64,000 nucleotides of DNA, from positions 1 to 64,000 of the forward strand of contig CAVPGK010000014.1 in NCBI GenBank assembly GCA_963703955.1, in the 5' to 3' direction. The stretch is from Nitrospirota bacterium. GTDB taxonomy: Bacteria; Nitrospirota; Nitrospiria; Nitrospirales; Nitrospiraceae. Of this stretch, positions 1-64,000 are shown one piece after another (within the stretch, counting starts at the first letter, position 1; every line of letters begins with the position of its first letter). A program made the position numbers and the translations under genes. A model generated the notes under the pieces. The model was given only the letters and a program-made list of their open reading frames with translations. It did no database searches and was not told the origin of the DNA.

Positions 1-1369
1 AAGTCATGTCAAGAAGTGTGTAAATAGAATTAGGCGGCGACCTCTTTTTCCACCTGCATTCCATCCATGAACGTGACGCCTCGATAGACCGCGGGCATGA
101 GCTCCGGATGTTTCACGCGCCGGAAGGTGTGTTCCGCCACCAGCAGCATCTTCCAAATCACCGCCGTGGCATTCTTCACCAGTTTGAACCGCTTGGCGGC
201 ATCGGTCCGCAGGCGCGCAGCTCCGAACGGCGACTCCACGGGATTTGACGTTCGCAGATGCTGCCAGTGAGGCTGCGGGAAGCGGTAGAAGGTGACCAGC
301 CGCTCCCAGTCGGTCATCACGCACTTCGCCGCGTCGGCATAGCCGTGTTGCGCACACCAAGCTACAAACTGATCGCGGCGCCGTTCGGCCTCCCGGCGCG
401 TAGGGGTCGCCGGGATCTGGCGGAGGAGCGCCGTGCCAGCCGCCTGGTGCCGCTTCGGCAGCTTATCGAGCACATTGACGATCTTATGGTTCCAACAGCG
501 CTGCTCCTCGGCCTCCGGATAGACCTGGCGCAAGGCGCTCCAGATCCCCAGGTGTCCATCGCCCACCACCAACCGGGGTGGCCGCAACCCACGGTCGCGC
601 AGCTCACGGAGCACCGTCCCCCAACTCTCCGTGGATTCCCGGTACCCTGCCGTGACTGCCACGAGCACTTTCCGCCCATCACTGAGAGCCGCCAACACGA
701 CCAGCAGTGCCGCCTTCTCCTTCTCCAAGCCGGCCTTTACATAGATCCCATCGATCCATAGATACACCGCTTCGACCTCGTCGAGGCGACGGCCTTGCCA
801 GATGGCCAGTTCTCCCTGCCACTTCTCCTTCAGCCGCGCCACGGTGGAGCCGGACAAGGGTGCCCCATCCCCTAATAGGCCTCGGAGCGCCAACTCGAAG
901 TCCCCCAGCGCCAGCCCATGTAGATACAACTCCGGCACCAGAGTCTCGATCGTCGTGCTCTTGCGTTTGAACAGCGGCAACACCTGACTGACAAACCGGG
1001 CTTCACAGTCCCGCACCCGCGGCCGCTGCACGGTGATCGTGCCGCAGCTCAGGGTCACGCGGCGCGGTTTCCCATAGCCATTCCGATAGCCACGCTCCTC
1101 GCGCGGCCGCCGGCGCTGCGATTTCTGGCGCCCCAAGAACTCGCTGACTTCTTCTTCCAGCACCTGTTGGATGAATCCTTGCACATGTCCACGTACCCAC
1201 GTTTCCAAGTTCTCCCACTTCACGCTTGACGCTTCCCCTGGCTCTGTGCTCTGCTTCTCCATGGCGGTGTCGTCCTCCTATTCTGGCTGGGAAGCCCAGC
1301 CGGTTGGGTTTCGTCACCCGTGAGGATACACCGCCTCTTTTCTATTTCCCCACCTTTTGGTTATACCTC
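1..1369 (-). mobile_element. IS256-family insertion sequence, copy 1 (first base lies outside the window)
   Basis: Appears identical to 1948-3316. Imperfect 28-bp terminal inverted repeats (G)AAGTCATGTCAAGAAGTGTGTAAATAG / CTATTTCCCCACCTTTTGGTTATACCTC. Encodes a Mutator-type transposase. Confidence 0.95.
30..1262 (-). CDS. IS256-family (Mutator-like) DDE transposase, 410 aa
   Basis: Motifs YRNGY, YLWIDG, VVGDGHLG, QRCWNHK, RTSNPVES. Confidence 0.95.
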   Translation of the reverse strand: MEKQSTEPGEASSVKWENLETWVRGHVQGFIQQVLEEEVSEFLGRQKSQRRRPREERGYRNGYGKPRRVTLSCGTITVQRPRVRDCEARFVSQVLPLFKRKSTTIETLVPELYLHGLALGDFELALRGLLGDGAPLSGSTVARLKEKWQGELAIWQGRRLDEVEAVYLWIDGIYVKAGLEKEKAALLVVLAALSDGRKVLVAVTAGYRESTESWGTVLRELRDRGLRPPRLVVGDGHLGIWSALRQVYPEAEEQRCWNHKIVNVLDKLPKRHQAAGTALLRQIPATPTRREAERRRDQFVAWCAQHGYADAAKCVMTDWERLVTFYRFPQPHWQHLRTSNPVESPFGAARLRTDAAKRFKLVKNATAVIWKMLLVAEHTFRRVKHPELMPAVYRGVTFMDGMQVEKEVAA

Positions 1370-1946
1370 AAGAAAAGCTGAAAAGATCCTTGAAAAACTC
1401 GATCTTGGTGACACAGCAGCAGAGAATGAAATCGGCGGCCTGCGCAATTACTTTGTCCCAACAGGACAGTTCGCGCAGGCGAAACAAGGTCACGCAAGGC
1501 TGGTTGTCGGCAGAAAGGGGACTGGCAAGACCGCAATCTTTTATGAAGTTAGGAACTCGTTAGGACGAAACCGCTCAAGGGTAATTTTGGATCTTAAACC
1601 TGAGGGCCATCAGTTCACCAAGCTGAGAGAAGCAGTTCTTTCCCAATTATCTCCTGGGCTACAAGAACACACCATGACGGGTTTTGGAACTATATTTTGC
1701 TCACAGAACTGTCCCACAAAATTCTTACGCAAGAGGGGTCTTGGGCTAAAAACGATCCCGAGAGGTACCAGCGATTTCGGAGGCTGGAGCAAGCATATGG
1801 TTCCCATGACATCGACTCTGAGGGAGATCTTTCCCAACGGTTGTTATGGCAAGTGAACAGATTGACAGAGCAATTCCGTGAGATCGCGGAACCTAAGGGT
1901 AGGGAAAGAATAACGGAGTGGCTTTATACCGGAGACATACGGCAGC

Positions 1947-3316
1947 GAAGTCATGTCAAGAAGTGTGTAAATAGAATTAGGCGGCGACCTCTTTTTCCAC
2001 CTGCATTCCATCCATGAACGTGACGCCTCGATAGACCGCGGGCATGAGCTCCGGATGTTTCACGCGCCGGAAGGTGTGTTCCGCCACCAGCAGCATCTTC
2101 CAAATCACCGCCGTGGCATTCTTCACCAGTTTGAACCGCTTGGCGGCATCGGTCCGCAGGCGCGCAGCTCCGAACGGCGACTCCACGGGATTTGACGTTC
2201 GCAGATGCTGCCAGTGAGGCTGCGGGAAGCGGTAGAAGGTGACCAGCCGCTCCCAGTCGGTCATCACGCACTTCGCCGCGTCGGCATAGCCGTGTTGCGC
2301 ACACCAAGCTACAAACTGATCGCGGCGCCGTTCGGCCTCCCGGCGCGTAGGGGTCGCCGGGATCTGGCGGAGGAGCGCCGTGCCAGCCGCCTGGTGCCGC
2401 TTCGGCAGCTTATCGAGCACATTGACGATCTTATGGTTCCAACAGCGCTGCTCCTCGGCCTCCGGATAGACCTGGCGCAAGGCGCTCCAGATCCCCAGGT
2501 GTCCATCGCCCACCACCAACCGGGGTGGCCGCAACCCACGGTCGCGCAGCTCACGGAGCACCGTCCCCCAACTCTCCGTGGATTCCCGGTACCCTGCCGT
2601 GACTGCCACGAGCACTTTCCGCCCATCACTGAGAGCCGCCAACACGACCAGCAGTGCCGCCTTCTCCTTCTCCAAGCCGGCCTTTACATAGATCCCATCG
2701 ATCCATAGATACACCGCTTCGACCTCGTCGAGGCGACGGCCTTGCCAGATGGCCAGTTCTCCCTGCCACTTCTCCTTCAGCCGCGCCACGGTGGAGCCGG
2801 ACAAGGGTGCCCCATCCCCTAATAGGCCTCGGAGCGCCAACTCGAAGTCCCCCAGCGCCAGCCCATGTAGATACAACTCCGGCACCAGAGTCTCGATCGT
2901 CGTGCTCTTGCGTTTGAACAGCGGCAACACCTGACTGACAAACCGGGCTTCACAGTCCCGCACCCGCGGCCGCTGCACGGTGATCGTGCCGCAGCTCAGG
3001 GTCACGCGGCGCGGTTTCCCATAGCCATTCCGATAGCCACGCTCCTCGCGCGGCCGCCGGCGCTGCGATTTCTGGCGCCCCAAGAACTCGCTGACTTCTT
3101 CTTCCAGCACCTGTTGGATGAATCCTTGCACATGTCCACGTACCCACGTTTCCAAGTTCTCCCACTTCACGCTTGACGCTTCCCCTGGCTCTGTGCTCTG
3201 CTTCTCCATGGCGGTGTCGTCCTCCTATTCTGGCTGGGAAGCCCAGCCGGTTGGGTTTCGTCACCCGTGAGGATACACCGCCTCTTTTCTATTTCCCCAC
3301 CTTTTGGTTATACCTC
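1947..3316 (-). mobile_element. IS256-family insertion sequence, copy 2 (1370 bp) with 8-bp target-site duplication
   Basis: TSD ACGGCAGC at 1939-1946 and 3317-3324. Same TIRs as copy 1. Confidence 0.97.
1977..3209 (-). CDS. IS256-family transposase, 410 aa, same protein as 30-1262
   Basis: Identical translation in the ORF track. Confidence 0.95.
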   Translation of the reverse strand: MEKQSTEPGEASSVKWENLETWVRGHVQGFIQQVLEEEVSEFLGRQKSQRRRPREERGYRNGYGKPRRVTLSCGTITVQRPRVRDCEARFVSQVLPLFKRKSTTIETLVPELYLHGLALGDFELALRGLLGDGAPLSGSTVARLKEKWQGELAIWQGRRLDEVEAVYLWIDGIYVKAGLEKEKAALLVVLAALSDGRKVLVAVTAGYRESTESWGTVLRELRDRGLRPPRLVVGDGHLGIWSALRQVYPEAEEQRCWNHKIVNVLDKLPKRHQAAGTALLRQIPATPTRREAERRRDQFVAWCAQHGYADAAKCVMTDWERLVTFYRFPQPHWQHLRTSNPVESPFGAARLRTDAAKRFKLVKNATAVIWKMLLVAEHTFRRVKHPELMPAVYRGVTFMDGMQVEKEVAA

Positions 3317-3986
3317 ACGGCAGCTCGACGAGAGCGTTAGTGACTACCTTAGGGAGAAGGACGCCGTCTGGCTCCTTATCGACAATCTAGATAAAGGATG
3401 GCCGACGCGAGGAACCACGCCCGAGGATATTATGATCGTCAGGGCACTACTGGAGGCTACACGGAAGTTGCAGAGACAACTCGAGGAACGTGAAGTTGAT
3501 TTCAAGTGCCTCGTATTCATAAGGACCGATATTTATGAACATCTAGTTAGTGAGACGCCGGATAAGGGAAAAGATACCGCTATTAGGCTCGACTGGGATG
3601 ATGCCAGTTTATTCAAAGAGATAGTCCAGAAAAGAGTAACCACGAGCACTGAACTACAGGGAACATTCTCGCAAATCTGGCCAGTACTCTTTGATTCACA
3701 CATAGGTCCAGAGGATTCCTTCAATTATATATTGGAGCGAACTTTGATGCGGCCTCGTGATCTGCTAACGTTTTTGCACCGGTCGATAGAAGTGGCGGTT
3801 AACAGAGGACATACAAAAGTAACGGTTGACGATATTCTTCAGGCGGAAAAAAGCTATTCCGAAGACATGGTTCTAGCGACGGCGTACGAGATTGCGGATA
3901 CACTTCCGCAATTTGCGGATATCTTGTATGCGTTTCAAGGCATGCAAAGGACACTCTCCAAGACTGAAGTCTGATCTTTCCCCGAT

Positions 3987-4862
3987 TTAGTGGACAGCCC
4001 GTATGACTTGCCCTGCCTGCCGTTCAAACTCCGCCGGGCTGAGATAGCCCAAGGTGGAATGCCGCCGCCGCCGATTATAGAACCCTTCCAGATACTCGAA
4101 GATCTCGGTCTTGGCCTCCTGCCGTGTCTGAAACCGTCGGTGATGGACCAGTTCGGTCTTCAGCGTGGCAAAGAAGCTTTCCACCACCGCATTGTCCCAA
4201 CAATTGCCGGGGCGACTCATCGAGCCGTGAATCCCCAGGGCAGTCAGCCGTTGCTGGTAGGTGACGGCGGCATACTGACAGCCTCGGTCCGAATGATGGA
4301 GCAACCCTGACACGGCCGGACGCTGGTGCAGGGCCATCTCCAATGCCTGCATGGTCAGGGCCGTGGTCATCTGCGTCCCCATGGCCCATCCCACAATGCG
4401 CCGAGAATAAAGATCCAACAACACGGCGAGATACAGCCAGCCCTCGCGGGTCGCAATGTACGTGATGTCGCCCACCCATTTGTGATTCGGGCGGGTGGCC
4501 GTGAAGTTCCGCTGCAAGTCGTTGGCGGCCATCATCTCTGGAGGACACGGCCGTGGCCGCCGATAGTGGCGACGGCAGATACTCCGCAGACCGTGCAGCC
4601 GCATCAGCCGGGCCACGCGATGACGGCCGACGCGAATCCCTCGGGCCTGGAGTTCCCGATGCAGACGCGGACTCCCATACCGTCCTCGAAATTCCTGATA
4701 ACATGCCCGCAGGTGTGCCCCCAGCCAGTGATTCGCTCGATCGCGCGCACTCTCGGGGTGCCGACGCCAAGCATAGAACCCACTACGAGCGACGGCCATG
4801 ACCCGACACAACATCTCGACGGGATACTGCGCCTTCTCCGCCTGAATGAAGCCATACCTCAT
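3987..4862 (-). CDS. IS3 transposase OrfB (rve integrase core)
   Basis: Motifs WVGDITY, LDLYSRRIVGW, HHSDRGCQY, DNAVVESFF, FYNRRRRHSTLGYLSP. Confidence 0.95.
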   Translation of the reverse strand: MRYGFIQAEKAQYPVEMLCRVMAVARSGFYAWRRHPESARDRANHWLGAHLRACYQEFRGRYGSPRLHRELQARGIRVGRHRVARLMRLHGLRSICRRHYRRPRPCPPEMMAANDLQRNFTATRPNHKWVGDITYIATREGWLYLAVLLDLYSRRIVGWAMGTQMTTALTMQALEMALHQRPAVSGLLHHSDRGCQYAAVTYQQRLTALGIHGSMSRPGNCWDNAVVESFFATLKTELVHHRRFQTRQEAKTEIFEYLEGFYNRRRRHSTLGYLSPAEFERQAGQVIRAVH

Positions 4863-5140
4863 GCCGACTCCTTGGCGAAGAAGGCTGCCGCCTTTTTTAG
4901 GATGTCCCGCTCCATGCGAAGCCGTTCAACTTCACGGCGTAACTGTTTGAGTTCCTCCGCCGCCTGAAATCCATTCGTCCCCGGCAGCGTGGTATTGGCC
5001 TCACGCTGCCATCGGCTCAACGTGGTTTGATTGATCCCCAGTTCCTTGGCCACCTGATTGGCACTCTGGCCACTGCGGCGCACCAGCGCGATGGCCTCCT
5101 GCTTGAACTCCGAACTAAATATTCGTCGGTCTCTCTTCAT
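4859..5140 (-). CDS. IS3 transposase OrfA (HTH); OrfAB fusion by -1 frameshift
   Basis: FSSEFKQEAI...LRMERDILKKAAAFFA. A6G slippery heptamer on the minus strand at 4892-4898. ATGA overlap with OrfB. Confidence 0.93.
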   Translation of the reverse strand: MKRDRRIFSSEFKQEAIALVRRSGQSANQVAKELGINQTTLSRWQREANTTLPGTNGFQAAEELKQLRREVERLRMERDILKKAAAFFAKESA

Positions 5141-5452
5141 CGGATACACCTCCTTCTTGGCATTATGCCTAAGAGGTGTCCACAAAATCAGGGGAGGTTC
5201 AGTCCAGCAAATTCTACTTGGAGTTGGGATTAAGGATGCGGATCTCGAGAAAGCAATTGAACTACTTCTTTGGTACGGATTCCTCGGTACGGCAGGATCT
5301 ACATCAGATGAAGATCGGTATTCATATCAGGTTCGCTACAACTTGAGACACTTACTCCATCCTATCGAAAAGGGGAAGCTAAGTTCGTTATTCATCCAGG
5401 GTTTCGAACCGCTCTGGCGATCAGGAACTAGCAAAAAAGTGCACGCAGGCAG

Positions 5453-5477
5453 AAAAAAGGGGACAGGCTAATTTATT
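5453..5477. repeat. REP-like short imperfect palindrome
   Basis: AAAAAAGGGGACAGGCTAATTTATT, between the ATPase stop and xth tail 1. Related to 5814-5840 and to the reverse complement of 13331-13355. Confidence 0.6.
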
Positions 5478-5517
5478 GGAGACATCCTGCCCCGCGCGCT
5501 GGCGGTATGTCAGTGGC

Positions 5518-5809
5518 TCATTGCTGCTTCCGGGAGCGCGCCGCAATTCGCGAATCCGCCGAAGCCCAGCCGGCATCGAACGGATAGCCGGGGCTATCGA
5601 TGTCGATGACCAGCGGGGCATGATCCGAGGGTAATCGTTTTCCTTTCCGCGCTTCCCGATCGATCTCGGCCCAGACAACGCGGGGTCTCAATGGCGCCGT
5701 CACGAGCAGGTGATCGATGCGCATGCCGAAATTTTTATGAAAATTGCCGGCGCGGTAGTCCCACCACGTGTACCGCCCAGGTTCCGGGTGATGCAATCGG
5801 TACGCATCG
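5518..5809 (-). pseudogene. xth: 3' fragment of exodeoxyribonuclease III (tail 1)
   Basis: Highly similar to the last ~95 codons of 7661-8536, with a different C-terminus (RSRKQQ). Similarity ends abruptly at 5809. Confidence 0.9.
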
Positions 5810-5813
5810 CACC

Positions 5814-5896
5814 AAGAAAAGGGGGTAGGCTGAATAAAATGGAGAGAGGAGTAAATTAAGAGTCTGGAGTAAGAAAGGGGTCTGACCCATTAAGTT
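5814..5896. repeat. Pair of REP-like motifs at the xth tail-1 breakpoint
   Basis: AAGAAAAGGGGGTAGGCTGAATAAAAT (5814-5840) and AAGAAAGGGGTCTGACCCATTAAGTT (5871-5896). Confidence 0.55.
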
Positions 5897-6091
5897 CGCC
5901 CATGTTTTGAACCGCGGATCCGCAGGGGTACGTGGTCCAGTGGACGGGTTTTGAGCGGAGGGTCTTGCGCGGATCCGCATAAGACGCCAAGACTAAACCC
6001 AGGCCCGAGGCAAGTGTCGCGGACGTTCCATTACGGACACTCTATCCCATTTGGGGGTGTTAGGCGGATCGGCCTAAACATTGTTGACCTC

Positions 6092-6484
6092 ATGTCCGCA
6101 AACTCTCGTCGTCTGCTGCTGCGCGCCAACGCCGTGTTCCTCATCGTCGCCGCCGTCGGCGCCTGGGTGACTGCGGACTTTCCCGCGAGCTTCTCGGGAT
6201 CGGGACCGATCGGGCCCTTGATCGCACACCAGCCTGCGCTTGGCATCGGCTTCATCGAAGCCCACGGCCTCGCCATCATCCTGGGCGTACTCTTGTGGCG
6301 CGCCGCCAGCACGACCTCCTGGCACCTCACGGGCGCCGCGATCCATCTGCTGCTCGGCACTTGCAACGTCATCTTCTGGCAGCTCTTCATCGCCACGGAT
6401 ACCCTGCCGATGGGCTGGGTTACGACGGTGATGCAGTCGTTCGCCGCGTGGTCCGTCGCGCGTGGCGCCGCGGGCAACGTCTGA
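6092..6484 (+). CDS. Hypothetical membrane protein (about 4 TM helices)
   Basis: Hydrophobic ORF with GC-rich coding bias and an EAHGLA motif. ATG at 6092. Confidence 0.7.
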   Translation: MSANSRRLLLRANAVFLIVAAVGAWVTADFPASFSGSGPIGPLIAHQPALGIGFIEAHGLAIILGVLLWRAASTTSWHLTGAAIHLLLGTCNVIFWQLFIATDTLPMGWVTTVMQSFAAWSVARGAAGNV

Positions 6485-6546
6485 ACGCGCCTTTCCCGGC
6501 GGATAGTTTCAAAGGCGGCGCGCGCCGGTATGGAATCCGGAGAGGA

Positions 6547-6570
6547 AGAAAACAGGGACATTCTACTTTT
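6547..6570. repeat. REP-like motif (direct repeat of 8573-8596)
   Basis: AGAAAACAGGGACATTCTACTTTT; 21/24 identical to 8573-8596. Confidence 0.7.
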
Positions 6571-6623
6571 CTGGCAGGACTAACGGTGAAGCCGAGGTGT
6601 CGAGATCAAAGTCTCACGGTGGC

Positions 6624-6813
6624 TCATCGCTGCTGCCGCGAGCGTGACGCAATTCGCGAATCCGCCGAAGCGCAGCCGGCATCGAACGGATAGCCGGGGC
6701 TATCGATGTCGATGACCAGCGGGGCATGATCCGAGGGTAATCGTTTTCCCTTCCGTGCTTCCCGATCGATCTCGGCCCAGACAACGCGGTGTTTTAAAGG
6801 TGCCGTCATGAGC
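6624..6813 (-). pseudogene. xth: 3' fragment of exodeoxyribonuclease III (tail 2)
   Basis: Matches the last ~60 codons of xth (TAPLKHRVVWAEIDREARKG..PSDHAPL) and ends RSRQQR. Confidence 0.9.
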
Positions 6814-6884
6814 TTGCGTGCGCGCCTCACGGATCTGTCAGATGACAAAAACTGATCCTAGCCCATGATGCCCAGCTTATTGTG

Positions 6885-6913
6885 TTGACCATTTTTTTCG
6901 CGTTCGGTATTGT
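6885..6913 (+). promoter_or_regulatory. Sigma70-type promoter upstream of the DUF4126-like gene
   Basis: TTGACC-N17-TATTGT. Confidence 0.55.
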
Positions 6914-6984
6914 CTCGGCGATTGAGTTCCGCATCGCTCACGCCTGATCACAAATGACCGCAAATCGGAAAAGATAACTACATT

Positions 6985-7449
6985 ATGACTGTCTATTTAC
7001 TCGCGCTAATGATAGGCGCTGTCGCCGGGTTGCGCGCCATGACTGCGCCAGCGATGGTGAGTTGGGCGGCGCATCTCGGCTTGCTCGATCTGAGCGGAAC
7101 CTGGCTCGCCTTTTTCGGCAACATCTGGGCGCGCTGGATTCTGACGCTGTTCGCGCTTGTTGAGCTGGTCACGGATCAACTCCCATCTACACCTAGTCGC
7201 ACTGTGCCGGTCCAGTTCGGCGCCCGTATCATGACGGGCGCGCTTTCCAGCGCGGCAATCGGAGCTTCGGGCGGGGCGATGATTGGTGGGCTGATTGCAG
7301 GAATTATCGGCGCAATCATCGGCACTCTCGGCGGACGCGCCTTCCGCGCGAAGCTTGCGACGGCCTTTGGCAGCGACCGTCCCGCCGCTTTGATCGAAGA
7401 CGCAGTCGCCATCGGCGGCGCGTTGCTGATAGGAGTGGCGCTGCGCTGA
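6985..7449 (+). CDS. DUF4126-like membrane protein
   Basis: Motifs GAVAGLRAMTAPA, ELVTDQLPSTPSRT, ALIEDAVAI. Confidence 0.8.
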   Translation: MTVYLLALMIGAVAGLRAMTAPAMVSWAAHLGLLDLSGTWLAFFGNIWARWILTLFALVELVTDQLPSTPSRTVPVQFGARIMTGALSSAAIGASGGAMIGGLIAGIIGAIIGTLGGRAFRAKLATAFGSDRPAALIEDAVAIGGALLIGVALR

Positions 7450-7480
7450 AAAACTTCGACGCAATCATCATCGGCTCGAC
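7446..7480 (+). pseudogene. N-terminal stub of an FAD-dependent pyridine nucleotide-disulphide oxidoreductase
   Basis: (CTG)KNFDAIIIG overlaps the DUF4126 stop, resembling the first Rossmann strand. It is cut at the palindrome 7483-7508. Confidence 0.5.
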
Positions 7481-7482
7481 GG

Positions 7483-7508
7483 GGAAAACGGTGTCAGCAA
7501 CCGTTTCC
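7483..7508. repeat. REP-like palindrome at the junction of two gene stubs
   Basis: GGAAAACGGTGTCAGCAACCGTTTCC. Same type as 13282-13299, 17991-18009, 18034-18053 and 19605-19625. Confidence 0.7.
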
Positions 7509-7517
7509 ACGGTTCGG

Positions 7518-7640
7518 CATGCAACTATCCAGAAGTGGGGAAATAGCCTGGCGATTCGGGTACCCAAGCGCGTCGCCGAGGAGGCGGGACTTTGGGAAAA
7601 GGATACTGTTGAGATCGAGGTGCGAAATGGGCACGCTTGA
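7518..7640 (+). pseudogene. AbrB/MazE-family antitoxin fragment without a start codon
   Basis: My translation HATIQKWGNSLAIRVPKRVAEEAGLWEKDTVEIEVRNGHA* has the KWGNSLAxRIP signature. Not in the ORF track. Confidence 0.8.
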
Positions 7641-7660
7641 GGACCGAGGCAGGAAAAGAT

Positions 7661-8536
7661 TCAAGAACGCAGGCGCGCCGCAATTCGCGAGTCCGCCGAA
7701 GCCCAGCCGGCATCGAACGGAGTGCCCGGGCTATCGATGTCGATGACCAGCGGTGCGTGATCCGAGGGTAACGGTTTTCCCTTCCGCGCCTCGCGATCGA
7801 TCTCTGCCCAGACAACGCGGTGTTTTAAAGGTGCCGTCACGAGCAGGTGATCGATGCGCATGCCGAAATTTTTATGAAAATTGCCGGCGCGGTAGTCCCA
7901 CCACGTGTACCGCCCGGGTTCCGGGTGATGCAATCGGTACGCATCGACGAATCCCGCGCTCGAAAGCCGCCCGAAAGCCTGCCGCTCGCGCTCGGAAACG
8001 TGCGTACCGCCATAACAGGCGCGGGGGTCCCACACGTCGATATCGTCGGGCGCCACATTGAAATCACCGCCAATGACGGCCGGTGTATCCGGGGTGACGG
8101 CCTCATTGATCCAGCGAGCCAGCCTGTCGAACCACACGAGCTTCGCTTCATAAAACGGCGAACCCACGAGCCGGCCGTTCGGCGCGTACACACAGATGAT
8201 GCGCACGCCGCCACATTCGGCAGCGAGCATCCTCGCCTCAGCCAGCGGTTCATCCTCACCGATTTCAGACGTCCGCGCTCGCCGTAACGGCTCTCCAAAA
8301 TTCGTGATAACACCGCCAATGCCGCACCGACTCGCGATTGCGACGCCGTTCCATCGACCCTCACCATGGTGCACCAGCTCGTATCCGGCCTGCTGGAACG
8401 TTTTGACAGGCACATCTGCGTCCGCCAGCTTGGTTTCCTGCATCAGAAGCACGTGCGGCTTCGCCCGATCCAGCCACCACATGATCTTTTCCAGGCGAGC
8501 CTTCAGCGAGTTGACATTCCAGGTGGCAATCCGCAT
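7661..8536 (-). CDS. xth: Exodeoxyribonuclease III (AP endonuclease)
   Basis: Motifs MRIATWNVNS, MQETK, GDFNVAP, YTWWDYR, GMRIDH, SDHAP. Confidence 0.95.
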   Translation of the reverse strand: MRIATWNVNSLKARLEKIMWWLDRAKPHVLLMQETKLADADVPVKTFQQAGYELVHHGEGRWNGVAIASRCGIGGVITNFGEPLRRARTSEIGEDEPLAEARMLAAECGGVRIICVYAPNGRLVGSPFYEAKLVWFDRLARWINEAVTPDTPAVIGGDFNVAPDDIDVWDPRACYGGTHVSERERQAFGRLSSAGFVDAYRLHHPEPGRYTWWDYRAGNFHKNFGMRIDHLLVTAPLKHRVVWAEIDREARKGKPLPSDHAPLVIDIDSPGTPFDAGWASADSRIAARLRS

Positions 8537-8572
8537 GCGTAAAGATTATCCCATCTCGGCCCGGTCTGGGGG

Positions 8573-8596
8573 AGAAGACGGGGACGTTCTACTTTT
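8573..8596. repeat. REP-like motif just upstream of xth
   Basis: AGAAGACGGGGACGTTCTACTTTT; 21/24 identical to 6547-6570 and 18/24 to 9123-9146. Confidence 0.7.
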
Positions 8597-8669
8597 CTAA
8601 GCGTTGCATCCAAGCGGTGCCGGCTCCTGTCGGTCAATCCTGATGATTCTGCATTGCGATTCAGCAGTC

Positions 8670-9095
8670 TCACCACCACCAAACCAGCAGGAACGCCCCA
8701 AGGATCCAGTCGTACACGACGCAGAAGGGAATGTACCACTGCGGCGTGTCGGCGTACGGGCCATGGCGGTGATGAAACAGATCCCACAATCCATGGGCCA
8801 AATACCCTCCAGGTATCAAGAGCGGATTGAACTGGAGGCCTGTCAGGCCGACGGCGGCGAATGCCACTGCCCCGGCCAGTTCGATGAGGTTTGCGCTGGG
8901 CCGGCCGTCGCGCGCAGCGAAGCCGACATAGACTCCCCCGATCAAGGCCAACAGGAGCGCGCCCCATTGCTGGGCCAAAGATTTCGGGAGCGCGAGAAAC
9001 ACCGGGACCGTCGCCACGCCGAGCAGCAGCCCCGCCCAGTACGGATGCGCCGCCGGAAAATTGGCTTCAGGCTTAACGGTGCCCATCTCGAGCAT
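8670..9095 (-). CDS. DUF6010-like membrane protein
   Basis: Motifs GGVYVGFA, AHGLWDLFHH, PQWYIPFCVVYDW. AGGAG RBS before the ATG at 9095. Confidence 0.75.
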   Translation of the reverse strand: MLEMGTVKPEANFPAAHPYWAGLLLGVATVPVFLALPKSLAQQWGALLLALIGGVYVGFAARDGRPSANLIELAGAVAFAAVGLTGLQFNPLLIPGGYLAHGLWDLFHHRHGPYADTPQWYIPFCVVYDWILGAFLLVWWW

Positions 9096-9122
9096 GGTGC
9101 ATTCTCCTTTTCGCGACCAAAG

Positions 9123-9146
9123 AAAAGACAACGACGTGCTGCTTTT
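9123..9146. repeat. Degenerate REP-like motif upstream of the DUF6010-like gene
   Basis: AAAAGACAACGACGTGCTGCTTTT, same orientation as 8573-8596. Confidence 0.5.
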
Positions 9147-9325
9147 AGCTTAACAATTCAGGGCAGTCGAAACAGAGAAGTCGGGAGTCTTCATGGCGTA
9201 CGGGAGAGGATTGCCTCGGGCGACTCAGTGGCGGGTCTCGAGAGCTCCATACGCTCCAGGTCTGCGCGAATCCGCAGTGGTGAAGAATGCTCCGTGCCGG
9301 ATAAGGGCAAGACAAGATTCCTCGC

Positions 9326-10342
9326 TCAGGCGCCCCAGACACCGGGAATGCGGTAATCTGCTATCTGATTTTCTGAACCATAGTCAGCGTAATCGCCTTG
9401 CTGTCTCTTCCACCGGAAGTCCCCCCAGGTGATGGGCCGATATCTGGGCGGTGACTGCTCGTTCGTTAAGGCCGTGAGCGGCGCATAGATGGCCTCGTAG
9501 ACGGGGTTAAAGAAGAAGGGCAGACTATAACGCTCGCGATTCGTGCTCGCGCGCACACGATGGACCGGCGCTGGATAACGATCGTTGCTCCAGACCTGGA
9601 CGATGTCGCCGATATTGACCACCAAGGCGCCGATCACCGGCTCCACCAGCATCCATTGGCCGTCTAGGTTGATCTCGAGGGCACTCACTTCGTCATGGAG
9701 GAGCACGGTCAGTGCCCCAGCATCGGTGTGATGATGGATACCCAGATGGCCCGTTGCAGAGGCTGGCCGCTCTGGGCACAAGGGATCGTGGCAGGGGTAA
9801 TAGTTCAGCCGGAGGAAGCTCATGTGCCGACCAAAGAAATCGCGGGTGAGCGCGTCGGGTGGCACGCCGAGGCTCTCTGCGATCGCTTCGAGCAGCGTGA
9901 ACGCGACCCGCTCGCACGCGCGGAAGTACTCCTGCATGGTGGGTCTGAATCCAGGGCACAGACGGGCGTCGGGCCAACGGTTGAACCCATCCTGTGTCCA
10001 GTTGGCCGGGTCATCGTCGGGGAGTTCCGGCTGAGGGGTATGCCCGAAGTCGAACACCTCTTTCATGTCGCGGGTGTTCTTGGTCAGTTCGCGGTTGTAC
10101 CACCCTCGTGCGTTCTCCTTCGAACGTGACACGGCTTGCTTCGCGTCCAACGGGAGTGCAAAAAACCGCTTGGTCTCACACCAGATATGCTCGATCAAGT
10201 CCGACGGAACTCCGTGTCCGGTGATGTGGAAGAAGCCGTACTCGCAACAGGCTGCCCCAATCGCCGTTATCGTCTCGTCGTGCCGGGGCCTCCGGATGCC
10301 TAGGTGCTTTATGTCGATCACCGGAATTCGCTTGGCAGGCAT
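9326..10342 (-). CDS. 2-oxoglutarate/Fe(II)-dependent oxygenase, isopenicillin N synthase family
   Basis: Motifs GFFHITGHGV, LRLNYYP, HTD...H facial triad, RYS. Confidence 0.9.
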   Translation of the reverse strand: MPAKRIPVIDIKHLGIRRPRHDETITAIGAACCEYGFFHITGHGVPSDLIEHIWCETKRFFALPLDAKQAVSRSKENARGWYNRELTKNTRDMKEVFDFGHTPQPELPDDDPANWTQDGFNRWPDARLCPGFRPTMQEYFRACERVAFTLLEAIAESLGVPPDALTRDFFGRHMSFLRLNYYPCHDPLCPERPASATGHLGIHHHTDAGALTVLLHDEVSALEINLDGQWMLVEPVIGALVVNIGDIVQVWSNDRYPAPVHRVRASTNRERYSLPFFFNPVYEAIYAPLTALTNEQSPPRYRPITWGDFRWKRQQGDYADYGSENQIADYRIPGVWGA

Positions 10343-10646
10343 GGCGACTTCTCCCAACCAGAGCATCAATTGTCGTCAATCCAGCCACCCATCATACGCA
10401 AGGTCTGGAGAGCCGCTCTTATCGCCGAGAGCTTGCCGCGCGAAAAATGTACTCGGAGTCTATTAAGTTGTTGAGACAATGGCATCGACAACGGGTGACC
10501 GCTTCACGCTTATGCTCGCTGAAAAACTTCCGTCATGACCCCCTGACACCCTTCCAGCCCATTATGGATGCCATCAGTGATGGACTCTGCTGGTTACCGG
10601 AGTCCCACTGGGTTTGTGTCGCTCCGCTGCTGTGAAGAGGACGTGA

Positions 10647-10745
10647 ATGTATTGGGACGTCGTTGAAGTAAAGTCATTGGAAGGAATGAGCCTGTTTGTG
10701 CGGTTCGCCGACGGGGTGACTGGCGAAGTCCGCTTTGCGCCTGAG
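10647..10745 (+). pseudogene. Truncated DUF2442-family antitoxin; the upstream ...VAPLL* may be a toxin remnant
   Basis: MYWDVVEVKSLEGMSLFVRFADGVTGEVRF with a GAGG RBS, then runs into a hairpin. Confidence 0.65.
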
Positions 10746-10778
10746 AGGCGGGAGGCGTTACGGCCTCCCGACTCTCAG
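10742..10778. terminator. Stem-loop downstream of the 10804-11286 gene
   Basis: CTGAGAGGCGGGAGGC...GCCTCCCGACTCTCAG imperfect inverted repeat. Confidence 0.45.
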
Positions 10779-10803
10779 TTACGTTTGGCTGTCTTCGAAC
10801 AAG

Positions 10804-11286
10804 CTATGGCACTGCGAGTTTGTAGGTTCTACCGTCAAAGCAATCGCCATCGGCCTTTATATACACTGTCTTAACAACCGGCCCCCAAGGACTGCTCGGT
10901 TTACCTTGACCGCTGGTATCGTTCCGATACTCGATTCGGAATCGTGTGATCGGATTGTTAGCGGCGACGTGCTGAAGCGTGACGGTCTTCCACTCGTCCA
11001 TCTCACCCGATGACAATTTCTTGTTATCGAGCCCCTCGGTAAATTCCTTCCCGCCGGTTTCGTAGATTATCGAAACAACTTTGATGGCTTTGGGTTTCTC
11101 GTTCGTCAGCTCGAAGTCCACCTTGCAGGCCAAACGGTCCGCACTGGCATTCGCTGCGACGCCGAGGGATACGACAAGTCCGACTGCCGCCATGACCAGA
11201 CCGCGACGCATTCGGCCATGTCCTGGGTGATCGAGGTTGAAATTGGGTTCAACGCTTGGTGCACAGTGTTCTTGATACGTACTCAT
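10804..11286 (-). CDS. Hypothetical secreted protein
   Basis: AGGAG RBS, signal-like hydrophobic segment ending ASA, two Cys. Confidence 0.7.
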   Translation of the reverse strand: MSTYQEHCAPSVEPNFNLDHPGHGRMRRGLVMAAVGLVVSLGVAANASADRLACKVDFELTNEKPKAIKVVSIIYETGGKEFTEGLDNKKLSSGEMDEWKTVTLQHVAANNPITRFRIEYRNDTSGQGKPSSPWGPVVKTVYIKADGDCFDGRTYKLAVP

Positions 11287-11743
11287 GGCTTTCTCCTTCC
11301 TTGTGTGACTGTGAATGAATGACACCCGGGTCATACCCCGGCGTTATGGTGCGCTCTGGCGCCTCAAACACATTCGATCGCTCCGGATGCGTCGAACTCA
11401 GAGGCCATCACGGTGCGTCTCTCGGTTTAGTACCTATCAGACTCTAGCTAGATGACACTCTGCTGCTGAGCTGTTGCAACTTCCATGCTGGTGATGTGCA
11501 TGAGGGATGATCACGTTTGTTCCCGGCAGGATGCGAATGGACGTATTCCGCGCGCGGGGGATTCAAGTGTATCTTGCTCGATACCTCGCCAGAACGTTTA
11601 AGATACTCGCCTCAGAACCGAACGGGAGTCGTGTCCTGGCCGTCTGCGGCGATCTGCTGAAGCTTCCGTTGCGGGTGCGCCGCCATAGCGAAGTTGTTGC
11701 GGACAACATACCGGCCAACCACACGTCGAATTGATATCCCGAG

Positions 11744-11779
11744 TGCCGAACCCTCAGCGATGCTGAGGGTTCGGCATTT
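11744..11779 (+). terminator. Rho-independent terminator-like hairpin
   Basis: Perfect 15-bp stem TGCCGAACCCTCAGC-GAT-GCTGAGGGTTCGGCA followed by TTT. Confidence 0.65.
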
Positions 11780-11814
11780 GACTCTCTCCTGCAGACAACC
11801 TACCCTCCTTATTC

Positions 11815-12423
11815 ATGCGAATTGTTGTAATTGGCGCAACGGGAACGATCGGACGGGCGGTGGTGAGTCACTTGGCGTCCCGCCATGAGGTGGTCCAAGT
11901 CGCCCATAGCCAAGGCGACTATCGAATTGATCTCGAGTCGGTGGAGTCAATCCGAGCGCTCTATGAGCGGCTGGGATCTGTGGACGCGGTCGTGTCGGCT
12001 GCCGGTGTGGCGAGATTCAAGCCTCTGGAGAAATTGACCGACGAGGACTTTGCCGTCAGCCTCCACAACAAATTGATGGGGCAGGTCAATCTCGTGCGGT
12101 TGGGACTGCGAGCCGTGCGGGACAACGGGTCGTTCACATTGACGAGCGGCGTCTTGGCGCGTCAGCCGATGCCGGGGAGTGCGGCGATCAGTCTGGTGAA
12201 TGCCGGCATTGAGGGGTTCATGCGAGCCGCCAAGCTGGAATTGCCTCGCGGCATCCGGATCAACGCCGTCAGTCCTGGTTGGGTTCGCGAGACGCTGATC
12301 GCGCTGGGCATGGATCCGTCCGGCGGGATCCCGGCAGACCAGGTGGCCCGCGCCTATGTCGAGAGCGTGGAAAGTCGGAGAAATGGCGAGATCATCGAAA
12401 CGAGCACGTTTGCGACCCGGTAA
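11815..12423 (+). CDS. Short-chain dehydrogenase/reductase
   Basis: Motifs GATGTIG, KLMGQVNL, RINAVSPG. Confidence 0.9.
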   Translation: MRIVVIGATGTIGRAVVSHLASRHEVVQVAHSQGDYRIDLESVESIRALYERLGSVDAVVSAAGVARFKPLEKLTDEDFAVSLHNKLMGQVNLVRLGLRAVRDNGSFTLTSGVLARQPMPGSAAISLVNAGIEGFMRAAKLELPRGIRINAVSPGWVRETLIALGMDPSGGIPADQVARAYVESVESRRNGEIIETSTFATR

Positions 12424-12806
12424 AATCGTATTTGCCTATCGTCCCTCAACAATGGCTTCCACTGCAGTGACGTCGCCGTGGCCCATGGCGACTTGCATGC
12501 CAGGGAGTCTAGATCTCGTTTGATGGAAGTCACTGCGAGCGTCTTCCCGTTCTTCCGATACGGGACCGGCAATCGCGATCCGGCACGCTTTCCACGGTAC
12601 TCAGCTCATCCCACTCCTAGGCCCAGCCCACGTAGCTGATCTCCACGTCGTAATAAGCTTCGTAAAAAAAGCGGTGATTTGTGTCGATTTTCCGAATCCA
12701 GTTCGACTACAAGGTAAGAGGCTGTGGTCTAGACAGCCAAGCCGCAGAGGCGGCGAATGGAACACCTGCATCAATCAGCTTTCACCAATGGAAAGGAGAG
12801 ATAGTC

Positions 12807-13253
12807 GTGGGAACCAATACCATTCGGCTTCATCGAGTGTTTCGTGCAGCGCCAGAACGGATTTATCGGGCGTTCCTTGATGCGGACGCCATGACTAAAT
12901 GGTTGCCGCCAAATGGATTTACGGGCAAGGTGCATCACATGGATGTCAAAGTCGGTGGCACCTTCAAGATGTCGTTTACCAATTTCACCACAGGAAAGAG
13001 TCATTCGTTTGGCGGCGAGTACCTCGAACTCGTGCCGCATGAACGGATTCGCTACACGGACAACTTCGACGACCCGAACCTGCCGGGAGAGATTCGCGTG
13101 ACGATCACATTGAAGAAAGTTTCTTGCGGAACGGAACTGAACGTTGTGCAAGAAGGTGTGCCCGACATCATTCCTGCTGAAGCGTGCTATCTCGGCTGGC
13201 AAGAATCGCTGATCCTTCTCGGGAAACTCGTCGAAGCGGAGATCCCAAACTAA
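12807..13253 (+). CDS. SRPBCC/AHSA1-family protein
   Basis: LHRVFRAAPERIYRAFLD..KWLPPNGF and GWQESL. GTG start after GGAG. Confidence 0.88.
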   Translation: MGTNTIRLHRVFRAAPERIYRAFLDADAMTKWLPPNGFTGKVHHMDVKVGGTFKMSFTNFTTGKSHSFGGEYLELVPHERIRYTDNFDDPNLPGEIRVTITLKKVSCGTELNVVQEGVPDIIPAEACYLGWQESLILLGKLVEAEIPN

Positions 13254-13281
13254 TATCCTGGCAGAGACCGCGCGTGCGCTC

Positions 13282-13355
13282 GGTGCCAGGAACCGATTTC
13301 TGGATTTGGAGCACTCGCCAAGGATCGGGGAAAATGGGTAGCCTATCCTACTTTT
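13282..13355. repeat. Two REP-like motifs between the SRPBCC and DHFR-like genes
   Basis: GGTGCCAGGAACCGATTT (13282-13299) and AAAATGGGTAGCCTATCCTACTTTT (13331-13355). Confidence 0.6.
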
Positions 13356-13426
13356 GCGTTCAGTGGATTGAAAACTCACACCCTTCTTGTCCTGGTATGG
13401 CGACTTAAAAGCTGAAGGGTGATGGC

Positions 13427-13987
13427 ATGAAAGAAGGTCAGTCTGCGCCGGAGTGCTCGGTCTTTGTGGGCGTCAGCCTGGACGGATTCATCGCGCGGCC
13501 GAACGGCGATCTCGATTGGCTGATGGGGGAGGGTGGCGGCGACAGCGCGGAGTATGGGTACAACGAGTTCATTGCAGACATTGATGCGATCGTCATGGGG
13601 CGGAGGACGTTTGAGAAAGTATTGACTTTCGACAAGTGGTGTTACGGGAACAAGCGAGTGGTTGTCCTCAGCAATCAGCCCCTTGACCTGTCCGTTGCGC
13701 AGGCGCGCGGGGGCGTCGTTGAGCAGATGGCGGGGTCTCCCGCCGAAATTGCCTCCAAGCTTGCCGGCTCCGGCGCCCGACGTCTCTACGTGGATGGTGG
13801 AATCACGATTCAGCAATTCTTGCGTGCCGGCCTCATAGATCGTTTGATCATCAGTCGTCTTCCCGTGCTCATCGGCGAGGGCATCCCACTCTTCGGCTCC
13901 CTGCCGCGCGATATGCGCCTTCGACATATCGCGACGCGGACCTACCCGGGCGGGATGGTCCAAAGTGAGTACCATATCGTTGGTTAA
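13427..13987 (+). CDS. Dihydrofolate reductase-family / RibD C-terminal domain protein
   Basis: Motifs SLDGFIA, MGRRTF, YVDGG, PVLIGEGIPLF. Confidence 0.9.
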   Translation: MKEGQSAPECSVFVGVSLDGFIARPNGDLDWLMGEGGGDSAEYGYNEFIADIDAIVMGRRTFEKVLTFDKWCYGNKRVVVLSNQPLDLSVAQARGGVVEQMAGSPAEIASKLAGSGARRLYVDGGITIQQFLRAGLIDRLIISRLPVLIGEGIPLFGSLPRDMRLRHIATRTYPGGMVQSEYHIVG

Positions 13988-14022
13988 GCCGGCAGAACTT
14001 CCAGGCAAGCGTGTGTAGGGCT

Positions 14023-15408
14023 TCAGTTTTCTTTTTCGGATAGGTCGATTGCCGCATCGGCTTCCAGTCGAAAGCGGCCCCGGCCTCGCTGGACAAGTCT
14101 CACGTCTGGGCATTTCTGCTCAAGCCGTCGGCGAAGCAGAATCAGTCGGGTTTCGAGATTGTCCTTTACCTCGGGGAGTCCGAGCCAGGCGTCCATCCGC
14201 AACTCACGATTCGTGAATTCGACTCGCCCCTCATCTCGGTACTGCTTCAGCAAGCGCCAAAGAATCCTGGCCGGCACATTACGGATGAGATAGTCGCCGT
14301 CCACGAAGATGCAGTCGTCCTTTTGAAAAAAACTGAACCGGCGCGTTGAAAGCGAGCGGGGCGCAGCGGCCGGCGGTACGCTTCCAACCCGATCCATCGT
14401 TGCCTCGTCCATATCGCGGCTGAGTTGCTCGATCGCGGTCGCGAGGTGCGCGCCGATGGTGCTGAGCAGCGTGTTCTCGCGCGGGAGAAACGCAAGCGGA
14501 TCCTTACTCTCAACCGCCAGCACGCCAACCAAGCGTCCGCGGGTCACCAATGGCACCGCGATCTGGCTCGCCGCGTCGGGCAAGCCTGGGAGGGGGATTT
14601 CACGCGCGATGGCTTCCGTCTTTCCCATGGCTTCGGCCCGGTCCCGTACCGCACGCGCGTAACGCAAGCTGTGATCCATGGCGGAAAGATGAAGCGTCCG
14701 CCTGGCTCGCGCCACCATGCCAATCAAGCCTTCTCCCAAACCGACTTCCGATCCGACCCCGTTCTCCGCGTAGCCCTGGCTGGCGATGGTCAACAGCTTC
14801 GCGTTCCGCTCATCTACGAGCAGAATCATCGAATGATGAAATCCGAACTGCTCGTCAAGAAGTTGTAGCGAGGTTTGAAAGACCTCGTCTAGTAGCTGTG
14901 CCTTATTCAGTCGTTCGGCTATGAGCCGCAGCGATACCAGGCCCGAATCGAGAAAGAGCCGTGACGAACGTTCGGAGGATGGTGGAACAGGCAACCGCGT
15001 GAAGCCCTCCAAGCGTTCGACACCCAGTACCTCATACACGTCAGCGGCCTGAAGGCGAAAGATATCCGTCATTCCCGAATAGGACGCCACGGCTTGGAGC
15101 TGAAGCGACATCGATTCGAACAACGGGCCGGTCGATTCAGAATGATCAAACCGGAGACTAAAGCGATAGGCGTGCAACGTTCGTGGGTCGAGGACAATCG
15201 CACAGGCGAACGGGTTCTCGCGGACATTGCGATGAGTCTTGTTGAAGAATTGAAACGAGATGGCCAGGTGGGTCGGATCCACATAATACACCTGGCTGAT
15301 AAAGGTGATGTTCGGTGTGCCGTCGGCTGCGCAGGTACTCAACGCCGCGGGGACGATGCCCTGAAAGCACGCCCAGAGATCCTCAAGCTGATGCGATATC
15401 TGTTTCAT
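14023..15408 (-). CDS. Putative one-component regulator: PNPOx-like FMN-binding domain + GAF + C-terminal winged helix
   Basis: N-terminal STCAADGTPN..QFFNKT, GAF-like GEGLIG..AVPL..VGVL, C-terminal NLETRLILLRRRL..GRGRF. Confidence 0.8.
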   Translation of the reverse strand: MKQISHQLEDLWACFQGIVPAALSTCAADGTPNITFISQVYYVDPTHLAISFQFFNKTHRNVRENPFACAIVLDPRTLHAYRFSLRFDHSESTGPLFESMSLQLQAVASYSGMTDIFRLQAADVYEVLGVERLEGFTRLPVPPSSERSSRLFLDSGLVSLRLIAERLNKAQLLDEVFQTSLQLLDEQFGFHHSMILLVDERNAKLLTIASQGYAENGVGSEVGLGEGLIGMVARARRTLHLSAMDHSLRYARAVRDRAEAMGKTEAIAREIPLPGLPDAASQIAVPLVTRGRLVGVLAVESKDPLAFLPRENTLLSTIGAHLATAIEQLSRDMDEATMDRVGSVPPAAAPRSLSTRRFSFFQKDDCIFVDGDYLIRNVPARILWRLLKQYRDEGRVEFTNRELRMDAWLGLPEVKDNLETRLILLRRRLEQKCPDVRLVQRGRGRFRLEADAAIDLSEKEN

Positions 15409-15866
15409 GGCTCTATCTTCTTACCTGCGCCCGGTCCCGGCGTCTGATCGAACACCTCCGTGACGGCAATCTCCACGGCGACTGTCGGTTCGACGATCCA
15501 GGCCTCACTGAGGGCGGACGGCACGCCGATGGCCCGCAGTTCGGCCACGAATTCGCGGTGCCACCGTCGGCTCGCATCCCGATCAGCGGGGGTCGCGGAC
15601 TTGATGCGTAAGACCTGACCTTTTAGCTGGCAGGTCGTGTGGTCGGTCGGCCTGGTGCAGGTGACGGCAATCTTGCCGTTTCCGCGTAAGTTGTCGATGG
15701 TCTTGCCCGCGATTGTCTCGGAGAGAAAGATCGTCACGGTGTCAGGACCCGTCGCGACGTGAATGCCCCATGCGCGCGTGCATTCCGGTATCAGCGAGGC
15801 ATCGCGAGTGCCGACCATGACCGACACGCCAGTCTGCAGGAGATGGACGATCGAGTCGGGGATCAT
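15405..15866 (-). CDS. Pyridoxamine 5'-phosphate oxidase-like FMN-binding protein
   Basis: VGTRDASLIPECTRAWG...FDQTPGPGAG. Overlaps the next gene by 4 nt. Confidence 0.8.
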   Translation of the reverse strand: MIPDSIVHLLQTGVSVMVGTRDASLIPECTRAWGIHVATGPDTVTIFLSETIAGKTIDNLRGNGKIAVTCTRPTDHTTCQLKGQVLRIKSATPADRDASRRWHREFVAELRAIGVPSALSEAWIVEPTVAVEIAVTEVFDQTPGPGAGKKIEP

Positions 15867-15889
15867 GAATGTAGGTGATCTATTCTCTA

Positions 15890-15928
15890 TTAGGAAAGAT
15901 TTAGGGGAACGTTAGCATAGTTTTAGGA
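15890..15928. promoter_or_regulatory. Candidate operator: four TTAG direct repeats at 11-bp period
   Basis: TTAGGA 15890, TTAGGG 15901, TTAGCA 15912, TTAGGA 15923, in the divergent intergenic region. Confidence 0.6.
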
Positions 15929-16019
15929 ACCGTGTCGCCGAACTCCGTGTTACTTTCACCCTCATAACGAAGACACGAGCGCGTTCCAGTCGAGCGCGTC
16001 AAACAATATGGAGGGTCCC

Positions 16020-16871
16020 ATGCGATACGCGTTATTCGGTTCTCTGGTGCTTGCTTCGATTGCGGTGGGGGCAGCGCCGGCCTGGGCCGGCAACCGTCAG
16101 AGTGCAGCGGAGCTGCAGGGCGGCGATGCCGCGGTGGTGTTTATGGCCCATGACTACGGCTTCACCGGCCCCGACCGTATTCCGGCCGGTCTCACGACCG
16201 TACGGATCATCAATGAGGGTCAAGACCTTCACCACATCCAGTTCCTGAAGCTGCTGCAAGGCAAATCGGCGGCCGATTTCCGGGCGGCCATTGCGGCCGA
16301 TCCAAGCCGCCTGCCGGATTGGGTGCAATATGCCGGTGGACCGAATGCCCACCCTCCGGGCAGCCTGGCATCCGCCACGGTCAACCTGACCGAAGGAGAC
16401 TATGTCATCATGTGCTGGATCCCGGACAAAAATGGTGTGCCTCATGTCGCGCTGGGGATGCAGAAGGCGCTTGCCGTTCGAGGAGGAAAGCCGACGAAGG
16501 TCTCAGCGCCGAAAGCTTCTATAACCATCAAGCAAATTGATTATCAGTTTATTCTTTCAAAGCGAATCGAACCGGGTCTTCACACGATTGAGGTCATGAA
16601 CCATGGCACCCAACCCCATGAGCTCGTAGTCGTGAAGCTGGTCCCGGGCGCCACGGTCAAAGATGTGATCGCCTCGTTCGAGCCAGGCGCCTCGGGTCCG
16701 CCTCAGGGCGAATTGGTGGGAGGCATTACAGGAATCGAGAAAGGAGAGCGCGTCTCCTTTACCGGCGAATTTGAGCCGGGCAGGTACGGGCTCATCTGCT
16801 TCGTCCCTGATGCGGTCACCGGGCGACCTCATTTCCTTCACGGCATGACGACGGAATTCACCGTGGAGTGA
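16020..16871 (+). CDS. Secreted tandem cupredoxin-like protein
   Basis: Signal peptide. Two repeats, each with His...C-x2-P-x5/6-H-x3-GM (CWIPDKNGVPHVALGM, CFVPDAVTGRPHFLHGM). Confidence 0.75.
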   Translation: MRYALFGSLVLASIAVGAAPAWAGNRQSAAELQGGDAAVVFMAHDYGFTGPDRIPAGLTTVRIINEGQDLHHIQFLKLLQGKSAADFRAAIAADPSRLPDWVQYAGGPNAHPPGSLASATVNLTEGDYVIMCWIPDKNGVPHVALGMQKALAVRGGKPTKVSAPKASITIKQIDYQFILSKRIEPGLHTIEVMNHGTQPHELVVVKLVPGATVKDVIASFEPGASGPPQGELVGGITGIEKGERVSFTGEFEPGRYGLICFVPDAVTGRPHFLHGMTTEFTVE

Positions 16872-16984
16872 TGTACGAGGAGAGCGGATCGCCAGCCGAT
16901 AAGGCACGGTCAGGGCTCAATCCTGGCCGGCTTTTCTTTGGTTCGGTCGTCCGGCGTTTTGAGGCAAAGAAAAATAGGAACATT

Positions 16985-17022
16985 ACCGGCTCGCGGTGTG
17001 CGCAAATGTCACGCTCCTTATT
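16985..17022 (-). repeat. Inverted copy of an internal unit of the 38789-39035 element
   Basis: Reverse complement AATAAGGAGCGTGACATTTGCGCACACCGCGAGCCGGT versus 38879-38917 AATAAGGAGCCTCACGTTTGCGCACGCCCGCGAGCCGGT. Confidence 0.7.
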
Positions 17023-17185
17023 TGTGGCGTCGCGCACCCGAACCTCCGCAATTCGCGAGCAGGCACTGGGGCCAAGATGGGGGCCGGGAGTTCATTTCCA
17101 GACGGTCACGGGATGAGGGAAGAAGGTTTCGCCTGGTGAGACGCCGGTACACGCAAGCGAGGGTTGGACCTCTGCCGGGGTATAA

Positions 17186-17231
17186 AAAGAGCCCGTTGGA
17201 TCTTCGGATCCAGCGGGCTCTTTCTTTTTTT
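17186..17231 (+). terminator. Strong, probably bidirectional intrinsic terminator
   Basis: AAAGAGCCCGTTGGATC-TTCG-GATCCAGCGGGCTCTTT followed by a T tract. Confidence 0.8.
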
Positions 17232-17249
17232 ACAGCCAAACAGGGGGAT

Positions 17250-17344
17250 CAGGCGGCCTTGGTAGTCCCCTGTGCTCGCAGAGGGCGCACGATCAGAATG
17301 TGCTCCCTCGATGCGCGCAGTGAGGGGATCACCCAGGCCACCTG
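17250..17344. repeat. Long hairpin repeat with a conserved 51-nt core (copy A)
   Basis: Core 17271-17321 is 44/51 identical to 60834-60884. It has its own outer inverted repeat. Confidence 0.85.
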
Positions 17345-17544
17345 TTGTGATCTCACCTGCAGCGTTGGGGGAGGGAAGGTGGCCGGTCGCCAACAGCTGG
17401 CGCATGGCGACCGGCTCAAGCGAAGCTTGGTATGGACCTCTGCCGGGTTATTAAAGTGGGCAGCGAAACCTACTTTCCTGAAGATTACTGGAGGGAGTGA
17501 TCTCCGCCGCGATTGCTCAAAGCGGCGGTACACACCAAGCGAGA

Positions 17545-17913
17545 TTATATTTCACTGGAGGATGAGCCGACGAACCCCTTCACGGGGATCAGGCGCTTTG
17601 CGATGGGATCGACGCCGAGTAGCAGGCTCTCGAGGGCGACAGCCCCAAGCAGGGCGGGTCCCCCTGGTGCGATCAGGCACCTCGTGCTAACCTCGTCGCC
17701 GTTGAGCGTAAGTCGGACCTCCGCCAACGGCCAGGTCTCCTCGCGGCCGCCGGCGGCTTGGATCGGGCAGGTTCGGGTGGGGCGGAGCTCCAGCCGATCC
17801 GCAAGGGTCTGCGGCACCACAAGGAATGTGGCCCCCGTGTCCACGAGAAGTTCGACTGCCTCGGTGCGCCCGGTTGGTCCGGCTAGGCGAGCTTGGATGT
17901 TGAAGAGGCCCAT
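17545..17913 (-). CDS. Clan AA (retroviral-like) aspartyl protease
   Basis: Motifs LVDTGAT and ALLGAVALE. Confidence 0.85.
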   Translation of the reverse strand: MGLFNIQARLAGPTGRTEAVELLVDTGATFLVVPQTLADRLELRPTRTCPIQAAGGREETWPLAEVRLTLNGDEVSTRCLIAPGGPALLGAVALESLLLGVDPIAKRLIPVKGFVGSSSSEI

Positions 17914-17990
17914 GGTTCGTTCGTCGGTTAGCATAGCACATCCAGGGTTTGCGAGGGGAGCACCACACAGAGATCGCTGGCGGGGGGAGA

Positions 17991-18053
17991 AAAAGGTGCA
18001 GGAACCTTTCTGTGGAATCACGTGCTTGTAATGAAAATGGTTCCTGACACCTT
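17991..18053. repeat. Inverted pair of REP-like motifs (REPIN-like)
   Basis: AAAAGGTGCAGGAACCTTT ... AAAATGGTTCCTGACACCTT. Confidence 0.7.
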
Positions 18054-18109
18054 AAGAGGAACTTTGACGGCGCAATTGACCATTGCCACGAGCGGGGTGT
18101 GGGGGGTGG

Positions 18110-19588
18110 TTACTGAGGCTTAGAAACGCTCTGCGGTAGCCCGCTGTTGGCTTTTTCCCTTTCAGCCCGCTGTTCCTCGACCAGTTTATACGCGATGTAG
18201 TACTTGTAGATGTTGGCCACGTACGTGACCGTCTCTTCCCCGATCCGTTTCGCGGCGATGATCTCGACGTTGTTGAACCAGACGTTCGGATCGAGCCCGC
18301 GTTTCTCCGCTTCCTTCCGAAGTTTCTGAACTCGGCCGGGCCCGGCATTGTACGCGGCGAACGAGAACAGGATTTTATTCCGCGCGTCCATGGGCTGATT
18401 TTCGAAGAATTGGTCTCGGAGCAAACGGATATATTTGATGCCGGCATGGATGTTCGGTTCAAGCTGGCCAATGTCGCCGGTCTTCATCTCGTTGCCGGTG
18501 GCGGGCATCAGTTGCATCACCCCGATCGCTCCAACATCGCTTCGGGCATTCTGATCGAGCAGGGATTCCTGGTAGCCCTGGGCGATCATCAAGAGATAGT
18601 CCATGTCATACTGGGCGCCGTATTTGCGAAAGAACTCGACCGTATTCTTGAATTTCTTGATCTCGCCGGACGACGTGGCCTGTTTTACGACCCGCGGATT
18701 ACCATCGCCGCCGTATTTTTTGATGAGCGCCTTGCCGAGGTCGGATTTCTGGCCATGTTTTTTGGCGAACCCGGCAATCTCCGCTTTCAACTTCGGGCTG
18801 TCTTTACGGATCATCCAGGCGAGGTCCCCTCCCTTGTTGACGACGACATCTTCGTGGGGTTTAAGCTTCTTGAAGACCTTCGCCCAGAGGAGGGCTTGGT
18901 AGCGATCTACCACGATGATTTCGACGAGCCCGGCATTGACCATTTCCAGCAGATCGTCATCCTGCAGATCCTCCGGTGCGGCCTTGAGCACCACCGGCGG
19001 TTTCTGCTCTTGCGCGAACTGCTCGTTGAGATGTTCCAGGTGAGTCCAGTAGCTCGATGACTTGCGGACGAACACCTCCTTGCCTGAGAGGTCATCGACG
19101 GAGGCCAGTGGGGGTGATGCAGGTCCCGTCACGGCGATTTCTTTGACGCCTCGGAAAAAGGGCTCGCCGAAGTCGACTTTTTCGAGACGTTCCGGTGTGA
19201 CGGTCAAGATGCCGGCCGCAATATCGCCGCGCCCTTCCAGCAGTCCAGGGATCAGCTGGTCGCGCGGTGTCGGAATAATGACCACATGGATAAGAATGTG
19301 CTTGCCTTTTGTCTTGTAACGATTGTTGATTTCTTCCTGGAAAGCCTTGAGGAGTTCATATTCGGCGCCGGTCTGCCTGGCGCCGCTGAGCCAGTATGAC
19401 GTGCGAGACGGAGCCACGAGCGCGCGAATGACGCGACGCTCGATCATCCCGTCGAGGTCACCCGTCCAAGGCTTGAGGATAATGGACGAAGTCAGTTCAT
19501 GTTCTTGCGGTAGTTGTTGATCGTAGGCGAGAGAAGAAATCGACAACGAGATGAAGACGCATACGACGCGCAGTGAAATGAGCCTCAT
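18110..19588 (-). CDS. MltF-like lytic transglycosylase with solute-binding domain
   Basis: SBP family 3 N-terminus. SLT motifs YQES, GAIGVMQL, AAYNAGPG, ETVTYV. Confidence 0.9.
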   Translation of the reverse strand: MRLISLRVVCVFISLSISSLAYDQQLPQEHELTSSIILKPWTGDLDGMIERRVIRALVAPSRTSYWLSGARQTGAEYELLKAFQEEINNRYKTKGKHILIHVVIIPTPRDQLIPGLLEGRGDIAAGILTVTPERLEKVDFGEPFFRGVKEIAVTGPASPPLASVDDLSGKEVFVRKSSSYWTHLEHLNEQFAQEQKPPVVLKAAPEDLQDDDLLEMVNAGLVEIIVVDRYQALLWAKVFKKLKPHEDVVVNKGGDLAWMIRKDSPKLKAEIAGFAKKHGQKSDLGKALIKKYGGDGNPRVVKQATSSGEIKKFKNTVEFFRKYGAQYDMDYLLMIAQGYQESLLDQNARSDVGAIGVMQLMPATGNEMKTGDIGQLEPNIHAGIKYIRLLRDQFFENQPMDARNKILFSFAAYNAGPGRVQKLRKEAEKRGLDPNVWFNNVEIIAAKRIGEETVTYVANIYKYYIAYKLVEEQRAEREKANSGLPQSVSKPQ

Positions 19589-19604
19589 GGAGTATGTCCG
19601 CTTC

Positions 19605-19625
19605 AAGATGGGTCCCTGGCACCCT
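19605..19625. repeat. REP-like motif upstream of the mltF-like gene
   Basis: AAGATGGGTCCCTGGCACCCT, same orientation as 18034-18053. Confidence 0.5.
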
Positions 19626-19898
19626 CACGCGACCAAGCGGAGCGAGGCTAACATTCGTGAGTTGATGAGGTCAAGAAGGTGCTCGGCACAGAAGAGCCAA
19701 ACCCTGTCACGTGCCAGAATTGTACTCAGCCCCAGGTGGTGAAGGACATGGTGCCGCGAACCATTTGCTGTGAGGCGGCGAGACTTCCCTCTCTCATGCT
19801 AGACGATAAGGGATCGGGAGTCGTTTCAACCGAGGGCAGGGCGGTGAGGAGGGTTGAGACGAACAAGCCTCTGGTGCTATTAACTATTCAATGGCAGC

Positions 19899-20126
19899 AT
19901 GCTGATGACAGCCAAAGCAGTCAGGCCGAAGATGCGAGGCCTCATGCTGTCCAACACACCGGTGTGGGTCATTTTCGCCTATGGTGGCGGTATGTTTGCC
20001 ATAGCGACACTGGTCTTATTGCTCTACCGGCCTCGGGCTTGGGACCGAGCTGTGCTGGGTGGCGTTTTCACAGGAGCGAGCTTGATGTTTTCGGGCGTGT
20101 TCTGGTTCGCATGGCTCGGGCGCTAG
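19899..20126 (+). CDS. Small hypothetical membrane protein (2 TM)
   Basis: Two hydrophobic segments. Start uncertain. Confidence 0.4.
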   Translation: MLMTAKAVRPKMRGLMLSNTPVWVIFAYGGGMFAIATLVLLLYRPRAWDRAVLGGVFTGASLMFSGVFWFAWLGR

Positions 20127-20281
20127 ATGAATCCACTGGGCGCGATCCTGCTCCTAGGAACACTGAAGCCAGAAAAAAGGACTAGTGGGGAGAAATGGGG
20201 AGCAGTGCTGTTCATTCGGGGGGATGTAGTCACGCGTTCCGGATGCCAAGGTCGGCGATTATTTCTTTGCAAGGAGGACAT

Positions 20282-21028
20282 ATGACCATCATTAATCGCA
20301 GCGCGACGCTACTCGGTAGTACGGTCATCGTCTTTACCGTGAGCAGTGTCAGTATGGCTCAGCAGTGGAACGGCCCACCCGGCCCAAATGGCGCCATCTG
20401 GCGGCCGGCGAACGTGGCGATTGGCTCGGAGCCCACGACGGGAGGTGGCGCAAAAGCGCTCCTCGAGGTCAATCGTCCACTGTCGGGAGGGACTGAATTG
20501 TTGTTCAGCGCACGAATGACCTACAAGGAGAGCACAGGCGACGTCTTCGAGATCGATACACTGCGGGCCTACGCCGGAGGAGCCAGGAGTAAGGAAAACG
20601 TCCTCCCGAACGGCACAGACCTCGCCGTCCATGGCACAGCAGTCATCGGCACCGCCTCCATCAATGAGCGTGTCACGAGTGATTACAAACTCGTCGTGGG
20701 GGGCAAGATCTTGGCCGAGGAGCTGAAGATCAAATTGGTCAAAGACTGGGCTGACTATGTGTTCCGCACCGACTATCCGCTACAAAGTCTGCCGGAGGTT
20801 GAAGACTTCATCCAGGCACACCATCACCTGCCGGATATTCCCAGCGCGGCCGAAGTGGAACGAGGCGGCATTAGTCTTGGGGAGATGCAGTCGAAGCTCC
20901 TCCTCAAGATCGAAGAGTTGACGCTCCATCTGATCGACGAGCACAAGACCATTGAGACCTTACAGCGCAAGCTCGCAACCTTGGAACATAGCCATGGACA
21001 CAGGCCGCCTACAGATCGCCAAGAATAA
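20282..21028 (+). CDS. Secreted protein with C-terminal tail-fibre/peptidase S74-like chaperone and coiled coil
   Basis: GGAGG RBS, signal peptide, YKLVVGGKILAEE..WADYVF..HLPDIPSA..LLLKIEELTL. Confidence 0.8.
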   Translation: MTIINRSATLLGSTVIVFTVSSVSMAQQWNGPPGPNGAIWRPANVAIGSEPTTGGGAKALLEVNRPLSGGTELLFSARMTYKESTGDVFEIDTLRAYAGGARSKENVLPNGTDLAVHGTAVIGTASINERVTSDYKLVVGGKILAEELKIKLVKDWADYVFRTDYPLQSLPEVEDFIQAHHHLPDIPSAAEVERGGISLGEMQSKLLLKIEELTLHLIDEHKTIETLQRKLATLEHSHGHRPPTDRQE

Positions 21029-21057
21029 TGGGTCCGAATCGAAGAAAGGATACGCAC

Positions 21058-21960
21058 ATGAAGAGCACCCGAGCCTGGATTCTTGCAGTCTCACTGCCCG
21101 CCATGATCGTGCCTGCGGCCTCTGGAGCATCGGAATTGTCGGTTAACGAGGTGCGGGAATCCGGGACGACCAAGGAGTATGTCCATCACGACACGATTCT
21201 CTTCACCGACGGGTTTTGGGCAAAAGCCGGATCGGTTGTGAACGCCAGGATCGAGGGAGCAATCCTTCTTCAAATGACGGACGAACCACCGCCGGGTAGT
21301 CTTCCTCCTCCTCGCGTAGATTTCGTAGATCCTCTGCCCTACGGTCAGCCCGGTGATAGGACGGTGGCGGTCAAGATTGGGTTAAACGCGAACCTCCCTA
21401 ATCCGGCGGCATACTATGCGGTCAACATGATCGAGATTCAGGAGGGAGGGGACAATCCTTGCCTTCTGAGACTCTGGGGGAACATGGTGGACCCGCGTTT
21501 TTCGAAAGATCAGGATCGCAGAATTGTTGCCGGCTATGTGCTCGACAAGTGCAAGAGCTTGACCACACATGTTGATATGGAGAGGGCTGGGTTCGAACCA
21601 TCCCAAAACAGGTTCATTCGGGGCCTTAGAATCTGCCGTCATCAACACCTATTATCGAATGATTTTGAGATGAAGGGGCTCGGGGTTGTCGCGGGTGAGG
21701 TGTCGTCAACGAACGAAGAGGTGACGGCACTGGATGTCCAGGACAAATTTAAGCGGGCCAACTGCCCGGACCGTCAGGCCTTTAGCAACGAGGCTGGATG
21801 GACCCAATGGGTCGCCTGTCTTGATGAGCAACAACAACTGGTCACGGGGGTGGTCCTGTACATACACGAAGACAAGTGGTTTTCGGGTATGAACGTCCTG
21901 TGCAGGTACGTTCGGGAGCTCTACGGGCCTATCCCGGCAAAGGATGAGAAGGGGTACTGA
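21058..21960 (+). CDS. Hypothetical secreted Cys-containing protein
   Basis: Long ORF with AAGGA RBS and signal peptide. Confidence 0.7.
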   Translation: MKSTRAWILAVSLPAMIVPAASGASELSVNEVRESGTTKEYVHHDTILFTDGFWAKAGSVVNARIEGAILLQMTDEPPPGSLPPPRVDFVDPLPYGQPGDRTVAVKIGLNANLPNPAAYYAVNMIEIQEGGDNPCLLRLWGNMVDPRFSKDQDRRIVAGYVLDKCKSLTTHVDMERAGFEPSQNRFIRGLRICRHQHLLSNDFEMKGLGVVAGEVSSTNEEVTALDVQDKFKRANCPDRQAFSNEAGWTQWVACLDEQQQLVTGVVLYIHEDKWFSGMNVLCRYVRELYGPIPAKDEKGY

Positions 21961-22136
21961 CGATTAGCGGGGCGAGGCATAGATCCGCTTATCCCAGGTC
22001 GCTCAGAAACAACTTTAGACAAGCGGCTACCGACCTCTCGATCTGGCCGTCTTGTGGTCTTGCCAGCACGTGCGCGGGGAAGAGTGAGAACGTTTAGATT
22101 GGTATCTGCCGGATGCGCGTTGCTTCAGCCTTCGCG

Positions 22137-22799
22137 CTAGGCTGCCCCAGACAGGATCCGGCGCCTCAGCCAGCCGAGGCCGAAGAGGCCAAGCGACCCG
22201 GTACCGAACAGCACGAACGCTGACGGTTCAGGAACAACGTTGATTGCGCCGCGAACCTCGCCCCCGGCGAACTGGGTGGTGTGGAAGTTGATGTACGAGT
22301 TGCCAGACAGGATGTTGGTCAACTGCGCACTCAGCGTCGTGTTGTTGCCTTCCGGCTCGTCCCACTTGCCGCTGATCATCCCCCCAACCCCGGTGGAAAA
22401 CGGAGTGAACACGACGTCGTTGGGATTGTTGTCGTTAAACGGCGTCCCGAAGAAACCCCAGACGACCGGCGCATTGGTGGTCGGAGTGACATTTGCAGCA
22501 GCATGGATGTGTGCCACGGTTAGATTGTCGTTAATGTCGGGCGTTTGGGAGCCCGTGAAATCGATGTTGAAGATTGTGGAGGAAAACGTCATGGCTGTCA
22601 TCGCGTCGTTCAACGCAAACGTCGCGGTGCCGAATGACGCCGGCCTGGGGGCCCCGGTAGAGGTCGTGGGAATCGCCGGCGGGTTCTCCTGAGAATTTGT
22701 GAGGTCTGCAAACAAGATACTGGCTGCATGGGCACTGGTGCCCGCGAACAGCACCATCACCAGAGACACAAAAAAGAGAGTTGGGCGCAGTCGTAACAT
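22137..22799 (-). CDS. CHRD-domain protein with PEP-CTERM sorting signal
   Basis: SQENP, AHIH, YINFHT..GGEVRG. C-terminal VPEP, TM segment and RRR. Confidence 0.88.
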   Translation of the reverse strand: MLRLRPTLFFVSLVMVLFAGTSAHAASILFADLTNSQENPPAIPTTSTGAPRPASFGTATFALNDAMTAMTFSSTIFNIDFTGSQTPDINDNLTVAHIHAAANVTPTTNAPVVWGFFGTPFNDNNPNDVVFTPFSTGVGGMISGKWDEPEGNNTTLSAQLTNILSGNSYINFHTTQFAGGEVRGAINVVPEPSAFVLFGTGSLGLFGLGWLRRRILSGAA

Positions 22800-22898
22800 G
22801 GCTACCCTCCTTTGAACAATGATAGTGATGATGTTGAACGATGACATACTTTCAACCCATTGGTCGTGTCAAGAGGCTTATGCTGTCCAGACGCTCAA

Positions 22899-25691
22899 TC
22901 AAGTTTGCCGTCCAGCGAAACGGGCGTTCATGACCTTCCGTATCTCCTCCGCGACCAAGAGACCGAGGGCTCCGAGAATAGGGAAGACCCATGCCCTTAA
23001 GGGGAATGGGTTTGTTCCAAGAATAAAGTTCCCGAACGGTGCGTAGACAAAGAGGAGCAGCAAGACCAGTTCCGCGGCGATGCCCCAGAGGATAAATGGA
23101 TTGCTCAGGAGTCCGACCCGAAACATGGAGGCGCGTTCCGATCGGCAGGCAAACACATTGGCGACCTGACCGACCACGATAGCCGCTAGCGTCACCGTCG
23201 TAGCCTGTTGGTATAGCGGATCGGACCAGTCCAAAGGGGTCCCCCATGTCCAGCCATGTCGACCGAGAAACCAGAAGAAGGCCCCCATCGCGATGCCGGC
23301 CTCGATCAATCCGAGAAAAGCATACGCGCGCAGGAGCAAGGGTTGGTTCAGCAAGCGCTCAGACCGTGGGCGCGGCGGGACTTCCATGGTCTCAGGGTCT
23401 GGTCGTTCAGCGCCCAAGGCGAGGGCCGGCAGCATATCGGTGCCCAAATCCACAGCGAGAATCTGCGGCACGGTAAGAGGCAAGGGGATGGCAAAGAGGC
23501 CGTACCCGAGAAACGGTACCATTTCAGGAACGTTGCTGGAGAGGACGTAGGTGACGAATTTGCGGATGTTCGCATAGACGGCACGTCCTTCTTCAATCGC
23601 ATTCACGATTGTTGCAAAATTATCGTTCAACAGAATCATGTCGGCAGTTTCTTTGGCCACATCCGTGCCGGTCTGGCCCATCGCGATTCCAATGTCGGCC
23701 CTCTGAAGAGCGGGAGCGTCGTTTACTCCGTCTCCGGTGACGGCGACCACCTCGCCCATTTCCTTCAACATCGACACGATGCGCATCTTGTGGCGAGGGC
23801 CCATCCGAGCAAACACCGGCTCCGGTTCTCCGGGACGCGTTGGGGTCAGCAGATCCTTGAGGGCAGGGTCGCTCATCGCATCCACCTGCGGGCCGTCAAT
23901 CACAGCGGCGAACGCGACGGACTCCCGTTCCGACTCGACCGGGACGAGCCCGACCTTGCGGGCGACCGCCAAGGCCGTCAACGGATGATCGCCGGTAATC
24001 ATCATGACGCGGACGCCGGCCCGCCTGCAGCGCGCGATTGCTTCGGGAACCTCGCGATGCGGAGGATCCATCAGAGCCACCAGGCCCAGGAACGTCAGGT
24101 TGCGCTCCACCGCGTCGGGACTGAGGTGCTGGGCGCCGCCCGCCTCAATCGTTCTCGTCGCCACCGCAAGGACGCGGTACGCCTGGCGAGCATAGAGCCG
24201 GCTCTGCTCGAGTACAGATCCACGCTCGCTGGGTGTCATGGGAATGACTACGCCCCGGATCATGGTGGCGCTGCAAAGGGGGACTATGAACTCCGGGGCC
24301 CCCTTGACAAAGGCGACCAGCTTTCCGTCCATCCAGTGGAGCGTGCTCATACGCTTACGTTCCGTATCAAAGGGCAGTTCTCCAATCCTGGATACTCGTT
24401 CCCGCTCGCCGGCGCCGTGCTCATAGGCGAACTCGACCAGGGCGACTTCCGTGGGATCTCCGCTGAAGGCGACACGGCCCTGCTGTCTGCGTATCCGTTT
24501 CGCATTGTTGCAGAGATTGATCGCCTGAAACAGAAGCTTCAAGCGGTCCCGGTCGAATATGTTGTACAGATGCCCTTTCCGTAGCAACAGATTGCCCCGC
24601 GCTTCGAGATCGACCCCATCCACATACAGGTGTTCGACCTGCATGCGGTTTTCGGTCAAGGTTCCCGTCTTATCGGTGCAAATCACAGTGGCGCAACCTA
24701 AGGTCTCCACGGACGTCAGGCGTTTGATGAGCGCGTGGCGCTTCGCCATACGTTGACTACCCATGGCGAGTGCCAGGGTCACGGTTGGCAGCAACCCTTC
24801 CGGCACATTGGCGACAATGATCCCGATGGCGAAAATGAAGCTGGCCCAAAATCCCATCCCCGTCGAGACGCCGACCATGAAAAAGAGCCCGCCCATCGCG
24901 GCGGCCAATATGGCCACGATATGAGTGACCCGCACGATCTCCCGCTGAAGCGGGCTGAGGTCCGGTTCCACAGCGGCGGTCAGCCGGGCGATTTTACCGA
25001 ACTCTGTGTGCAGACCTGTGGCGTAGACGATTCCACGGCCGTGTCCCGAGAGAACCGTGGTACCGGCAAAGACCAGATTGGGCGCTTCCAGCGGATCGAC
25101 GGCGGCAGAGTCAGTGACCGCCTGGGCTTGCCGGATCTTGGCGTGGACCTCACCCGTCAACGGCGCATTATCCACTCGCATCTGCACGGCTTCGACCAGT
25201 CGCGCATCCGCCGGAACCTGCTCGCCTTCCTCGAGCAACAACAAATCGCCGGGGACCAGGTCTTGCCGCGGCACCTGCTGTGTCTGCCCCGCGCGGATGA
25301 CCCATGCGGTCGAAGGGAGCAGACGGCGCAGCGCTTGTACGGCGCGCTCGGCCTTGTATTCCTGAATGAACGTAAAGAGGGCGTTGATGAGAATCACGCC
25401 GACAATCGCCCATCCCAGCGTCGCCATCCCTTGTCCGGGCTGAAGCGTGTGGGCGACAAAGGACAGGCCGGCGGCGATCCAGAGCAGGATGGCGAGAAAG
25501 TGTGTGAACTGGCGTGCGAACCTCCGTAGGAGCGAGGGGCCTTTGACCTGTTGCAGACTGTTCGGCCCGTGCGCAGCCAGGCGTCGCGGGACCTCCTCCG
25601 GCGAAAGACCCTCGGTAGAGGTATTGAGTTCCTTCAAAAGATCGCTGTCACGGAGCCGAAAGATTTCCACTTGGCTGGCATTCATTCTCAA
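22899..25691 (-). CDS. Cation-transporting P-type ATPase (P2-like)
   Basis: Motifs TGE, PEGL, DKTGT, KGAPE, TGD, GDGVND. Confidence 0.95.
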   Translation of the reverse strand: MRMNASQVEIFRLRDSDLLKELNTSTEGLSPEEVPRRLAAHGPNSLQQVKGPSLLRRFARQFTHFLAILLWIAAGLSFVAHTLQPGQGMATLGWAIVGVILINALFTFIQEYKAERAVQALRRLLPSTAWVIRAGQTQQVPRQDLVPGDLLLLEEGEQVPADARLVEAVQMRVDNAPLTGEVHAKIRQAQAVTDSAAVDPLEAPNLVFAGTTVLSGHGRGIVYATGLHTEFGKIARLTAAVEPDLSPLQREIVRVTHIVAILAAAMGGLFFMVGVSTGMGFWASFIFAIGIIVANVPEGLLPTVTLALAMGSQRMAKRHALIKRLTSVETLGCATVICTDKTGTLTENRMQVEHLYVDGVDLEARGNLLLRKGHLYNIFDRDRLKLLFQAINLCNNAKRIRRQQGRVAFSGDPTEVALVEFAYEHGAGERERVSRIGELPFDTERKRMSTLHWMDGKLVAFVKGAPEFIVPLCSATMIRGVVIPMTPSERGSVLEQSRLYARQAYRVLAVATRTIEAGGAQHLSPDAVERNLTFLGLVALMDPPHREVPEAIARCRRAGVRVMMITGDHPLTALAVARKVGLVPVESERESVAFAAVIDGPQVDAMSDPALKDLLTPTRPGEPEPVFARMGPRHKMRIVSMLKEMGEVVAVTGDGVNDAPALQRADIGIAMGQTGTDVAKETADMILLNDNFATIVNAIEEGRAVYANIRKFVTYVLSSNVPEMVPFLGYGLFAIPLPLTVPQILAVDLGTDMLPALALGAERPDPETMEVPPRPRSERLLNQPLLLRAYAFLGLIEAGIAMGAFFWFLGRHGWTWGTPLDWSDPLYQQATTVTLAAIVVGQVANVFACRSERASMFRVGLLSNPFILWGIAAELVLLLLFVYAPFGNFILGTNPFPLRAWVFPILGALGLLVAEEIRKVMNARFAGRQT

Positions 25692-25836
25692 CCCTTACAT
25701 GGGACATCCATTCCTGGCGAGTCCGACCGCCACGCAAGCAGCGGCCAGCGCAGCCTCGGTCCATGTTTTCTCGGGTCCGACCAATATTATCCAGTATGAG
25801 CTTGCCTGTCGCTAAAAAGTCTGTACGGCAATCTTT

Positions 25837-26931
25837 CTATCTCAAGACTCGGGCGATTTCATCCACGCAAAATTTCGGCACAGGGCGTGACCGGCCTTTG
25901 TCTTCGACCATCCTGACTCCCTCTCGTTCAGGAACGATGGTCCCGATTCTAGCGGCTGCAATGCCGGCACGGGCCAGCCGGCTCAAAATGGCCGACTCCC
26001 GTCTAGGATCGGCGCAGATGATCAACGCGCCGGATGCGATCGCTCCCAAGGGATTCATGCGGAAGTCCAGGCATAGCTGTTTTCCCTCCGGGAGCACGTG
26101 GATCGAAGCTTCTTCGACCTGTATTCCCACCCCTGCCGCTTCGGCAACCTCATAGAGCGCGGCGCTCAGCCCGCCTTCCGTGGGATCATGCATGGCGTGT
26201 ACGCCCCCGGCCTCAAGGGCGAGCGCTGCCTCGTCCACAATGCTCAGCCCCGGATTGAACAAATACTGTCGGCAGCGGGCCACGAACCGAGGGGCATAGC
26301 GACACCGCAAATCATCCCGTCGCTCACGAGCCAAAATCGAAACAGCTTCGATGGGAATCCCCTTCGTGAGGAGGATCACATCGCCGACTTGGGCGCCGGC
26401 GGTTGTGATCAGCCGGTCCTTTCGACATTCCCCGAGAAGGCATCCCACGACCACAGGCCTTGTCACGGCGGGCGTGATTTCTGTGTGCCCGCCGATCAAC
26501 GAGACCGCGAGCCGTCTACAACCCGCCTGCAGTTGGTCGAAGATGCGGGATACGTACCGCCTGGTCGTGGTTTGAGGAGGCAGCAAGAGCGTTGCCAGAA
26601 ACCATCGGGGGGTGGCGCCCATGGTGGCCAGGTCGTTCGCGTTGATCGTCAGCGCATAGGTCCCGATCTCCTCCGTGACAAATGTAATCGGGTCTGTCTT
26701 AGCGATCAGGTAGTGGCGGCCGATGTCTATGGCGGCTGCGTCGAGCCCGATGCCGGGTCCCACAGCCACCCGCGAGGCGCGGTGTCCAGGAAACCGCGCC
26801 TGCCGCGCGAGTAGGCTGCGAAGCAGAACGGCGGGGAGTTTCCCGACGGGAAGGATGTTGCGAACCGATGGTCGAGGTGATGAACGGCTTGGTGTTTTCC
26901 GAGTTTTTGAAGAAGAACTGGACATCTCCAC
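25837..26931 (-). CDS. AIR synthase-related (PurM/HypE/ThiL-like) protein
   Basis: Motifs KTDPIT, NANDLATMGATP, GGHTE, MHDPTEGG. Confidence 0.85.
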   Translation of the reverse strand: MEMSSSSSKTRKTPSRSSPRPSVRNILPVGKLPAVLLRSLLARQARFPGHRASRVAVGPGIGLDAAAIDIGRHYLIAKTDPITFVTEEIGTYALTINANDLATMGATPRWFLATLLLPPQTTTRRYVSRIFDQLQAGCRRLAVSLIGGHTEITPAVTRPVVVGCLLGECRKDRLITTAGAQVGDVILLTKGIPIEAVSILARERRDDLRCRYAPRFVARCRQYLFNPGLSIVDEAALALEAGGVHAMHDPTEGGLSAALYEVAEAAGVGIQVEEASIHVLPEGKQLCLDFRMNPLGAIASGALIICADPRRESAILSRLARAGIAAARIGTIVPEREGVRMVEDKGRSRPVPKFCVDEIARVLR

Positions 26932-26958
26932 GCCACGATCCAGCCGGATGAAAACAGG

Positions 26959-28305
26959 CTAGCTATGTTCATCGACTGATCGTGCCAGATCGCGGAGGGC
27001 TGCTGAGACCCTCACCGGGACGATAGCCGTGTCCTGAAGGTGTCGCAGCGGTTCAGGCAGGCGGGTCAGTTCTTCGGCGACTCTTGCGCGAACAGCCGGC
27101 AACGGGGCGGGAGGCGCCAACCTTCTCCCTGCCACAACGAATGGCTGAATCAGCGCTGTGCCTTCCTGCCGGTCATCAGCCAACGTGAGCACGTCGGCAG
27201 CGATGAAGCCCTGCGCGTCGTAGTGACGATACACCTGCTTCCGCCCCGGCCAGGTCGCCTTTCCCTCCGACCGCTTGCGGCGAGCGCGTCCCCCATATTC
27301 TTGCAACTTGTATACGCAGTCCAAGTAAGGGGCGTCGGCTGAGGTGGTCATGGCCGTGCCGAGGGCGAAGGTGTCGATCGGGGCGTGCTCGTCGCACAGC
27401 CTCCGCAAGGCGTACTCATCCAGACCACCGCTCGCGACGATCTGAACTTCCGAGAATCCACTCCGGTCCAGAATGCTCCGGACCTTCCGAGCGTGATCAG
27501 CGAGGTCCCCGCTGTCCAATCGCACGCCCTTGATTGTGATGCCTCTCTTTTTCAAGGCCTGGGCTAAGGTGATCACTTTTTCCGCGGCGGCTTCTGTGTC
27601 GTACGTATCGATCAAGAGCACGACGTTCTCGGGATGGGAGGATGCAAAATGCTCGAAGGCTTCAGTTTCATCGCGATGAGACTGTACGAAGGAATGCGCC
27701 ATCGTGCCGTAGACTGGAATGCCGAAGAGAGATCCTGCGAGCACCGTGGCCGTGCCGGAAAATCCGGCGAGGTAACTCGCCCGAGCCGCAAGCAGTCCGG
27801 CTTCCGCGCCGTGGGAGCGGCGCAACCCGAAATCGATGAGCGTCTTTCCCGGGGCTGCCAGCACTGAACGCGCCGCCTTGGAGGCGATCAAGGTCTGAAG
27901 GTGCAAGAGGTTTATCACACGGGTTTCCACCAATTGCGCCTGCGGCAGAGGCGCCGTGATGCGGAGTATCGGTTCGTCGGGGAAGAAGATGGTTCCTTCG
28001 GGCATGGCGTGCACATCCCCCGTGAAACGAAATTGCTCCAGATAGGTTACGAATGACTTGCTGAACCCGCCGCGACCAGCCAGCCACTCCAGATCCGACG
28101 GAACGAACCGAACATTCTCCACATACTCCAAGACCTGTTCCAAGCCTGCCGCTATCAAGAATCCGCGAGTTGGCGGCAGCTTGCGGACGAAGAATTCGAA
28201 AACCGCCGTGTCTTCCATCCCGTGCTCGACATAGGCTTGGAGCATGGTGAGTTGATAGAGGTCGGTGAGAAGGGCGCTGGTCTGAAGATTGACGGGAACG
28301 TTCAT
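26959..28305 (-). CDS. pncB: Nicotinate phosphoribosyltransferase
   Basis: Motifs LTDLYQLTM, DFGLRR, GTMAHS, LIDTYD, VRLDSGD. Confidence 0.95.
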   Translation of the reverse strand: MNVPVNLQTSALLTDLYQLTMLQAYVEHGMEDTAVFEFFVRKLPPTRGFLIAAGLEQVLEYVENVRFVPSDLEWLAGRGGFSKSFVTYLEQFRFTGDVHAMPEGTIFFPDEPILRITAPLPQAQLVETRVINLLHLQTLIASKAARSVLAAPGKTLIDFGLRRSHGAEAGLLAARASYLAGFSGTATVLAGSLFGIPVYGTMAHSFVQSHRDETEAFEHFASSHPENVVLLIDTYDTEAAAEKVITLAQALKKRGITIKGVRLDSGDLADHARKVRSILDRSGFSEVQIVASGGLDEYALRRLCDEHAPIDTFALGTAMTTSADAPYLDCVYKLQEYGGRARRKRSEGKATWPGRKQVYRHYDAQGFIAADVLTLADDRQEGTALIQPFVVAGRRLAPPAPLPAVRARVAEELTRLPEPLRHLQDTAIVPVRVSAALRDLARSVDEHS

Positions 28306-28892
28306 TCTTGCAGCGACTCGACACGGATCGGGCTGGCACCAAGACGAACCATCTCTCCCTCGGCTTTCTTTCCGTCGGTCGGCTGCAGGTTCACCGCCCG
28401 GATGGCGTCCAGCAGCAGGAAGACCGTGTAGCCGAGGTTGATCGCATCTGTCACCGTGTTGAGCACGCAGTACTCCGTGGCGAGACCTCCGATGAACAGA
28501 CGCCGTACATCCATCTCGCGCAGGTGTGTCTCCAACGGCGTGTCCTGGAACGCCGAGTAGGCTTCTTTCTCCGGCGCCGTGGCCTTATGAATGACCACTG
28601 TAGAGAGTGGAAGGTGGAAGTTGAAAGGAGGCTCGGCGCCCGCCGATCCCGCCACGCAATGGACGGGCCAGATGCCGCCCCGTTCTCGAAAGGAGCAGTG
28701 ACTCGCCGGATGCCAATCGCGCGTGGCGAATATCGGCAAGCCACGGCAATGAAACCGGTCCACATAGCTGAGTAGGACGGGAACGATCTCATCGCCTCCC
28801 TGAACTCCCAGCGCGCCTCCGGGAAGGAAATCGTTCTGAATGTCGGCGATCAAGAGGGCATCACCGCGCTGAATCGTCACCATGGGAGCCAT
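28302..28892 (-). CDS. pncA: Nicotinamidase/pyrazinamidase
   Basis: Motifs DIQNDF, DWHP, WPVHC, YSAF, GLATEYCV. Confidence 0.93.
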   Translation of the reverse strand: MAPMVTIQRGDALLIADIQNDFLPGGALGVQGGDEIVPVLLSYVDRFHCRGLPIFATRDWHPASHCSFRERGGIWPVHCVAGSAGAEPPFNFHLPLSTVVIHKATAPEKEAYSAFQDTPLETHLREMDVRRLFIGGLATEYCVLNTVTDAINLGYTVFLLLDAIRAVNLQPTDGKKAEGEMVRLGASPIRVESLQE

Positions 28893-29243
28893 GGTAGCGC
28901 GAGAACGAACGGATTGCTAGAGGGCGCGCAGCACCTTCGCTGCCCTCTTTGCGCCTCGGGGTTTGGCCGAAGATCGCGCCGTAATGGCCTCCGTCGCCGC
29001 AGATTAGATCGAGAGCGGTAATCTTGATCTTCGCGGCGCCGTCCGCGTCCACGTTGAAGGCATTCCGTATTCTGTACAGTGTCTTGTCAAGGATCTGCAA
29101 TAATCTTGAGGCTGAGGAGGCGAAAGCTGAGGTTGGACAGCTTTCTCATAAGGTGCAGGAGAACTCACCTTTGGGATAATGGCATTCTCTAGTGAACATG
29201 GGTAGAGTGCAGCGCCAACATGGCCCAGAGTTGACTTTCCATT

Positions 29244-31484
29244 ATGCCAACCAAAAAACAGTCACGGGACGCTTCTATAGGATCTGCTCTCCCCGAAAGC
29301 GATACCGGACTTCTTTCTCTTTTGATCCTCGCTCGTTTCCTTGGTATGCCGGCTGATGGTGATCAACTTCGCCATCAATTCAGCGAGTCGGGAAGGGTTC
29401 TCTCTGACACCGACCTCTTGAGAGGGGCCAAACATTTGGGGTTGAAGGCCGGCCTGGTGAAGCCTGAGTGGTCATGTCTTGCCGCCCTCCCACTGCCGGC
29501 CATTGCCCGACGAAAGGATGGTCGATACCTGGTCTTGGCTAAGATCGAAGGGGAAAAAGTGCTGGTCCAAGACCCACTCGAAGGACGATCTCTGGTCTTG
29601 ACGAGCACGGACTTTCAGAGCATCTGGAGTGGCCACCTGATACTGCTCACTAAGCGCCAAAATCTAAGCCCGCAGGATCTCCCATTCGGCTTCACCTGGT
29701 TCATTCCGGCCATCGTGAAATATCGCCGGCTGCTGGGAGAGGTGCTGCTGGCCTCGTTTTTCTTGCAACTCTTCGCACTGCTGACGCCATTATTCACGCA
29801 AGTGGTGATCGACAAAGTTCTGGTACACAAGGGATTCACGACCTTGCATGTGCTGGCGATCGGGATGGTGGCACTGGCAATCTTTGAGGCAGCCCTAGGG
29901 GGATTGCGAGCATATCTGTTCTCGCATACCTCCAACCGCATTGATGTGGCATTGGGGGCGCAATTGTTCCGACACATTCTTTTGCTACCGCTGGGGTACT
30001 TTGAAGCCCGTCGGGTAGGGGACACAGTGGCGCGGGTCCGAGAACTCGAGCACATCCGCCAGTTTCTGACGAGCTCAGCGGTGACCATCGTCCTCGACTT
30101 GTTTTTCACTGTCGTGTTTCTAGTCGTAATGCTCTTTTACAGTCCGCTCTTGACCCTGGTGGTGATGGGCTCCATGCCGCTCTACGCCGCACTCTCGATT
30201 GTGGTCACTCCTATCATCCGAGCCAGACTCAATGAGAAATTCAATCGCGGTGCGGAGAATCAGGCCTTTCTGGTGGAATCAATCGCGGGCATTCAGACCG
30301 TCAAGGCTATGGCGGTTGAGCCGCCGCTTCAGCGCAAATGGGAGGAGCAACTCGCGGGGTATGTGCGGGCGGGATTCCGGGCGACGAGCTTGATGACGAT
30401 CGCCAGCCAAGTGGCGTCTTTGATTCAGAAGGTCACGACCATTGCGGTACTGTGGCTAGGGGCGCACTTGGTCATCGGTGGTGATCTGAGCATCGGACAA
30501 TTGATTGCTTTTAATATGCTGGCCGCTCAGGTCATGAGTCCGCTCTTACGCATTGTGAACCTCTGGCAGGAATTCCAACAGGTCGGTGTCTCCATGCAGC
30601 GTCTCGGCGACGTGCTGAATGCGCCGACCGAACCGTCCTATAATCCCAACCGGACCACGCTGCCGCAGCTGTCAGGGCATGTCGCCTTTGATGCAGTCAC
30701 ATTTCGATATCGTCCGGATGGCAGGGAAGTCCTGCGTAAGGTTTCATTTACCGTCTCGTCCGGCAAGGTGATTGGCATCGTTGGGCGATCGGGGTCGGGA
30801 AAAAGTACGATCGCCAAATTGCTCCAACGTCTGTATGTGCCCGAACGCGGTCGCGTGCTGCTCGATGGGATTGATGTGGCGCAGGTAGACCCGGCTTGGC
30901 TTCGGCGACAGGTCGGCGTTGTGTTGCAGGAGAATATCTTGTTCAACCGCTCGGTTCGCGACAACATCGCCCTCGCCGATCCGGGGATCTCTATGGAAGA
31001 GGTCATCCGGGCTTCCCGACTAGCGGGGGCGCATGAATTCATCCTCGAGTTACCGGAAGGCTATGACACGCTGGTGGGGGAACATGGCTGCTCACTCTCC
31101 GGTGGTCAGCGTCAGCGTCTCGCGATTGCACGGGCGTTGGTCGGCGATCCGCGTATCTTGATCTTCGACGAGGCCACAAGCGCGTTGGATTACGAGTCCG
31201 AATCAATTATTCAGCAGAATCTGACCCACATTTGTCAGGGACGGACCGTCTTCATCATCGCACACCGGCTGAGCACGGTTCGTGCGGCGGACCGGATTCT
31301 TGTGATCGAGAAAGGCGAGATTATTGAAGAGGGCACCCACGACGGGCTGATCGATCGGAACGGGTACTACGCGAGCCTCTACAACCTGCAGGACGGTCTT
31401 CATACTTCTGTTCAGCCGCACGGAAGACAGGCGGAAGAGACGGCTGACTTTGATGAGGCGTTGTCTTTTTCGGGGGCGGGATAG
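29244..31484 (+). CDS. Type I secretion ABC transporter, HlyB family
   Basis: C39-like N-terminal domain, ABC membrane domain, GRSGSGKST, LSGGQRQR, DEATSALD. Confidence 0.95.
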   Translation: MPTKKQSRDASIGSALPESDTGLLSLLILARFLGMPADGDQLRHQFSESGRVLSDTDLLRGAKHLGLKAGLVKPEWSCLAALPLPAIARRKDGRYLVLAKIEGEKVLVQDPLEGRSLVLTSTDFQSIWSGHLILLTKRQNLSPQDLPFGFTWFIPAIVKYRRLLGEVLLASFFLQLFALLTPLFTQVVIDKVLVHKGFTTLHVLAIGMVALAIFEAALGGLRAYLFSHTSNRIDVALGAQLFRHILLLPLGYFEARRVGDTVARVRELEHIRQFLTSSAVTIVLDLFFTVVFLVVMLFYSPLLTLVVMGSMPLYAALSIVVTPIIRARLNEKFNRGAENQAFLVESIAGIQTVKAMAVEPPLQRKWEEQLAGYVRAGFRATSLMTIASQVASLIQKVTTIAVLWLGAHLVIGGDLSIGQLIAFNMLAAQVMSPLLRIVNLWQEFQQVGVSMQRLGDVLNAPTEPSYNPNRTTLPQLSGHVAFDAVTFRYRPDGREVLRKVSFTVSSGKVIGIVGRSGSGKSTIAKLLQRLYVPERGRVLLDGIDVAQVDPAWLRRQVGVVLQENILFNRSVRDNIALADPGISMEEVIRASRLAGAHEFILELPEGYDTLVGEHGCSLSGGQRQRLAIARALVGDPRILIFDEATSALDYESESIIQQNLTHICQGRTVFIIAHRLSTVRAADRILVIEKGEIIEEGTHDGLIDRNGYYASLYNLQDGLHTSVQPHGRQAEETADFDEALSFSGAG

Positions 31485-31504
31485 TCGGGAGTGCAGATTC
31501 GACG

Positions 31505-32896
31505 ATGACACGCCCTCATCTCAGAAAACAGCTTGCGATGTGGCGCGCGCCCTGGAAGGCTGAAGCCGGCCGCCCATTAGGATGGGCATCGATGGGGCGT
31601 GCCGTGGAGTTTTTGCCGGCGGCGTTGGAGATCCAGGATGCTCCTCCTTCCCCGATTGGCCGTTCGATCAGCTTCGTGATCATGACCGCGTTTCTCGCCG
31701 CCATTCTCTGGGCGACCATAGGCCACATTGATATTGTGGTGGTGGCGCAAGGCAAGATCATTCCAAGCGGATATAGCAAGGTGATCCAGCCGTTGGACAG
31801 CGGAGTGATTCAGGCGATCTATGTACGGGATGGACAAATAGTTAAAAAGGGAGAGGTGCTGATCGAGCTTGATACGACGGTGAACAGCGCGGACCATGAG
31901 CGCTTCTCGAATGAATACCGATCTGCTCAAGTTGAAGCGGCGAGACTTCGAGCGCTCATTGGCGGCAAATCTACTTTCGAATCCCCACCGGACGCGAATG
32001 CCCAATATGTCGTGCTCCAACAACAGATGCTGCGCGACCAGTTGACTGAGTATCAGGCCCGTGTCGAGGCCGCTAATCATTTAGTGGATCAACGGAAGGC
32101 TGCAGTGGAGGTGACGAAGGAGAATATCTTCCGATTGCAGGTGACGGTTCCATTCGAGGTGGAACGGGCTGAGGCTTACAGAAAGCTCCTTCAGGACCAG
32201 TTCGTGTCCAAGCTGGATTATCTGCAATTTGAGCAGCAACGGATTGACAAGGCTCAAGAATTGGCTGGACAGAAACAGAAACTGATTCAGGATAAGGCAG
32301 CTCTGGCCGAGGCGAAGAAAAATTATCGGGCGCTGATTTCGGAGTTCCTGCAGGCTCGGCAAGCCGAATTATCCGCGGTGGAAATGAAAGCCGCGTCGCT
32401 GGAGCAAGAAGTCATTAAAGCGGGGCAACGCACAGAATTTCAGAAGCTCATGGCCCCAATCGACGGAGCGGTCCAACAGTTGGCCGTCCATACGGTGGGC
32501 GGGGTGGTCACGCCGGCGCAGCAGCTCATGATGGTTGTCCCGCGGGAGTCTGCCCTCGATGTGGAAGCCTGGATCGAGAATAAAGATATCGGCTTTGTGA
32601 AGGCGGGTCAGCCGGTAGAGATCAAAGTCGAAACCTTCCCGTTCACCCTCTATGGGACGATCGATGGCCGGATCGTCAGCACGTCAAATGACGCCGTTCC
32701 ACAGGAGAAAGCCGGGCTGGTCTATGCAGCCCGGGTGAGCATGGCGCGATCGACCATGCGGGTCGAAGAGAAGCAGGTCAATCTCTCTCCCGGCATGGCC
32801 GTATCAGTGGAGATCAAGACCGGCACTCGCCGCGCCATTGAATACTTCCTGAGCCCTCTCGTAAAGTCCGTGCAGGAAAGCATCCGCGAGCGCTGA
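31505..32896 (+). CDS. Type I secretion membrane fusion protein, HlyD family
   Basis: Motifs EFLPAALEI, APIDGAV..GGVV, FPFTLYG, LSPGM..IKTG. Confidence 0.95.
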   Translation: MTRPHLRKQLAMWRAPWKAEAGRPLGWASMGRAVEFLPAALEIQDAPPSPIGRSISFVIMTAFLAAILWATIGHIDIVVVAQGKIIPSGYSKVIQPLDSGVIQAIYVRDGQIVKKGEVLIELDTTVNSADHERFSNEYRSAQVEAARLRALIGGKSTFESPPDANAQYVVLQQQMLRDQLTEYQARVEAANHLVDQRKAAVEVTKENIFRLQVTVPFEVERAEAYRKLLQDQFVSKLDYLQFEQQRIDKAQELAGQKQKLIQDKAALAEAKKNYRALISEFLQARQAELSAVEMKAASLEQEVIKAGQRTEFQKLMAPIDGAVQQLAVHTVGGVVTPAQQLMMVVPRESALDVEAWIENKDIGFVKAGQPVEIKVETFPFTLYGTIDGRIVSTSNDAVPQEKAGLVYAARVSMARSTMRVEEKQVNLSPGMAVSVEIKTGTRRAIEYFLSPLVKSVQESIRER

Positions 32897-33220
32897 CCCC
32901 TAGCCAGCGGTCAACATTGATGAGTGGTCCCAATCCTCCGCGTTCTTCAGCTCCGACGCCGTATTGAACGTGGCCAGTTGATAGGCCGCTTGGCGCACTC
33001 AGTCCGATTCTGTAATTATCTGTTCCAAATCACATGGATATGGTAATTCTTCGTAGGTCGAACCATAATACTCGTCGAAAGTTCTACGACAAGAGTCGAA
33101 TTGTGGTGAGCGCCATAAGTATGGATACTTAATACACCGAAGAAATGACCGAAGGCAAGGAGAGAGTACCAAACTTCTTGGAGTCATCGGGTAATTAATG
33201 TTGCATGGAGGAACGCTGAC

Positions 33221-34036
33221 ATGAAAGTCGTCTTGTTCTGCGGCGGATACGGGATGCGGATCAGAGACTATTCACAGAATACTCCAAAGCCCATGGTCCC
33301 CATCGGATATCGCCCGATCCTCTGGCATGTCATGAAGTATTATGCCCATTTTGGGCACAAGGAATTTATCCTCTGCTTAGGGTACGGCGCCGATGTAATT
33401 AAAAGTTATTTTCTAAGCTACAATGAATGCCTTTCAAATGATTTCGTCCTCTCCGGCGGGGGCAAGAATCTTGAGCTTATCAACACGGATATTCAGGATT
33501 GGAAGATCACCTTTGCAGATACAGGCATTGGATCCTCTATCGGGGAACGTCTGAAGGTGGTGGAGAAGTATCTGGGCGACGACGAAGAATTTTTAGCGAC
33601 CTACAGCGACGGATTAACGGACTTGCCACTCTCTGAGCACATCGAACATTTTCACAAGCATGACCTCATTGGGAGCTTTCTGTGCGTGAGACCGAGACTA
33701 ACTTACCACTCGGTCAAGTTGGAGGATGGCGACCATGTGGCAGAGGTTCAGGAGTTGAATGTCACCGGTCTGAGGATCAACGGGGGGTACTTTGTGTTCA
33801 AACGAAAGGTATTCGACTATATCCGCAACGGGGAAGATTTGGTCAATGAGCCGTTTCAGAGACTGATTAAGGAACGACAACTCCTAGGGTATCGCTACGA
33901 TGGTTTCTGGGGATGTATGGACACGTTTAAGGACAAGCAGTATCTCGACGAGTTAGATTCGAGCGGAAGCGCGCCGTGGGAAGTATGGAAAAAGTGCCCC
34001 AGACCTGAACGTGAGGCGGCTCCTGTGGGTCGATAG
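33221..34036 (+). CDS. rfbF: Glucose-1-phosphate cytidylyltransferase-like
   Basis: MKVVLFCGGYGMR..PKPM, INGGYF, FWGCMDT. Confidence 0.85.
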   Translation: MKVVLFCGGYGMRIRDYSQNTPKPMVPIGYRPILWHVMKYYAHFGHKEFILCLGYGADVIKSYFLSYNECLSNDFVLSGGGKNLELINTDIQDWKITFADTGIGSSIGERLKVVEKYLGDDEEFLATYSDGLTDLPLSEHIEHFHKHDLIGSFLCVRPRLTYHSVKLEDGDHVAEVQELNVTGLRINGGYFVFKRKVFDYIRNGEDLVNEPFQRLIKERQLLGYRYDGFWGCMDTFKDKQYLDELDSSGSAPWEVWKKCPRPEREAAPVGR

Positions 34037-34054
34037 CAGGGGGGTGATCTTGTC

Positions 34055-34732
34055 ATGTTTCAATTGGGTCGCATCGCCGATCATAAAGCAACATGTAGCA
34101 TCTTGTGCCTCGGAGCTCATTCCGACGATATCGAAATTGGCTGTGGCGGTACGATTCTTCAACTTTCTCAAGCCTATCAGCACATCGAATGGCACTGGAT
34201 CGTCTTTAGCGCGGACCGTCAACGTCGCCAGGAGGCGGTCCAGAGCGCCGAACTCTTCCTTCGCCATGCCAAGCGGAAGACGATTGTGGTGAATAATTTC
34301 AAAGATGGTTGTTTCCCGTTCATCGGAAGTCGAATCAAGTCCTATTTTGAGAAGATCAAGCAATCCTGCTCGCCTGACCTCATTTTGACGCATTATCGCA
34401 ATGATTTGCATCAGGATCATCGGGTGATCTCTGATCTTACCTGGAATACCTTTAGGGATCATCTGATACTGGAATACGAGATTCCCAAGTATGATGGCGA
34501 TGTGGGATCCCCCAACTTCTTTGTACACTTGAACGAGCCGCAGTGTATGACAAAGACCCGCCATATTATGGAGTGTTTCAAAACACAAGCGGGGAAGCAG
34601 TGGTTTACCGAGGACACGTTCCTTTCGGTGATGAGGATCAGAGGAATCGAATCCAATGCGCCGAGCAAATATGCCGAAGGGTTCTATTGTCGAAAGATGG
34701 TATTTGAAGGAAAAGGAGTGGCTGCAAGATAA
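34055..34732 (+). CDS. PIG-L family deacetylase
   Basis: Motifs AHSDD, HQDH, AEGF. Confidence 0.9.
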   Translation: MFQLGRIADHKATCSILCLGAHSDDIEIGCGGTILQLSQAYQHIEWHWIVFSADRQRRQEAVQSAELFLRHAKRKTIVVNNFKDGCFPFIGSRIKSYFEKIKQSCSPDLILTHYRNDLHQDHRVISDLTWNTFRDHLILEYEIPKYDGDVGSPNFFVHLNEPQCMTKTRHIMECFKTQAGKQWFTEDTFLSVMRIRGIESNAPSKYAEGFYCRKMVFEGKGVAAR

Positions 34733-34958
34733 AGAACAGGACCTGACGATTCCATAGGTCAAACGCTCCACTCGAATTCGCCTCTCATCTGACCCACCTC
34801 ACTTGCCTCCTTGAGTCCTTTGGCGTGTAATTCCCCTGGATCATAATAGATAAGGTTCTCAACTACGTAGAATAACTAAAAGGTCGCGTCGGGTTCTGCC
34901 GGGATAGTCCGGACGATCCTATTGACCGGATTAGGTTCCGGTCGAGACGAGATGTTCC

Positions 34959-35180
34959 TTATGATAGCTTATGGGAGCCGAGTCGTATCGTAAGAAAAAG
35001 CGGCTTGCTACTTTCAGGGAGCGTAAGTGGCCGGCGCAGTAACCACTGTCCTTCAGGTTGTTCGATAGCGGCCGTAAAGCTTCGTAATTCACCGGTCTGC
35101 TCATTAAAGAGAATGGGCATATCCGTGTTCCGCCATCGCCGGTAGCTCTTGAGTTTTCGCCAGTTCGTTGCGAATCCCAT
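34959..35180 (-). CDS. Small hypothetical protein, 73 aa
   Basis: ATG preceded by a strong AGGAGG RBS. Confidence 0.5.
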   Translation of the reverse strand: MGFATNWRKLKSYRRWRNTDMPILFNEQTGELRSFTAAIEQPEGQWLLRRPLTLPESSKPLFLTIRLGSHKLS

Positions 35181-35412
35181 TACGAGGCTCCTCCTGTCAT
35201 GAGGTCGGTGGAAGAATGAAAATCGCGTTGACGAAAATTAGTATAGCGCGTGTCCTCAGTTCCGCAACTACGCAGTCAGACGAATGCTGCTGTCATCGCG
35301 GAGAGAGGGTGAGATGAAAAAGTCGGCGGGTCATCGGCATCGGCGGTGGGGCGTCGACCTCGACGGCCGGCGCGGTCTGTCAGACAAGAATGGACTGACA
35401 AGTCACTGATTG

Positions 35413-36126
35413 TTAACCCGCATTATTCATGAAGCGTGAAGGCGCTATCATTGCGGAGCGGGAATCCGACGGTTCTTTCATTCCCAATTCCTCATAACGG
35501 CCAGAGGGAGGCTCATATGGTCTTGGCATTTTGATCTGGCACATATCCGCGGACGGCACTTCATGATAACCCGCGGGACGAAAGCCCCATACCGTCGCCA
35601 AAGCCTGACAGGCCAGGTTCGTCAACGCTCCGTCGTGTTCATGGGTGATTGGAGAATAGGACGCCTGGGCGTTCCACTCCGTGTCCCCGGTCTTGACGTC
35701 TACTCCTCGAATGGCCACCGTGGTTGAATGACGGGCTGTGAGATCGATTGGACGACCCGTCTGGTGCCCCTGGGAAGACATTGACGCGCGAGAGGTGTCG
35801 ACAAATACGAGCGTGTCCACGCCGAGAACGTGGGCGGCCTGCAGTACCGCGGTCTCATCCTGCGAGTGCGGGCTTCGGTCGGGAGTGTGTTCATCCAAAA
35901 CCCTTTGCAATTGTTCGCGTTCGACGACCACAAGCCCTCGTTTTTGCAGCCAAGTTGCGACAGCGGTCTCCGCTTCGACCTGAGTGGGTCCCCAGACGAC
36001 CAAACGAGTAGGTTGTTGCGGAAGCGTCCGATATGACCCTGTGGTAACCGGGTACACGGTTTTGGTGCACGCCGTCATGAACAGTAAGAGCCCGAGTCCG
36101 ATCAACAAGCGAAGTGGTCGTGTCAT
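35413..36126 (-). CDS. Putative lipoprotein (CsgG-like fold)
   Basis: Lipobox-like MTAC, VVEREQL..LDE, VDVKTG..W. Confidence 0.7.
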   Translation of the reverse strand: MTRPLRLLIGLGLLLFMTACTKTVYPVTTGSYRTLPQQPTRLVVWGPTQVEAETAVATWLQKRGLVVVEREQLQRVLDEHTPDRSPHSQDETAVLQAAHVLGVDTLVFVDTSRASMSSQGHQTGRPIDLTARHSTTVAIRGVDVKTGDTEWNAQASYSPITHEHDGALTNLACQALATVWGFRPAGYHEVPSADMCQIKMPRPYEPPSGRYEELGMKEPSDSRSAMIAPSRFMNNAG

Positions 36127-36455
36127 GGTTGACTCTCTTGTGTGGGGTCGGGGGCGTGATACTACCGAGTGTGTGAGCGCGCCGATTGACTTGGCAGATT
36201 CTATCACGTAATGCGATGGCAGAAGATTAAAACATTCCCGCGATTCCCTGTACTGAGTTTCTCTTACAGCAACATCGTGGACACCCGACCTCATTTCGAG
36301 TAAGACCGTTTTTCTCGCCCCTACCACTGTGAACACGGTCTTCATCCAGAACCGGTATAACGTCTCCTGCTCCGGAATTCTCGCGCTGGTCCAACATTCA
36401 GTAATAATACTTGAGTCTGGCCCACTTTACAAGCCAGCTGCGTTCGGGCGCAGGC

Positions 36456-37799
36456 TCAGGCGTGACGTTTGGTTACAATCGCTGCGGCACAGAGGTCCCC
36501 GCTATGGATGGCGCTTTCTACGGTGGAGGGGAGGCCGGTGTCGGTCCAATCGCCGGCGAGAAAGAAGTTGGGGAATGGACTCTGTTGCAATGGACGAAGG
36601 GCCATCGTGCGGGGACGGACGGAAAGAAACGCGCGAGGCTCTCGGATGATGTAATGATCTGACACAGGTGCCGCCTTCGCTTCCGGAATCGCCGCCCGGA
36701 GATCGGCGACGGCCAAATCCAACACGTCCTTCTCTGAATATTCCAGCAAGGTCGGCTGTCCCGTGGCTACTAGGGAGGCGAGCAGCCGCCGGTTGCCGGA
36801 ACTTTCCGGCCGCAGGACCATCCAATGATACTGGTAGGGTCGGCCTGCCAACAGCAGGACCCGTGAGCGGGAGATCGCAAAGTCCATCCAGACATGAGCC
36901 ACCAGTGCCGGGCTATCGATCAGTTGTGGCAATTGTTGAAAATATGAAAAGCGTGTCACTGCGCGCTCAGGCAGCAGAGGGCTCAGATCCCGGTGCGGGA
37001 TGGCGGCCACGTACCAATCCGCGGTGACGGTACCGCCGTCATCGAGTTGGACGCCGGTCACGCCCTGGGCATTGATTCGAATCTGGCTCACCGGCGTGTC
37101 TGGTCGCAGGGTCACCCCGACCTTGCGCAAGGACTGCACGCAGGGTTCTACCAGCAAGCAGCCCATGCTGTCGTTGGGAATGGCAAGCATGGAGTGACAC
37201 CGGGATGACAGAAAGCAACTGATCAACACCCTCAGAAATAAGGCTGCGGAGACGGTCTTGAGGTCGTCTCCGAGCAGAAAACGGGAAAGCGGGGACCAGG
37301 TGCCAAGCCGGCCCGCCTCCGACTGCCCGATTCTTCTGAACCATGCCTCTGCCGTGTGGTTGTCGAGGTCCGCGGGAAGCGCCGGGTCTTTTTCCCATGT
37401 CCGCTCGATCCAGTTAAGGAATTTCCAGCGGTCTCGAAGCGGCAGTCCGCGAAAGATCGCCAAGCTTAAAATCGTACCCCACGGGGCCGGTAGCAGCGGA
37501 CGACGGAGCCGAATGGGGCGCTTGCCGAAGCCCGCGAATTCCAAAGATAGACCGGAGGAAAAGCGAACGCGCGGTGCCATCCCGAGAGTGTTGAGTAAGG
37601 CCTGCGTGGCGTGGTGACATCCCAGGAACACGGTGGGTATCGCGTCGGTGTAGGGCGGCTTGGCTGTCGTATGGATCAACCGACCGCCCCACGCGTCCCC
37701 TTGTTCAAGGAGAGTGACGAGGTAGCCCTGTTTACTCAGGCGAAGGGCGGCTGTAAGAGCAGCAAGGCCGCCCCCTATGATCAGCACGTTTCGTTTCAC
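36456..37799 (-). CDS. hpnE: Hydroxysqualene dehydroxylase (FAD amine-oxidase fold)
   Basis: GGGLAALTAA and LAGDWTDTGLPSTVESAIHSG. Adjacent to hpnD. Confidence 0.85.
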   Translation of the reverse strand: MKRNVLIIGGGLAALTAALRLSKQGYLVTLLEQGDAWGGRLIHTTAKPPYTDAIPTVFLGCHHATQALLNTLGMAPRVRFSSGLSLEFAGFGKRPIRLRRPLLPAPWGTILSLAIFRGLPLRDRWKFLNWIERTWEKDPALPADLDNHTAEAWFRRIGQSEAGRLGTWSPLSRFLLGDDLKTVSAALFLRVLISCFLSSRCHSMLAIPNDSMGCLLVEPCVQSLRKVGVTLRPDTPVSQIRINAQGVTGVQLDDGGTVTADWYVAAIPHRDLSPLLPERAVTRFSYFQQLPQLIDSPALVAHVWMDFAISRSRVLLLAGRPYQYHWMVLRPESSGNRRLLASLVATGQPTLLEYSEKDVLDLAVADLRAAIPEAKAAPVSDHYIIREPRAFLSVRPRTMALRPLQQSPFPNFFLAGDWTDTGLPSTVESAIHSGDLCAAAIVTKRHA

Positions 37800-37898
37800 A
37801 TCAGTTTCGTGTTTAGCGTAAGATTAAGGCCTATTGGGCCATCACTTCTAAGATCCTCAACCTTAGCCTTAGATTGTTGAGCAACATGTTCTTAGGAT

Positions 37899-38759
37899 TT
37901 AGGATAAGAAGGAGCGGATCCACACGCCTCCGGCAATCGCGAGACGGTAAGACGGGGCGAGACTGACGCGAGTGCCGTACACCCGATAGCCGGATCGCTC
38001 GATACGTCCCAGGATTCGGATGTAAACCCCCCGCATGATCTCAGCTACGGTCAGAGTGCGCCGATCCGTTGTCGGTAAGGATTCGGCCGCTTCTCGGGCC
38101 TTCCGATAATAGTCGCGGACCCGAGCGCATTGGAACTTCATCAGTTCCACAAAGCTAGGTGAATAGGTGCGTGCCAACAGCTCGGATTCTGAGTATCCAA
38201 AGCGCGCCAGGTCTTCCTGCGGGAGGTAGATACGTCCACGCTCGGCGTCCGTGCCGAGATCTCTGAGGATATTGGTGAGTTGAAAGGCCAGCCCCAGATC
38301 GTTGGCATACTGTCGTGCTTCGGGTGAACGGGTGCCGAAAATATGCAGGCAGATCAACCCGACAACGGAAGCGACCCGATAGCAATAGAGCGAGAGCTCG
38401 TCAAAGGTCGCGTACCGGGTGGTCGAGAGATCCATTTCTACCCCCGCCAGGAGATCCTCAAAATACTGTTGGGGAATGTTCAACCGCCGGACATGTTCGG
38501 CGAGGCTGATCGTGACGGGATGCGATGGGGTGCCATGGTAGGCGGCCGCCAATTCCTGGTGCCAGCGCGTGAGCTGTTCACGGGGATCGGTGCTCGCCGG
38601 GGCGTCATCCACCGCGCTGTCAACCTCCTTGCAGAAGGCATACACGGTGTACATGGCTTCACGGCGAGGGCGTGGGAGAAACAGAAACGAATAGTAAAAG
38701 TTGCTCTTGCTCCGTTTCGTGACGGTCTCGCAGTAGGTCTGGGCTTCGGAGAGAGTCAT
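37899..38759 (-). CDS. hpnD: Presqualene diphosphate synthase (squalene/phytoene synthase family)
   Basis: SNFYYSF, YAFCKEVD..VD, YCYRVASVVG, QLTNILRD, GRIYLP. Confidence 0.87.
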   Translation of the reverse strand: MTLSEAQTYCETVTKRSKSNFYYSFLFLPRPRREAMYTVYAFCKEVDSAVDDAPASTDPREQLTRWHQELAAAYHGTPSHPVTISLAEHVRRLNIPQQYFEDLLAGVEMDLSTTRYATFDELSLYCYRVASVVGLICLHIFGTRSPEARQYANDLGLAFQLTNILRDLGTDAERGRIYLPQEDLARFGYSESELLARTYSPSFVELMKFQCARVRDYYRKAREAAESLPTTDRRTLTVAEIMRGVYIRILGRIERSGYRVYGTRVSLAPSYRLAIAGGVWIRSFLS

Positions 38760-38788
38760 AAGTTCTAGGCCGCCCTCAAAAAGCGCTT

Positions 38789-39035
38789 CAGGATGCTCAA
38801 GAAGACAAGCCGACAGGGCCGCAGGGGCCCGCGGCGCGATGAATAAAGAGCGCCACGTTTGTGCGCGCCGCCGAGACGAATAAGGAGCCTCACGTTTGCG
38901 CACGCCCGCGAGCCGGTGAGCGGGCAGTGTCTTCGGTGAGGCGGCCGGGTCTTTGGACGCCGAGGCCTACAGTGCGAGCACGTGAAGGCATCCAAGTGAC
39001 CGAAAACGAAGTTGGGTGCCTCTTTCAGCATCCTG
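38789..39035. mobile_element. MITE-like element with internal tandem ~35-bp units
   Basis: TIRs CAGGATGCTCAAGAAG / CTCTTTCAGCATCCTG. No coding capacity. Supplies the stop codon of the adjacent gene. Confidence 0.7.
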
Positions 39036-39942
39036 CGATGCGGTGGGCGCCGGGTGGGACACGTTCCCCAACCAGGGATGGATGGCACAAGGCCGCCAGT
39101 AGGGCAACGCCATCAACCAGTCGTGGTCCGGGTCGGCTGAAATAGGCACCGGCGTCCACCGCGAAGACACGACCATTGCGTACAGCTGGGAGCCGTGTCC
39201 ATTCTGGATGAGATTGGACGCGGCTGATTTCCTTCTGAGTGCGATCGATGGAGAATCCACACGGCATCAACACCAGAACGTCGGGCTTGGTCATCGCCAG
39301 TCGTTCCCAAGTGATCCGCTCGGATGGGGCGCCCGCTGTGCCGAGTACATCGTTCCCGCCAGCCCATGCGACCATCTCCGGAACCCAGTGGCCGGCGGCA
39401 AAAAGGGGGTCGAGCCACTCGATGCATGCGACATTCGGCCGTTCGCGCGCCGACATGAGGCTGGCACGAATGGATTCGAGGCGTGAACGGGACGAGGCGA
39501 TAAGCGCACGGGCTTCAGACGCTTTTCCGAGAGCGGTCCCGATCCGCTCGATGTCTCCGAAGATATGATCAAGGCGAGTGGGGTTCAGCGTCAGCACGTG
39601 AGGCGGGTTCGGCAGCGCATGGAGCGCCTGCTGTAGTTGGTTCGGCGTGATCGCGCAAACGTGGCAAAGGTCTTGAGTGATGACCACGTCCGGGCATGCG
39701 CGCCCGAATCCCGTGTCATCCAAGGCATATAAGTATTGCTGGCTGCTGAGCGCCGAGCGGACCTGCCGGTCGATGTCGGAACTCGACGCCCGTTCTGAAT
39801 CGATGATAGCGCGGACCATGACGGGCTTGTCCCGCACCTCCGGGGGATAGTCGCACTCGTGACTAACTCCGACTAAGTTATCCGCCAGTCCCAAGGCTGC
39901 TACCACTTCAGTTGCTCCGGGTAAGAGAGAACAGATTCTCAT
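39025..39942 (-). CDS. Cobalamin/Fe-siderophore ABC substrate-binding-like protein (BtuF-like)
   Basis: MRICSLLPGATE, GVSHECDYP, GHWVPEM, YFSRPGPRL. Confidence 0.85.
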   Translation of the reverse strand: MRICSLLPGATEVVAALGLADNLVGVSHECDYPPEVRDKPVMVRAIIDSERASSSDIDRQVRSALSSQQYLYALDDTGFGRACPDVVITQDLCHVCAITPNQLQQALHALPNPPHVLTLNPTRLDHIFGDIERIGTALGKASEARALIASSRSRLESIRASLMSARERPNVACIEWLDPLFAAGHWVPEMVAWAGGNDVLGTAGAPSERITWERLAMTKPDVLVLMPCGFSIDRTQKEISRVQSHPEWTRLPAVRNGRVFAVDAGAYFSRPGPRLVDGVALLAALCHPSLVGERVPPGAHRIAGC

Positions 39943-40023
39943 GCCGTTCGTCTTGCCCCCGTAATGGACGGTCCCGCCCAGCATGGTGCGGGGATCGCCA
40001 AAGGCGTGTACGACAGCCAGGCC

Positions 40024-40722
40024 TTACGGCGCCTCCTCGAATTTCCAAAGCCGACGTTCCAGGTCCCTCAATCTGACGTCTGAGAGCGATCGGGTGACCG
40101 CGTCCGCCTCATCCAATTCCTCGACGGGATGCGTATTCGCCACGGCCAGCACTTTCATTCCGGCGGCATGGGCTCCTTGAATGCCGGGAATCGAGTCTTC
40201 GATCACCAGGCAGTCTTCGGCGGTCAGCTTTGGTCCGGTGTTTGGCTGATTGAGTCCGTGCATGGCGTGGAGAAAACCCTCCGGATTGGGCTTGCCGTGG
40301 CTGACGTCTTCGGAACTGGTGATATGTTCGAACTCTTTCCGAATTCCTGCTTCTTCCAGGATGAGCTCGATCTCGTGGCGGAGTGCCCCTGAACATATGG
40401 CGAGGCGATGTCGCTTGGCCGCATCGCAGACAAATGCGCGCACCCCCGGAAAAATGGCGAGTTGCTGTCGAATACACAGGAGGTAGGCAGCCGCCTTGCG
40501 ACGAACCAACTGAGCGATGATCTCGGAAGAGGTGGGGTGACCGTGCGCGGCAAGAAATGCGGCAAAGCAACCTTTGTCGTCGTAGCCCAAATAGTTGGCG
40601 TAATATTCTTCCTTGCTGAGAAAGAGTCCCAATTCCCCCAGCACCCCTTGAAAGACCGCAAAGTGCACGGGTTCGGTATCCGCCACCACCCCATCAAAGT
40701 CGAGAATGATCGCGCGCAACAA
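40024..40722 (-). CDS. HAD-family phosphatase
   Basis: Motifs DFDGVVADT, KPNPE, IEDS..G. Confidence 0.9.
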   Translation of the reverse strand: MLRAIILDFDGVVADTEPVHFAVFQGVLGELGLFLSKEEYYANYLGYDDKGCFAAFLAAHGHPTSSEIIAQLVRRKAAAYLLCIRQQLAIFPGVRAFVCDAAKRHRLAICSGALRHEIELILEEAGIRKEFEHITSSEDVSHGKPNPEGFLHAMHGLNQPNTGPKLTAEDCLVIEDSIPGIQGAHAAGMKVLAVANTHPVEELDEADAVTRSLSDVRLRDLERRLWKFEEAP

Positions 40723-40858
40723 GGGGTCCTCGCTATGAAGTCGAACCTGGTGATGTCATCTGCCCTGCTCCGCGGAGTTGCGGTTTCGACGTGACGGCGT
40801 GCCGCTGCCGAATGAGGCACACAGTATAACAGAGTGAGACTCTGGTTGGGGAATGACC

Positions 40859-41491
40859 TTATCTGATTGCGAGTCGATTTTCCGCGACCCAGCCTCTGAC
40901 GCCGGTTTCTGCGCGAACTGAGTAGATCCAGACGTTATTCTGAAGCTCGGCGTCGAGCACAGTCAACGTGGACCCAGTGCGAATGGTAGGCCCCGGTCGC
41001 GTGCCTTCAGCATCGCTGGTTAGCGAGATGCTTCCGGTCGGTGAACTCGAATCCGGCTTCACGGTCACACGCTGGCCTTCACTGAAGAGAGGGGTGGGTA
41101 CGTTGGCGGGAGCGGGAGGAAAAATGACCGGCAACCCCGAAGTCGGCGATTCAGGCGCGGGCGGTGGAGAAGGCGCGATTTCGGCCGGTGGCTGGGCGAC
41201 CGTCGGTGGCGGGACGGGAGAGGGCGCAGAGGGCGGACCCTGTCCGATCAGATCGAGCACCAGGCTGGGGTCTGAGGCCAAGTAGGTCCCTCCCGCCACC
41301 ATCAGGAGGAGCAGGACTAGAATCCATGGTCTAAGACGGGGAGGCTTTGTCGAAGGTTCAGGCGATCCCAGAACCACGGGCTCATCTGGGCCGTCATCCT
41401 TCTCGAATTCAGGTTCCGGCTCACGGGCAAACGATAGATTCCACCCTGGTACTCCATTCACCGTCCTCATTGCGGCGGAATGTGAATACAT
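40859..41491 (-). CDS. Membrane-anchored Pro-rich protein with C-terminal SH3-like domain
   Basis: Single TM segment, Pro-rich linker, W.YSVR..G..GWV. Confidence 0.7.
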   Translation of the reverse strand: MYSHSAAMRTVNGVPGWNLSFAREPEPEFEKDDGPDEPVVLGSPEPSTKPPRLRPWILVLLLLMVAGGTYLASDPSLVLDLIGQGPPSAPSPVPPPTVAQPPAEIAPSPPPAPESPTSGLPVIFPPAPANVPTPLFSEGQRVTVKPDSSSPTGSISLTSDAEGTRPGPTIRTGSTLTVLDAELQNNVWIYSVRAETGVRGWVAENRLAIR

Positions 41492-41579
41492 TCAGCCTCC
41501 TTTCTCCTCTGACCAGGTTGTCACACGAGAATGGTAGATATCACTATAAGATGGGCCTGTCAAACAACTGTCGTCCTTT

Positions 41580-41819
41580 CAGGATGCTCGAAAAGGCATT
41601 TACATTCGCTCCCGCCGGGTGCCGTTTCACCTACGGCCCCCGAGCCCGCCAAGACAGGCTCTGTTCTCGTGGAACGCGCTCATTCCCGTCGCAACAAGGC
41701 CGCAAATCCCTTCACACGAACACGAGGGATGTTGAGGCGCTTCCTACTCCTCGCGACCACCGTGCACATCTGCTCGGGAGAGCGCGTCTTGGCGAGCCGG
41801 GTACTGGGTCAACGTCCTG
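41580..41819. mobile_element. MITE-like element related at its termini to 38789-39035
   Basis: Begins CAGGATGCTCGAAAAGG and ends CAACGTCCTG. Internal inverted repeat GCCAAGAC / GTCTTGGC. Confidence 0.55.
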
Positions 41820-41820
41820 A

Positions 41821-43608
41821 TCAGCAGTATTGGACATTGGCGCACGCCATCACCTGTTTGTCGCGACTCCCTGCGCGAAAGACCGTGATGCCCTTGCAAC
41901 CCAGACGATACGCCAGCCGCAAGGCCGAAGCAACCTCAGTCGGAGAGGCCGTAGCCGGCAGATTGATGGTCTTTGAGACGCCACTGTCGCTGTATTTCTG
42001 GAATACGGCCTGCATTCGAACATGGTGTTCGGGAGTCACATCGTGGGCGGTAACAAAGACACGGCGGATCGACGCCGGGATGTTCGTCAGGTGTTGGATT
42101 GATTCATTCGCGGCCACCTGTTCGATGAGACGGTTGGAATAGATCCCGGCGCGGCGGGCCTGCCGCGCAAAGAGCGGATGGACTGAGACCAATCGCACGT
42201 CCTCCATGACCGTTCTGACAAAACTAACCCCGTAGAGAGGTTCGATGCCTGGTGAGCAATCGGCAATGATGCTGATCGTTCCAGTCGGCGCCACCGTCGT
42301 GACCGTGGCGTTACGAAGCCGGTGGCCGTTCGACTCGATCCGGCTCCCTTTGAAGTTCGGAAAGACCCCACGTTCCTGGGCCAACTCTTTCGACGCGTCT
42401 CGTGCTCGTTCCCAAATGAAGCGCATCAGTCGCTCGCCGATTCGCAGCGCCCGATCCGAATGATAAGGAATGTTGAGCGTGAGCAGGAGGTCGGCAAATC
42501 CCATGACCCCCAATCCGATCTTACGGTTGGCTTTGGTGATCGCGGCGATTTCAGGTAAGGGATACTGATTGATGTCGATGACATTGTCTAGAAAGCGGAC
42601 GGCGATCGGAATCACCTGTGCCAAGCGGCCAAAATCGATGCGGGGGCGAGTCGAAGAGCGGGTGATGAATCGCGCCAGATTAATCGAGCCGAGGTTGCAT
42701 GATTCATAAGGCAGCAGCGGTTGCTCCGCGCAGGGATTTGTCGCTTCCATGGGACCGATGTGCGGAGTGGGATTGGTGGCATTAATGGTATCCAAGAATA
42801 CCACGCCCGGTTCCCCGGTGCTCCAGGCCGCTTCCACAATCCGGTCAAATACGACGGATGCGCGGATGCGGCTGACTGTTCGCCCGGTTCGCGGGTGGAT
42901 CAGGGGATACTCTTGTCCCCGGTCGAGCGCCCGCATGAATGCATCGGTCACGCCCACAGAAAGATTGAAGTTCGTCAATTCGTGGTGATCCCGCTTGATG
43001 TCGATGAACCCGAGAATATCGGGATGGTCGATGCGCAGGATGCCCATATTGGCGCCACGCCGCGTGCCGCCCTGTTTGACGACTTCCGTGGCCATATTAA
43101 AGACACGCATGAAGGACACCGGTCCCGATGCAATGCCGCTGGTTGAGGACACGGGATCGTTTTTTGGGCGGAGATGACTGAACGCAAAGCCGGTCCCGCC
43201 GCCCGACTGATGGATGAGCGCTTGGTGCTTCACCGCTTCGAAGATCGACTCCAGCGAGTCTTCGACCGGCAGGACGAAACAGGCCGACAGTTGCTGCAAC
43301 TCGCGTCCCGCATTCATCAAGGTGGGGGAGTTCGGGAGAAACTCCAGGCGGCTCATCATCACATAGAACGCTTGAGCGATCGACGCCTTGGTCCGCTCAT
43401 CTCCGCCGTTCAATCGCTCCGCTTCGGCGATATTGTTCGCCACGCGGCGAAACAGTCGCAGTGGGGTTTCAATGACCCGACCGTCGGCAGCCTTTTTCAG
43501 ATAGCGGCGACGAAGGACCGTCAAGGCATTCGCCGAGAGACGCGGCGCCGGTTGACCGCTTGACCGAGAATGGATGATCATCGCATGACCCGAACGAAAT
43601 GGATTCAA
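41821..43608 (-). CDS. nrdJ: Adenosylcobalamin-dependent (class II) ribonucleotide reductase
   Basis: [48 protein letters not shown]. Confidence 0.9.
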
Positions 43609-43741
43609 GACTTATTATATGGTACACGGGGCTCAGAGACCATGCCCGCATCGGACAAGCGTACCAGGATGCGAGTCCGACCCTTATGGGCTTGCATCTT
43701 CAATATTATGTCGTGCAGAATGCTGCCAGGTTGAGCACGCG

Positions 43742-44155
43742 ATGAAGTCCTACCGCGAAGAACTCTGGTTCGAAACCAAGACCAGACGGGCTTACATCAA
43801 CATTACTCCGCAGGTTGAACGCGCCGTGCATAAGAGCGGCGTGCGCGAGGGGCTCGTTCTTATCAACGCGATGCACATCAGCGCCAGCGTATACATTAAT
43901 GATGATGAGCAAGGGTTGTTGAAAGACTATGATGCCTTCTTGGAGAGATTGGCCCCCCAGAGCGGCACGTATTGCCATAATGAGACGGGCGAAGATAACG
44001 GTGATGCCCATATCAAGCGGCAGATCATGGGTCGGGAGGTCGTCGTGGCGATTACGAACGGGCGGCTCGACTTCGGTCCCTGGGAGCAGATCTTCTATGG
44101 GGAATTCGACGGACGTCGCCGTAAACGAGTGCTCATCAAAGTCATCGGGGAGTAG
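43742..44155 (+). CDS. yjbQ: YjbQ/UPF0047-family protein
   Basis: Motifs NGDAHIK and [14 protein letters not shown]. Confidence 0.9.
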
Positions 44156-44296
44156 CCGTCTGGTGAGCAAGAAGACAACAACAAAAAACAAAAGTGTGGG
44201 CTTGGCTCTTGCCTCTTGAAAGAAAGTTTGGCAACATGAACACGCGTTTGGATGAACATCTCGTGCCTTACGGCATGGACGATGGAGGAGGGTCAT

Positions 44297-45319
44297 ATGT
44301 TTAGTAGCGCGCGGCCCGATCCCTTGACGCGCGATCTCATCCACCTGATCAACGCCCGTCGTCACGACCATGGCGACGCTGATGCGGCCGTTGAGACCTT
44401 GCAAGCCATTCTTGAGCAGGACCGCGAGCAAGATTTGCTGACGGTGCTTGCTGCGCTGGATGAGGAGATGGCGGAATGGATGTTCGATCTGTTGGCGGAG
44501 GCAGCCTGTTCGGTTGCCGTTGAGCACGATCAGGCAGGACCAGAAGATAAACCTACCTATGCCATTATGGCCGCGCTCGAGCTGCCCCTGCAGGCCGATC
44601 TCAGCTCGCCGCTTCGATTGAAGATCGATCCGGTCGCTACCGCTGACCTGCTGCATAAACATCTTCATCTGCCGGCCGGCACTGTCGTCATGGTGGAACC
44701 GAGACTGCTCACCGACGCTACCTTGGATTTGTTGACCTTGCACGGGTTAAATGAACACATCTCCTCGCTTGCCGATTCCCAGCGCCGTCATCCGATTGCT
44801 GCTCGCTTGCATCCACCCGTCGAATCAACTGCGTACTTGATTTTCGAGCTGATCGGCTCACCCGAATCCGGGTTGCCCGATTCGGTTGAGGAGCAAGACC
44901 GTCAGGCTCTTGTCGGAGGACTCGCCTCGCAGTGTTCAGAGTTGGCTTCCGCGCCGCAGATGCTAGAAGCCCCAGTCTATGCCGCCTATGCGATGTTCGA
45001 TGCGCAAAATGCCGTGCGGCTGCATCGGCTGGCCGATGAAACGATTGGTGTGTGGCGAGATCTCGATCCGAACGTGCGCGGTCGGACCATCGTGCATCTT
45101 CACACGCAATGCGGCAACGGAGTGTACATGCCGGTCTGGACCGATCTTTTTGACCCCGAGTTACCCGAAGACCACGGCCCGGTCTGGACCTCGCCGGATG
45201 TCTGGGTCTTCACCGCCGATCTCCCTATCGAGTGGCCCGGAGAAATGCTGACCAACCGGCTGCTCGCTGAAGGCTGCACCCGCTTCGAAAACCACATCGT
45301 GGAAACTCCGGAGAATTAA
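44297..45319 (+). CDS. Hypothetical acidic protein
   Basis: Long ORF with GGAGG RBS. No motif recognised. Confidence 0.7.
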   Translation: MFSSARPDPLTRDLIHLINARRHDHGDADAAVETLQAILEQDREQDLLTVLAALDEEMAEWMFDLLAEAACSVAVEHDQAGPEDKPTYAIMAALELPLQADLSSPLRLKIDPVATADLLHKHLHLPAGTVVMVEPRLLTDATLDLLTLHGLNEHISSLADSQRRHPIAARLHPPVESTAYLIFELIGSPESGLPDSVEEQDRQALVGGLASQCSELASAPQMLEAPVYAAYAMFDAQNAVRLHRLADETIGVWRDLDPNVRGRTIVHLHTQCGNGVYMPVWTDLFDPELPEDHGPVWTSPDVWVFTADLPIEWPGEMLTNRLLAEGCTRFENHIVETPEN

Positions 45320-45523
45320 TCCGACCGATCACAGCAGTGAATCGTCCTACGTTCGCTTCTCTCGACCACCTTGGACCGTCCGGCCGCAGGCAGTGCGGAA
45401 TTTTCCACGATCAGGAAAGGAGGCGGCGCTTTGGCAACCGCCGGAGTTAGCTTGTAGGAGTTTAGGTGCCCGAATTCAAGATGCGACTGGAACTTACTGA
45501 AACGTCTCGTGACGCTGCCGGAG

Positions 45524-45922
45524 TTACTGCGTTCCGAATCCCCCGAAGCCGGGGCTCCCTAGGGGCTCAAGACCGCGGGGCGTGGGTTGAGGTGTGAGCA
45601 ACGGGAGAGGCGGCGGCTGAACCGCTGGTGCATGTGGGGCGGGGATGGCCGGAATCGTTTGCTTCGCGGCGGAAGAGCCGAAGTGGTAGATCGTACCTGA
45701 CTGTGTCTGTCCCCCTGGACCGATGAACTGCGACGTAGGGCCGAACTTGTAAGCCATGCCCATCGTGCCGTGCGGGTCCTGATAGACGCCGACTCCACCG
45801 AAATCGTATACCGTTCCCGTCGTCCCGTCTTTCCCCCGAAAGATCCTCATCTCACCGAAGGCGATTCCGGCCACCAATGAGACTCCGACGATCATTCCAG
45901 CAATGAGCTGTCGCATAGGCAA
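45524..45922 (-). CDS. Hypothetical secreted Gly/Pro-rich protein
   Basis: Signal peptide and repeated G-x-x-Y-x-FG units. Confidence 0.65.
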   Translation of the reverse strand: MPMRQLIAGMIVGVSLVAGIAFGEMRIFRGKDGTTGTVYDFGGVGVYQDPHGTMGMAYKFGPTSQFIGPGGQTQSGTIYHFGSSAAKQTIPAIPAPHAPAVQPPPLPLLTPQPTPRGLEPLGSPGFGGFGTQ

Positions 45923-46115
45923 GCCGTTAATTCACTATAACACTAGGAGATCCGGCAAACAGCTTGACTATCACGTTCCTTTCATAACGGAATTCTTGCG
46001 CGCGTTCGATCACTCCATCAGAAGGTTCTCTTGAGAAAGGGTGCCTCACGTGAAGCATCAGATGGATTTCAAGGTGAAAGTGACCTCACTCTCTGCCGGC
46101 ATACCGATGCCCCGG

Positions 46116-46475
46116 CTACTCCGCAACTCCCCCATAAGATCCCCAGGGCATGTAGCAATTGCAGGGGGCGCCGACCGCATAGGTGTACGACGTGGCCGGG
46201 TTCAACCAGCAGCGTCCCTGTGGTGTCACGCACCATTGCACCCATCGGTTTTGACCCTCTCCTGCTAGAATTCCCCAAGGGCTGCTGGGTGGGATGTTGC
46301 TCGATTGCTGACCGCACATATCTTCGACTTCAACCACCGTATACCCTGCCTGATGAAGTCGAAGTCGGTCCTGCACCGTGCATTCACCGCCTGCACTCTG
46401 CGCCTCGTAGGAAGCCGTCATCCCGAAGACCGTCGAGAGAGAGATCACGATGATAAGAAGAGATTGCCGTCTCAT
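46116..46475 (-). CDS. Small secreted Cys-rich protein
   Basis: GGAGG RBS, signal peptide, six Cys. Confidence 0.65.
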   Translation of the reverse strand: MRRQSLLIIVISLSTVFGMTASYEAQSAGGECTVQDRLRLHQAGYTVVEVEDMCGQQSSNIPPSSPWGILAGEGQNRWVQWCVTPQGRCWLNPATSYTYAVGAPCNCYMPWGSYGGVAE

Positions 46476-46591
46476 ATTGTCCTCCATGGCTGGGTTTCCT
46501 GAGCAACCTAGGCAATTATACGTGGTATAAGCCGATCTTCGCAACCAGGCAAACAGGCCCGGACATCAATATGGTTTAGCCTTCACTGTCG

Positions 46592-47440
46592 TCAGGACGT
46601 CGCCGCCTTTCTCAATGGCTCCAAGAGCTTGCTCGGAACCTGCAAATTGCCGCGCCCGATTCCTACCTCGATGTCCGGCTTGGTAATGCCGTGGAAGTCG
46701 CTGCCCCCGGTCACCAACAGTTCCAGATGGCGGGCGATTTCCAAGTATTGGGCTGTCTGCTCCGGGCGGTGGGTGCTGTAGTGGACCTCGACTCCGGCCA
46801 GGCCATCGGATTTTAACCGGTCACAGATTTGGTAGATCCCTTCCGAGCGATCCAGCCAGGCGGGATGAGCGAGCACCGGGACCCCGCCGGCGGCTCTGAT
46901 CATGGCGATGGCTTCTGCCGGCAAGGGGAGCTCGCGGGGTACATACGCAGCGGCGCCATCGGCCAGATACCGATCGAAGGCCTCCTTGGCTGACTTCACA
47001 TACCCTTTGTTCATCAAGACACGTGCGATGTGAGGCCGTCCGACGGAATCCGTGTGAGCGAGCTGTTTGACCTCCTCGTAGGTGATCTCGATGCTCAAGC
47101 CATTCAACTTTTCAATAATGAGGGGGTTCCGCACATGGCGTGCGTCGCGAAGTCGGTTGAGATGATTCAACAGGGTCGTGTCCTTCCAATCGAGAAAATA
47201 GCCGAGGATATGCAGCTCGCTTGACCCGAGGCGTGAACTGATTTCAATCCCTGGGATCACCTCGATGCCGAACCGGCTGCCGGCTTCGATAGCCCCAGGA
47301 ATCCCGTCCACGGTGTCATGGTCGGTGATCGCGAGCGCGCTGACGTTGACTTTCCGGGCCAGTGCCAAGACCTCAGCCGGCGGGAGGCTGCCGTCGGAAA
47401 AGGTGGTGTGCAAGTGGAGATCAAGTCGGTCCATGACCAC
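46592..47440 (-). CDS. PHP-domain metal-dependent phosphoesterase (TrpH/YciV-like)
   Basis: Motifs DLHLHT..SDG, ITDHD, GRPH, LAHP, GGSDFHG. Confidence 0.92.
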   Translation of the reverse strand: MVMDRLDLHLHTTFSDGSLPPAEVLALARKVNVSALAITDHDTVDGIPGAIEAGSRFGIEVIPGIEISSRLGSSELHILGYFLDWKDTTLLNHLNRLRDARHVRNPLIIEKLNGLSIEITYEEVKQLAHTDSVGRPHIARVLMNKGYVKSAKEAFDRYLADGAAAYVPRELPLPAEAIAMIRAAGGVPVLAHPAWLDRSEGIYQICDRLKSDGLAGVEVHYSTHRPEQTAQYLEIARHLELLVTGGSDFHGITKPDIEVGIGRGNLQVPSKLLEPLRKAATS

Positions 47441-47479
47441 GCTCGTGTCGTCGATGCGTTTGATGCCGCTGTTGCCCGT

Positions 47480-48403
47480 TCATCGTTCTTTCTGGGCGAG
47501 GAGTCTCGCCGTGAAAGCGGGCCGAGGGTCGCGTCCTGTTCCATGCTCACCCTCCTCATAATGCAGCACGCGAAGCCCCGCTGCGAGTCGCAAGAGTTCG
47601 TTGTGCGTCAGACAGAACTCGCGACGGCTGGGATGGTGGTAGCGGAGATGATTCTCGATCAAGAAGGTTTCATACATCAGAACGCCCCCGGGCTTGAGGG
47701 CTTGAAAAAGGGCCGGGAGGATTGGACGGTAGAGATAAAAGAACACCATGATGGCGTCGTATTGCTCTTTCTGCAGATCTGGCGATCGATCCGGATCTTG
47801 CTCCAGGTCCATCATTCGTATGGTCACCCGCTCCAGATTCCTTTGCCGGGCCTGTCTGGCGAGTTCTCCCAATGCCTGCTCGTCGCGATCGATGGCTTCG
47901 ACGGAATATCCCTGTGTCGCAAGAAACAGAGAGTTCCGGCCGTGGCCTGCGGCTAGGTCGAGCACGTCGCCCTTGGGAAGCTTTTGCCAGTGATCCAGAA
48001 GAAAGCGAGCGGGTTTCGGTTCCGGGAGTTGGTCTGCTCGTGTGCGGTGAAGTCGGACACCGGCTGATCCCTGCACTCCTTTCACGGGGGGCTTGAGCTT
48101 TCTCACCCAGAGACGCACTCCCGAAATCGGAAATTCCGAAAAGAGCCTCCCGCTGATCCGCTCCGCCAACGTTTCCAAGAGGCGAAACTCCTGCTCTCGG
48201 CCAGCTTGGATGACCCGCTCGGCGACGCGGGAGTAATCCACAGCCTGGGCAATATCATCGGCCTCGACAACGGTCTGAAGGGCATAATCAGGGTAGTCGA
48301 GCTCTAGATCGACTCCAATGGGTTGGGCGATCCGACGCTCTTCGACTGTCACGCCGATATGGGCTTGAAATTCGAGGTGTTCGAGAACCAGTCTGTCAAC
48401 CAT
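47480..48403 (-). CDS. folB: Dihydroneopterin aldolase fused to a class I SAM methyltransferase (TehB-like)
   Basis: N-terminal HIGV..EER..Q, VDYS, LLE, KLKPP. C-terminal LDLAAGHGRNS and LKPGG. Confidence 0.85.
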   Translation of the reverse strand: MVDRLVLEHLEFQAHIGVTVEERRIAQPIGVDLELDYPDYALQTVVEADDIAQAVDYSRVAERVIQAGREQEFRLLETLAERISGRLFSEFPISGVRLWVRKLKPPVKGVQGSAGVRLHRTRADQLPEPKPARFLLDHWQKLPKGDVLDLAAGHGRNSLFLATQGYSVEAIDRDEQALGELARQARQRNLERVTIRMMDLEQDPDRSPDLQKEQYDAIMVFFYLYRPILPALFQALKPGGVLMYETFLIENHLRYHHPSRREFCLTHNELLRLAAGLRVLHYEEGEHGTGRDPRPAFTARLLAQKER

Positions 48404-48546
48404 GGTGTTCAGTTCCAGGGCTATGAGCCATTCTCATCGATAGGATTCCACAGAGTCAAGCTAAAGGGACTCACTCGGGTTGTTTGTAACTATTTGATGT
48501 CCCAATGCTTTTAAGCTCTGGCACCTCGTCACCATTTTAGAGTACA

Positions 48547-48927
48547 ATGCACCTCGAAAGCCGTTCTATTTCAAGGAGTAACCCCATGTTGGCCAAAAAC
48601 ATGCGCGATGGTGCCCAGGAGCAGACAGAGATTGAACTTCGGCAGCGTGCATTGAAATCTTTACTGGCTATGCGACAGAAACAGCTTCGCGAGTCCCTCG
48701 ATCACCGAATCAAGCGAGCTTGGAAAGAAGGGGAAGGGCAAAACCTGACGCGTGCGGAATGGGCAAGTTTACATAAGCAGGAGATTGCTCATGCCCGTGT
48801 GCAACTGGCGGATTTGCAACTGCAGAGTGTACGCACGAAAGGGCAGTTGAGCAAGTTAAAACGCGCAATGAACCGGGCAAGACGACTTCGGGCTTCTCAG
48901 TCTTCTACTTCCAGAAAACGGAAATAA
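48547..48927 (+). CDS. Hypothetical basic coiled-coil protein
   Basis: Helical ORF. AGGAG before the internal Met (MLAKN), so the start may be later. Confidence 0.6.
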   Translation: MHLESRSISRSNPMLAKNMRDGAQEQTEIELRQRALKSLLAMRQKQLRESLDHRIKRAWKEGEGQNLTRAEWASLHKQEIAHARVQLADLQLQSVRTKGQLSKLKRAMNRARRLRASQSSTSRKRK

Positions 48928-49007
48928 GGTTCCCCGCCATCTCGTTTGATTTACTAAGCGCCGAAGCCGGTGGTCGGATCAACTAAAGGCATTCATTTCT
49001 CAAGGAA

Positions 49008-49499
49008 ATGGCCGAACTTACCCATTTCAATGATTCCGGCAGGGCCCGCATGGTCGATGTATCGGGGAAGAACTCGACCGAGCGAGTCGCCACGGCGCAA
49101 GGCCGGGTCTGGCTGAAACCGGAAACGTTGGAGAAGATCCAACGGGGGAAGATTGCCAAGGGCGACGTGCTCGCGGTTGCACAGGTGGCCGGGGTCATGG
49201 GCGCTAAACGCACCCCCGACCTCATCCCCATGTGCCATCCCGTCTTGATCACCAGCGTCGACATCGGATTCAAAGAGGAACCTCAACCAGACCGGCAAGG
49301 ACTCTGCTCGATTACGATCAGCGCGACAGCGAAAACCATGGGGCAAACGGGCGTCGAAATGGAGGCGATGACCGCCGTCTCCGTGGCTGCGCTTACCATC
49401 TATGATATGTGCAAGGCCGTCGACAAGGGGATCACCTTCAGCGACATCTGCCTTGTCTCGAAGTCCGGTGGAAAATCAGGCACCTATGCACGTCCTTAG
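49008..49499 (+). CDS. moaC: Cyclic pyranopterin monophosphate synthase
   Basis: LTHF..GRARMVDVS, LIPMCHP, GVEMEA, KSGGKSG. Confidence 0.96.
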   Translation: MAELTHFNDSGRARMVDVSGKNSTERVATAQGRVWLKPETLEKIQRGKIAKGDVLAVAQVAGVMGAKRTPDLIPMCHPVLITSVDIGFKEEPQPDRQGLCSITISATAKTMGQTGVEMEAMTAVSVAALTIYDMCKAVDKGITFSDICLVSKSGGKSGTYARP

Positions 49500-49513
49500 G
49501 GCGATATGACCAC

Positions 49514-50218
49514 ATGATGGTCACGATCAAACTGTTCGGTCTCATGAAAAGCCTCGCCGGCAACCGAACCGACATCTCGGTCGCGCTCAACGGCGCCCGC
49601 ACTATGAAAAATTTGCTCTCCACGCTCGAACCGGCGTATCCTCAAATTGCCGAACTGATTGACAAGAAGAAGGTTCTGGTATCGGTGAACCACGAGATTG
49701 CACGGGACGACACTGAGATTCGAGAAGGCGACGAAGTCGCATTGCTTCCGCCATTTGCTGGGGGGACGGACCAGGGGGCGACCCTCTTCGACGAGGCCAT
49801 GCTGGTTCGCGTGCAGCGTGAAAATTTTTCGATTGATGCCGAGATCGACCGAGTGCGACGACGTTCCAACCGGATCGGAGGGATTGCGACTTTCCTGGGC
49901 ACCGCGCGAGATCGTTCGAAGGGCCGTGACGTCAGTGGAATTACGTTCGAGCATTACGAAGGAATGGCGCAAAAGAAACTGAGGGAGATCCGGGAACGCG
50001 CTCTGAAAGATTTTGATGTCATTGAGGTGCTGATCCTGCACCGTTATGGCGCGATTGAGATCAGCGAGAACATTGTGCTGATTGTTGTCGGAGCGGAGCA
50101 CAGAGCGGACGCGTTCAGGGCCTGCCAGTGGTGCATCGATGAGCTGAAGCAGATCACTCCAATCTGGAAATTGGAACAGACGCCGGAAGGGCAGGTGTGG
50201 GTCGAGGAGCATCCATGA
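49514..50218 (+). CDS. moaE: Fused molybdopterin synthase MoaD-MoaE
   Basis: ThiS/MoaD domain ending PPFAGG, followed by MoaE (GGIATFLG, EHYEGMA, HR, PIWKLE). Confidence 0.92.
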   Translation: MMVTIKLFGLMKSLAGNRTDISVALNGARTMKNLLSTLEPAYPQIAELIDKKKVLVSVNHEIARDDTEIREGDEVALLPPFAGGTDQGATLFDEAMLVRVQRENFSIDAEIDRVRRRSNRIGGIATFLGTARDRSKGRDVSGITFEHYEGMAQKKLREIRERALKDFDVIEVLILHRYGAIEISENIVLIVVGAEHRADAFRACQWCIDELKQITPIWKLEQTPEGQVWVEEHP

Positions 50219-51279
50219 ATCCTGTTTCCGTGGAGAGTCCAGCCCCACTGACGGTCGATGCCTTCGGCCGTCCACTGCGCAGCCTACGAATTTCCGTTAC
50301 GGATCGATGTAACCTGCGATGCAGGTACTGCATGCCGGAAGAGGAGTACGCGTGGCTTCCCCGGGAGACCCTGTTCTCCTTTGAAGAGATCAACACCATC
50401 ACGGCTTTGTTCACGGAAATCGGCGTCGACAAAGTCCGCTTGACGGGAGGAGAACCGCTCCTGCGTAGAGACCTCACGGTCCTGATACGAATGCTCGCCA
50501 AGAATCGCCGTCTCAAAGATATCGCTTTGACGACGAACGGCATCCTCTTGGGTGAGCAGGCGCAGTCGCTCTATGACGCAGGATTACATCGCGTAACCGT
50601 CAGCCTCGATACGCTGAGGGCCGAACGCTTTCGCTTGCTCACCCGGCGCGACAGTTTTGACAGAGTTCTGGAGGGTATCGGCACGGTCGTGAAAGTCGGG
50701 TTTCCAGCCCTCAAGCTCGACAGCGTGGCGATTCGTGGATTCAACGATGACGAACTGGTGGATCTGATAGAGTACGGCAAACGGGTGACCGCTGAAGTCC
50801 GATTCATCGAGTATATGGATGTCGGCGGGGCAACCGACTGGTCGATGGATAAAGTCCTCTCTCGAGTGGCCATCCTTGACATCCTGGCCCGGCGGTACGG
50901 AAGGATTGAGCCGATCTGCGAAGACAGCTCCGCGCCGGCACAGCGATTCCGTTTGTCGGATGGCGCAACCTTCGGGATCATTCCTTCAACGACGATGCCG
51001 TTTTGCTCGTCCTGCGATCGGAGCCGGATCACGGCCGATGGTTTCTGGTATCTCTGTCTCTATGCCAAAGACGGCATTGACCTTCGGGGGCCCCTGCGGG
51101 GCGGCGCTTCGAGGGATGAGATCAAAGCCCTCATTCTTTCCGCGTGGCAAGGGCGCAGGGATCGAGGGGCGGAGGAGCGAAAAGCTCTCGAACGACTCGG
51201 TCTACGAGAGGATCGATTGATCGAGATCGATCAACTTCGTGAGGATCCTCACCTCGAGATGCACGCCAGAGGTGGATGA
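50215..51279 (+). CDS. moaA: GTP 3',8-cyclase (radical SAM)
   Basis: CNLRCRYC, FCSSCDRSR..CL, C-terminal GG. Confidence 0.95.
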   Translation: MNPVSVESPAPLTVDAFGRPLRSLRISVTDRCNLRCRYCMPEEEYAWLPRETLFSFEEINTITALFTEIGVDKVRLTGGEPLLRRDLTVLIRMLAKNRRLKDIALTTNGILLGEQAQSLYDAGLHRVTVSLDTLRAERFRLLTRRDSFDRVLEGIGTVVKVGFPALKLDSVAIRGFNDDELVDLIEYGKRVTAEVRFIEYMDVGGATDWSMDKVLSRVAILDILARRYGRIEPICEDSSAPAQRFRLSDGATFGIIPSTTMPFCSSCDRSRITADGFWYLCLYAKDGIDLRGPLRGGASRDEIKALILSAWQGRRDRGAEERKALERLGLREDRLIEIDQLREDPHLEMHARGG

Positions 51280-51374
51280 ATGCGCGCGACGTAGGATTCA
51301 CCTGTCTTCGTCTCGCCTCAGAGCCGACTGCCTCTACTCGTTCTATCCCCGCGAATATTTTCAGGAACGGTCTC

Positions 51375-52082
51375 ATGCCTGATATTCAGTTTTTCACCGT
51401 GTTGGGCCTCGGTTTTCTCCTTGGGGCTCGTCATGCGTTGGACGCTGATCATGTAGCCGCGGTGTCCACGATGCTGTCGCAACGTCCTAGCCTCCGTGCG
51501 TCCGGTCTCATCGGGTTCTCGTGGGGTTTTGGGCATACGGTGGTGCTCTTGCTGGTGGGCCTGGCGGTCATCCTGCTGAAGATCAGCATTCCTGCGCGAC
51601 TGGCAATGGCGTGCGAATTTGTTGTGGGGATGATGCTAGTCGGCCTGGGCAGTTCGCTGGCGTGGACCCTTTATCGAGAGCGATGGCATGTGCACGCGCA
51701 CCGGCATGACGGGGCGACTCATTTGCACTTACATAGCCATGGGGTTCACACCGACCACGGTCATGAGCATTGGCTCAGGGTTTCTCTTCGACCGTTTCTC
51801 GTCGGCATGGTCCATGGGCTGGCGGGATCTGCAGCCCTCATGTTCATGGTCTTGTCCACGGTTCGCACCTTGTGGGAAGGAATCGCCTACATCCTCGTCT
51901 TCGGAATCGGTTCTATCGTCGGGATGATGCTCCTGGGTGTGCTCATCAGCCTCCCTCTTGTCTTGTCGGCTTCGCTCGGCCGGCGTGCACAGCTGGCGGT
52001 GCAGGGGCTGGCGAGTCTGGGAAGCGTAGGCCTTGGCTTCGTCATGATCATCCGGATCGCCTTGGGAGAGGGTGGGTTGTAG
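51375..52082 (+). CDS. Nickel/cobalt transporter (UreH/NiCoT-like)
   Basis: HALDADH, WGFGH, His-rich loop, GMVHGLAGS. Confidence 0.85.
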   Translation: MPDIQFFTVLGLGFLLGARHALDADHVAAVSTMLSQRPSLRASGLIGFSWGFGHTVVLLLVGLAVILLKISIPARLAMACEFVVGMMLVGLGSSLAWTLYRERWHVHAHRHDGATHLHLHSHGVHTDHGHEHWLRVSLRPFLVGMVHGLAGSAALMFMVLSTVRTLWEGIAYILVFGIGSIVGMMLLGVLISLPLVLSASLGRRAQLAVQGLASLGSVGLGFVMIIRIALGEGGL

Positions 52083-52259
52083 CAGAGTGCATGATGAACG
52101 CCTCGTGCGCCAGCCGACCCTCTCGACCAAGCTCCTCCTGTTCAGTGAATCGGCTGTCTCGCCATCGCGGTGGCGTCAGAAGATGTGACGCGAGTTATTT
52201 TCTCGCGTCGCAGGGCTGGCGACGGCATTCATGACCGATCCGGGCTGTCTCCCCCCGTG

Positions 52260-52288
52260 TTGACAGGCTCTTATCCGCTAGGTAAAGT
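52260..52288 (+). promoter_or_regulatory. Sigma70-type promoter for the phosphodiesterase/accD region
   Basis: TTGACA-N17-TAAAGT. Confidence 0.6.
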
Positions 52289-52497
52289 TGCAGCGCCCTT
52301 GTCGGATTGTTGTCTCTAGAACTCGACGCACTTCTTCCAGCATCGTGTCGGAACGCAGAGTGAGCCGTATCTTTGCTCCGGTTGCAAGGTGGCTTCCGGG
52401 GAGTTGATTGAGAACGCGGTGGCTTCTGCGCCATGGGGTGGTCTAGCTCGGGTAGGGCGACGGTGTCGGTGACACCGACCTGTGAGGCAGATCCGCG

Positions 52498-53286
52498 GTG
52501 AAAATCCGTGTGCTGGGGTGCCATGGCTCAGACCAAGTCCTTGATGGAGACCCCGCACCAGTCCAATGCCGCACGTGTGGATTCCTCATCAATGACACTG
52601 TCATGGTGGATGCGGGGACAATCGGCGCTGCGCTGACCCTCCAGGAAGAGAAGCGCATCCGGCATGTTCTGCTTAGCCATCTCCACTTCGATCATATCCA
52701 GGGGTTGCCGACGCTCGCAGATAACCTGGTTGAGGATGCTGGTGACCCGGTAGTGATTACCAGCATTCCCGACGTGTTGAACGGTCTCGTGGCGCACATT
52801 TTCAACGACATGGTCTATCCGAATTTCTTGAAGTTGCCGACCCCGCAGCAGCCCGTGTTTACGCGTCGCGCCTTGGAAGCCGGGAAATCGAGCGAAGTGG
52901 TAGGTCTTCAGGTCATGCCCGTTCACGTGAACCACTTGGTCCCCGCGGTGGGCTTTGTGATTCGTGAAGGCTCCTCGTCCATTCTCTATAGTGGGGACAC
53001 CTATGAGACCGACGAGATCTGGGCCGTGGCGCGGCGAGAGCCGACGCTGAAAGCCGCCTTTATTGAAACATCGTTTCCGGATCAGATGGCGGACATGGCT
53101 ATGGCGAGTCGGCACCTGACGCCATCCCTGTTCGCGCGGGAGTTTCGGAAAATCGGGCGCCCTGGTCTCCCGGTCTATGTGTATCATCTGAAACCAAGAT
53201 GGCGCGCGGTCATTGGGGAACAACTCAAAGGCCTGCACGTTGAGAATTTGACGATACTGAAGGAAGGACAGGTCATCGAAATCTAG
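52498..53286 (+). CDS. Class II 3',5'-cyclic-nucleotide phosphodiesterase (metallo-beta-lactamase fold)
   Basis: VLGCHG, VDAG, SHLHFDH, YSGDT, HLTP, YHLK. Confidence 0.85.
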   Translation: MKIRVLGCHGSDQVLDGDPAPVQCRTCGFLINDTVMVDAGTIGAALTLQEEKRIRHVLLSHLHFDHIQGLPTLADNLVEDAGDPVVITSIPDVLNGLVAHIFNDMVYPNFLKLPTPQQPVFTRRALEAGKSSEVVGLQVMPVHVNHLVPAVGFVIREGSSSILYSGDTYETDEIWAVARREPTLKAAFIETSFPDQMADMAMASRHLTPSLFAREFRKIGRPGLPVYVYHLKPRWRAVIGEQLKGLHVENLTILKEGQVIEI

Positions 53287-53320
53287 GAAGGCTCAGGTTT
53301 AGTATACCTCTTGTCTCTCT

Positions 53321-54157
53321 ATGGCTTGGTTCAAGAAACAAAAGACAGCAACCCCCGAAACTCCGCGGCGATCCAAGTCGGTCGAAGGGATGTGGCTTAA
53401 GTGCAACCACTGCCGGGAAATCGTTTATCGCAAGGAAGTCGATCGCAACAATAAAGTCTGCCCGAAATGCGATTATCATTTTCCAATCTCAGTGTCGGAA
53501 CGCATTGCCCTGCTCGCAGACCTCGGTACGTTTCGAGAGTTGGATGCGGACATCGAGCCTCAAGACCCCTTGAAGTTTACCGACACGCAATCCTATCAGG
53601 ACCGGCTCAGGGCGCAGCAGGAGAAAACGGGTCGGAAAGATGCGTTGGTCGTCGGCGAAGCGGCCATCAATGGGCGGCGCGTAGCGCTGGCGGTCTTTGA
53701 CTTCGGGTTCATGGGCGGCAGCATGGGCTCGGTCGTGGGGGAAAAATTCTGCCGCGCGGCAGAGCGGGCCCAAACATCCCGCTATCCTCTCGTGCTGATT
53801 ACGACCTCAGGCGGCGCGCGCATGCAGGAAGGGATTCTTTCCTTGATGCAGATGGCCAGGACAGCGGCAGCTGTCGCGAAGCTCGCTGAGGCACGGGTGC
53901 CGTTCATTTGCATTTTGGCCGATCCGACCTTTGGAGGGGTGACGGCGAGCGTAGCGATGCTGGGCGATGTCATCATTGCAGAACCGAAGGCGCTGATCGG
54001 GTTCGCCGGACCTCGCGTGATCGAGCAGACCATCAAGCAGCAATTGCCGGAGGAATTTCAACGAGCGGAATTTCTCCTGGAACACGGCATGATCGATATG
54101 ATCGTGGAACGCAAGCAATTGAAAGAAGCCCTCAGCACTCTGCTGAGTCATTTGTAA
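53321..54157 (+). CDS. accD: Acetyl-CoA carboxylase carboxyltransferase beta subunit
   Basis: Zn-finger, [30 protein letters not shown]. Confidence 0.97.
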
Positions 54158-54255
54158 GCGTGACGCGCGAGGGGTAAGAAGCCGGAGGTTAGAGGGTTAA
54201 GGCGGCCTCAACTGTTGGCTGAACCCCTTGATCCCGTTCTTCGCTCTTGGTTCCT

Positions 54256-55554
54256 ATGACATCGTACGCCGAAACCCTTCACTTTTTGTACGGGCTTCAG
54301 AAGCACGGCGTGAAGTTGGGCTTGGAAACCGTGGCTTCACTGCTCCGGCGGTTGGGCGATCCACAGACTCGGTATCCCGTCCTTCACATTGGAGGAACGA
54401 ATGGGAAAGGTTCGACGGCCGCGATGACGGCCTCGATCCTGCAAGCCTCGGGTTTGCGCATCGCGCTGTACACCTCTCCGCATCTTGTTGCGTTCAACGA
54501 ACGTATCCGTGTGAACGGCGAAACGATCGGCAATGAGGAGATTGTCGACCTTACCGTGCGCCTCCGGAGGGTCGCGGGAGCCACGCTGGATCCGACATTT
54601 TTCGAATTTACGACGGCCATGGCGTTTCAATATTTTGCAGACAGAGCAGCGGATGTGGCTGTCCTGGAGGTTGGGATGGGAGGGCGGTTTGACGCCACCA
54701 ACGTGGTGACGCCCCTGGTCTCGGCCATCACGAATGTCGCGTTGGATCACCAAGCCTATTTAGGAGAGACCGTCGGCGCGATCGCATTTGAGAAAGCGGG
54801 GATTGTCAAGCCTCAGGTGCCGCTTGTGGTCGGACGTCTCAGCCCGGGCGCGGCGACGGTCATCGAATCTGTGGCTGTGGAGCGTCAGGCGCCCGCCTTC
54901 CGGTTGAACAAAGAATTTCGGGTCGAGGGGAATTCGATGGCGGAATTTGGGTACGCAGGTATGCAATGGTCGTTTGCTCATCTCTCTTGTCCACTCCCCG
55001 GCGCCCATCAACTCGACAATGCCGGGTGCTCGCTCGCGACGCTCGAACTGGCCTCTGATCATGGATTCCACGTCTCGGAGGACGCGGTTCGAGCCGGGTT
55101 GCGCTCGGTCCAGTTGGAAGGCCGTCTGGAAACCGTCGAGCGCCAGCCGTTGCTGGTCTTGGACGGCGCCCACAATCCGGCAGCCGGAAGGGCCCTCGCC
55201 GATCATCTGGCTCGGCATCGCAGGGCGCATCCGGAGTCCCGAATTATCCTGGTGGTCAGCATGATGCGAGACAAGGATCGTCTCGGGTTTTTTCAGGCAG
55301 TCTTGCCGGTGACGGACGAGGTCGTCCTCACCCGAGCGCAGCTTGACAGGGCCGCGACGGTGGAGGAACTTCGCGACACGTTGGGAGACTGGAGCGGCGA
55401 GGTGACGGAATCGCCGTCGCCTGCCGAGGCATTGACCTTGGCTCGTAAACTGGCGTCCCCGGACGATCTCATTTGTGTAACAGGGTCTTTGATGCTGGTG
55501 GGTGATATCAAAGCTCTGTTGCGCGGGTGTGTTCTTTCTTCTCTCCGTGGCTGA
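54256..55554 (+). CDS. folC: Folylpolyglutamate synthase/dihydrofolate synthase
   Basis: GTNGKGST, TSPHL, EVGMGGRFDATN, DGAHN. Confidence 0.96.
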   Translation: MTSYAETLHFLYGLQKHGVKLGLETVASLLRRLGDPQTRYPVLHIGGTNGKGSTAAMTASILQASGLRIALYTSPHLVAFNERIRVNGETIGNEEIVDLTVRLRRVAGATLDPTFFEFTTAMAFQYFADRAADVAVLEVGMGGRFDATNVVTPLVSAITNVALDHQAYLGETVGAIAFEKAGIVKPQVPLVVGRLSPGAATVIESVAVERQAPAFRLNKEFRVEGNSMAEFGYAGMQWSFAHLSCPLPGAHQLDNAGCSLATLELASDHGFHVSEDAVRAGLRSVQLEGRLETVERQPLLVLDGAHNPAAGRALADHLARHRRAHPESRIILVVSMMRDKDRLGFFQAVLPVTDEVVLTRAQLDRAATVEELRDTLGDWSGEVTESPSPAEALTLARKLASPDDLICVTGSLMLVGDIKALLRGCVLSSLRG

Positions 55555-55555
55555 A

Positions 55556-57925
55556 ATGGGCCCACGCCCCTGGTTGGTGACCCGACCATTCGTTTTTCTG
55601 GCTTTCCTTCTTTGGTTGACTGGAATTCCCCTAGGTTTTGCCGCGCCGCAGGAGGCACCACCGGCCGTCTCAGTCAAACCACCCGCTCCCTCCGCGCAGC
55701 CGATTCAAATTACCGCCGAACACCTGGAGTATCTTCAAAACGTCGATGTGTATGAGGCGGACGGCTCCGTCGTGGTCGTCCAAGGGCCGGTCCGGCTGAC
55801 GGCCGACCATATCACGCTGATGATGCTGACGGGGACGATGGTCGCGACCGGACAGGTCCACCTGACGGATCCTACGAGCGACCTGCACGCGGAGCGTTTA
55901 GAGCTGGATGTCAATACCGACAGCGGGGTGGTGACCAACGGGAAGCTGTATATCAAGCAAAGCAACACTCTGATCACCGGCCGCATCCTGCAACGATTTT
56001 CGGAAAATCACTATCGGGCAAAAGACGGTTCCTTCACAAATTGCGATGCGCAGGAGGGACAGATTCCGGCCTGGCGTTTCACGTTTGAGGATTTCGACCT
56101 CAACGTGGGGGAAGGGGTGTATGGAAGGAAAGTCTGGTTTTGCGTCAACGACAAGCCTCTGATCCGGCTGCCCTCGATGTTCTATCCGATCCAGACTGCC
56201 CGCAAGACCGGATGGCTAATCCCGACGGCTGGGTACGACAACCGCTTTGGGCTGACGTATCGACAAAGCTTTTTCTGGGCGATCAATCCGCACCAAGACG
56301 CGATCATCTCTCCCAACTTCTTGAGCAATCGAGGGTATGGCGCCGATCTCGAGTATCGCTACGTCCTGAATCGGTTGTCCCGAGGCGAATGGCTGTTAAG
56401 TTTCCTTCAAGACACCAAAGAAAGCAAACCTCTCTTCTTGATGAGCGGACTCCATCGGCAGCAAGTGAACCCCGATCTCAGCATTAATGCGCGAGCGTTC
56501 CTGCTTTCCGATACGGATTACTTGAAGAACCTCAGCAACTCAGGCGTCCAGCGAGCGCTTCCAAGCGGCGATACATTTCTGAATGTCAATCAGCGCTTTA
56601 CGAACGGCAATCTCTATCTGCTGGGGCAATTCCTGCAGCCGATAAACGCCGGGGGAAAAGACAGCTTCCAGCGACTGCCCGAGATCGGGCACAGCCTCGT
56701 CAACGTCGCGCCGTTGAATGGACCCGTCCTGCTTGGAATGGATACAACGGTGATGAACTGGGGCAGGGAGGAAGGGTTCAGTTTTCAGCGGGTGGATCTC
56801 GTGCCGTCTCTGTCGACGGATGTGCTCAGTGTCGGTCATGTGGTGGGTGTCAGACCCCAAGTGCGGTTGCGAGAGGTCTTTTACACAAGGGGCGTGACCG
56901 GAGACGAATCGGTCAACCGGGTAACCTTTTGGGGCGCGCTTCAAGCCGATTCACGGCTGACTCGACGTTTCACGATCGGTGAAAACCGGAGCCTAATGCA
57001 TACGATCGAGCCGCGCGTGATCTATGAATTTGTTCCCGCGACGAACCAATCGGATATCATTCAGGTCGATGCCGTCGATAACCTTCCGTACAAGAACTTG
57101 ATCACCTATTCACTCACGAGCCGATTGTTCGAGCAGAAAGCCTCCGCGACGCTCAACAGCTGGATGGATCTGACGATTGCGCAGAGTTACCATGTGGGTA
57201 GGACGCAGAGCCAAGCCGTTGATTTTTTCTTCGCTGGGAATCCGCTTTTCGGGTCGGAAACTCAACCATTACAGCCTCCCACCGTGGGCGTGGACGGGAC
57301 CAAGTTTTCGAATATTTGGACCCGGGCGGTGATCGGCAATCCTGTGAACATCATAAGGGCGATCGATCACGTGCTGACGATCGACGCATTCTACGACCCC
57401 TATGGAGGAGGATTCAGCCAATTCAATGCCGATCTCCGGTTCCAGCATGGGAAGGAGTGGTATGTGGAGGTGGGGGAACGGCACACGAGAGCAGGAAATC
57501 GCCCTCAGCGGGGCGATATCTGGAATCCCTATTCGTTCGGTGATGTGTTCGCGCCCACCCCTGAAATAACCTTCGTCACACTGTCCGCCGCCTTCAAAGG
57601 CCCGTTCGGCCTGATCTTCGGGGCGAGAACCTACTACGACTTCCAGAACGGAAATAGCCCGGAAACCGATGTCGTCGCTCTCTACCGGAATCCCTGCCAA
57701 TGCTGGTCCGTGGGGTTCTACTATATTCAGTTCCCCGACCGGGTGAACTACAATTTTATGGTCAGCCTGACGGGCATCGGCGCGACGCAGAATTTCGGAA
57801 CGGAAATCATGAGGTATCTGCTCTATCCGCTGACGTACGGAGAGCGAGGGCTGCCGTGGGCTTCTCCCTACGGCGCGAGGACGACACCGACCCCGGCGGC
57901 CTCGCAACCTCTTGGCCTCCCTTGA
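55556..57925 (+). CDS. lptD: LPS-assembly outer-membrane protein
   Basis: OstA-like N-terminus, FTNC, RKTGWLIP, QRLPE, beta-barrel C-terminus. Confidence 0.88.
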   Translation: MGPRPWLVTRPFVFLAFLLWLTGIPLGFAAPQEAPPAVSVKPPAPSAQPIQITAEHLEYLQNVDVYEADGSVVVVQGPVRLTADHITLMMLTGTMVATGQVHLTDPTSDLHAERLELDVNTDSGVVTNGKLYIKQSNTLITGRILQRFSENHYRAKDGSFTNCDAQEGQIPAWRFTFEDFDLNVGEGVYGRKVWFCVNDKPLIRLPSMFYPIQTARKTGWLIPTAGYDNRFGLTYRQSFFWAINPHQDAIISPNFLSNRGYGADLEYRYVLNRLSRGEWLLSFLQDTKESKPLFLMSGLHRQQVNPDLSINARAFLLSDTDYLKNLSNSGVQRALPSGDTFLNVNQRFTNGNLYLLGQFLQPINAGGKDSFQRLPEIGHSLVNVAPLNGPVLLGMDTTVMNWGREEGFSFQRVDLVPSLSTDVLSVGHVVGVRPQVRLREVFYTRGVTGDESVNRVTFWGALQADSRLTRRFTIGENRSLMHTIEPRVIYEFVPATNQSDIIQVDAVDNLPYKNLITYSLTSRLFEQKASATLNSWMDLTIAQSYHVGRTQSQAVDFFFAGNPLFGSETQPLQPPTVGVDGTKFSNIWTRAVIGNPVNIIRAIDHVLTIDAFYDPYGGGFSQFNADLRFQHGKEWYVEVGERHTRAGNRPQRGDIWNPYSFGDVFAPTPEITFVTLSAAFKGPFGLIFGARTYYDFQNGNSPETDVVALYRNPCQCWSVGFYYIQFPDRVNYNFMVSLTGIGATQNFGTEIMRYLLYPLTYGERGLPWASPYGARTTPTPAASQPLGLP

Positions 57926-57950
57926 CAATGACGGGACCGGCCTGAATAAT
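57922..57950 (+). promoter_or_regulatory. Sigma70-type promoter upstream of the debranching enzyme gene
   Basis: TTGACA-N17-AATAAT. Confidence 0.5.
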
Positions 57951-58020
57951 CCGGCGAGTCCCCTGGCTGGGCGAAACTTTCACAAATCCTCTGACTGTCG
58001 CTCGAAAGGATTAAGAGGCT

Positions 58021-60234
58021 ATGACTCACAAGAAGGATCAAGGGTTCTCCGTCAAAGACGTCATCCGCGTCAAGGATCAATTCTATATTCTCGCTAGCTC
58101 CTCACTGGCGGATGCTCGAACCCGAGTATTGAAGCAGGGCGAAACCTTTGCCGTCTTTGATCGTCACGGGGATGTCGGGCCGGTCGGGCTCGGGGTGCAG
58201 GGATTGTATCATGAGGGCACGAGGTTTTTGTCGAGGCTGGAATTGAGGCTGGGGAATGACCGGCCCATGCTCCTAAGCTCGACGGTAACGGACGACAACA
58301 TGCTGCTCACGGTGGACCTCACCAATCAGGATGTGTATGACAACGGCGAAATCAGCGTCTGTCGTGGAACCGTGCATCTGTCCCGCTCGATGTTCCTCTG
58401 GCAGGGACGGTGCTACGAGTGTCTTCGAATATGGAATTATGGCCTTATGTCCCTCGATCTGTCGTTTTCCTTTCAGTTTGAAGCGGACTTTGCCGATATC
58501 TTCGAGGTGCGAGGCCTGAAACGGAAGCAGAGGGGTAGACGCCTCGATCCCGTCGTGGAAAACGGAAGCATCGTCATGGCTTATGAAGGATTGGACGGAA
58601 TCACGCGTCGGAGTCGGCTCGAATGCTCTCCGGCACCACAGAGGGTTTCAGGAGCCTCCGCCCACTTTGAGACCCGGCTTCCGCAGAAAGGGGAGACGAC
58701 CGTCTTTCTGACCGTCTCGTGCGAGGTCCAGGAGACCTCACATCCCCGTCTTTCCTACTCGGACGCCCTTGTGGAAGCACGTAAGGCAAGCAGCGAGGTC
58801 TGGGGCCAGGACAGCCATATCTATACCTCCAACGAAGGATTCAATGATTGGCTGAATCGATCCGTCGCTGATCTCCATATGATGGTAACCATGACTTCGG
58901 AGGGCCCGTATCCCTATGCGGGCGTCCCGTGGTTCAGCACGCCTTTCGGTCGAGACGGCTTGATTACCGCGATGGCCTCCCTTTGGATCAACCCGAGCAT
59001 TGCTCGCGGGGTCCTGGCATATCTCGCCGCAACGCAGGCCAAGGACGTGGCGCCGGAGCAGGATGCCGAACCCGGTAAGATCCTGCATGAAACGCGGTGC
59101 GGCGAAATGGCGGCGTTGGCGGAGATTCCTTTCGGTCGCTATTACGGCAGCGTCGATGCGGTGCCGCTCTTTGTCATCTTGGCGGGGGAGTATTATCATC
59201 TGACCGGAGACCTCGCGTTTATCCGATCGATTTGGCCGAGCATCGAGCTTGCCTTGCAGTGGATGGAGACATACGGCGATGCGGATCACGATGGCTTTGT
59301 GGAGTATGCCAGGCAGTCTCCTCAAGGACTTGTTCAGCAAGGCTGGAAGGATTCGAAAGACTCCGTCTTCCATGCCGACGGGACATTGGCAGAAGGTCCC
59401 ATCGCCTTGTGCGAAGTGCAGGCGTACGTGTACGGAGCCAGGATCATGGCCGCCCACATGGCCGTGTCGCTCGGTCTTGGGGAGCGAGCGGATGCCTTCC
59501 TGGACCGCGCCGAGAACCTGCGACAGCGATTTGAGCAGACCTTTTGGAGTGAGGAACTCTCTACCTACGTCCTGGCTCTGGACGGAAAGAAACAGCCCTG
59601 TCGCGTTCGGACGTCGAATGCGGGACATTGTCTGTTGACGGGGATCGCGGATGGGGAGCGCGCTCGACGCATGGCTGAGGTGCTTATGCAGGATGATTCC
59701 TTTTCCGGATGGGGAATCAGAACTCTCGCCGCGTCCGAGGTTCGGTACAATCCGATGTCCTATCATAACGGCTCCGTGTGGCCTCACGATAATGCGTTGA
59801 TTGCAGCAGGATTCGCCCGCTACGGACTCAAGCAGCCTGTGCTGAAGATCTTGACGGGCCTATTTGATGCATCGTTGTTTTTGGACCTTCGTCGGTTGCC
59901 TGAACTCTTCTGTGGATTCGTACGACGGCCCAGCGAAGGTCCAACGCTCTACCCCGTCGCCTGCTCCCCTCAGGCCTGGGCGGCCGCCTCAGCGTTTCAC
60001 CTCCTTCAAGCCTGTCTGGGCCTTTCCATTGATGGAGCGACCGGACGACTGACCTTGACCAACCCGATCTTACCGGAGTTTCTTGAAGAGGTGCGGATCA
60101 GCAACCTCAAGGTCGGAAAGGCCAAGGTGGATTTGCTGTTCCAACGCTATCCGCAGGACATAAGTGTCCGTGTCCTTCGAATGGACGGACAGGTCGTCAT
60201 CGAAAAGACCGGTATCGGGTCGTCATCCCTCTAG
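58021..60234 (+). CDS. Amylo-alpha-1,6-glucosidase (glycogen debranching family)
   Basis: AGVPWFSTPFGRD, EPGKILHE, QGWKDS, YHNGSVWPHD, LPELF, CSPQAW. Confidence 0.92.
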   Translation: MTHKKDQGFSVKDVIRVKDQFYILASSSLADARTRVLKQGETFAVFDRHGDVGPVGLGVQGLYHEGTRFLSRLELRLGNDRPMLLSSTVTDDNMLLTVDLTNQDVYDNGEISVCRGTVHLSRSMFLWQGRCYECLRIWNYGLMSLDLSFSFQFEADFADIFEVRGLKRKQRGRRLDPVVENGSIVMAYEGLDGITRRSRLECSPAPQRVSGASAHFETRLPQKGETTVFLTVSCEVQETSHPRLSYSDALVEARKASSEVWGQDSHIYTSNEGFNDWLNRSVADLHMMVTMTSEGPYPYAGVPWFSTPFGRDGLITAMASLWINPSIARGVLAYLAATQAKDVAPEQDAEPGKILHETRCGEMAALAEIPFGRYYGSVDAVPLFVILAGEYYHLTGDLAFIRSIWPSIELALQWMETYGDADHDGFVEYARQSPQGLVQQGWKDSKDSVFHADGTLAEGPIALCEVQAYVYGARIMAAHMAVSLGLGERADAFLDRAENLRQRFEQTFWSEELSTYVLALDGKKQPCRVRTSNAGHCLLTGIADGERARRMAEVLMQDDSFSGWGIRTLAASEVRYNPMSYHNGSVWPHDNALIAAGFARYGLKQPVLKILTGLFDASLFLDLRRLPELFCGFVRRPSEGPTLYPVACSPQAWAAASAFHLLQACLGLSIDGATGRLTLTNPILPEFLEEVRISNLKVGKAKVDLLFQRYPQDISVRVLRMDGQVVIEKTGIGSSSL

Positions 60235-60277
60235 CTCTTCTCGCTCTGTGTCGATCTCCATGCCAGAGGAGGTCTCA

Positions 60278-60805
60278 ATGAAATGGCTCATCCCGCCCGC
60301 GCTTCTTCTCATCACGTGTACGCAATGCGTAGGTCTTGGTCGGGTGGATGCGGCCCCAGCAGCCGAGGGGACGCGGGATCATCTCAAGAGAGCCAAGGTC
60401 TTTCTGGCAGCAGGCGATTACCGCCGCGCGTTGGAAGCCTGTCAGAAAGAAGTGGAAGAGGCGCCTTCAGCGGCCAGCTACGTGTATCTGACCTATGTCT
60501 TTCAAGCGATCGACGGCTATCTGGATCATTTGGCGACCGCCGATCGTTGGGTGGGCGTGGAACAGCTCTACTGGAACTTGATCTCTCAAGGACCCCAGGA
60601 TCTGACCGATCCCCCGGATGTCTTGGCACGGATTGCCAAAGAAATCATTCAGGAGAGTTCCCGGAAACAGTCCGACGTGACGGCGGCGATGGCCGCGCGG
60701 CTGGATGCATCCGAGGTGACACGTCTCTGGAAGCAGCAGACGGCCTGGCGCAGCGAACGCCCTGTCGGCTGGTGGGCGGGCGTGCCCGCCGAGTGGGGGT
60801 GGTGA
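60278..60805 (+). CDS. Hypothetical secreted TPR-like protein
   Basis: GAGGAGG RBS, signal-like N-terminus, TPR-like helix pair. Confidence 0.7.
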   Translation: MKWLIPPALLLITCTQCVGLGRVDAAPAAEGTRDHLKRAKVFLAAGDYRRALEACQKEVEEAPSAASYVYLTYVFQAIDGYLDHLATADRWVGVEQLYWNLISQGPQDLTDPPDVLARIAKEIIQESSRKQSDVTAAMAARLDASEVTRLWKQQTAWRSERPVGWWAGVPAEWGW

Positions 60806-60810
60806 AGCTG

Positions 60811-60907
60811 AGAGGGGTAGACGGACTGCCCTTTGTGCTCACGCAGCGCGCACGATCAGAATGTGCTCGCTGGACGCGCGCAGTAAAGGGCAGTCCGTCC
60901 ACCCTCT
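60811..60907. repeat. Long hairpin repeat with a conserved 51-nt core (copy B)
   Basis: Core 60834-60884 matches 17271-17321. Outer stem GACGGACTGCCCTTT / AAAGGGCAGTCCGTC. Confidence 0.85.
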
Positions 60908-60963
60908 AGCTATTTTGCTGGGTTAAAAAGAACTGAGCTGACCCCGTCAATAAGGGAGGGCAT

Positions 60964-61137
60964 ATGACCTTCAAAGACTTCATGAGCCCGGCTTTAAAAG
61001 ACTTTGAGAAACATTTAAAACAACAGAGGATGACGGCCAACACGGTCGACAGTCGGATGAGAGGAGCTAGGGAATTTGCTCGGCATGTTTCTGGCGACCC
61101 TCATCTCTATGGCGAGCGCACGAAGGATAGTATTTGA
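60964..61137 (+). CDS. Small 57-aa protein resembling an integrase N-terminal SAM-like domain
   Basis: MTFKDFMSPALKDFEKHLKQQRMTANTVDSRMRGAREFARHVSGDPHLYGERTKDSI. GGGAGG RBS. Below the ORF-track cutoff. Confidence 0.55.
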   Translation: MTFKDFMSPALKDFEKHLKQQRMTANTVDSRMRGAREFARHVSGDPHLYGERTKDSI

Positions 61138-61163
61138 CTGAAGAGACCACGGGCGCCGCTAGG

Positions 61164-61193
61164 TTGACAGTTTCGAGAGGCGTGGGTTACGAT
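61164..61193 (+). promoter_or_regulatory. Sigma70-type promoter for trxA
   Basis: TTGACA-N18-TACGAT. Confidence 0.55.
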
Positions 61194-61221
61194 GACTGAT
61201 AGTTTAGTGAAGGAGGTCAGA

Positions 61222-61569
61222 GTGGGTACACTGGCAATGAAAGTTGACGAAAGCAGCTGGGACGCTGAGGTACTGGGGGCGTCCGGTTTGGTGATGGTGG
61301 ATTTTTGGGCGGTCTGGTGCGGTCCTTGTCAAATGGTCGCGCCGATTGTCGATGAGTTGGCCGGCGAATACGCAGGCAAGCTCAAGGTGATGAAACTCAA
61401 CACCGATGAAAATCCAGAAATTGCGGGTCGCTATCAGGTGATGAGTATTCCAACCATTGTCTTTTTCAAGAATGGACAGCCGGCCGAGAAGTTGATCGGA
61501 GCCAGGCCGAAGCGGCAATTTAAGGAAGTCATCGACACCCTACTCACGCAATCCTCCGCAAACGCATAA
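61222..61569 (+). CDS. trxA: Thioredoxin
   Basis: [10 protein letters not shown] and SIPT. GTG start after AGGAGG. Confidence 0.96.
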
Positions 61570-61672
61570 CCGACTGGAGTCGGCGGTCGAGGGACGCATC
61601 AGGAGAGAAACGTGGGCGCAGGCGTTTCCATTCTGGCACGCATCGTCAGTCGCTGATGGTTCATCGCGTGGC

Positions 61673-63364
61673 ATGCTCACCGAGCTCCGCATTTCCAACT
61701 TCGCTGTTATCGACCGTCTCGGGCTGAATTTCTCATCTGGATTTCACGTCTTAACCGGGGAAACCGGTGCCGGTAAGTCGATTCTTGTCGATGCTATCGC
61801 GCTGCTGATCGGCGGACGAGGATCGGTGGATCAGATTCGGTCCGATGCCGATGAGGCTGTGCTAGAAGCCTCATTCGCGATTCCCGCCGAAGGGCCGGTC
61901 GCCGATCGGTTTCGGACTCTTGACCTCCTGGAACCCGGTGCGACGGAACTCATCATCCGTCGAATCTTGTCGCGAACCGGTCGCCACCGGATTTACGTCA
62001 ATGGAGTGCTGACCCCCCTCCATGCTCTTGAACATCTCGCCGGGACCCTCGTCGACATTCACGGACAGCATGAACAACAATCCTTGCTCTCCTCGCAAGC
62101 GCAGATGAATGCCGTAGATGCGTTCGGCCATCTGAGCGGTCTCCGACAAGACTATGCCGAACAGTTTGCCCGTTGGCATGCCCGACGACGTGAACTGGAG
62201 GAGGCTGAGCGTCTCGCCGTAGACCAGGCCGCTCGCGAAGAGCTGCTTCACTTCCAGTATCGAGAGCTTGAAGGGGCTGACCTGCGCCCCGGTGAGGAGG
62301 AGATGCTCGCCGCAGAGCGGGACCGGCTGGCCCACGCTCGCCGTCTTGCCGAACTTCAGCATGAGGCCTACGAGTTGCTGTATGACAGCGATACATCGAT
62401 TCTGGGACGATTGGGAATCGTCGCCGATCGGCTGCGAGAATTTGAAAAAATCGACCCCCAGACCAGAGAATGGATGGAACTCTCTAACGGGGCCACCGCG
62501 CACCTTCAGGAACTGGCTCAGCAACTCCGGTCCTATCGTGAACGTTTTGATGAAGATCCGGATCGATTGGGTCATATCGAAGAGCGTCTCGATCGACTCC
62601 AACGCCTCCGCAAGAAGTATGGTGGAACCATCGATTCCCTATTATCCCGAGCACGGGATCTCAAACGACAGATTGATGACTTGGCTGAGGTGGAGACAAG
62701 GACGGCTGACCTGCGTCTCGCCGTCGAGCAGAATTGGCGTCGGGTGCAAGAACTCGCCCAACGACTGTCGGACCGTCGTCGGATAGTGGCCCGCGAAATG
62801 GAAGCGCAGGTCGAAGCGGAACTGGCTGCGCTGCGCATGGATCATACCCAATTCCGAATCACGGTTCGAACGGGTACTGAAGAGGTCGAGCTTGGTCCGA
62901 CCGGACGGGATCATATTGAGTACCTTCTTTCGGCCAACCAAGGGGAGCCTCTCCAGCCTCTGGCTCGTGTGGCGTCGGGCGGGGAACTCTCTCGGGTGAT
63001 GCTTGCCATCAAGACGGTCCTTGCCGAAACCGATAGGGTACCGGTGCTCATTTTCGATGAGGTGGACGCCGGGATCGGCGGTGCCGTGGCGGCAGTCATG
63101 GGGCGGAGACTTCGGGCCCTATCCGGCTATCACCAGGTGTTTTGCCTGACACACCTCCCGCAAATTGCTTCTCAGGCCGGGGCGCATTTTCGCGTACACA
63201 AAACGTTAGTCAAAAAGCGAACGGTCACCCGCGTCATTCACCTTGATTCCGATGGTAGAAGGGATGAAATCGCTCGCATGCTAGGCGGCCTGGCTATTAC
63301 CAAAGCGGTACGGGACACTGCAGCAGAGATGATCGAAGAGGCAGAACGGCACTGTTCACGATAA
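61673..63364 (+). CDS. recN: DNA repair protein RecN
   Basis: TGETGAGKS, HGQHE, SGGELSR, FDEVDAGIGG, THLPQ. Confidence 0.97.
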   Translation: MLTELRISNFAVIDRLGLNFSSGFHVLTGETGAGKSILVDAIALLIGGRGSVDQIRSDADEAVLEASFAIPAEGPVADRFRTLDLLEPGATELIIRRILSRTGRHRIYVNGVLTPLHALEHLAGTLVDIHGQHEQQSLLSSQAQMNAVDAFGHLSGLRQDYAEQFARWHARRRELEEAERLAVDQAAREELLHFQYRELEGADLRPGEEEMLAAERDRLAHARRLAELQHEAYELLYDSDTSILGRLGIVADRLREFEKIDPQTREWMELSNGATAHLQELAQQLRSYRERFDEDPDRLGHIEERLDRLQRLRKKYGGTIDSLLSRARDLKRQIDDLAEVETRTADLRLAVEQNWRRVQELAQRLSDRRRIVAREMEAQVEAELAALRMDHTQFRITVRTGTEEVELGPTGRDHIEYLLSANQGEPLQPLARVASGGELSRVMLAIKTVLAETDRVPVLIFDEVDAGIGGAVAAVMGRRLRALSGYHQVFCLTHLPQIASQAGAHFRVHKTLVKKRTVTRVIHLDSDGRRDEIARMLGGLAITKAVRDTAAEMIEEAERHCSR

Positions 63365-63528
63365 AGTATCTGGAGCTCAATGCAGGAGTCTCGTGTTCCG
63401 TACCATCTACGGTCGTGGCCACCGATCGGTCGCGGTAAGAGGCCCTGTGCGCGTCAGCCTGGCCCATGCGTGACCGTGCCCAGGTGGATTCTCGTGCATT
63501 CCTTGGTCTCAGGGGCCTGATTGAAGGA

Positions 63529-64000
63529 ATGGGGATGATCCGGGTAGAGAGCAGACAGGGACTCGCGATATTCGGTGTGGTATGCGTTGTTCTTTTCATA
63601 GTGGGTCCGTCGGTGCTGGCGCAAACACCGAGCTCGTCCGACTCGAAACCTTCGAACCCCACGAAAGGGACGGAGATCGACGGAGAAAAACACTCTCCCG
63701 AAAAGTTGGAGAAGGACTCCCTCATCGTTACGTCTGAATACTACATTGGTCCAGAGGATGTGCTGGAGATCATCGTATGGAGGAACGCGGACCTTTCCAA
63801 AGTCGTAACGGTCCGACCTGACGGGCGTATCTCCTTGCCGCTGCTCGGTGACATTGAGGCCACGGGGCTCACTCCTGCAGAATTGACGGCCAGTATCGTC
63901 GGCCGCCTGAAGCAGTTCAAAGAAACGCCAACCGTGTCTGTTCTCCTCCAACAGGTCAATAGCTACGGAATTTATGTCTTGGGCGAAGTCACCAAACCTA
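63529..64000 (+). CDS. Polysaccharide export protein (Wza/PES domain), partial at the window end
   Basis: My translation: YYIGPEDVLEIIVWRNADLS..VRPDGRISLPLLGDI..GLTP..YVLGEV. Open at the window edge. Confidence 0.88.
   Translation, partial: MGMIRVESRQGLAIFGVVCVVLFIVGPSVLAQTPSSSDSKPSNPTKGTEIDGEKHSPEKLEKDSLIVTSEYYIGPEDVLEIIVWRNADLSKVVTVRPDGRISLPLLGDIEATGLTPAELTASIVGRLKQFKETPTVSVLLQQVNSYGIYVLGEVTKP

What the first reader, a model, noticed from the sequence alone, without database searches (positions are those of the whole stretch)
5431..19625. Candidate REP-delimited gene-cassette array: short palindromes mark cargo boundaries and truncation points, with no integrase present
Seen in the sequence: a loose family of 20-25 nt motifs (A-run, then GG[G/T]G[A/T]C-like core, often a T-run) recurs in intergenic DNA. 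Clear or fairly clear copies are at 5453, 5814, 5871, 6547, 7483, 8573, 9123, 13282, 13331, 17991, 18034 and 19605. Weaker copies are at 6847, 10443 and 10541. They lie about 20 nt after the ATPase stop, about 5 nt from the xth tail-1 breakpoint, exactly between the oxidoreductase stub and the MazE stub, on both sides of the DUF6010-like gene and on both sides of mltF (same orientation in both cases). They are nearly absent from the 23-64 kb housekeeping part. The clearest exception (60925-60945) again precedes a small orphan ORF. Established knowledge: HUH/Y1 REP-associated tyrosine transposases (RAYT/TnpREP) process short ssDNA palindromes, and integrons build arrays from folded sites. Inference: this island may be built by a trans-acting enzyme that uses these motifs to capture, shuffle and truncate genes, an integron-like process without IntI or attC. 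The RAYT link is my recollection of motif shape and is not demonstrated.
Basis: partly seen in the sequence, partly recalled or inferred. Interest (0 to 1): 0.85.

Follow-up and report, generated by a model that had tools for sequence, protein, structure and literature searches.

The report
Transposase ends stitch accessory gene island
The short repeats between the genes of this patchwork island are leftover end-sequences of a little-studied family of single-strand-DNA transposases, and in related genomes broken or duplicated DNA is repeatedly joined about 11 bases outside these ends, so the enzyme likely splices and scrambles such islands, although integron-like capture of whole genes is not shown.

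Summary
The motifs are real. They are terminal inverted repeats (TIRs) of TIRYT/subclass-2.1 Y1 (HUH) transposase genes, not REP hairpins or attC sites. A model trained only on TIRs flanking TIRYT genes of other genomes finds 8 intergenic sites here (0.13 expected) and none in 23-64 kb.

This assembly (82% complete) holds only two TIRYT wrecks and no IntI.

Main result: the junctions are polarised. Tandem duplications start 10-13 nt outside the TIR and end at variable points inside or beyond it (27 of 369 TIRs; held-out 10 of 159, 9 at that offset). Gene truncations join at the same offset: 12 of 140 breaks, then 8 of 48 in a held-out set. A third set was weak (6 of 132). This fits one-ended Y1 strand transfer to arbitrary 3' ends.

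Not shown: excisable cassettes, circles, clean empty sites, or whole genes moving with a TIR. Most truncations carry no TIR.

The scan reported TIRYT-end arrays before in other genomes. I found no fixed-offset junction rule in its notes or in the papers searched.

The parts
5454..5476 (+). TIR, core GGGGACAGGCTA type; outer end 22 nt after the ATPase stop (5429-5431); inner side faces the xth tail-1 3' end
   Evidence: 29.2 bits; TIR plus inner flank homologous in L148 and L185
5518..5809 (-). xth 3' tail-1 (gene positions 591-end), 93% identical to the full copy; break 11 nt outside the next TIR
5816..5838 (+). decayed TIR whose outer end abuts the tail-1 break; left arm of a convergent pair
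   Evidence: 8.7 bits; aligns to 17-bit TIRs in L139 and L228
5872..5894 (-). TIR, GGGGTCAGACCCC type (self-complementary core); right arm of the pair
   Evidence: 14.1 bits; a contig of run X4 has a joint at 5890 with a 30-nt short side, weak
6092..6484 (+). 130-aa membrane-protein ORF, cargo
   Evidence: no Pfam or NCBIfam hit
6549..6571 (+). TIR, GGGGACATTCTAC type; inner side faces the tail-2 3' end
   Evidence: 27.4 bits; same type flanks TIRYT genes in L052, L055, L061, L065
6624..6813 (-). xth 3' tail-2 (693-end), 91% identical to the full copy; no TIR at its break
6985..7449 (+). DUF4126 gene, probably a foreign import
   Evidence: Pfam; not found with this query in 300 other genomes of the phylum; 80 metagenome loci
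7446..7475 (+). 10-codon stub of the FAD oxidoreductase that follows DUF4126 in source operons; cut 14 nt outside the TIR
   Evidence: homology to L258, L260, L262 ends at 7475
7485..7507 (+). TIR, GGTGTCAGGAACC type
   Evidence: 23.6 bits; a contig of run X2 rejoins at 7489
7519..7642 (+). 5' stub of a small gene; AbrB/MazE-like label is recalled, no family hit; truncated without a TIR
7661..8536 (-). full accessory exodeoxyribonuclease III (xth), patchy across the family
   Evidence: TIGR00633; DNA match in 79 of 370 other family genomes
8575..8597 (+). TIR, GGGGACATTCTAC type, outer end facing the xth promoter
   Evidence: 21.6 bits; xth-upstream homology in relatives ends at 8551-8579
8670..9131 (-). 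DUF6010 gene; truncated at TIR outer ends in L152 and L157
   Evidence: 11.6 bits; L147 homology ends at 9165, 11 nt before the core
13255..13363 (.). 110-bp insert between AHSA1 and RibD genes holding a decayed convergent TIR pair (13277-13299 +, 13333-13355 -)
   Evidence: absent from L139 and L142; right joint 13 nt outside the TIR core
17989..18056 (.). convergent TIR dimer, GGTGTCAGGAACC type (17989-18011 +, 18034-18056 -)
   Evidence: 16.3 and 22.1 bits; folds, z -5.2; L146 homology resumes 12-20 nt outside
18110..19606 (-). mltF-like gene
   Evidence: Pfam SLT + SBP_bac_3; homologs in L146, L148
19606..19628 (-). possible decayed TIR upstream of mltF, weak
   Evidence: 3.3 bits; L148 homology resumes 5-16 nt outside
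19805..19827 (+).
   Evidence: 26.2 bits

Best explanation
The motifs are the ~21-nt terminal repeats of TIRYT-type Y1 (HUH) transposase elements, left in the island as decayed single copies and convergent pairs; the transposase likely nicks the repeat-bearing strand about 11 nt 5' of the repeat core and likely joins that fixed end to a free 3' end at a variable position. Shown: identity of the motif, same-strand polarity, the fixed outer offset, variable far ends, and local tandem duplications of a TIR plus 6 to about 280 nt of inner DNA. Inferred: the nick, a 5'-phosphotyrosine on the TIR side (by analogy with E. coli TnpA-REP), and nascent or broken strands as acceptors. One such joint gives a stutter or a [TIR + partial gene][TIR + full gene] duplication. 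Two staggered joints would insert a TIR-ended piece with a deletion or a long duplication of the target. Repeated over time, by several TIRYT subtypes in ancestors or donors, this would truncate, duplicate and interleave accessory genes. Host recombination probably makes many of the other breaks, including many xth tails. In this genome the enzyme appears lost or unassembled.
For: TIRYT genes in relatives and other phyla are flanked by inverted copies of the same motif types; 113 TIRs trained the model. The proteins keep HUH and Tyr, all 13 hit PF01797, and the profile hits TnpA-REP 4ER8 at E 2e-9. Stutters: 27 of 369 distinct TIRs, offset control 2; a start at -11 fits 18 of 27 and -10 to -13 fits 24; no shared junction letters are evident. 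Held-out: 10 of 159, 9 starting at -10 to -13, mirror control 0, offset control 1. Long versions: L400 (294 bp, 99.7%) and L410 (204 bp, 98.5%) are [TIR + partial TIRYT][TIR + full TIRYT]; L365 has a TIRtron with a 113-nt flank duplication joined at -12 and -11. Intragenic breaks with an outward-facing TIR: 12 of 140 against nulls of 1.3-1.4, 0 of 2000 permutations; 8 of 48 held-out with 0 inward, nulls 0.75-1.9, 6 of the 9 outward joints listed at 11-12 nt. In the window, offsets are 11, 14, 11 and 13 nt. Polarity: 75:20 same-strand against 64 expected, p 0.0004.
Against: One held-out set replicated weakly: 6 of 132 breaks at >=8 bits (p 0.013 and 0.053), 3 of 132 at >=11 bits (not significant), non-xth 1 of 78. 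Only 4 of 46 new xth 5' breaks had a TIR. Four of the 12 discovery hits prompted the hypothesis. The long duplications contain TIRYT DNA, not cargo genes. Only 1 of 105 TIRtron-like pairs has a flank duplication. No stutter is evident at the window's own 13 sites (by eye). One duplication (C13, NnrS-like label recalled) ends on the inner side of the TIR. Related genomes are not independent, and many TIR-xth junctions look like one ancestral joint. No biochemistry on this subclass was found in my searches.
Confidence: 0.62

Rival explanations
1. Passive scars. Two-ended TIRtrons and TIR dimers inserted like ordinary IS or MITE elements into a tolerant island and decayed. The gene stubs and xth tails come from RecA-dependent and illegitimate recombination during repeated gene transfer, independent of the TIRs.
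For: Most breaks have no TIR. Whole TIRtrons do copy as units: two 100%-identical copies in L407, four copies or stumps in L401, one unit at different array positions in L167 and L170. xth fragments lie downstream on the same strand as the full gene in 21 of 22 rows (my count) and 12 of 13, as single-crossover stacking predicts. The resident full copy is the best match for only 6 of 27 fragments.
Against: It does not explain tandem copies that start at a fixed -11 and end anywhere, each carrying its own local flank. It does not explain the strong same-strand bias across different TIR subtypes. Tails are followed by an inward-facing TIR more often than full genes are (17 of 53 against 4 of 42, p 0.012, not independent).
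Confidence: 0.22
2. A dedicated integron-like system. Same-strand TIRs delimit cassettes that TIRYT excises as single-stranded circles and reinserts beside other TIRs, building selected gene arrays.
For: Young arrays in relatives alternate intact small genes with same-strand TIRs (L167 9:2, L169 9:2, L168 4:1). The same chromosomal locus holds different arrays in two species (L167, L170). Inner flanks keep their TIR in homologs more often than outer flanks (51 of 76 against 30 of 63). mltF lies between two same-strand sites, one of them weak.
Against: No circle junction or clean empty site in four runs of contigs or in the fetched loci. No whole cargo gene was seen at a new place with its TIR. 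The best apparent case (three copies in G001) proved to be an IS3 element inserted in TIRs. Far ends are variable and often cut genes. DUF4126 source loci lack TIRs.
Confidence: 0.12
3. The motifs are operators, terminators or chance A/T-flanked strings with no role in recombination.
For: The TIR upstream of TIRYT genes sits next to a -35-like TTGAC, so it may also be an autoregulatory site. Five of the 15 listed sites in the island (9123, 19605 and the three weak ones) are background-level or weak.
Against: Enrichment P about 1e-12. No TIR coincides with a terminator-like site and there is no Rfam match. The fixed-offset junctions need a recombination cause.
Confidence: 0.04

Closest known systems
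TIRYT / TIRtron (Di Nocera et al. 2013, PMC3733652, passages read) = probably TnpA-Y1 subclass 2.1 (Quentin et al. 2018, PMC6006769, passages read)
   Same: Y1 gene flanked by terminal inverted repeats with consensus GGGGWSAS; dispersed single, dimeric and grouped TIR copies; no REP-like hairpin; a Bac_DnaA_C helix-turn-helix in the long type (2 of 13).
   Different: The passages read describe no mechanism, no fixed outer junction and no link to gene truncation or accessory islands. Here at least five TIR subtypes are mixed in one island that has no transposase.
REP/BIME/REPIN with TnpA-REP (RAYT) (Ton-Hoang et al. 2012, PMC3333891, passages read)
   Same: HUH/Y1 family; non-autonomous repeats and dimers; the paper's amplification model yields tandem copies between two cuts; a 5' phosphotyrosine intermediate is stated there.
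   Different: REPs have a GTAG guide and a hairpin and are cut at C^T on either side over more than 400 nt. These TIRs have neither, and joints sit at a fixed distance on one side with no evident consensus.
Integrons (IntI, attI, attC; from my own knowledge)
   Same: Polarised arrays of small accessory genes separated by short repeats.
   Different: No IntI, no attC hairpin, no precise cassette boundaries; genes are often cut.
IS91/ISCR and Helitron one-ended rolling-circle capture (from my own knowledge)
   Same: One fixed end, one variable end, adjacent DNA copied, HUH enzyme.
   Different: Those use Y2-type or Rep-Hel enzymes with distinct ori and ter ends. Here a small Y1 enzyme has two similar inverted ends, and each behaves as a fixed end.
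Subclass 2.1 TnpA-REP beside prochlorosin genes (Laurenceau et al., bioRxiv 10.1101/2020.03.09.984088, whole main text read)
   Same: Same subclass, proposed to diversify neighbouring genes.
   Different: [quoted passage not shown]

Membership tests
TIRYT/TIRtron TIRs | The motif flanks a Y1 transposase gene as an inverted pair | tested here: met
   all window motif types flank Y1 genes in other genomes
TIRYT/TIRtron TIRs | Core fits GGGGWSAS | tested here: met
   exact in the GGGGACAG and GGGGTCAG types; one mismatch in the GGGGTCGG, GGTGTCAG and GGGGACAT types
TIRYT/TIRtron TIRs | Associated protein has HUH and a catalytic Tyr | tested here: met
   H60 and Y122 invariant, H62 in at least 90%; 4ER8 match; PF01797 in 13 of 13
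TIRYT/TIRtron TIRs | C-terminal HTH / phylogenetic placement in subclass 2.1 | tested here: inconclusive
   Bac_DnaA_C in 2 of 13; no tree against the published subclasses was built
TIRYT/TIRtron TIRs | Intact cognate transposase in the same genome | tested here: not met
   no PF01797 match; two wrecks on C10 and C16; assembly 82% complete; short type present in 121 of 300 family genomes
REP/REPIN | GT[AG]G guide at the foot of a hairpin | tested here: not met
   1 of 6 monomers folds better than shuffles; no guide in the aligned TIRs
Integron | IntI integrase | tested here: not met
   best 62 bits against a cut-off of 265
Integron | attC sites (R/L boxes, folded bottom strand) | tested here: inconclusive
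   the motifs are too short and mostly do not fold; no dedicated attC model was run
Integron | Precise excisable cassettes, circles or empty sites | tested here: inconclusive
   none seen in contigs of 4 runs, which cover the island only in pieces, or in the fetched loci
IS200/IS605-type ssDNA transposition | Orientation tied to the replication fork | tested here: inconclusive
   my hand tally for relatives' loci with clear skew: 32 TIRs on the G-rich strand, 39 on the C-rich strand
IS200/IS605-type ssDNA transposition | ssDNA cleavage and strand transfer in vitro | not testable with these tools
   needs purified enzyme

The most novel reading that the evidence does not exclude
TIRYT is a widespread one-ended HUH splicer: it measures about 11 nt outside its repeat and ligates that end to any available 3' end, so it duplicates, truncates and brings in flanking genes and builds polarised accessory-gene arrays across many phyla. 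This would be a route to gene-array assembly distinct from integrons and from IS91/ISCR capture.
Probability: 0.35. Interest if true: 0.85.

Novelty: new variant of a known kind. Interest (0 to 1): 0.62.

Why it matters
Subclass 2.1 / TIRYT proteins are common (121 of 300 genomes of this family), and my searches found no demonstrated activity for them. The fixed -11 joint with a variable far end gives a precise prediction for the cut site, strand and polarity that can be tested at once. If cargo is carried along, it would explain many hypervariable islands of small genes and gene stubs that have no integrase. This window alone is a decayed example, and the scan has already flagged similar arrays in other genomes.

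Tried and rejected
- Genome-wide k-mer counting did not pick up the family, because it is rare and diverged.
- A single PWM was at background below 16 bits. It was replaced by a subtype mixture.
- Three [TIR + cargo] copies in G001 first looked like capture. They are an IS3 element inserted 10 nt into TIRs, so I withdrew them as evidence.
- The idea that all xth tails are foreign alleles was rejected as a general rule. Both window tails match the resident copy best, and 6 of 27 fragments do overall.
- A replication-strand rule was not supported.
- Site 9123 was rejected as native DUF6010 upstream DNA.
- Genes beside TIRs were not significantly shorter than other genes (median 142 against 213 aa, p 0.07).
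- No TIRYT-derived DNA was found inside the island.
- No sequencing run held half of the stretch's words. The contigs laid gave only two weak joints at TIRs.
- Viral contigs gave only 6 distant TIRYT loci.
- Rows dropped before counts: duplicate loci (L010, L023, L032, L191, L192, L199, L239, L340, L344, L352, L356, L361, L372, L388); breaks at locus edges, spanned by other homology or inside long ORFs; and 32 breaks in TIRYT DNA.
- Paper searches found no description of TIR-polarised junctions or arrays. They cover open-access PMC and bioRxiv only. Figures and supplements of Di Nocera 2013 and Quentin 2018, which list TIR sequences, were not seen and may bear on novelty.


Full report
SETTING. 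The window is contig C14 of an 82%-complete genome. The family is probably Nitrospiraceae; this is an inference from named Nitrospira records being the closest hits to a family member's TIRYT and from an earlier scan note. Bases 1-5.4 kb hold an Sll1717-type ATPase broken by two IS256-family copies, an IS3-family element and a frameshift. Bases 5.4-20 kb are small accessory genes and stubs. Beyond about 23 kb the genes are mostly housekeeping.

WHAT THE MOTIF IS. The assembly has no PF01797 match and no IntI. In 15 of 30 relatives Y1 genes are present. The 215-320-aa type is flanked by inverted copies of exactly the window's motif types, and this holds across phyla in 70 of 80 further loci examined for flanks, most of which gave a matching pair. 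Quentin et al. (PMC6006769, passages) and Di Nocera et al. (PMC3733652, passages) describe such genes as TIRYT, subclass 2.1, with consensus GGGGWSAS and dispersed single, dimeric or grouped TIRs. The proteins keep HUH and Tyr and match TnpA-REP 4ER8. A model trained only on foreign TIRs gives 22 hits >=18 bits in this genome against 1 in a shuffle. Eight intergenic hits >=14 bits lie in the island against 0.13 expected, and none in 23-64 kb. Seven of the 12 clear sites pass, four are decayed with comparative support, 9123 and the weak sites fail, and 9177 and 19810 were missed. Monomers mostly do not fold; some convergent dimers do. The genome holds two TIRYT wrecks, neither in the island.

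ANATOMY. On the + strand the island reads as TIR, cargo, break, TIR. In order: TIR 5459, xth tail-1, break; pair 5821/5889, orphan gene; TIR 6554, xth tail-2, break without a TIR; DUF4126 and oxidoreductase stub, break; TIR 7490, small-gene stub, full xth; TIR 8580, DUF6010; TIR 9177, 2OG-Fe oxygenase. Then comes a block that is largely syntenic in relatives, with a decayed pair at 13.3 kb, a pair at 18.0 kb, mltF and TIR 19810. All single TIRs above 8 bits point the same way. Where relatives define a joint it lies on the A-run (outer) side, 11, 14, 11 and 13 nt from the first G, with looser cases of 12-20 and 5-16 nt.

POLARISED BREAKS. Across 81 loci (1.06 Mb), 12 of 140 intragenic truncation points have an outward-facing TIR centred 10-23 nt away, against 1.3-1.4 in two nulls (0 of 2000 permutations); 2 face inward. 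Four of the 12 were the xth cases that prompted the test. A held-out set chosen by xth fragments and the small-gene stub was weak: 6 of 132 at >=8 bits (p 0.013 and 0.053), 3 of 132 at >=11 bits, and 1 of 78 for non-xth genes. Only 4 of 46 new xth 5' breaks had a TIR. A second held-out set around TIRYT genes, with TIRYT DNA masked, gave 8 of 48 outward and 0 inward at >=14 bits (nulls 0.75 and 1.9), with 6 of 9 outward joints at 11-12 nt. So TIRs make a minority of breaks, but those breaks follow a rule.

FIXED OFFSET. Of 369 distinct TIRs, 27 carry a tandem duplication that starts outside the TIR and ends 4-33 nt into or past it. A start at -11 fits 18 of them and -10 to -13 fits 24; no junction consensus is evident. 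The offset control gave 2. The mirror control gave 8, of which 7 are whole-TIR duplications seen from the partner copy. Held out: 10 of 159, 9 at -10 to -13, mirror 0, control 1. The two ends of one element duplicate their own different flanks (L037), so the copying is local. Longer same-strand TIR repeats share at most 11 outer nt in 24 of 24 pairs. L400 and L410 are 294- and 204-bp tandem duplications of the form [TIR + partial TIRYT][TIR + full TIRYT]. L399 has a 117-nt TIR piece joined 11 nt outside another TIR. L365 has a TIRtron with a 113-nt target duplication joined at -12 and -11, the only such case among 105 pairs. Local direct repeats bounded by TIRs in both copies end on the outer side 22 times and on the inner side once, many being TIRYT DNA itself.

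MECHANISM (inferred). Read 5' to 3' on the TIR strand, every such joint is variable DNA followed by a fixed TIR end. That is what Y1 chemistry would give if the nick leaves the enzyme linked to the TIR-side 5' end and any 3'-OH resolves it. Ton-Hoang et al. (PMC3333891, passages) state a 5' phosphotyrosine intermediate and propose tandem amplification between two cuts for TnpA-REP. Same-strand joining also explains why different TIR subtypes point the same way (75:20, p 0.0004) with no clear replication-strand bias.

THE XTH TAILS. The accessory xth has a DNA match in 79 of 370 other family genomes, many as 3' fragments. Fragments lie downstream of the full gene on the same strand in 21 of 22 rows (my count) and 12 of 13. 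They are followed by an inward-facing TIR in 17 of 53 cases against 4 of 42 for full genes, but many of these share one ancestral joint. The resident copy is the best match in 6 of 27, including both window tails. TIR-driven duplication and host recombination with incoming alleles probably both contribute.

WHAT IS NOT SHOWN. No circle, clean empty site or whole gene relocated with its TIR was found. The apparent best case was an IS3 element that sits inside TIRs. DUF4126 source loci have 2 TIR hits in 259 kb. Contigs from four runs cover the island in pieces and give two weak joints at TIRs. Young arrays in relatives (L167-L170) do alternate intact genes with same-strand TIRs and differ between species at one locus, so capture remains open.

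LITERATURE AND PRIOR NOTES. Nine paper searches found TIRYT named only in the 2013 and 2018 papers. Bertels 2017 (PMC5581495, passages) and the REPIN preprint (10.1101/2021.07.10.451892, passages) give no mechanism for group 1 in what I saw. Laurenceau et al. (whole main text) propose, then soften, a diversifying role. Other papers were seen only as search listings. Eight earlier scan notes report TIRYT ends in other genomes, six of them as arrays at gene-block joints; I had identified the family before reading them. A search of the notes for a fixed-offset rule returned nothing.

VERDICT. A real feature of a known but barely studied family, with a reproducible and apparently undescribed junction rule. 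The integron-like reading is possible but unproven. Interest 0.62.

Noticed in passing
L169:6755-8024, L170:9905-11174 and L170:7667-7849 (G001): An IS3-family element whose ends sit 10 nt into TIRs on both sides in both full copies; it appears to target TIRYT TIRs, as some IS elements target REPs.
   Followed up: partly
G000:C13:80000-111000 (L158-L160): Second TIR cluster in this genome (9 hits >=15 bits, 7 on one strand) among small accessory and toxin-antitoxin-like genes, with a 99.6%-identical local duplication that ends just inside a TIR.
   Followed up: partly
G000:C17:45800-49700 (L163): Repeated 5' heads of a type I restriction methylase-like gene (label recalled) separated by small toxin-antitoxin-like pairs, after two same-strand TIRs; mirrors the xth-tail stacking.
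   Followed up: no
window 1-5431: Sll1717-type P-loop ATPase gene split by two identical IS256-family copies, an IS3-family element and a frameshift near its 3' end; weak similarity to anti-phage DS41 (E 4.5e-6, far below cut-off).
   Followed up: partly
window 17271-17327 and 60834-60890; genome-wide: A different, more abundant intergenic repeat family dominates the k-mer counts; two copies lie in the window. No cognate enzyme was sought.
   Followed up: no
window 13427-19686 against L146 and L148: The RibD gene and its fragments occur on either side of the GAF-cupredoxin-mltF block in relatives, a permuted order that suggests tandem duplication or circular intermediates.
   Followed up: partly
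L398, L407: RHS-like repeat genes (label recalled) with duplicated segments interleaved with TIRtron copies, joined 5-12 nt outside TIRs in L398; possible TIRYT-assisted reshuffling of RHS pieces.
   Followed up: no
window 60962-61136: 57-codon orphan ORF with a good ribosome-binding site, after a 7.6-bit TIR-like string that is not above background.
   Followed up: partly
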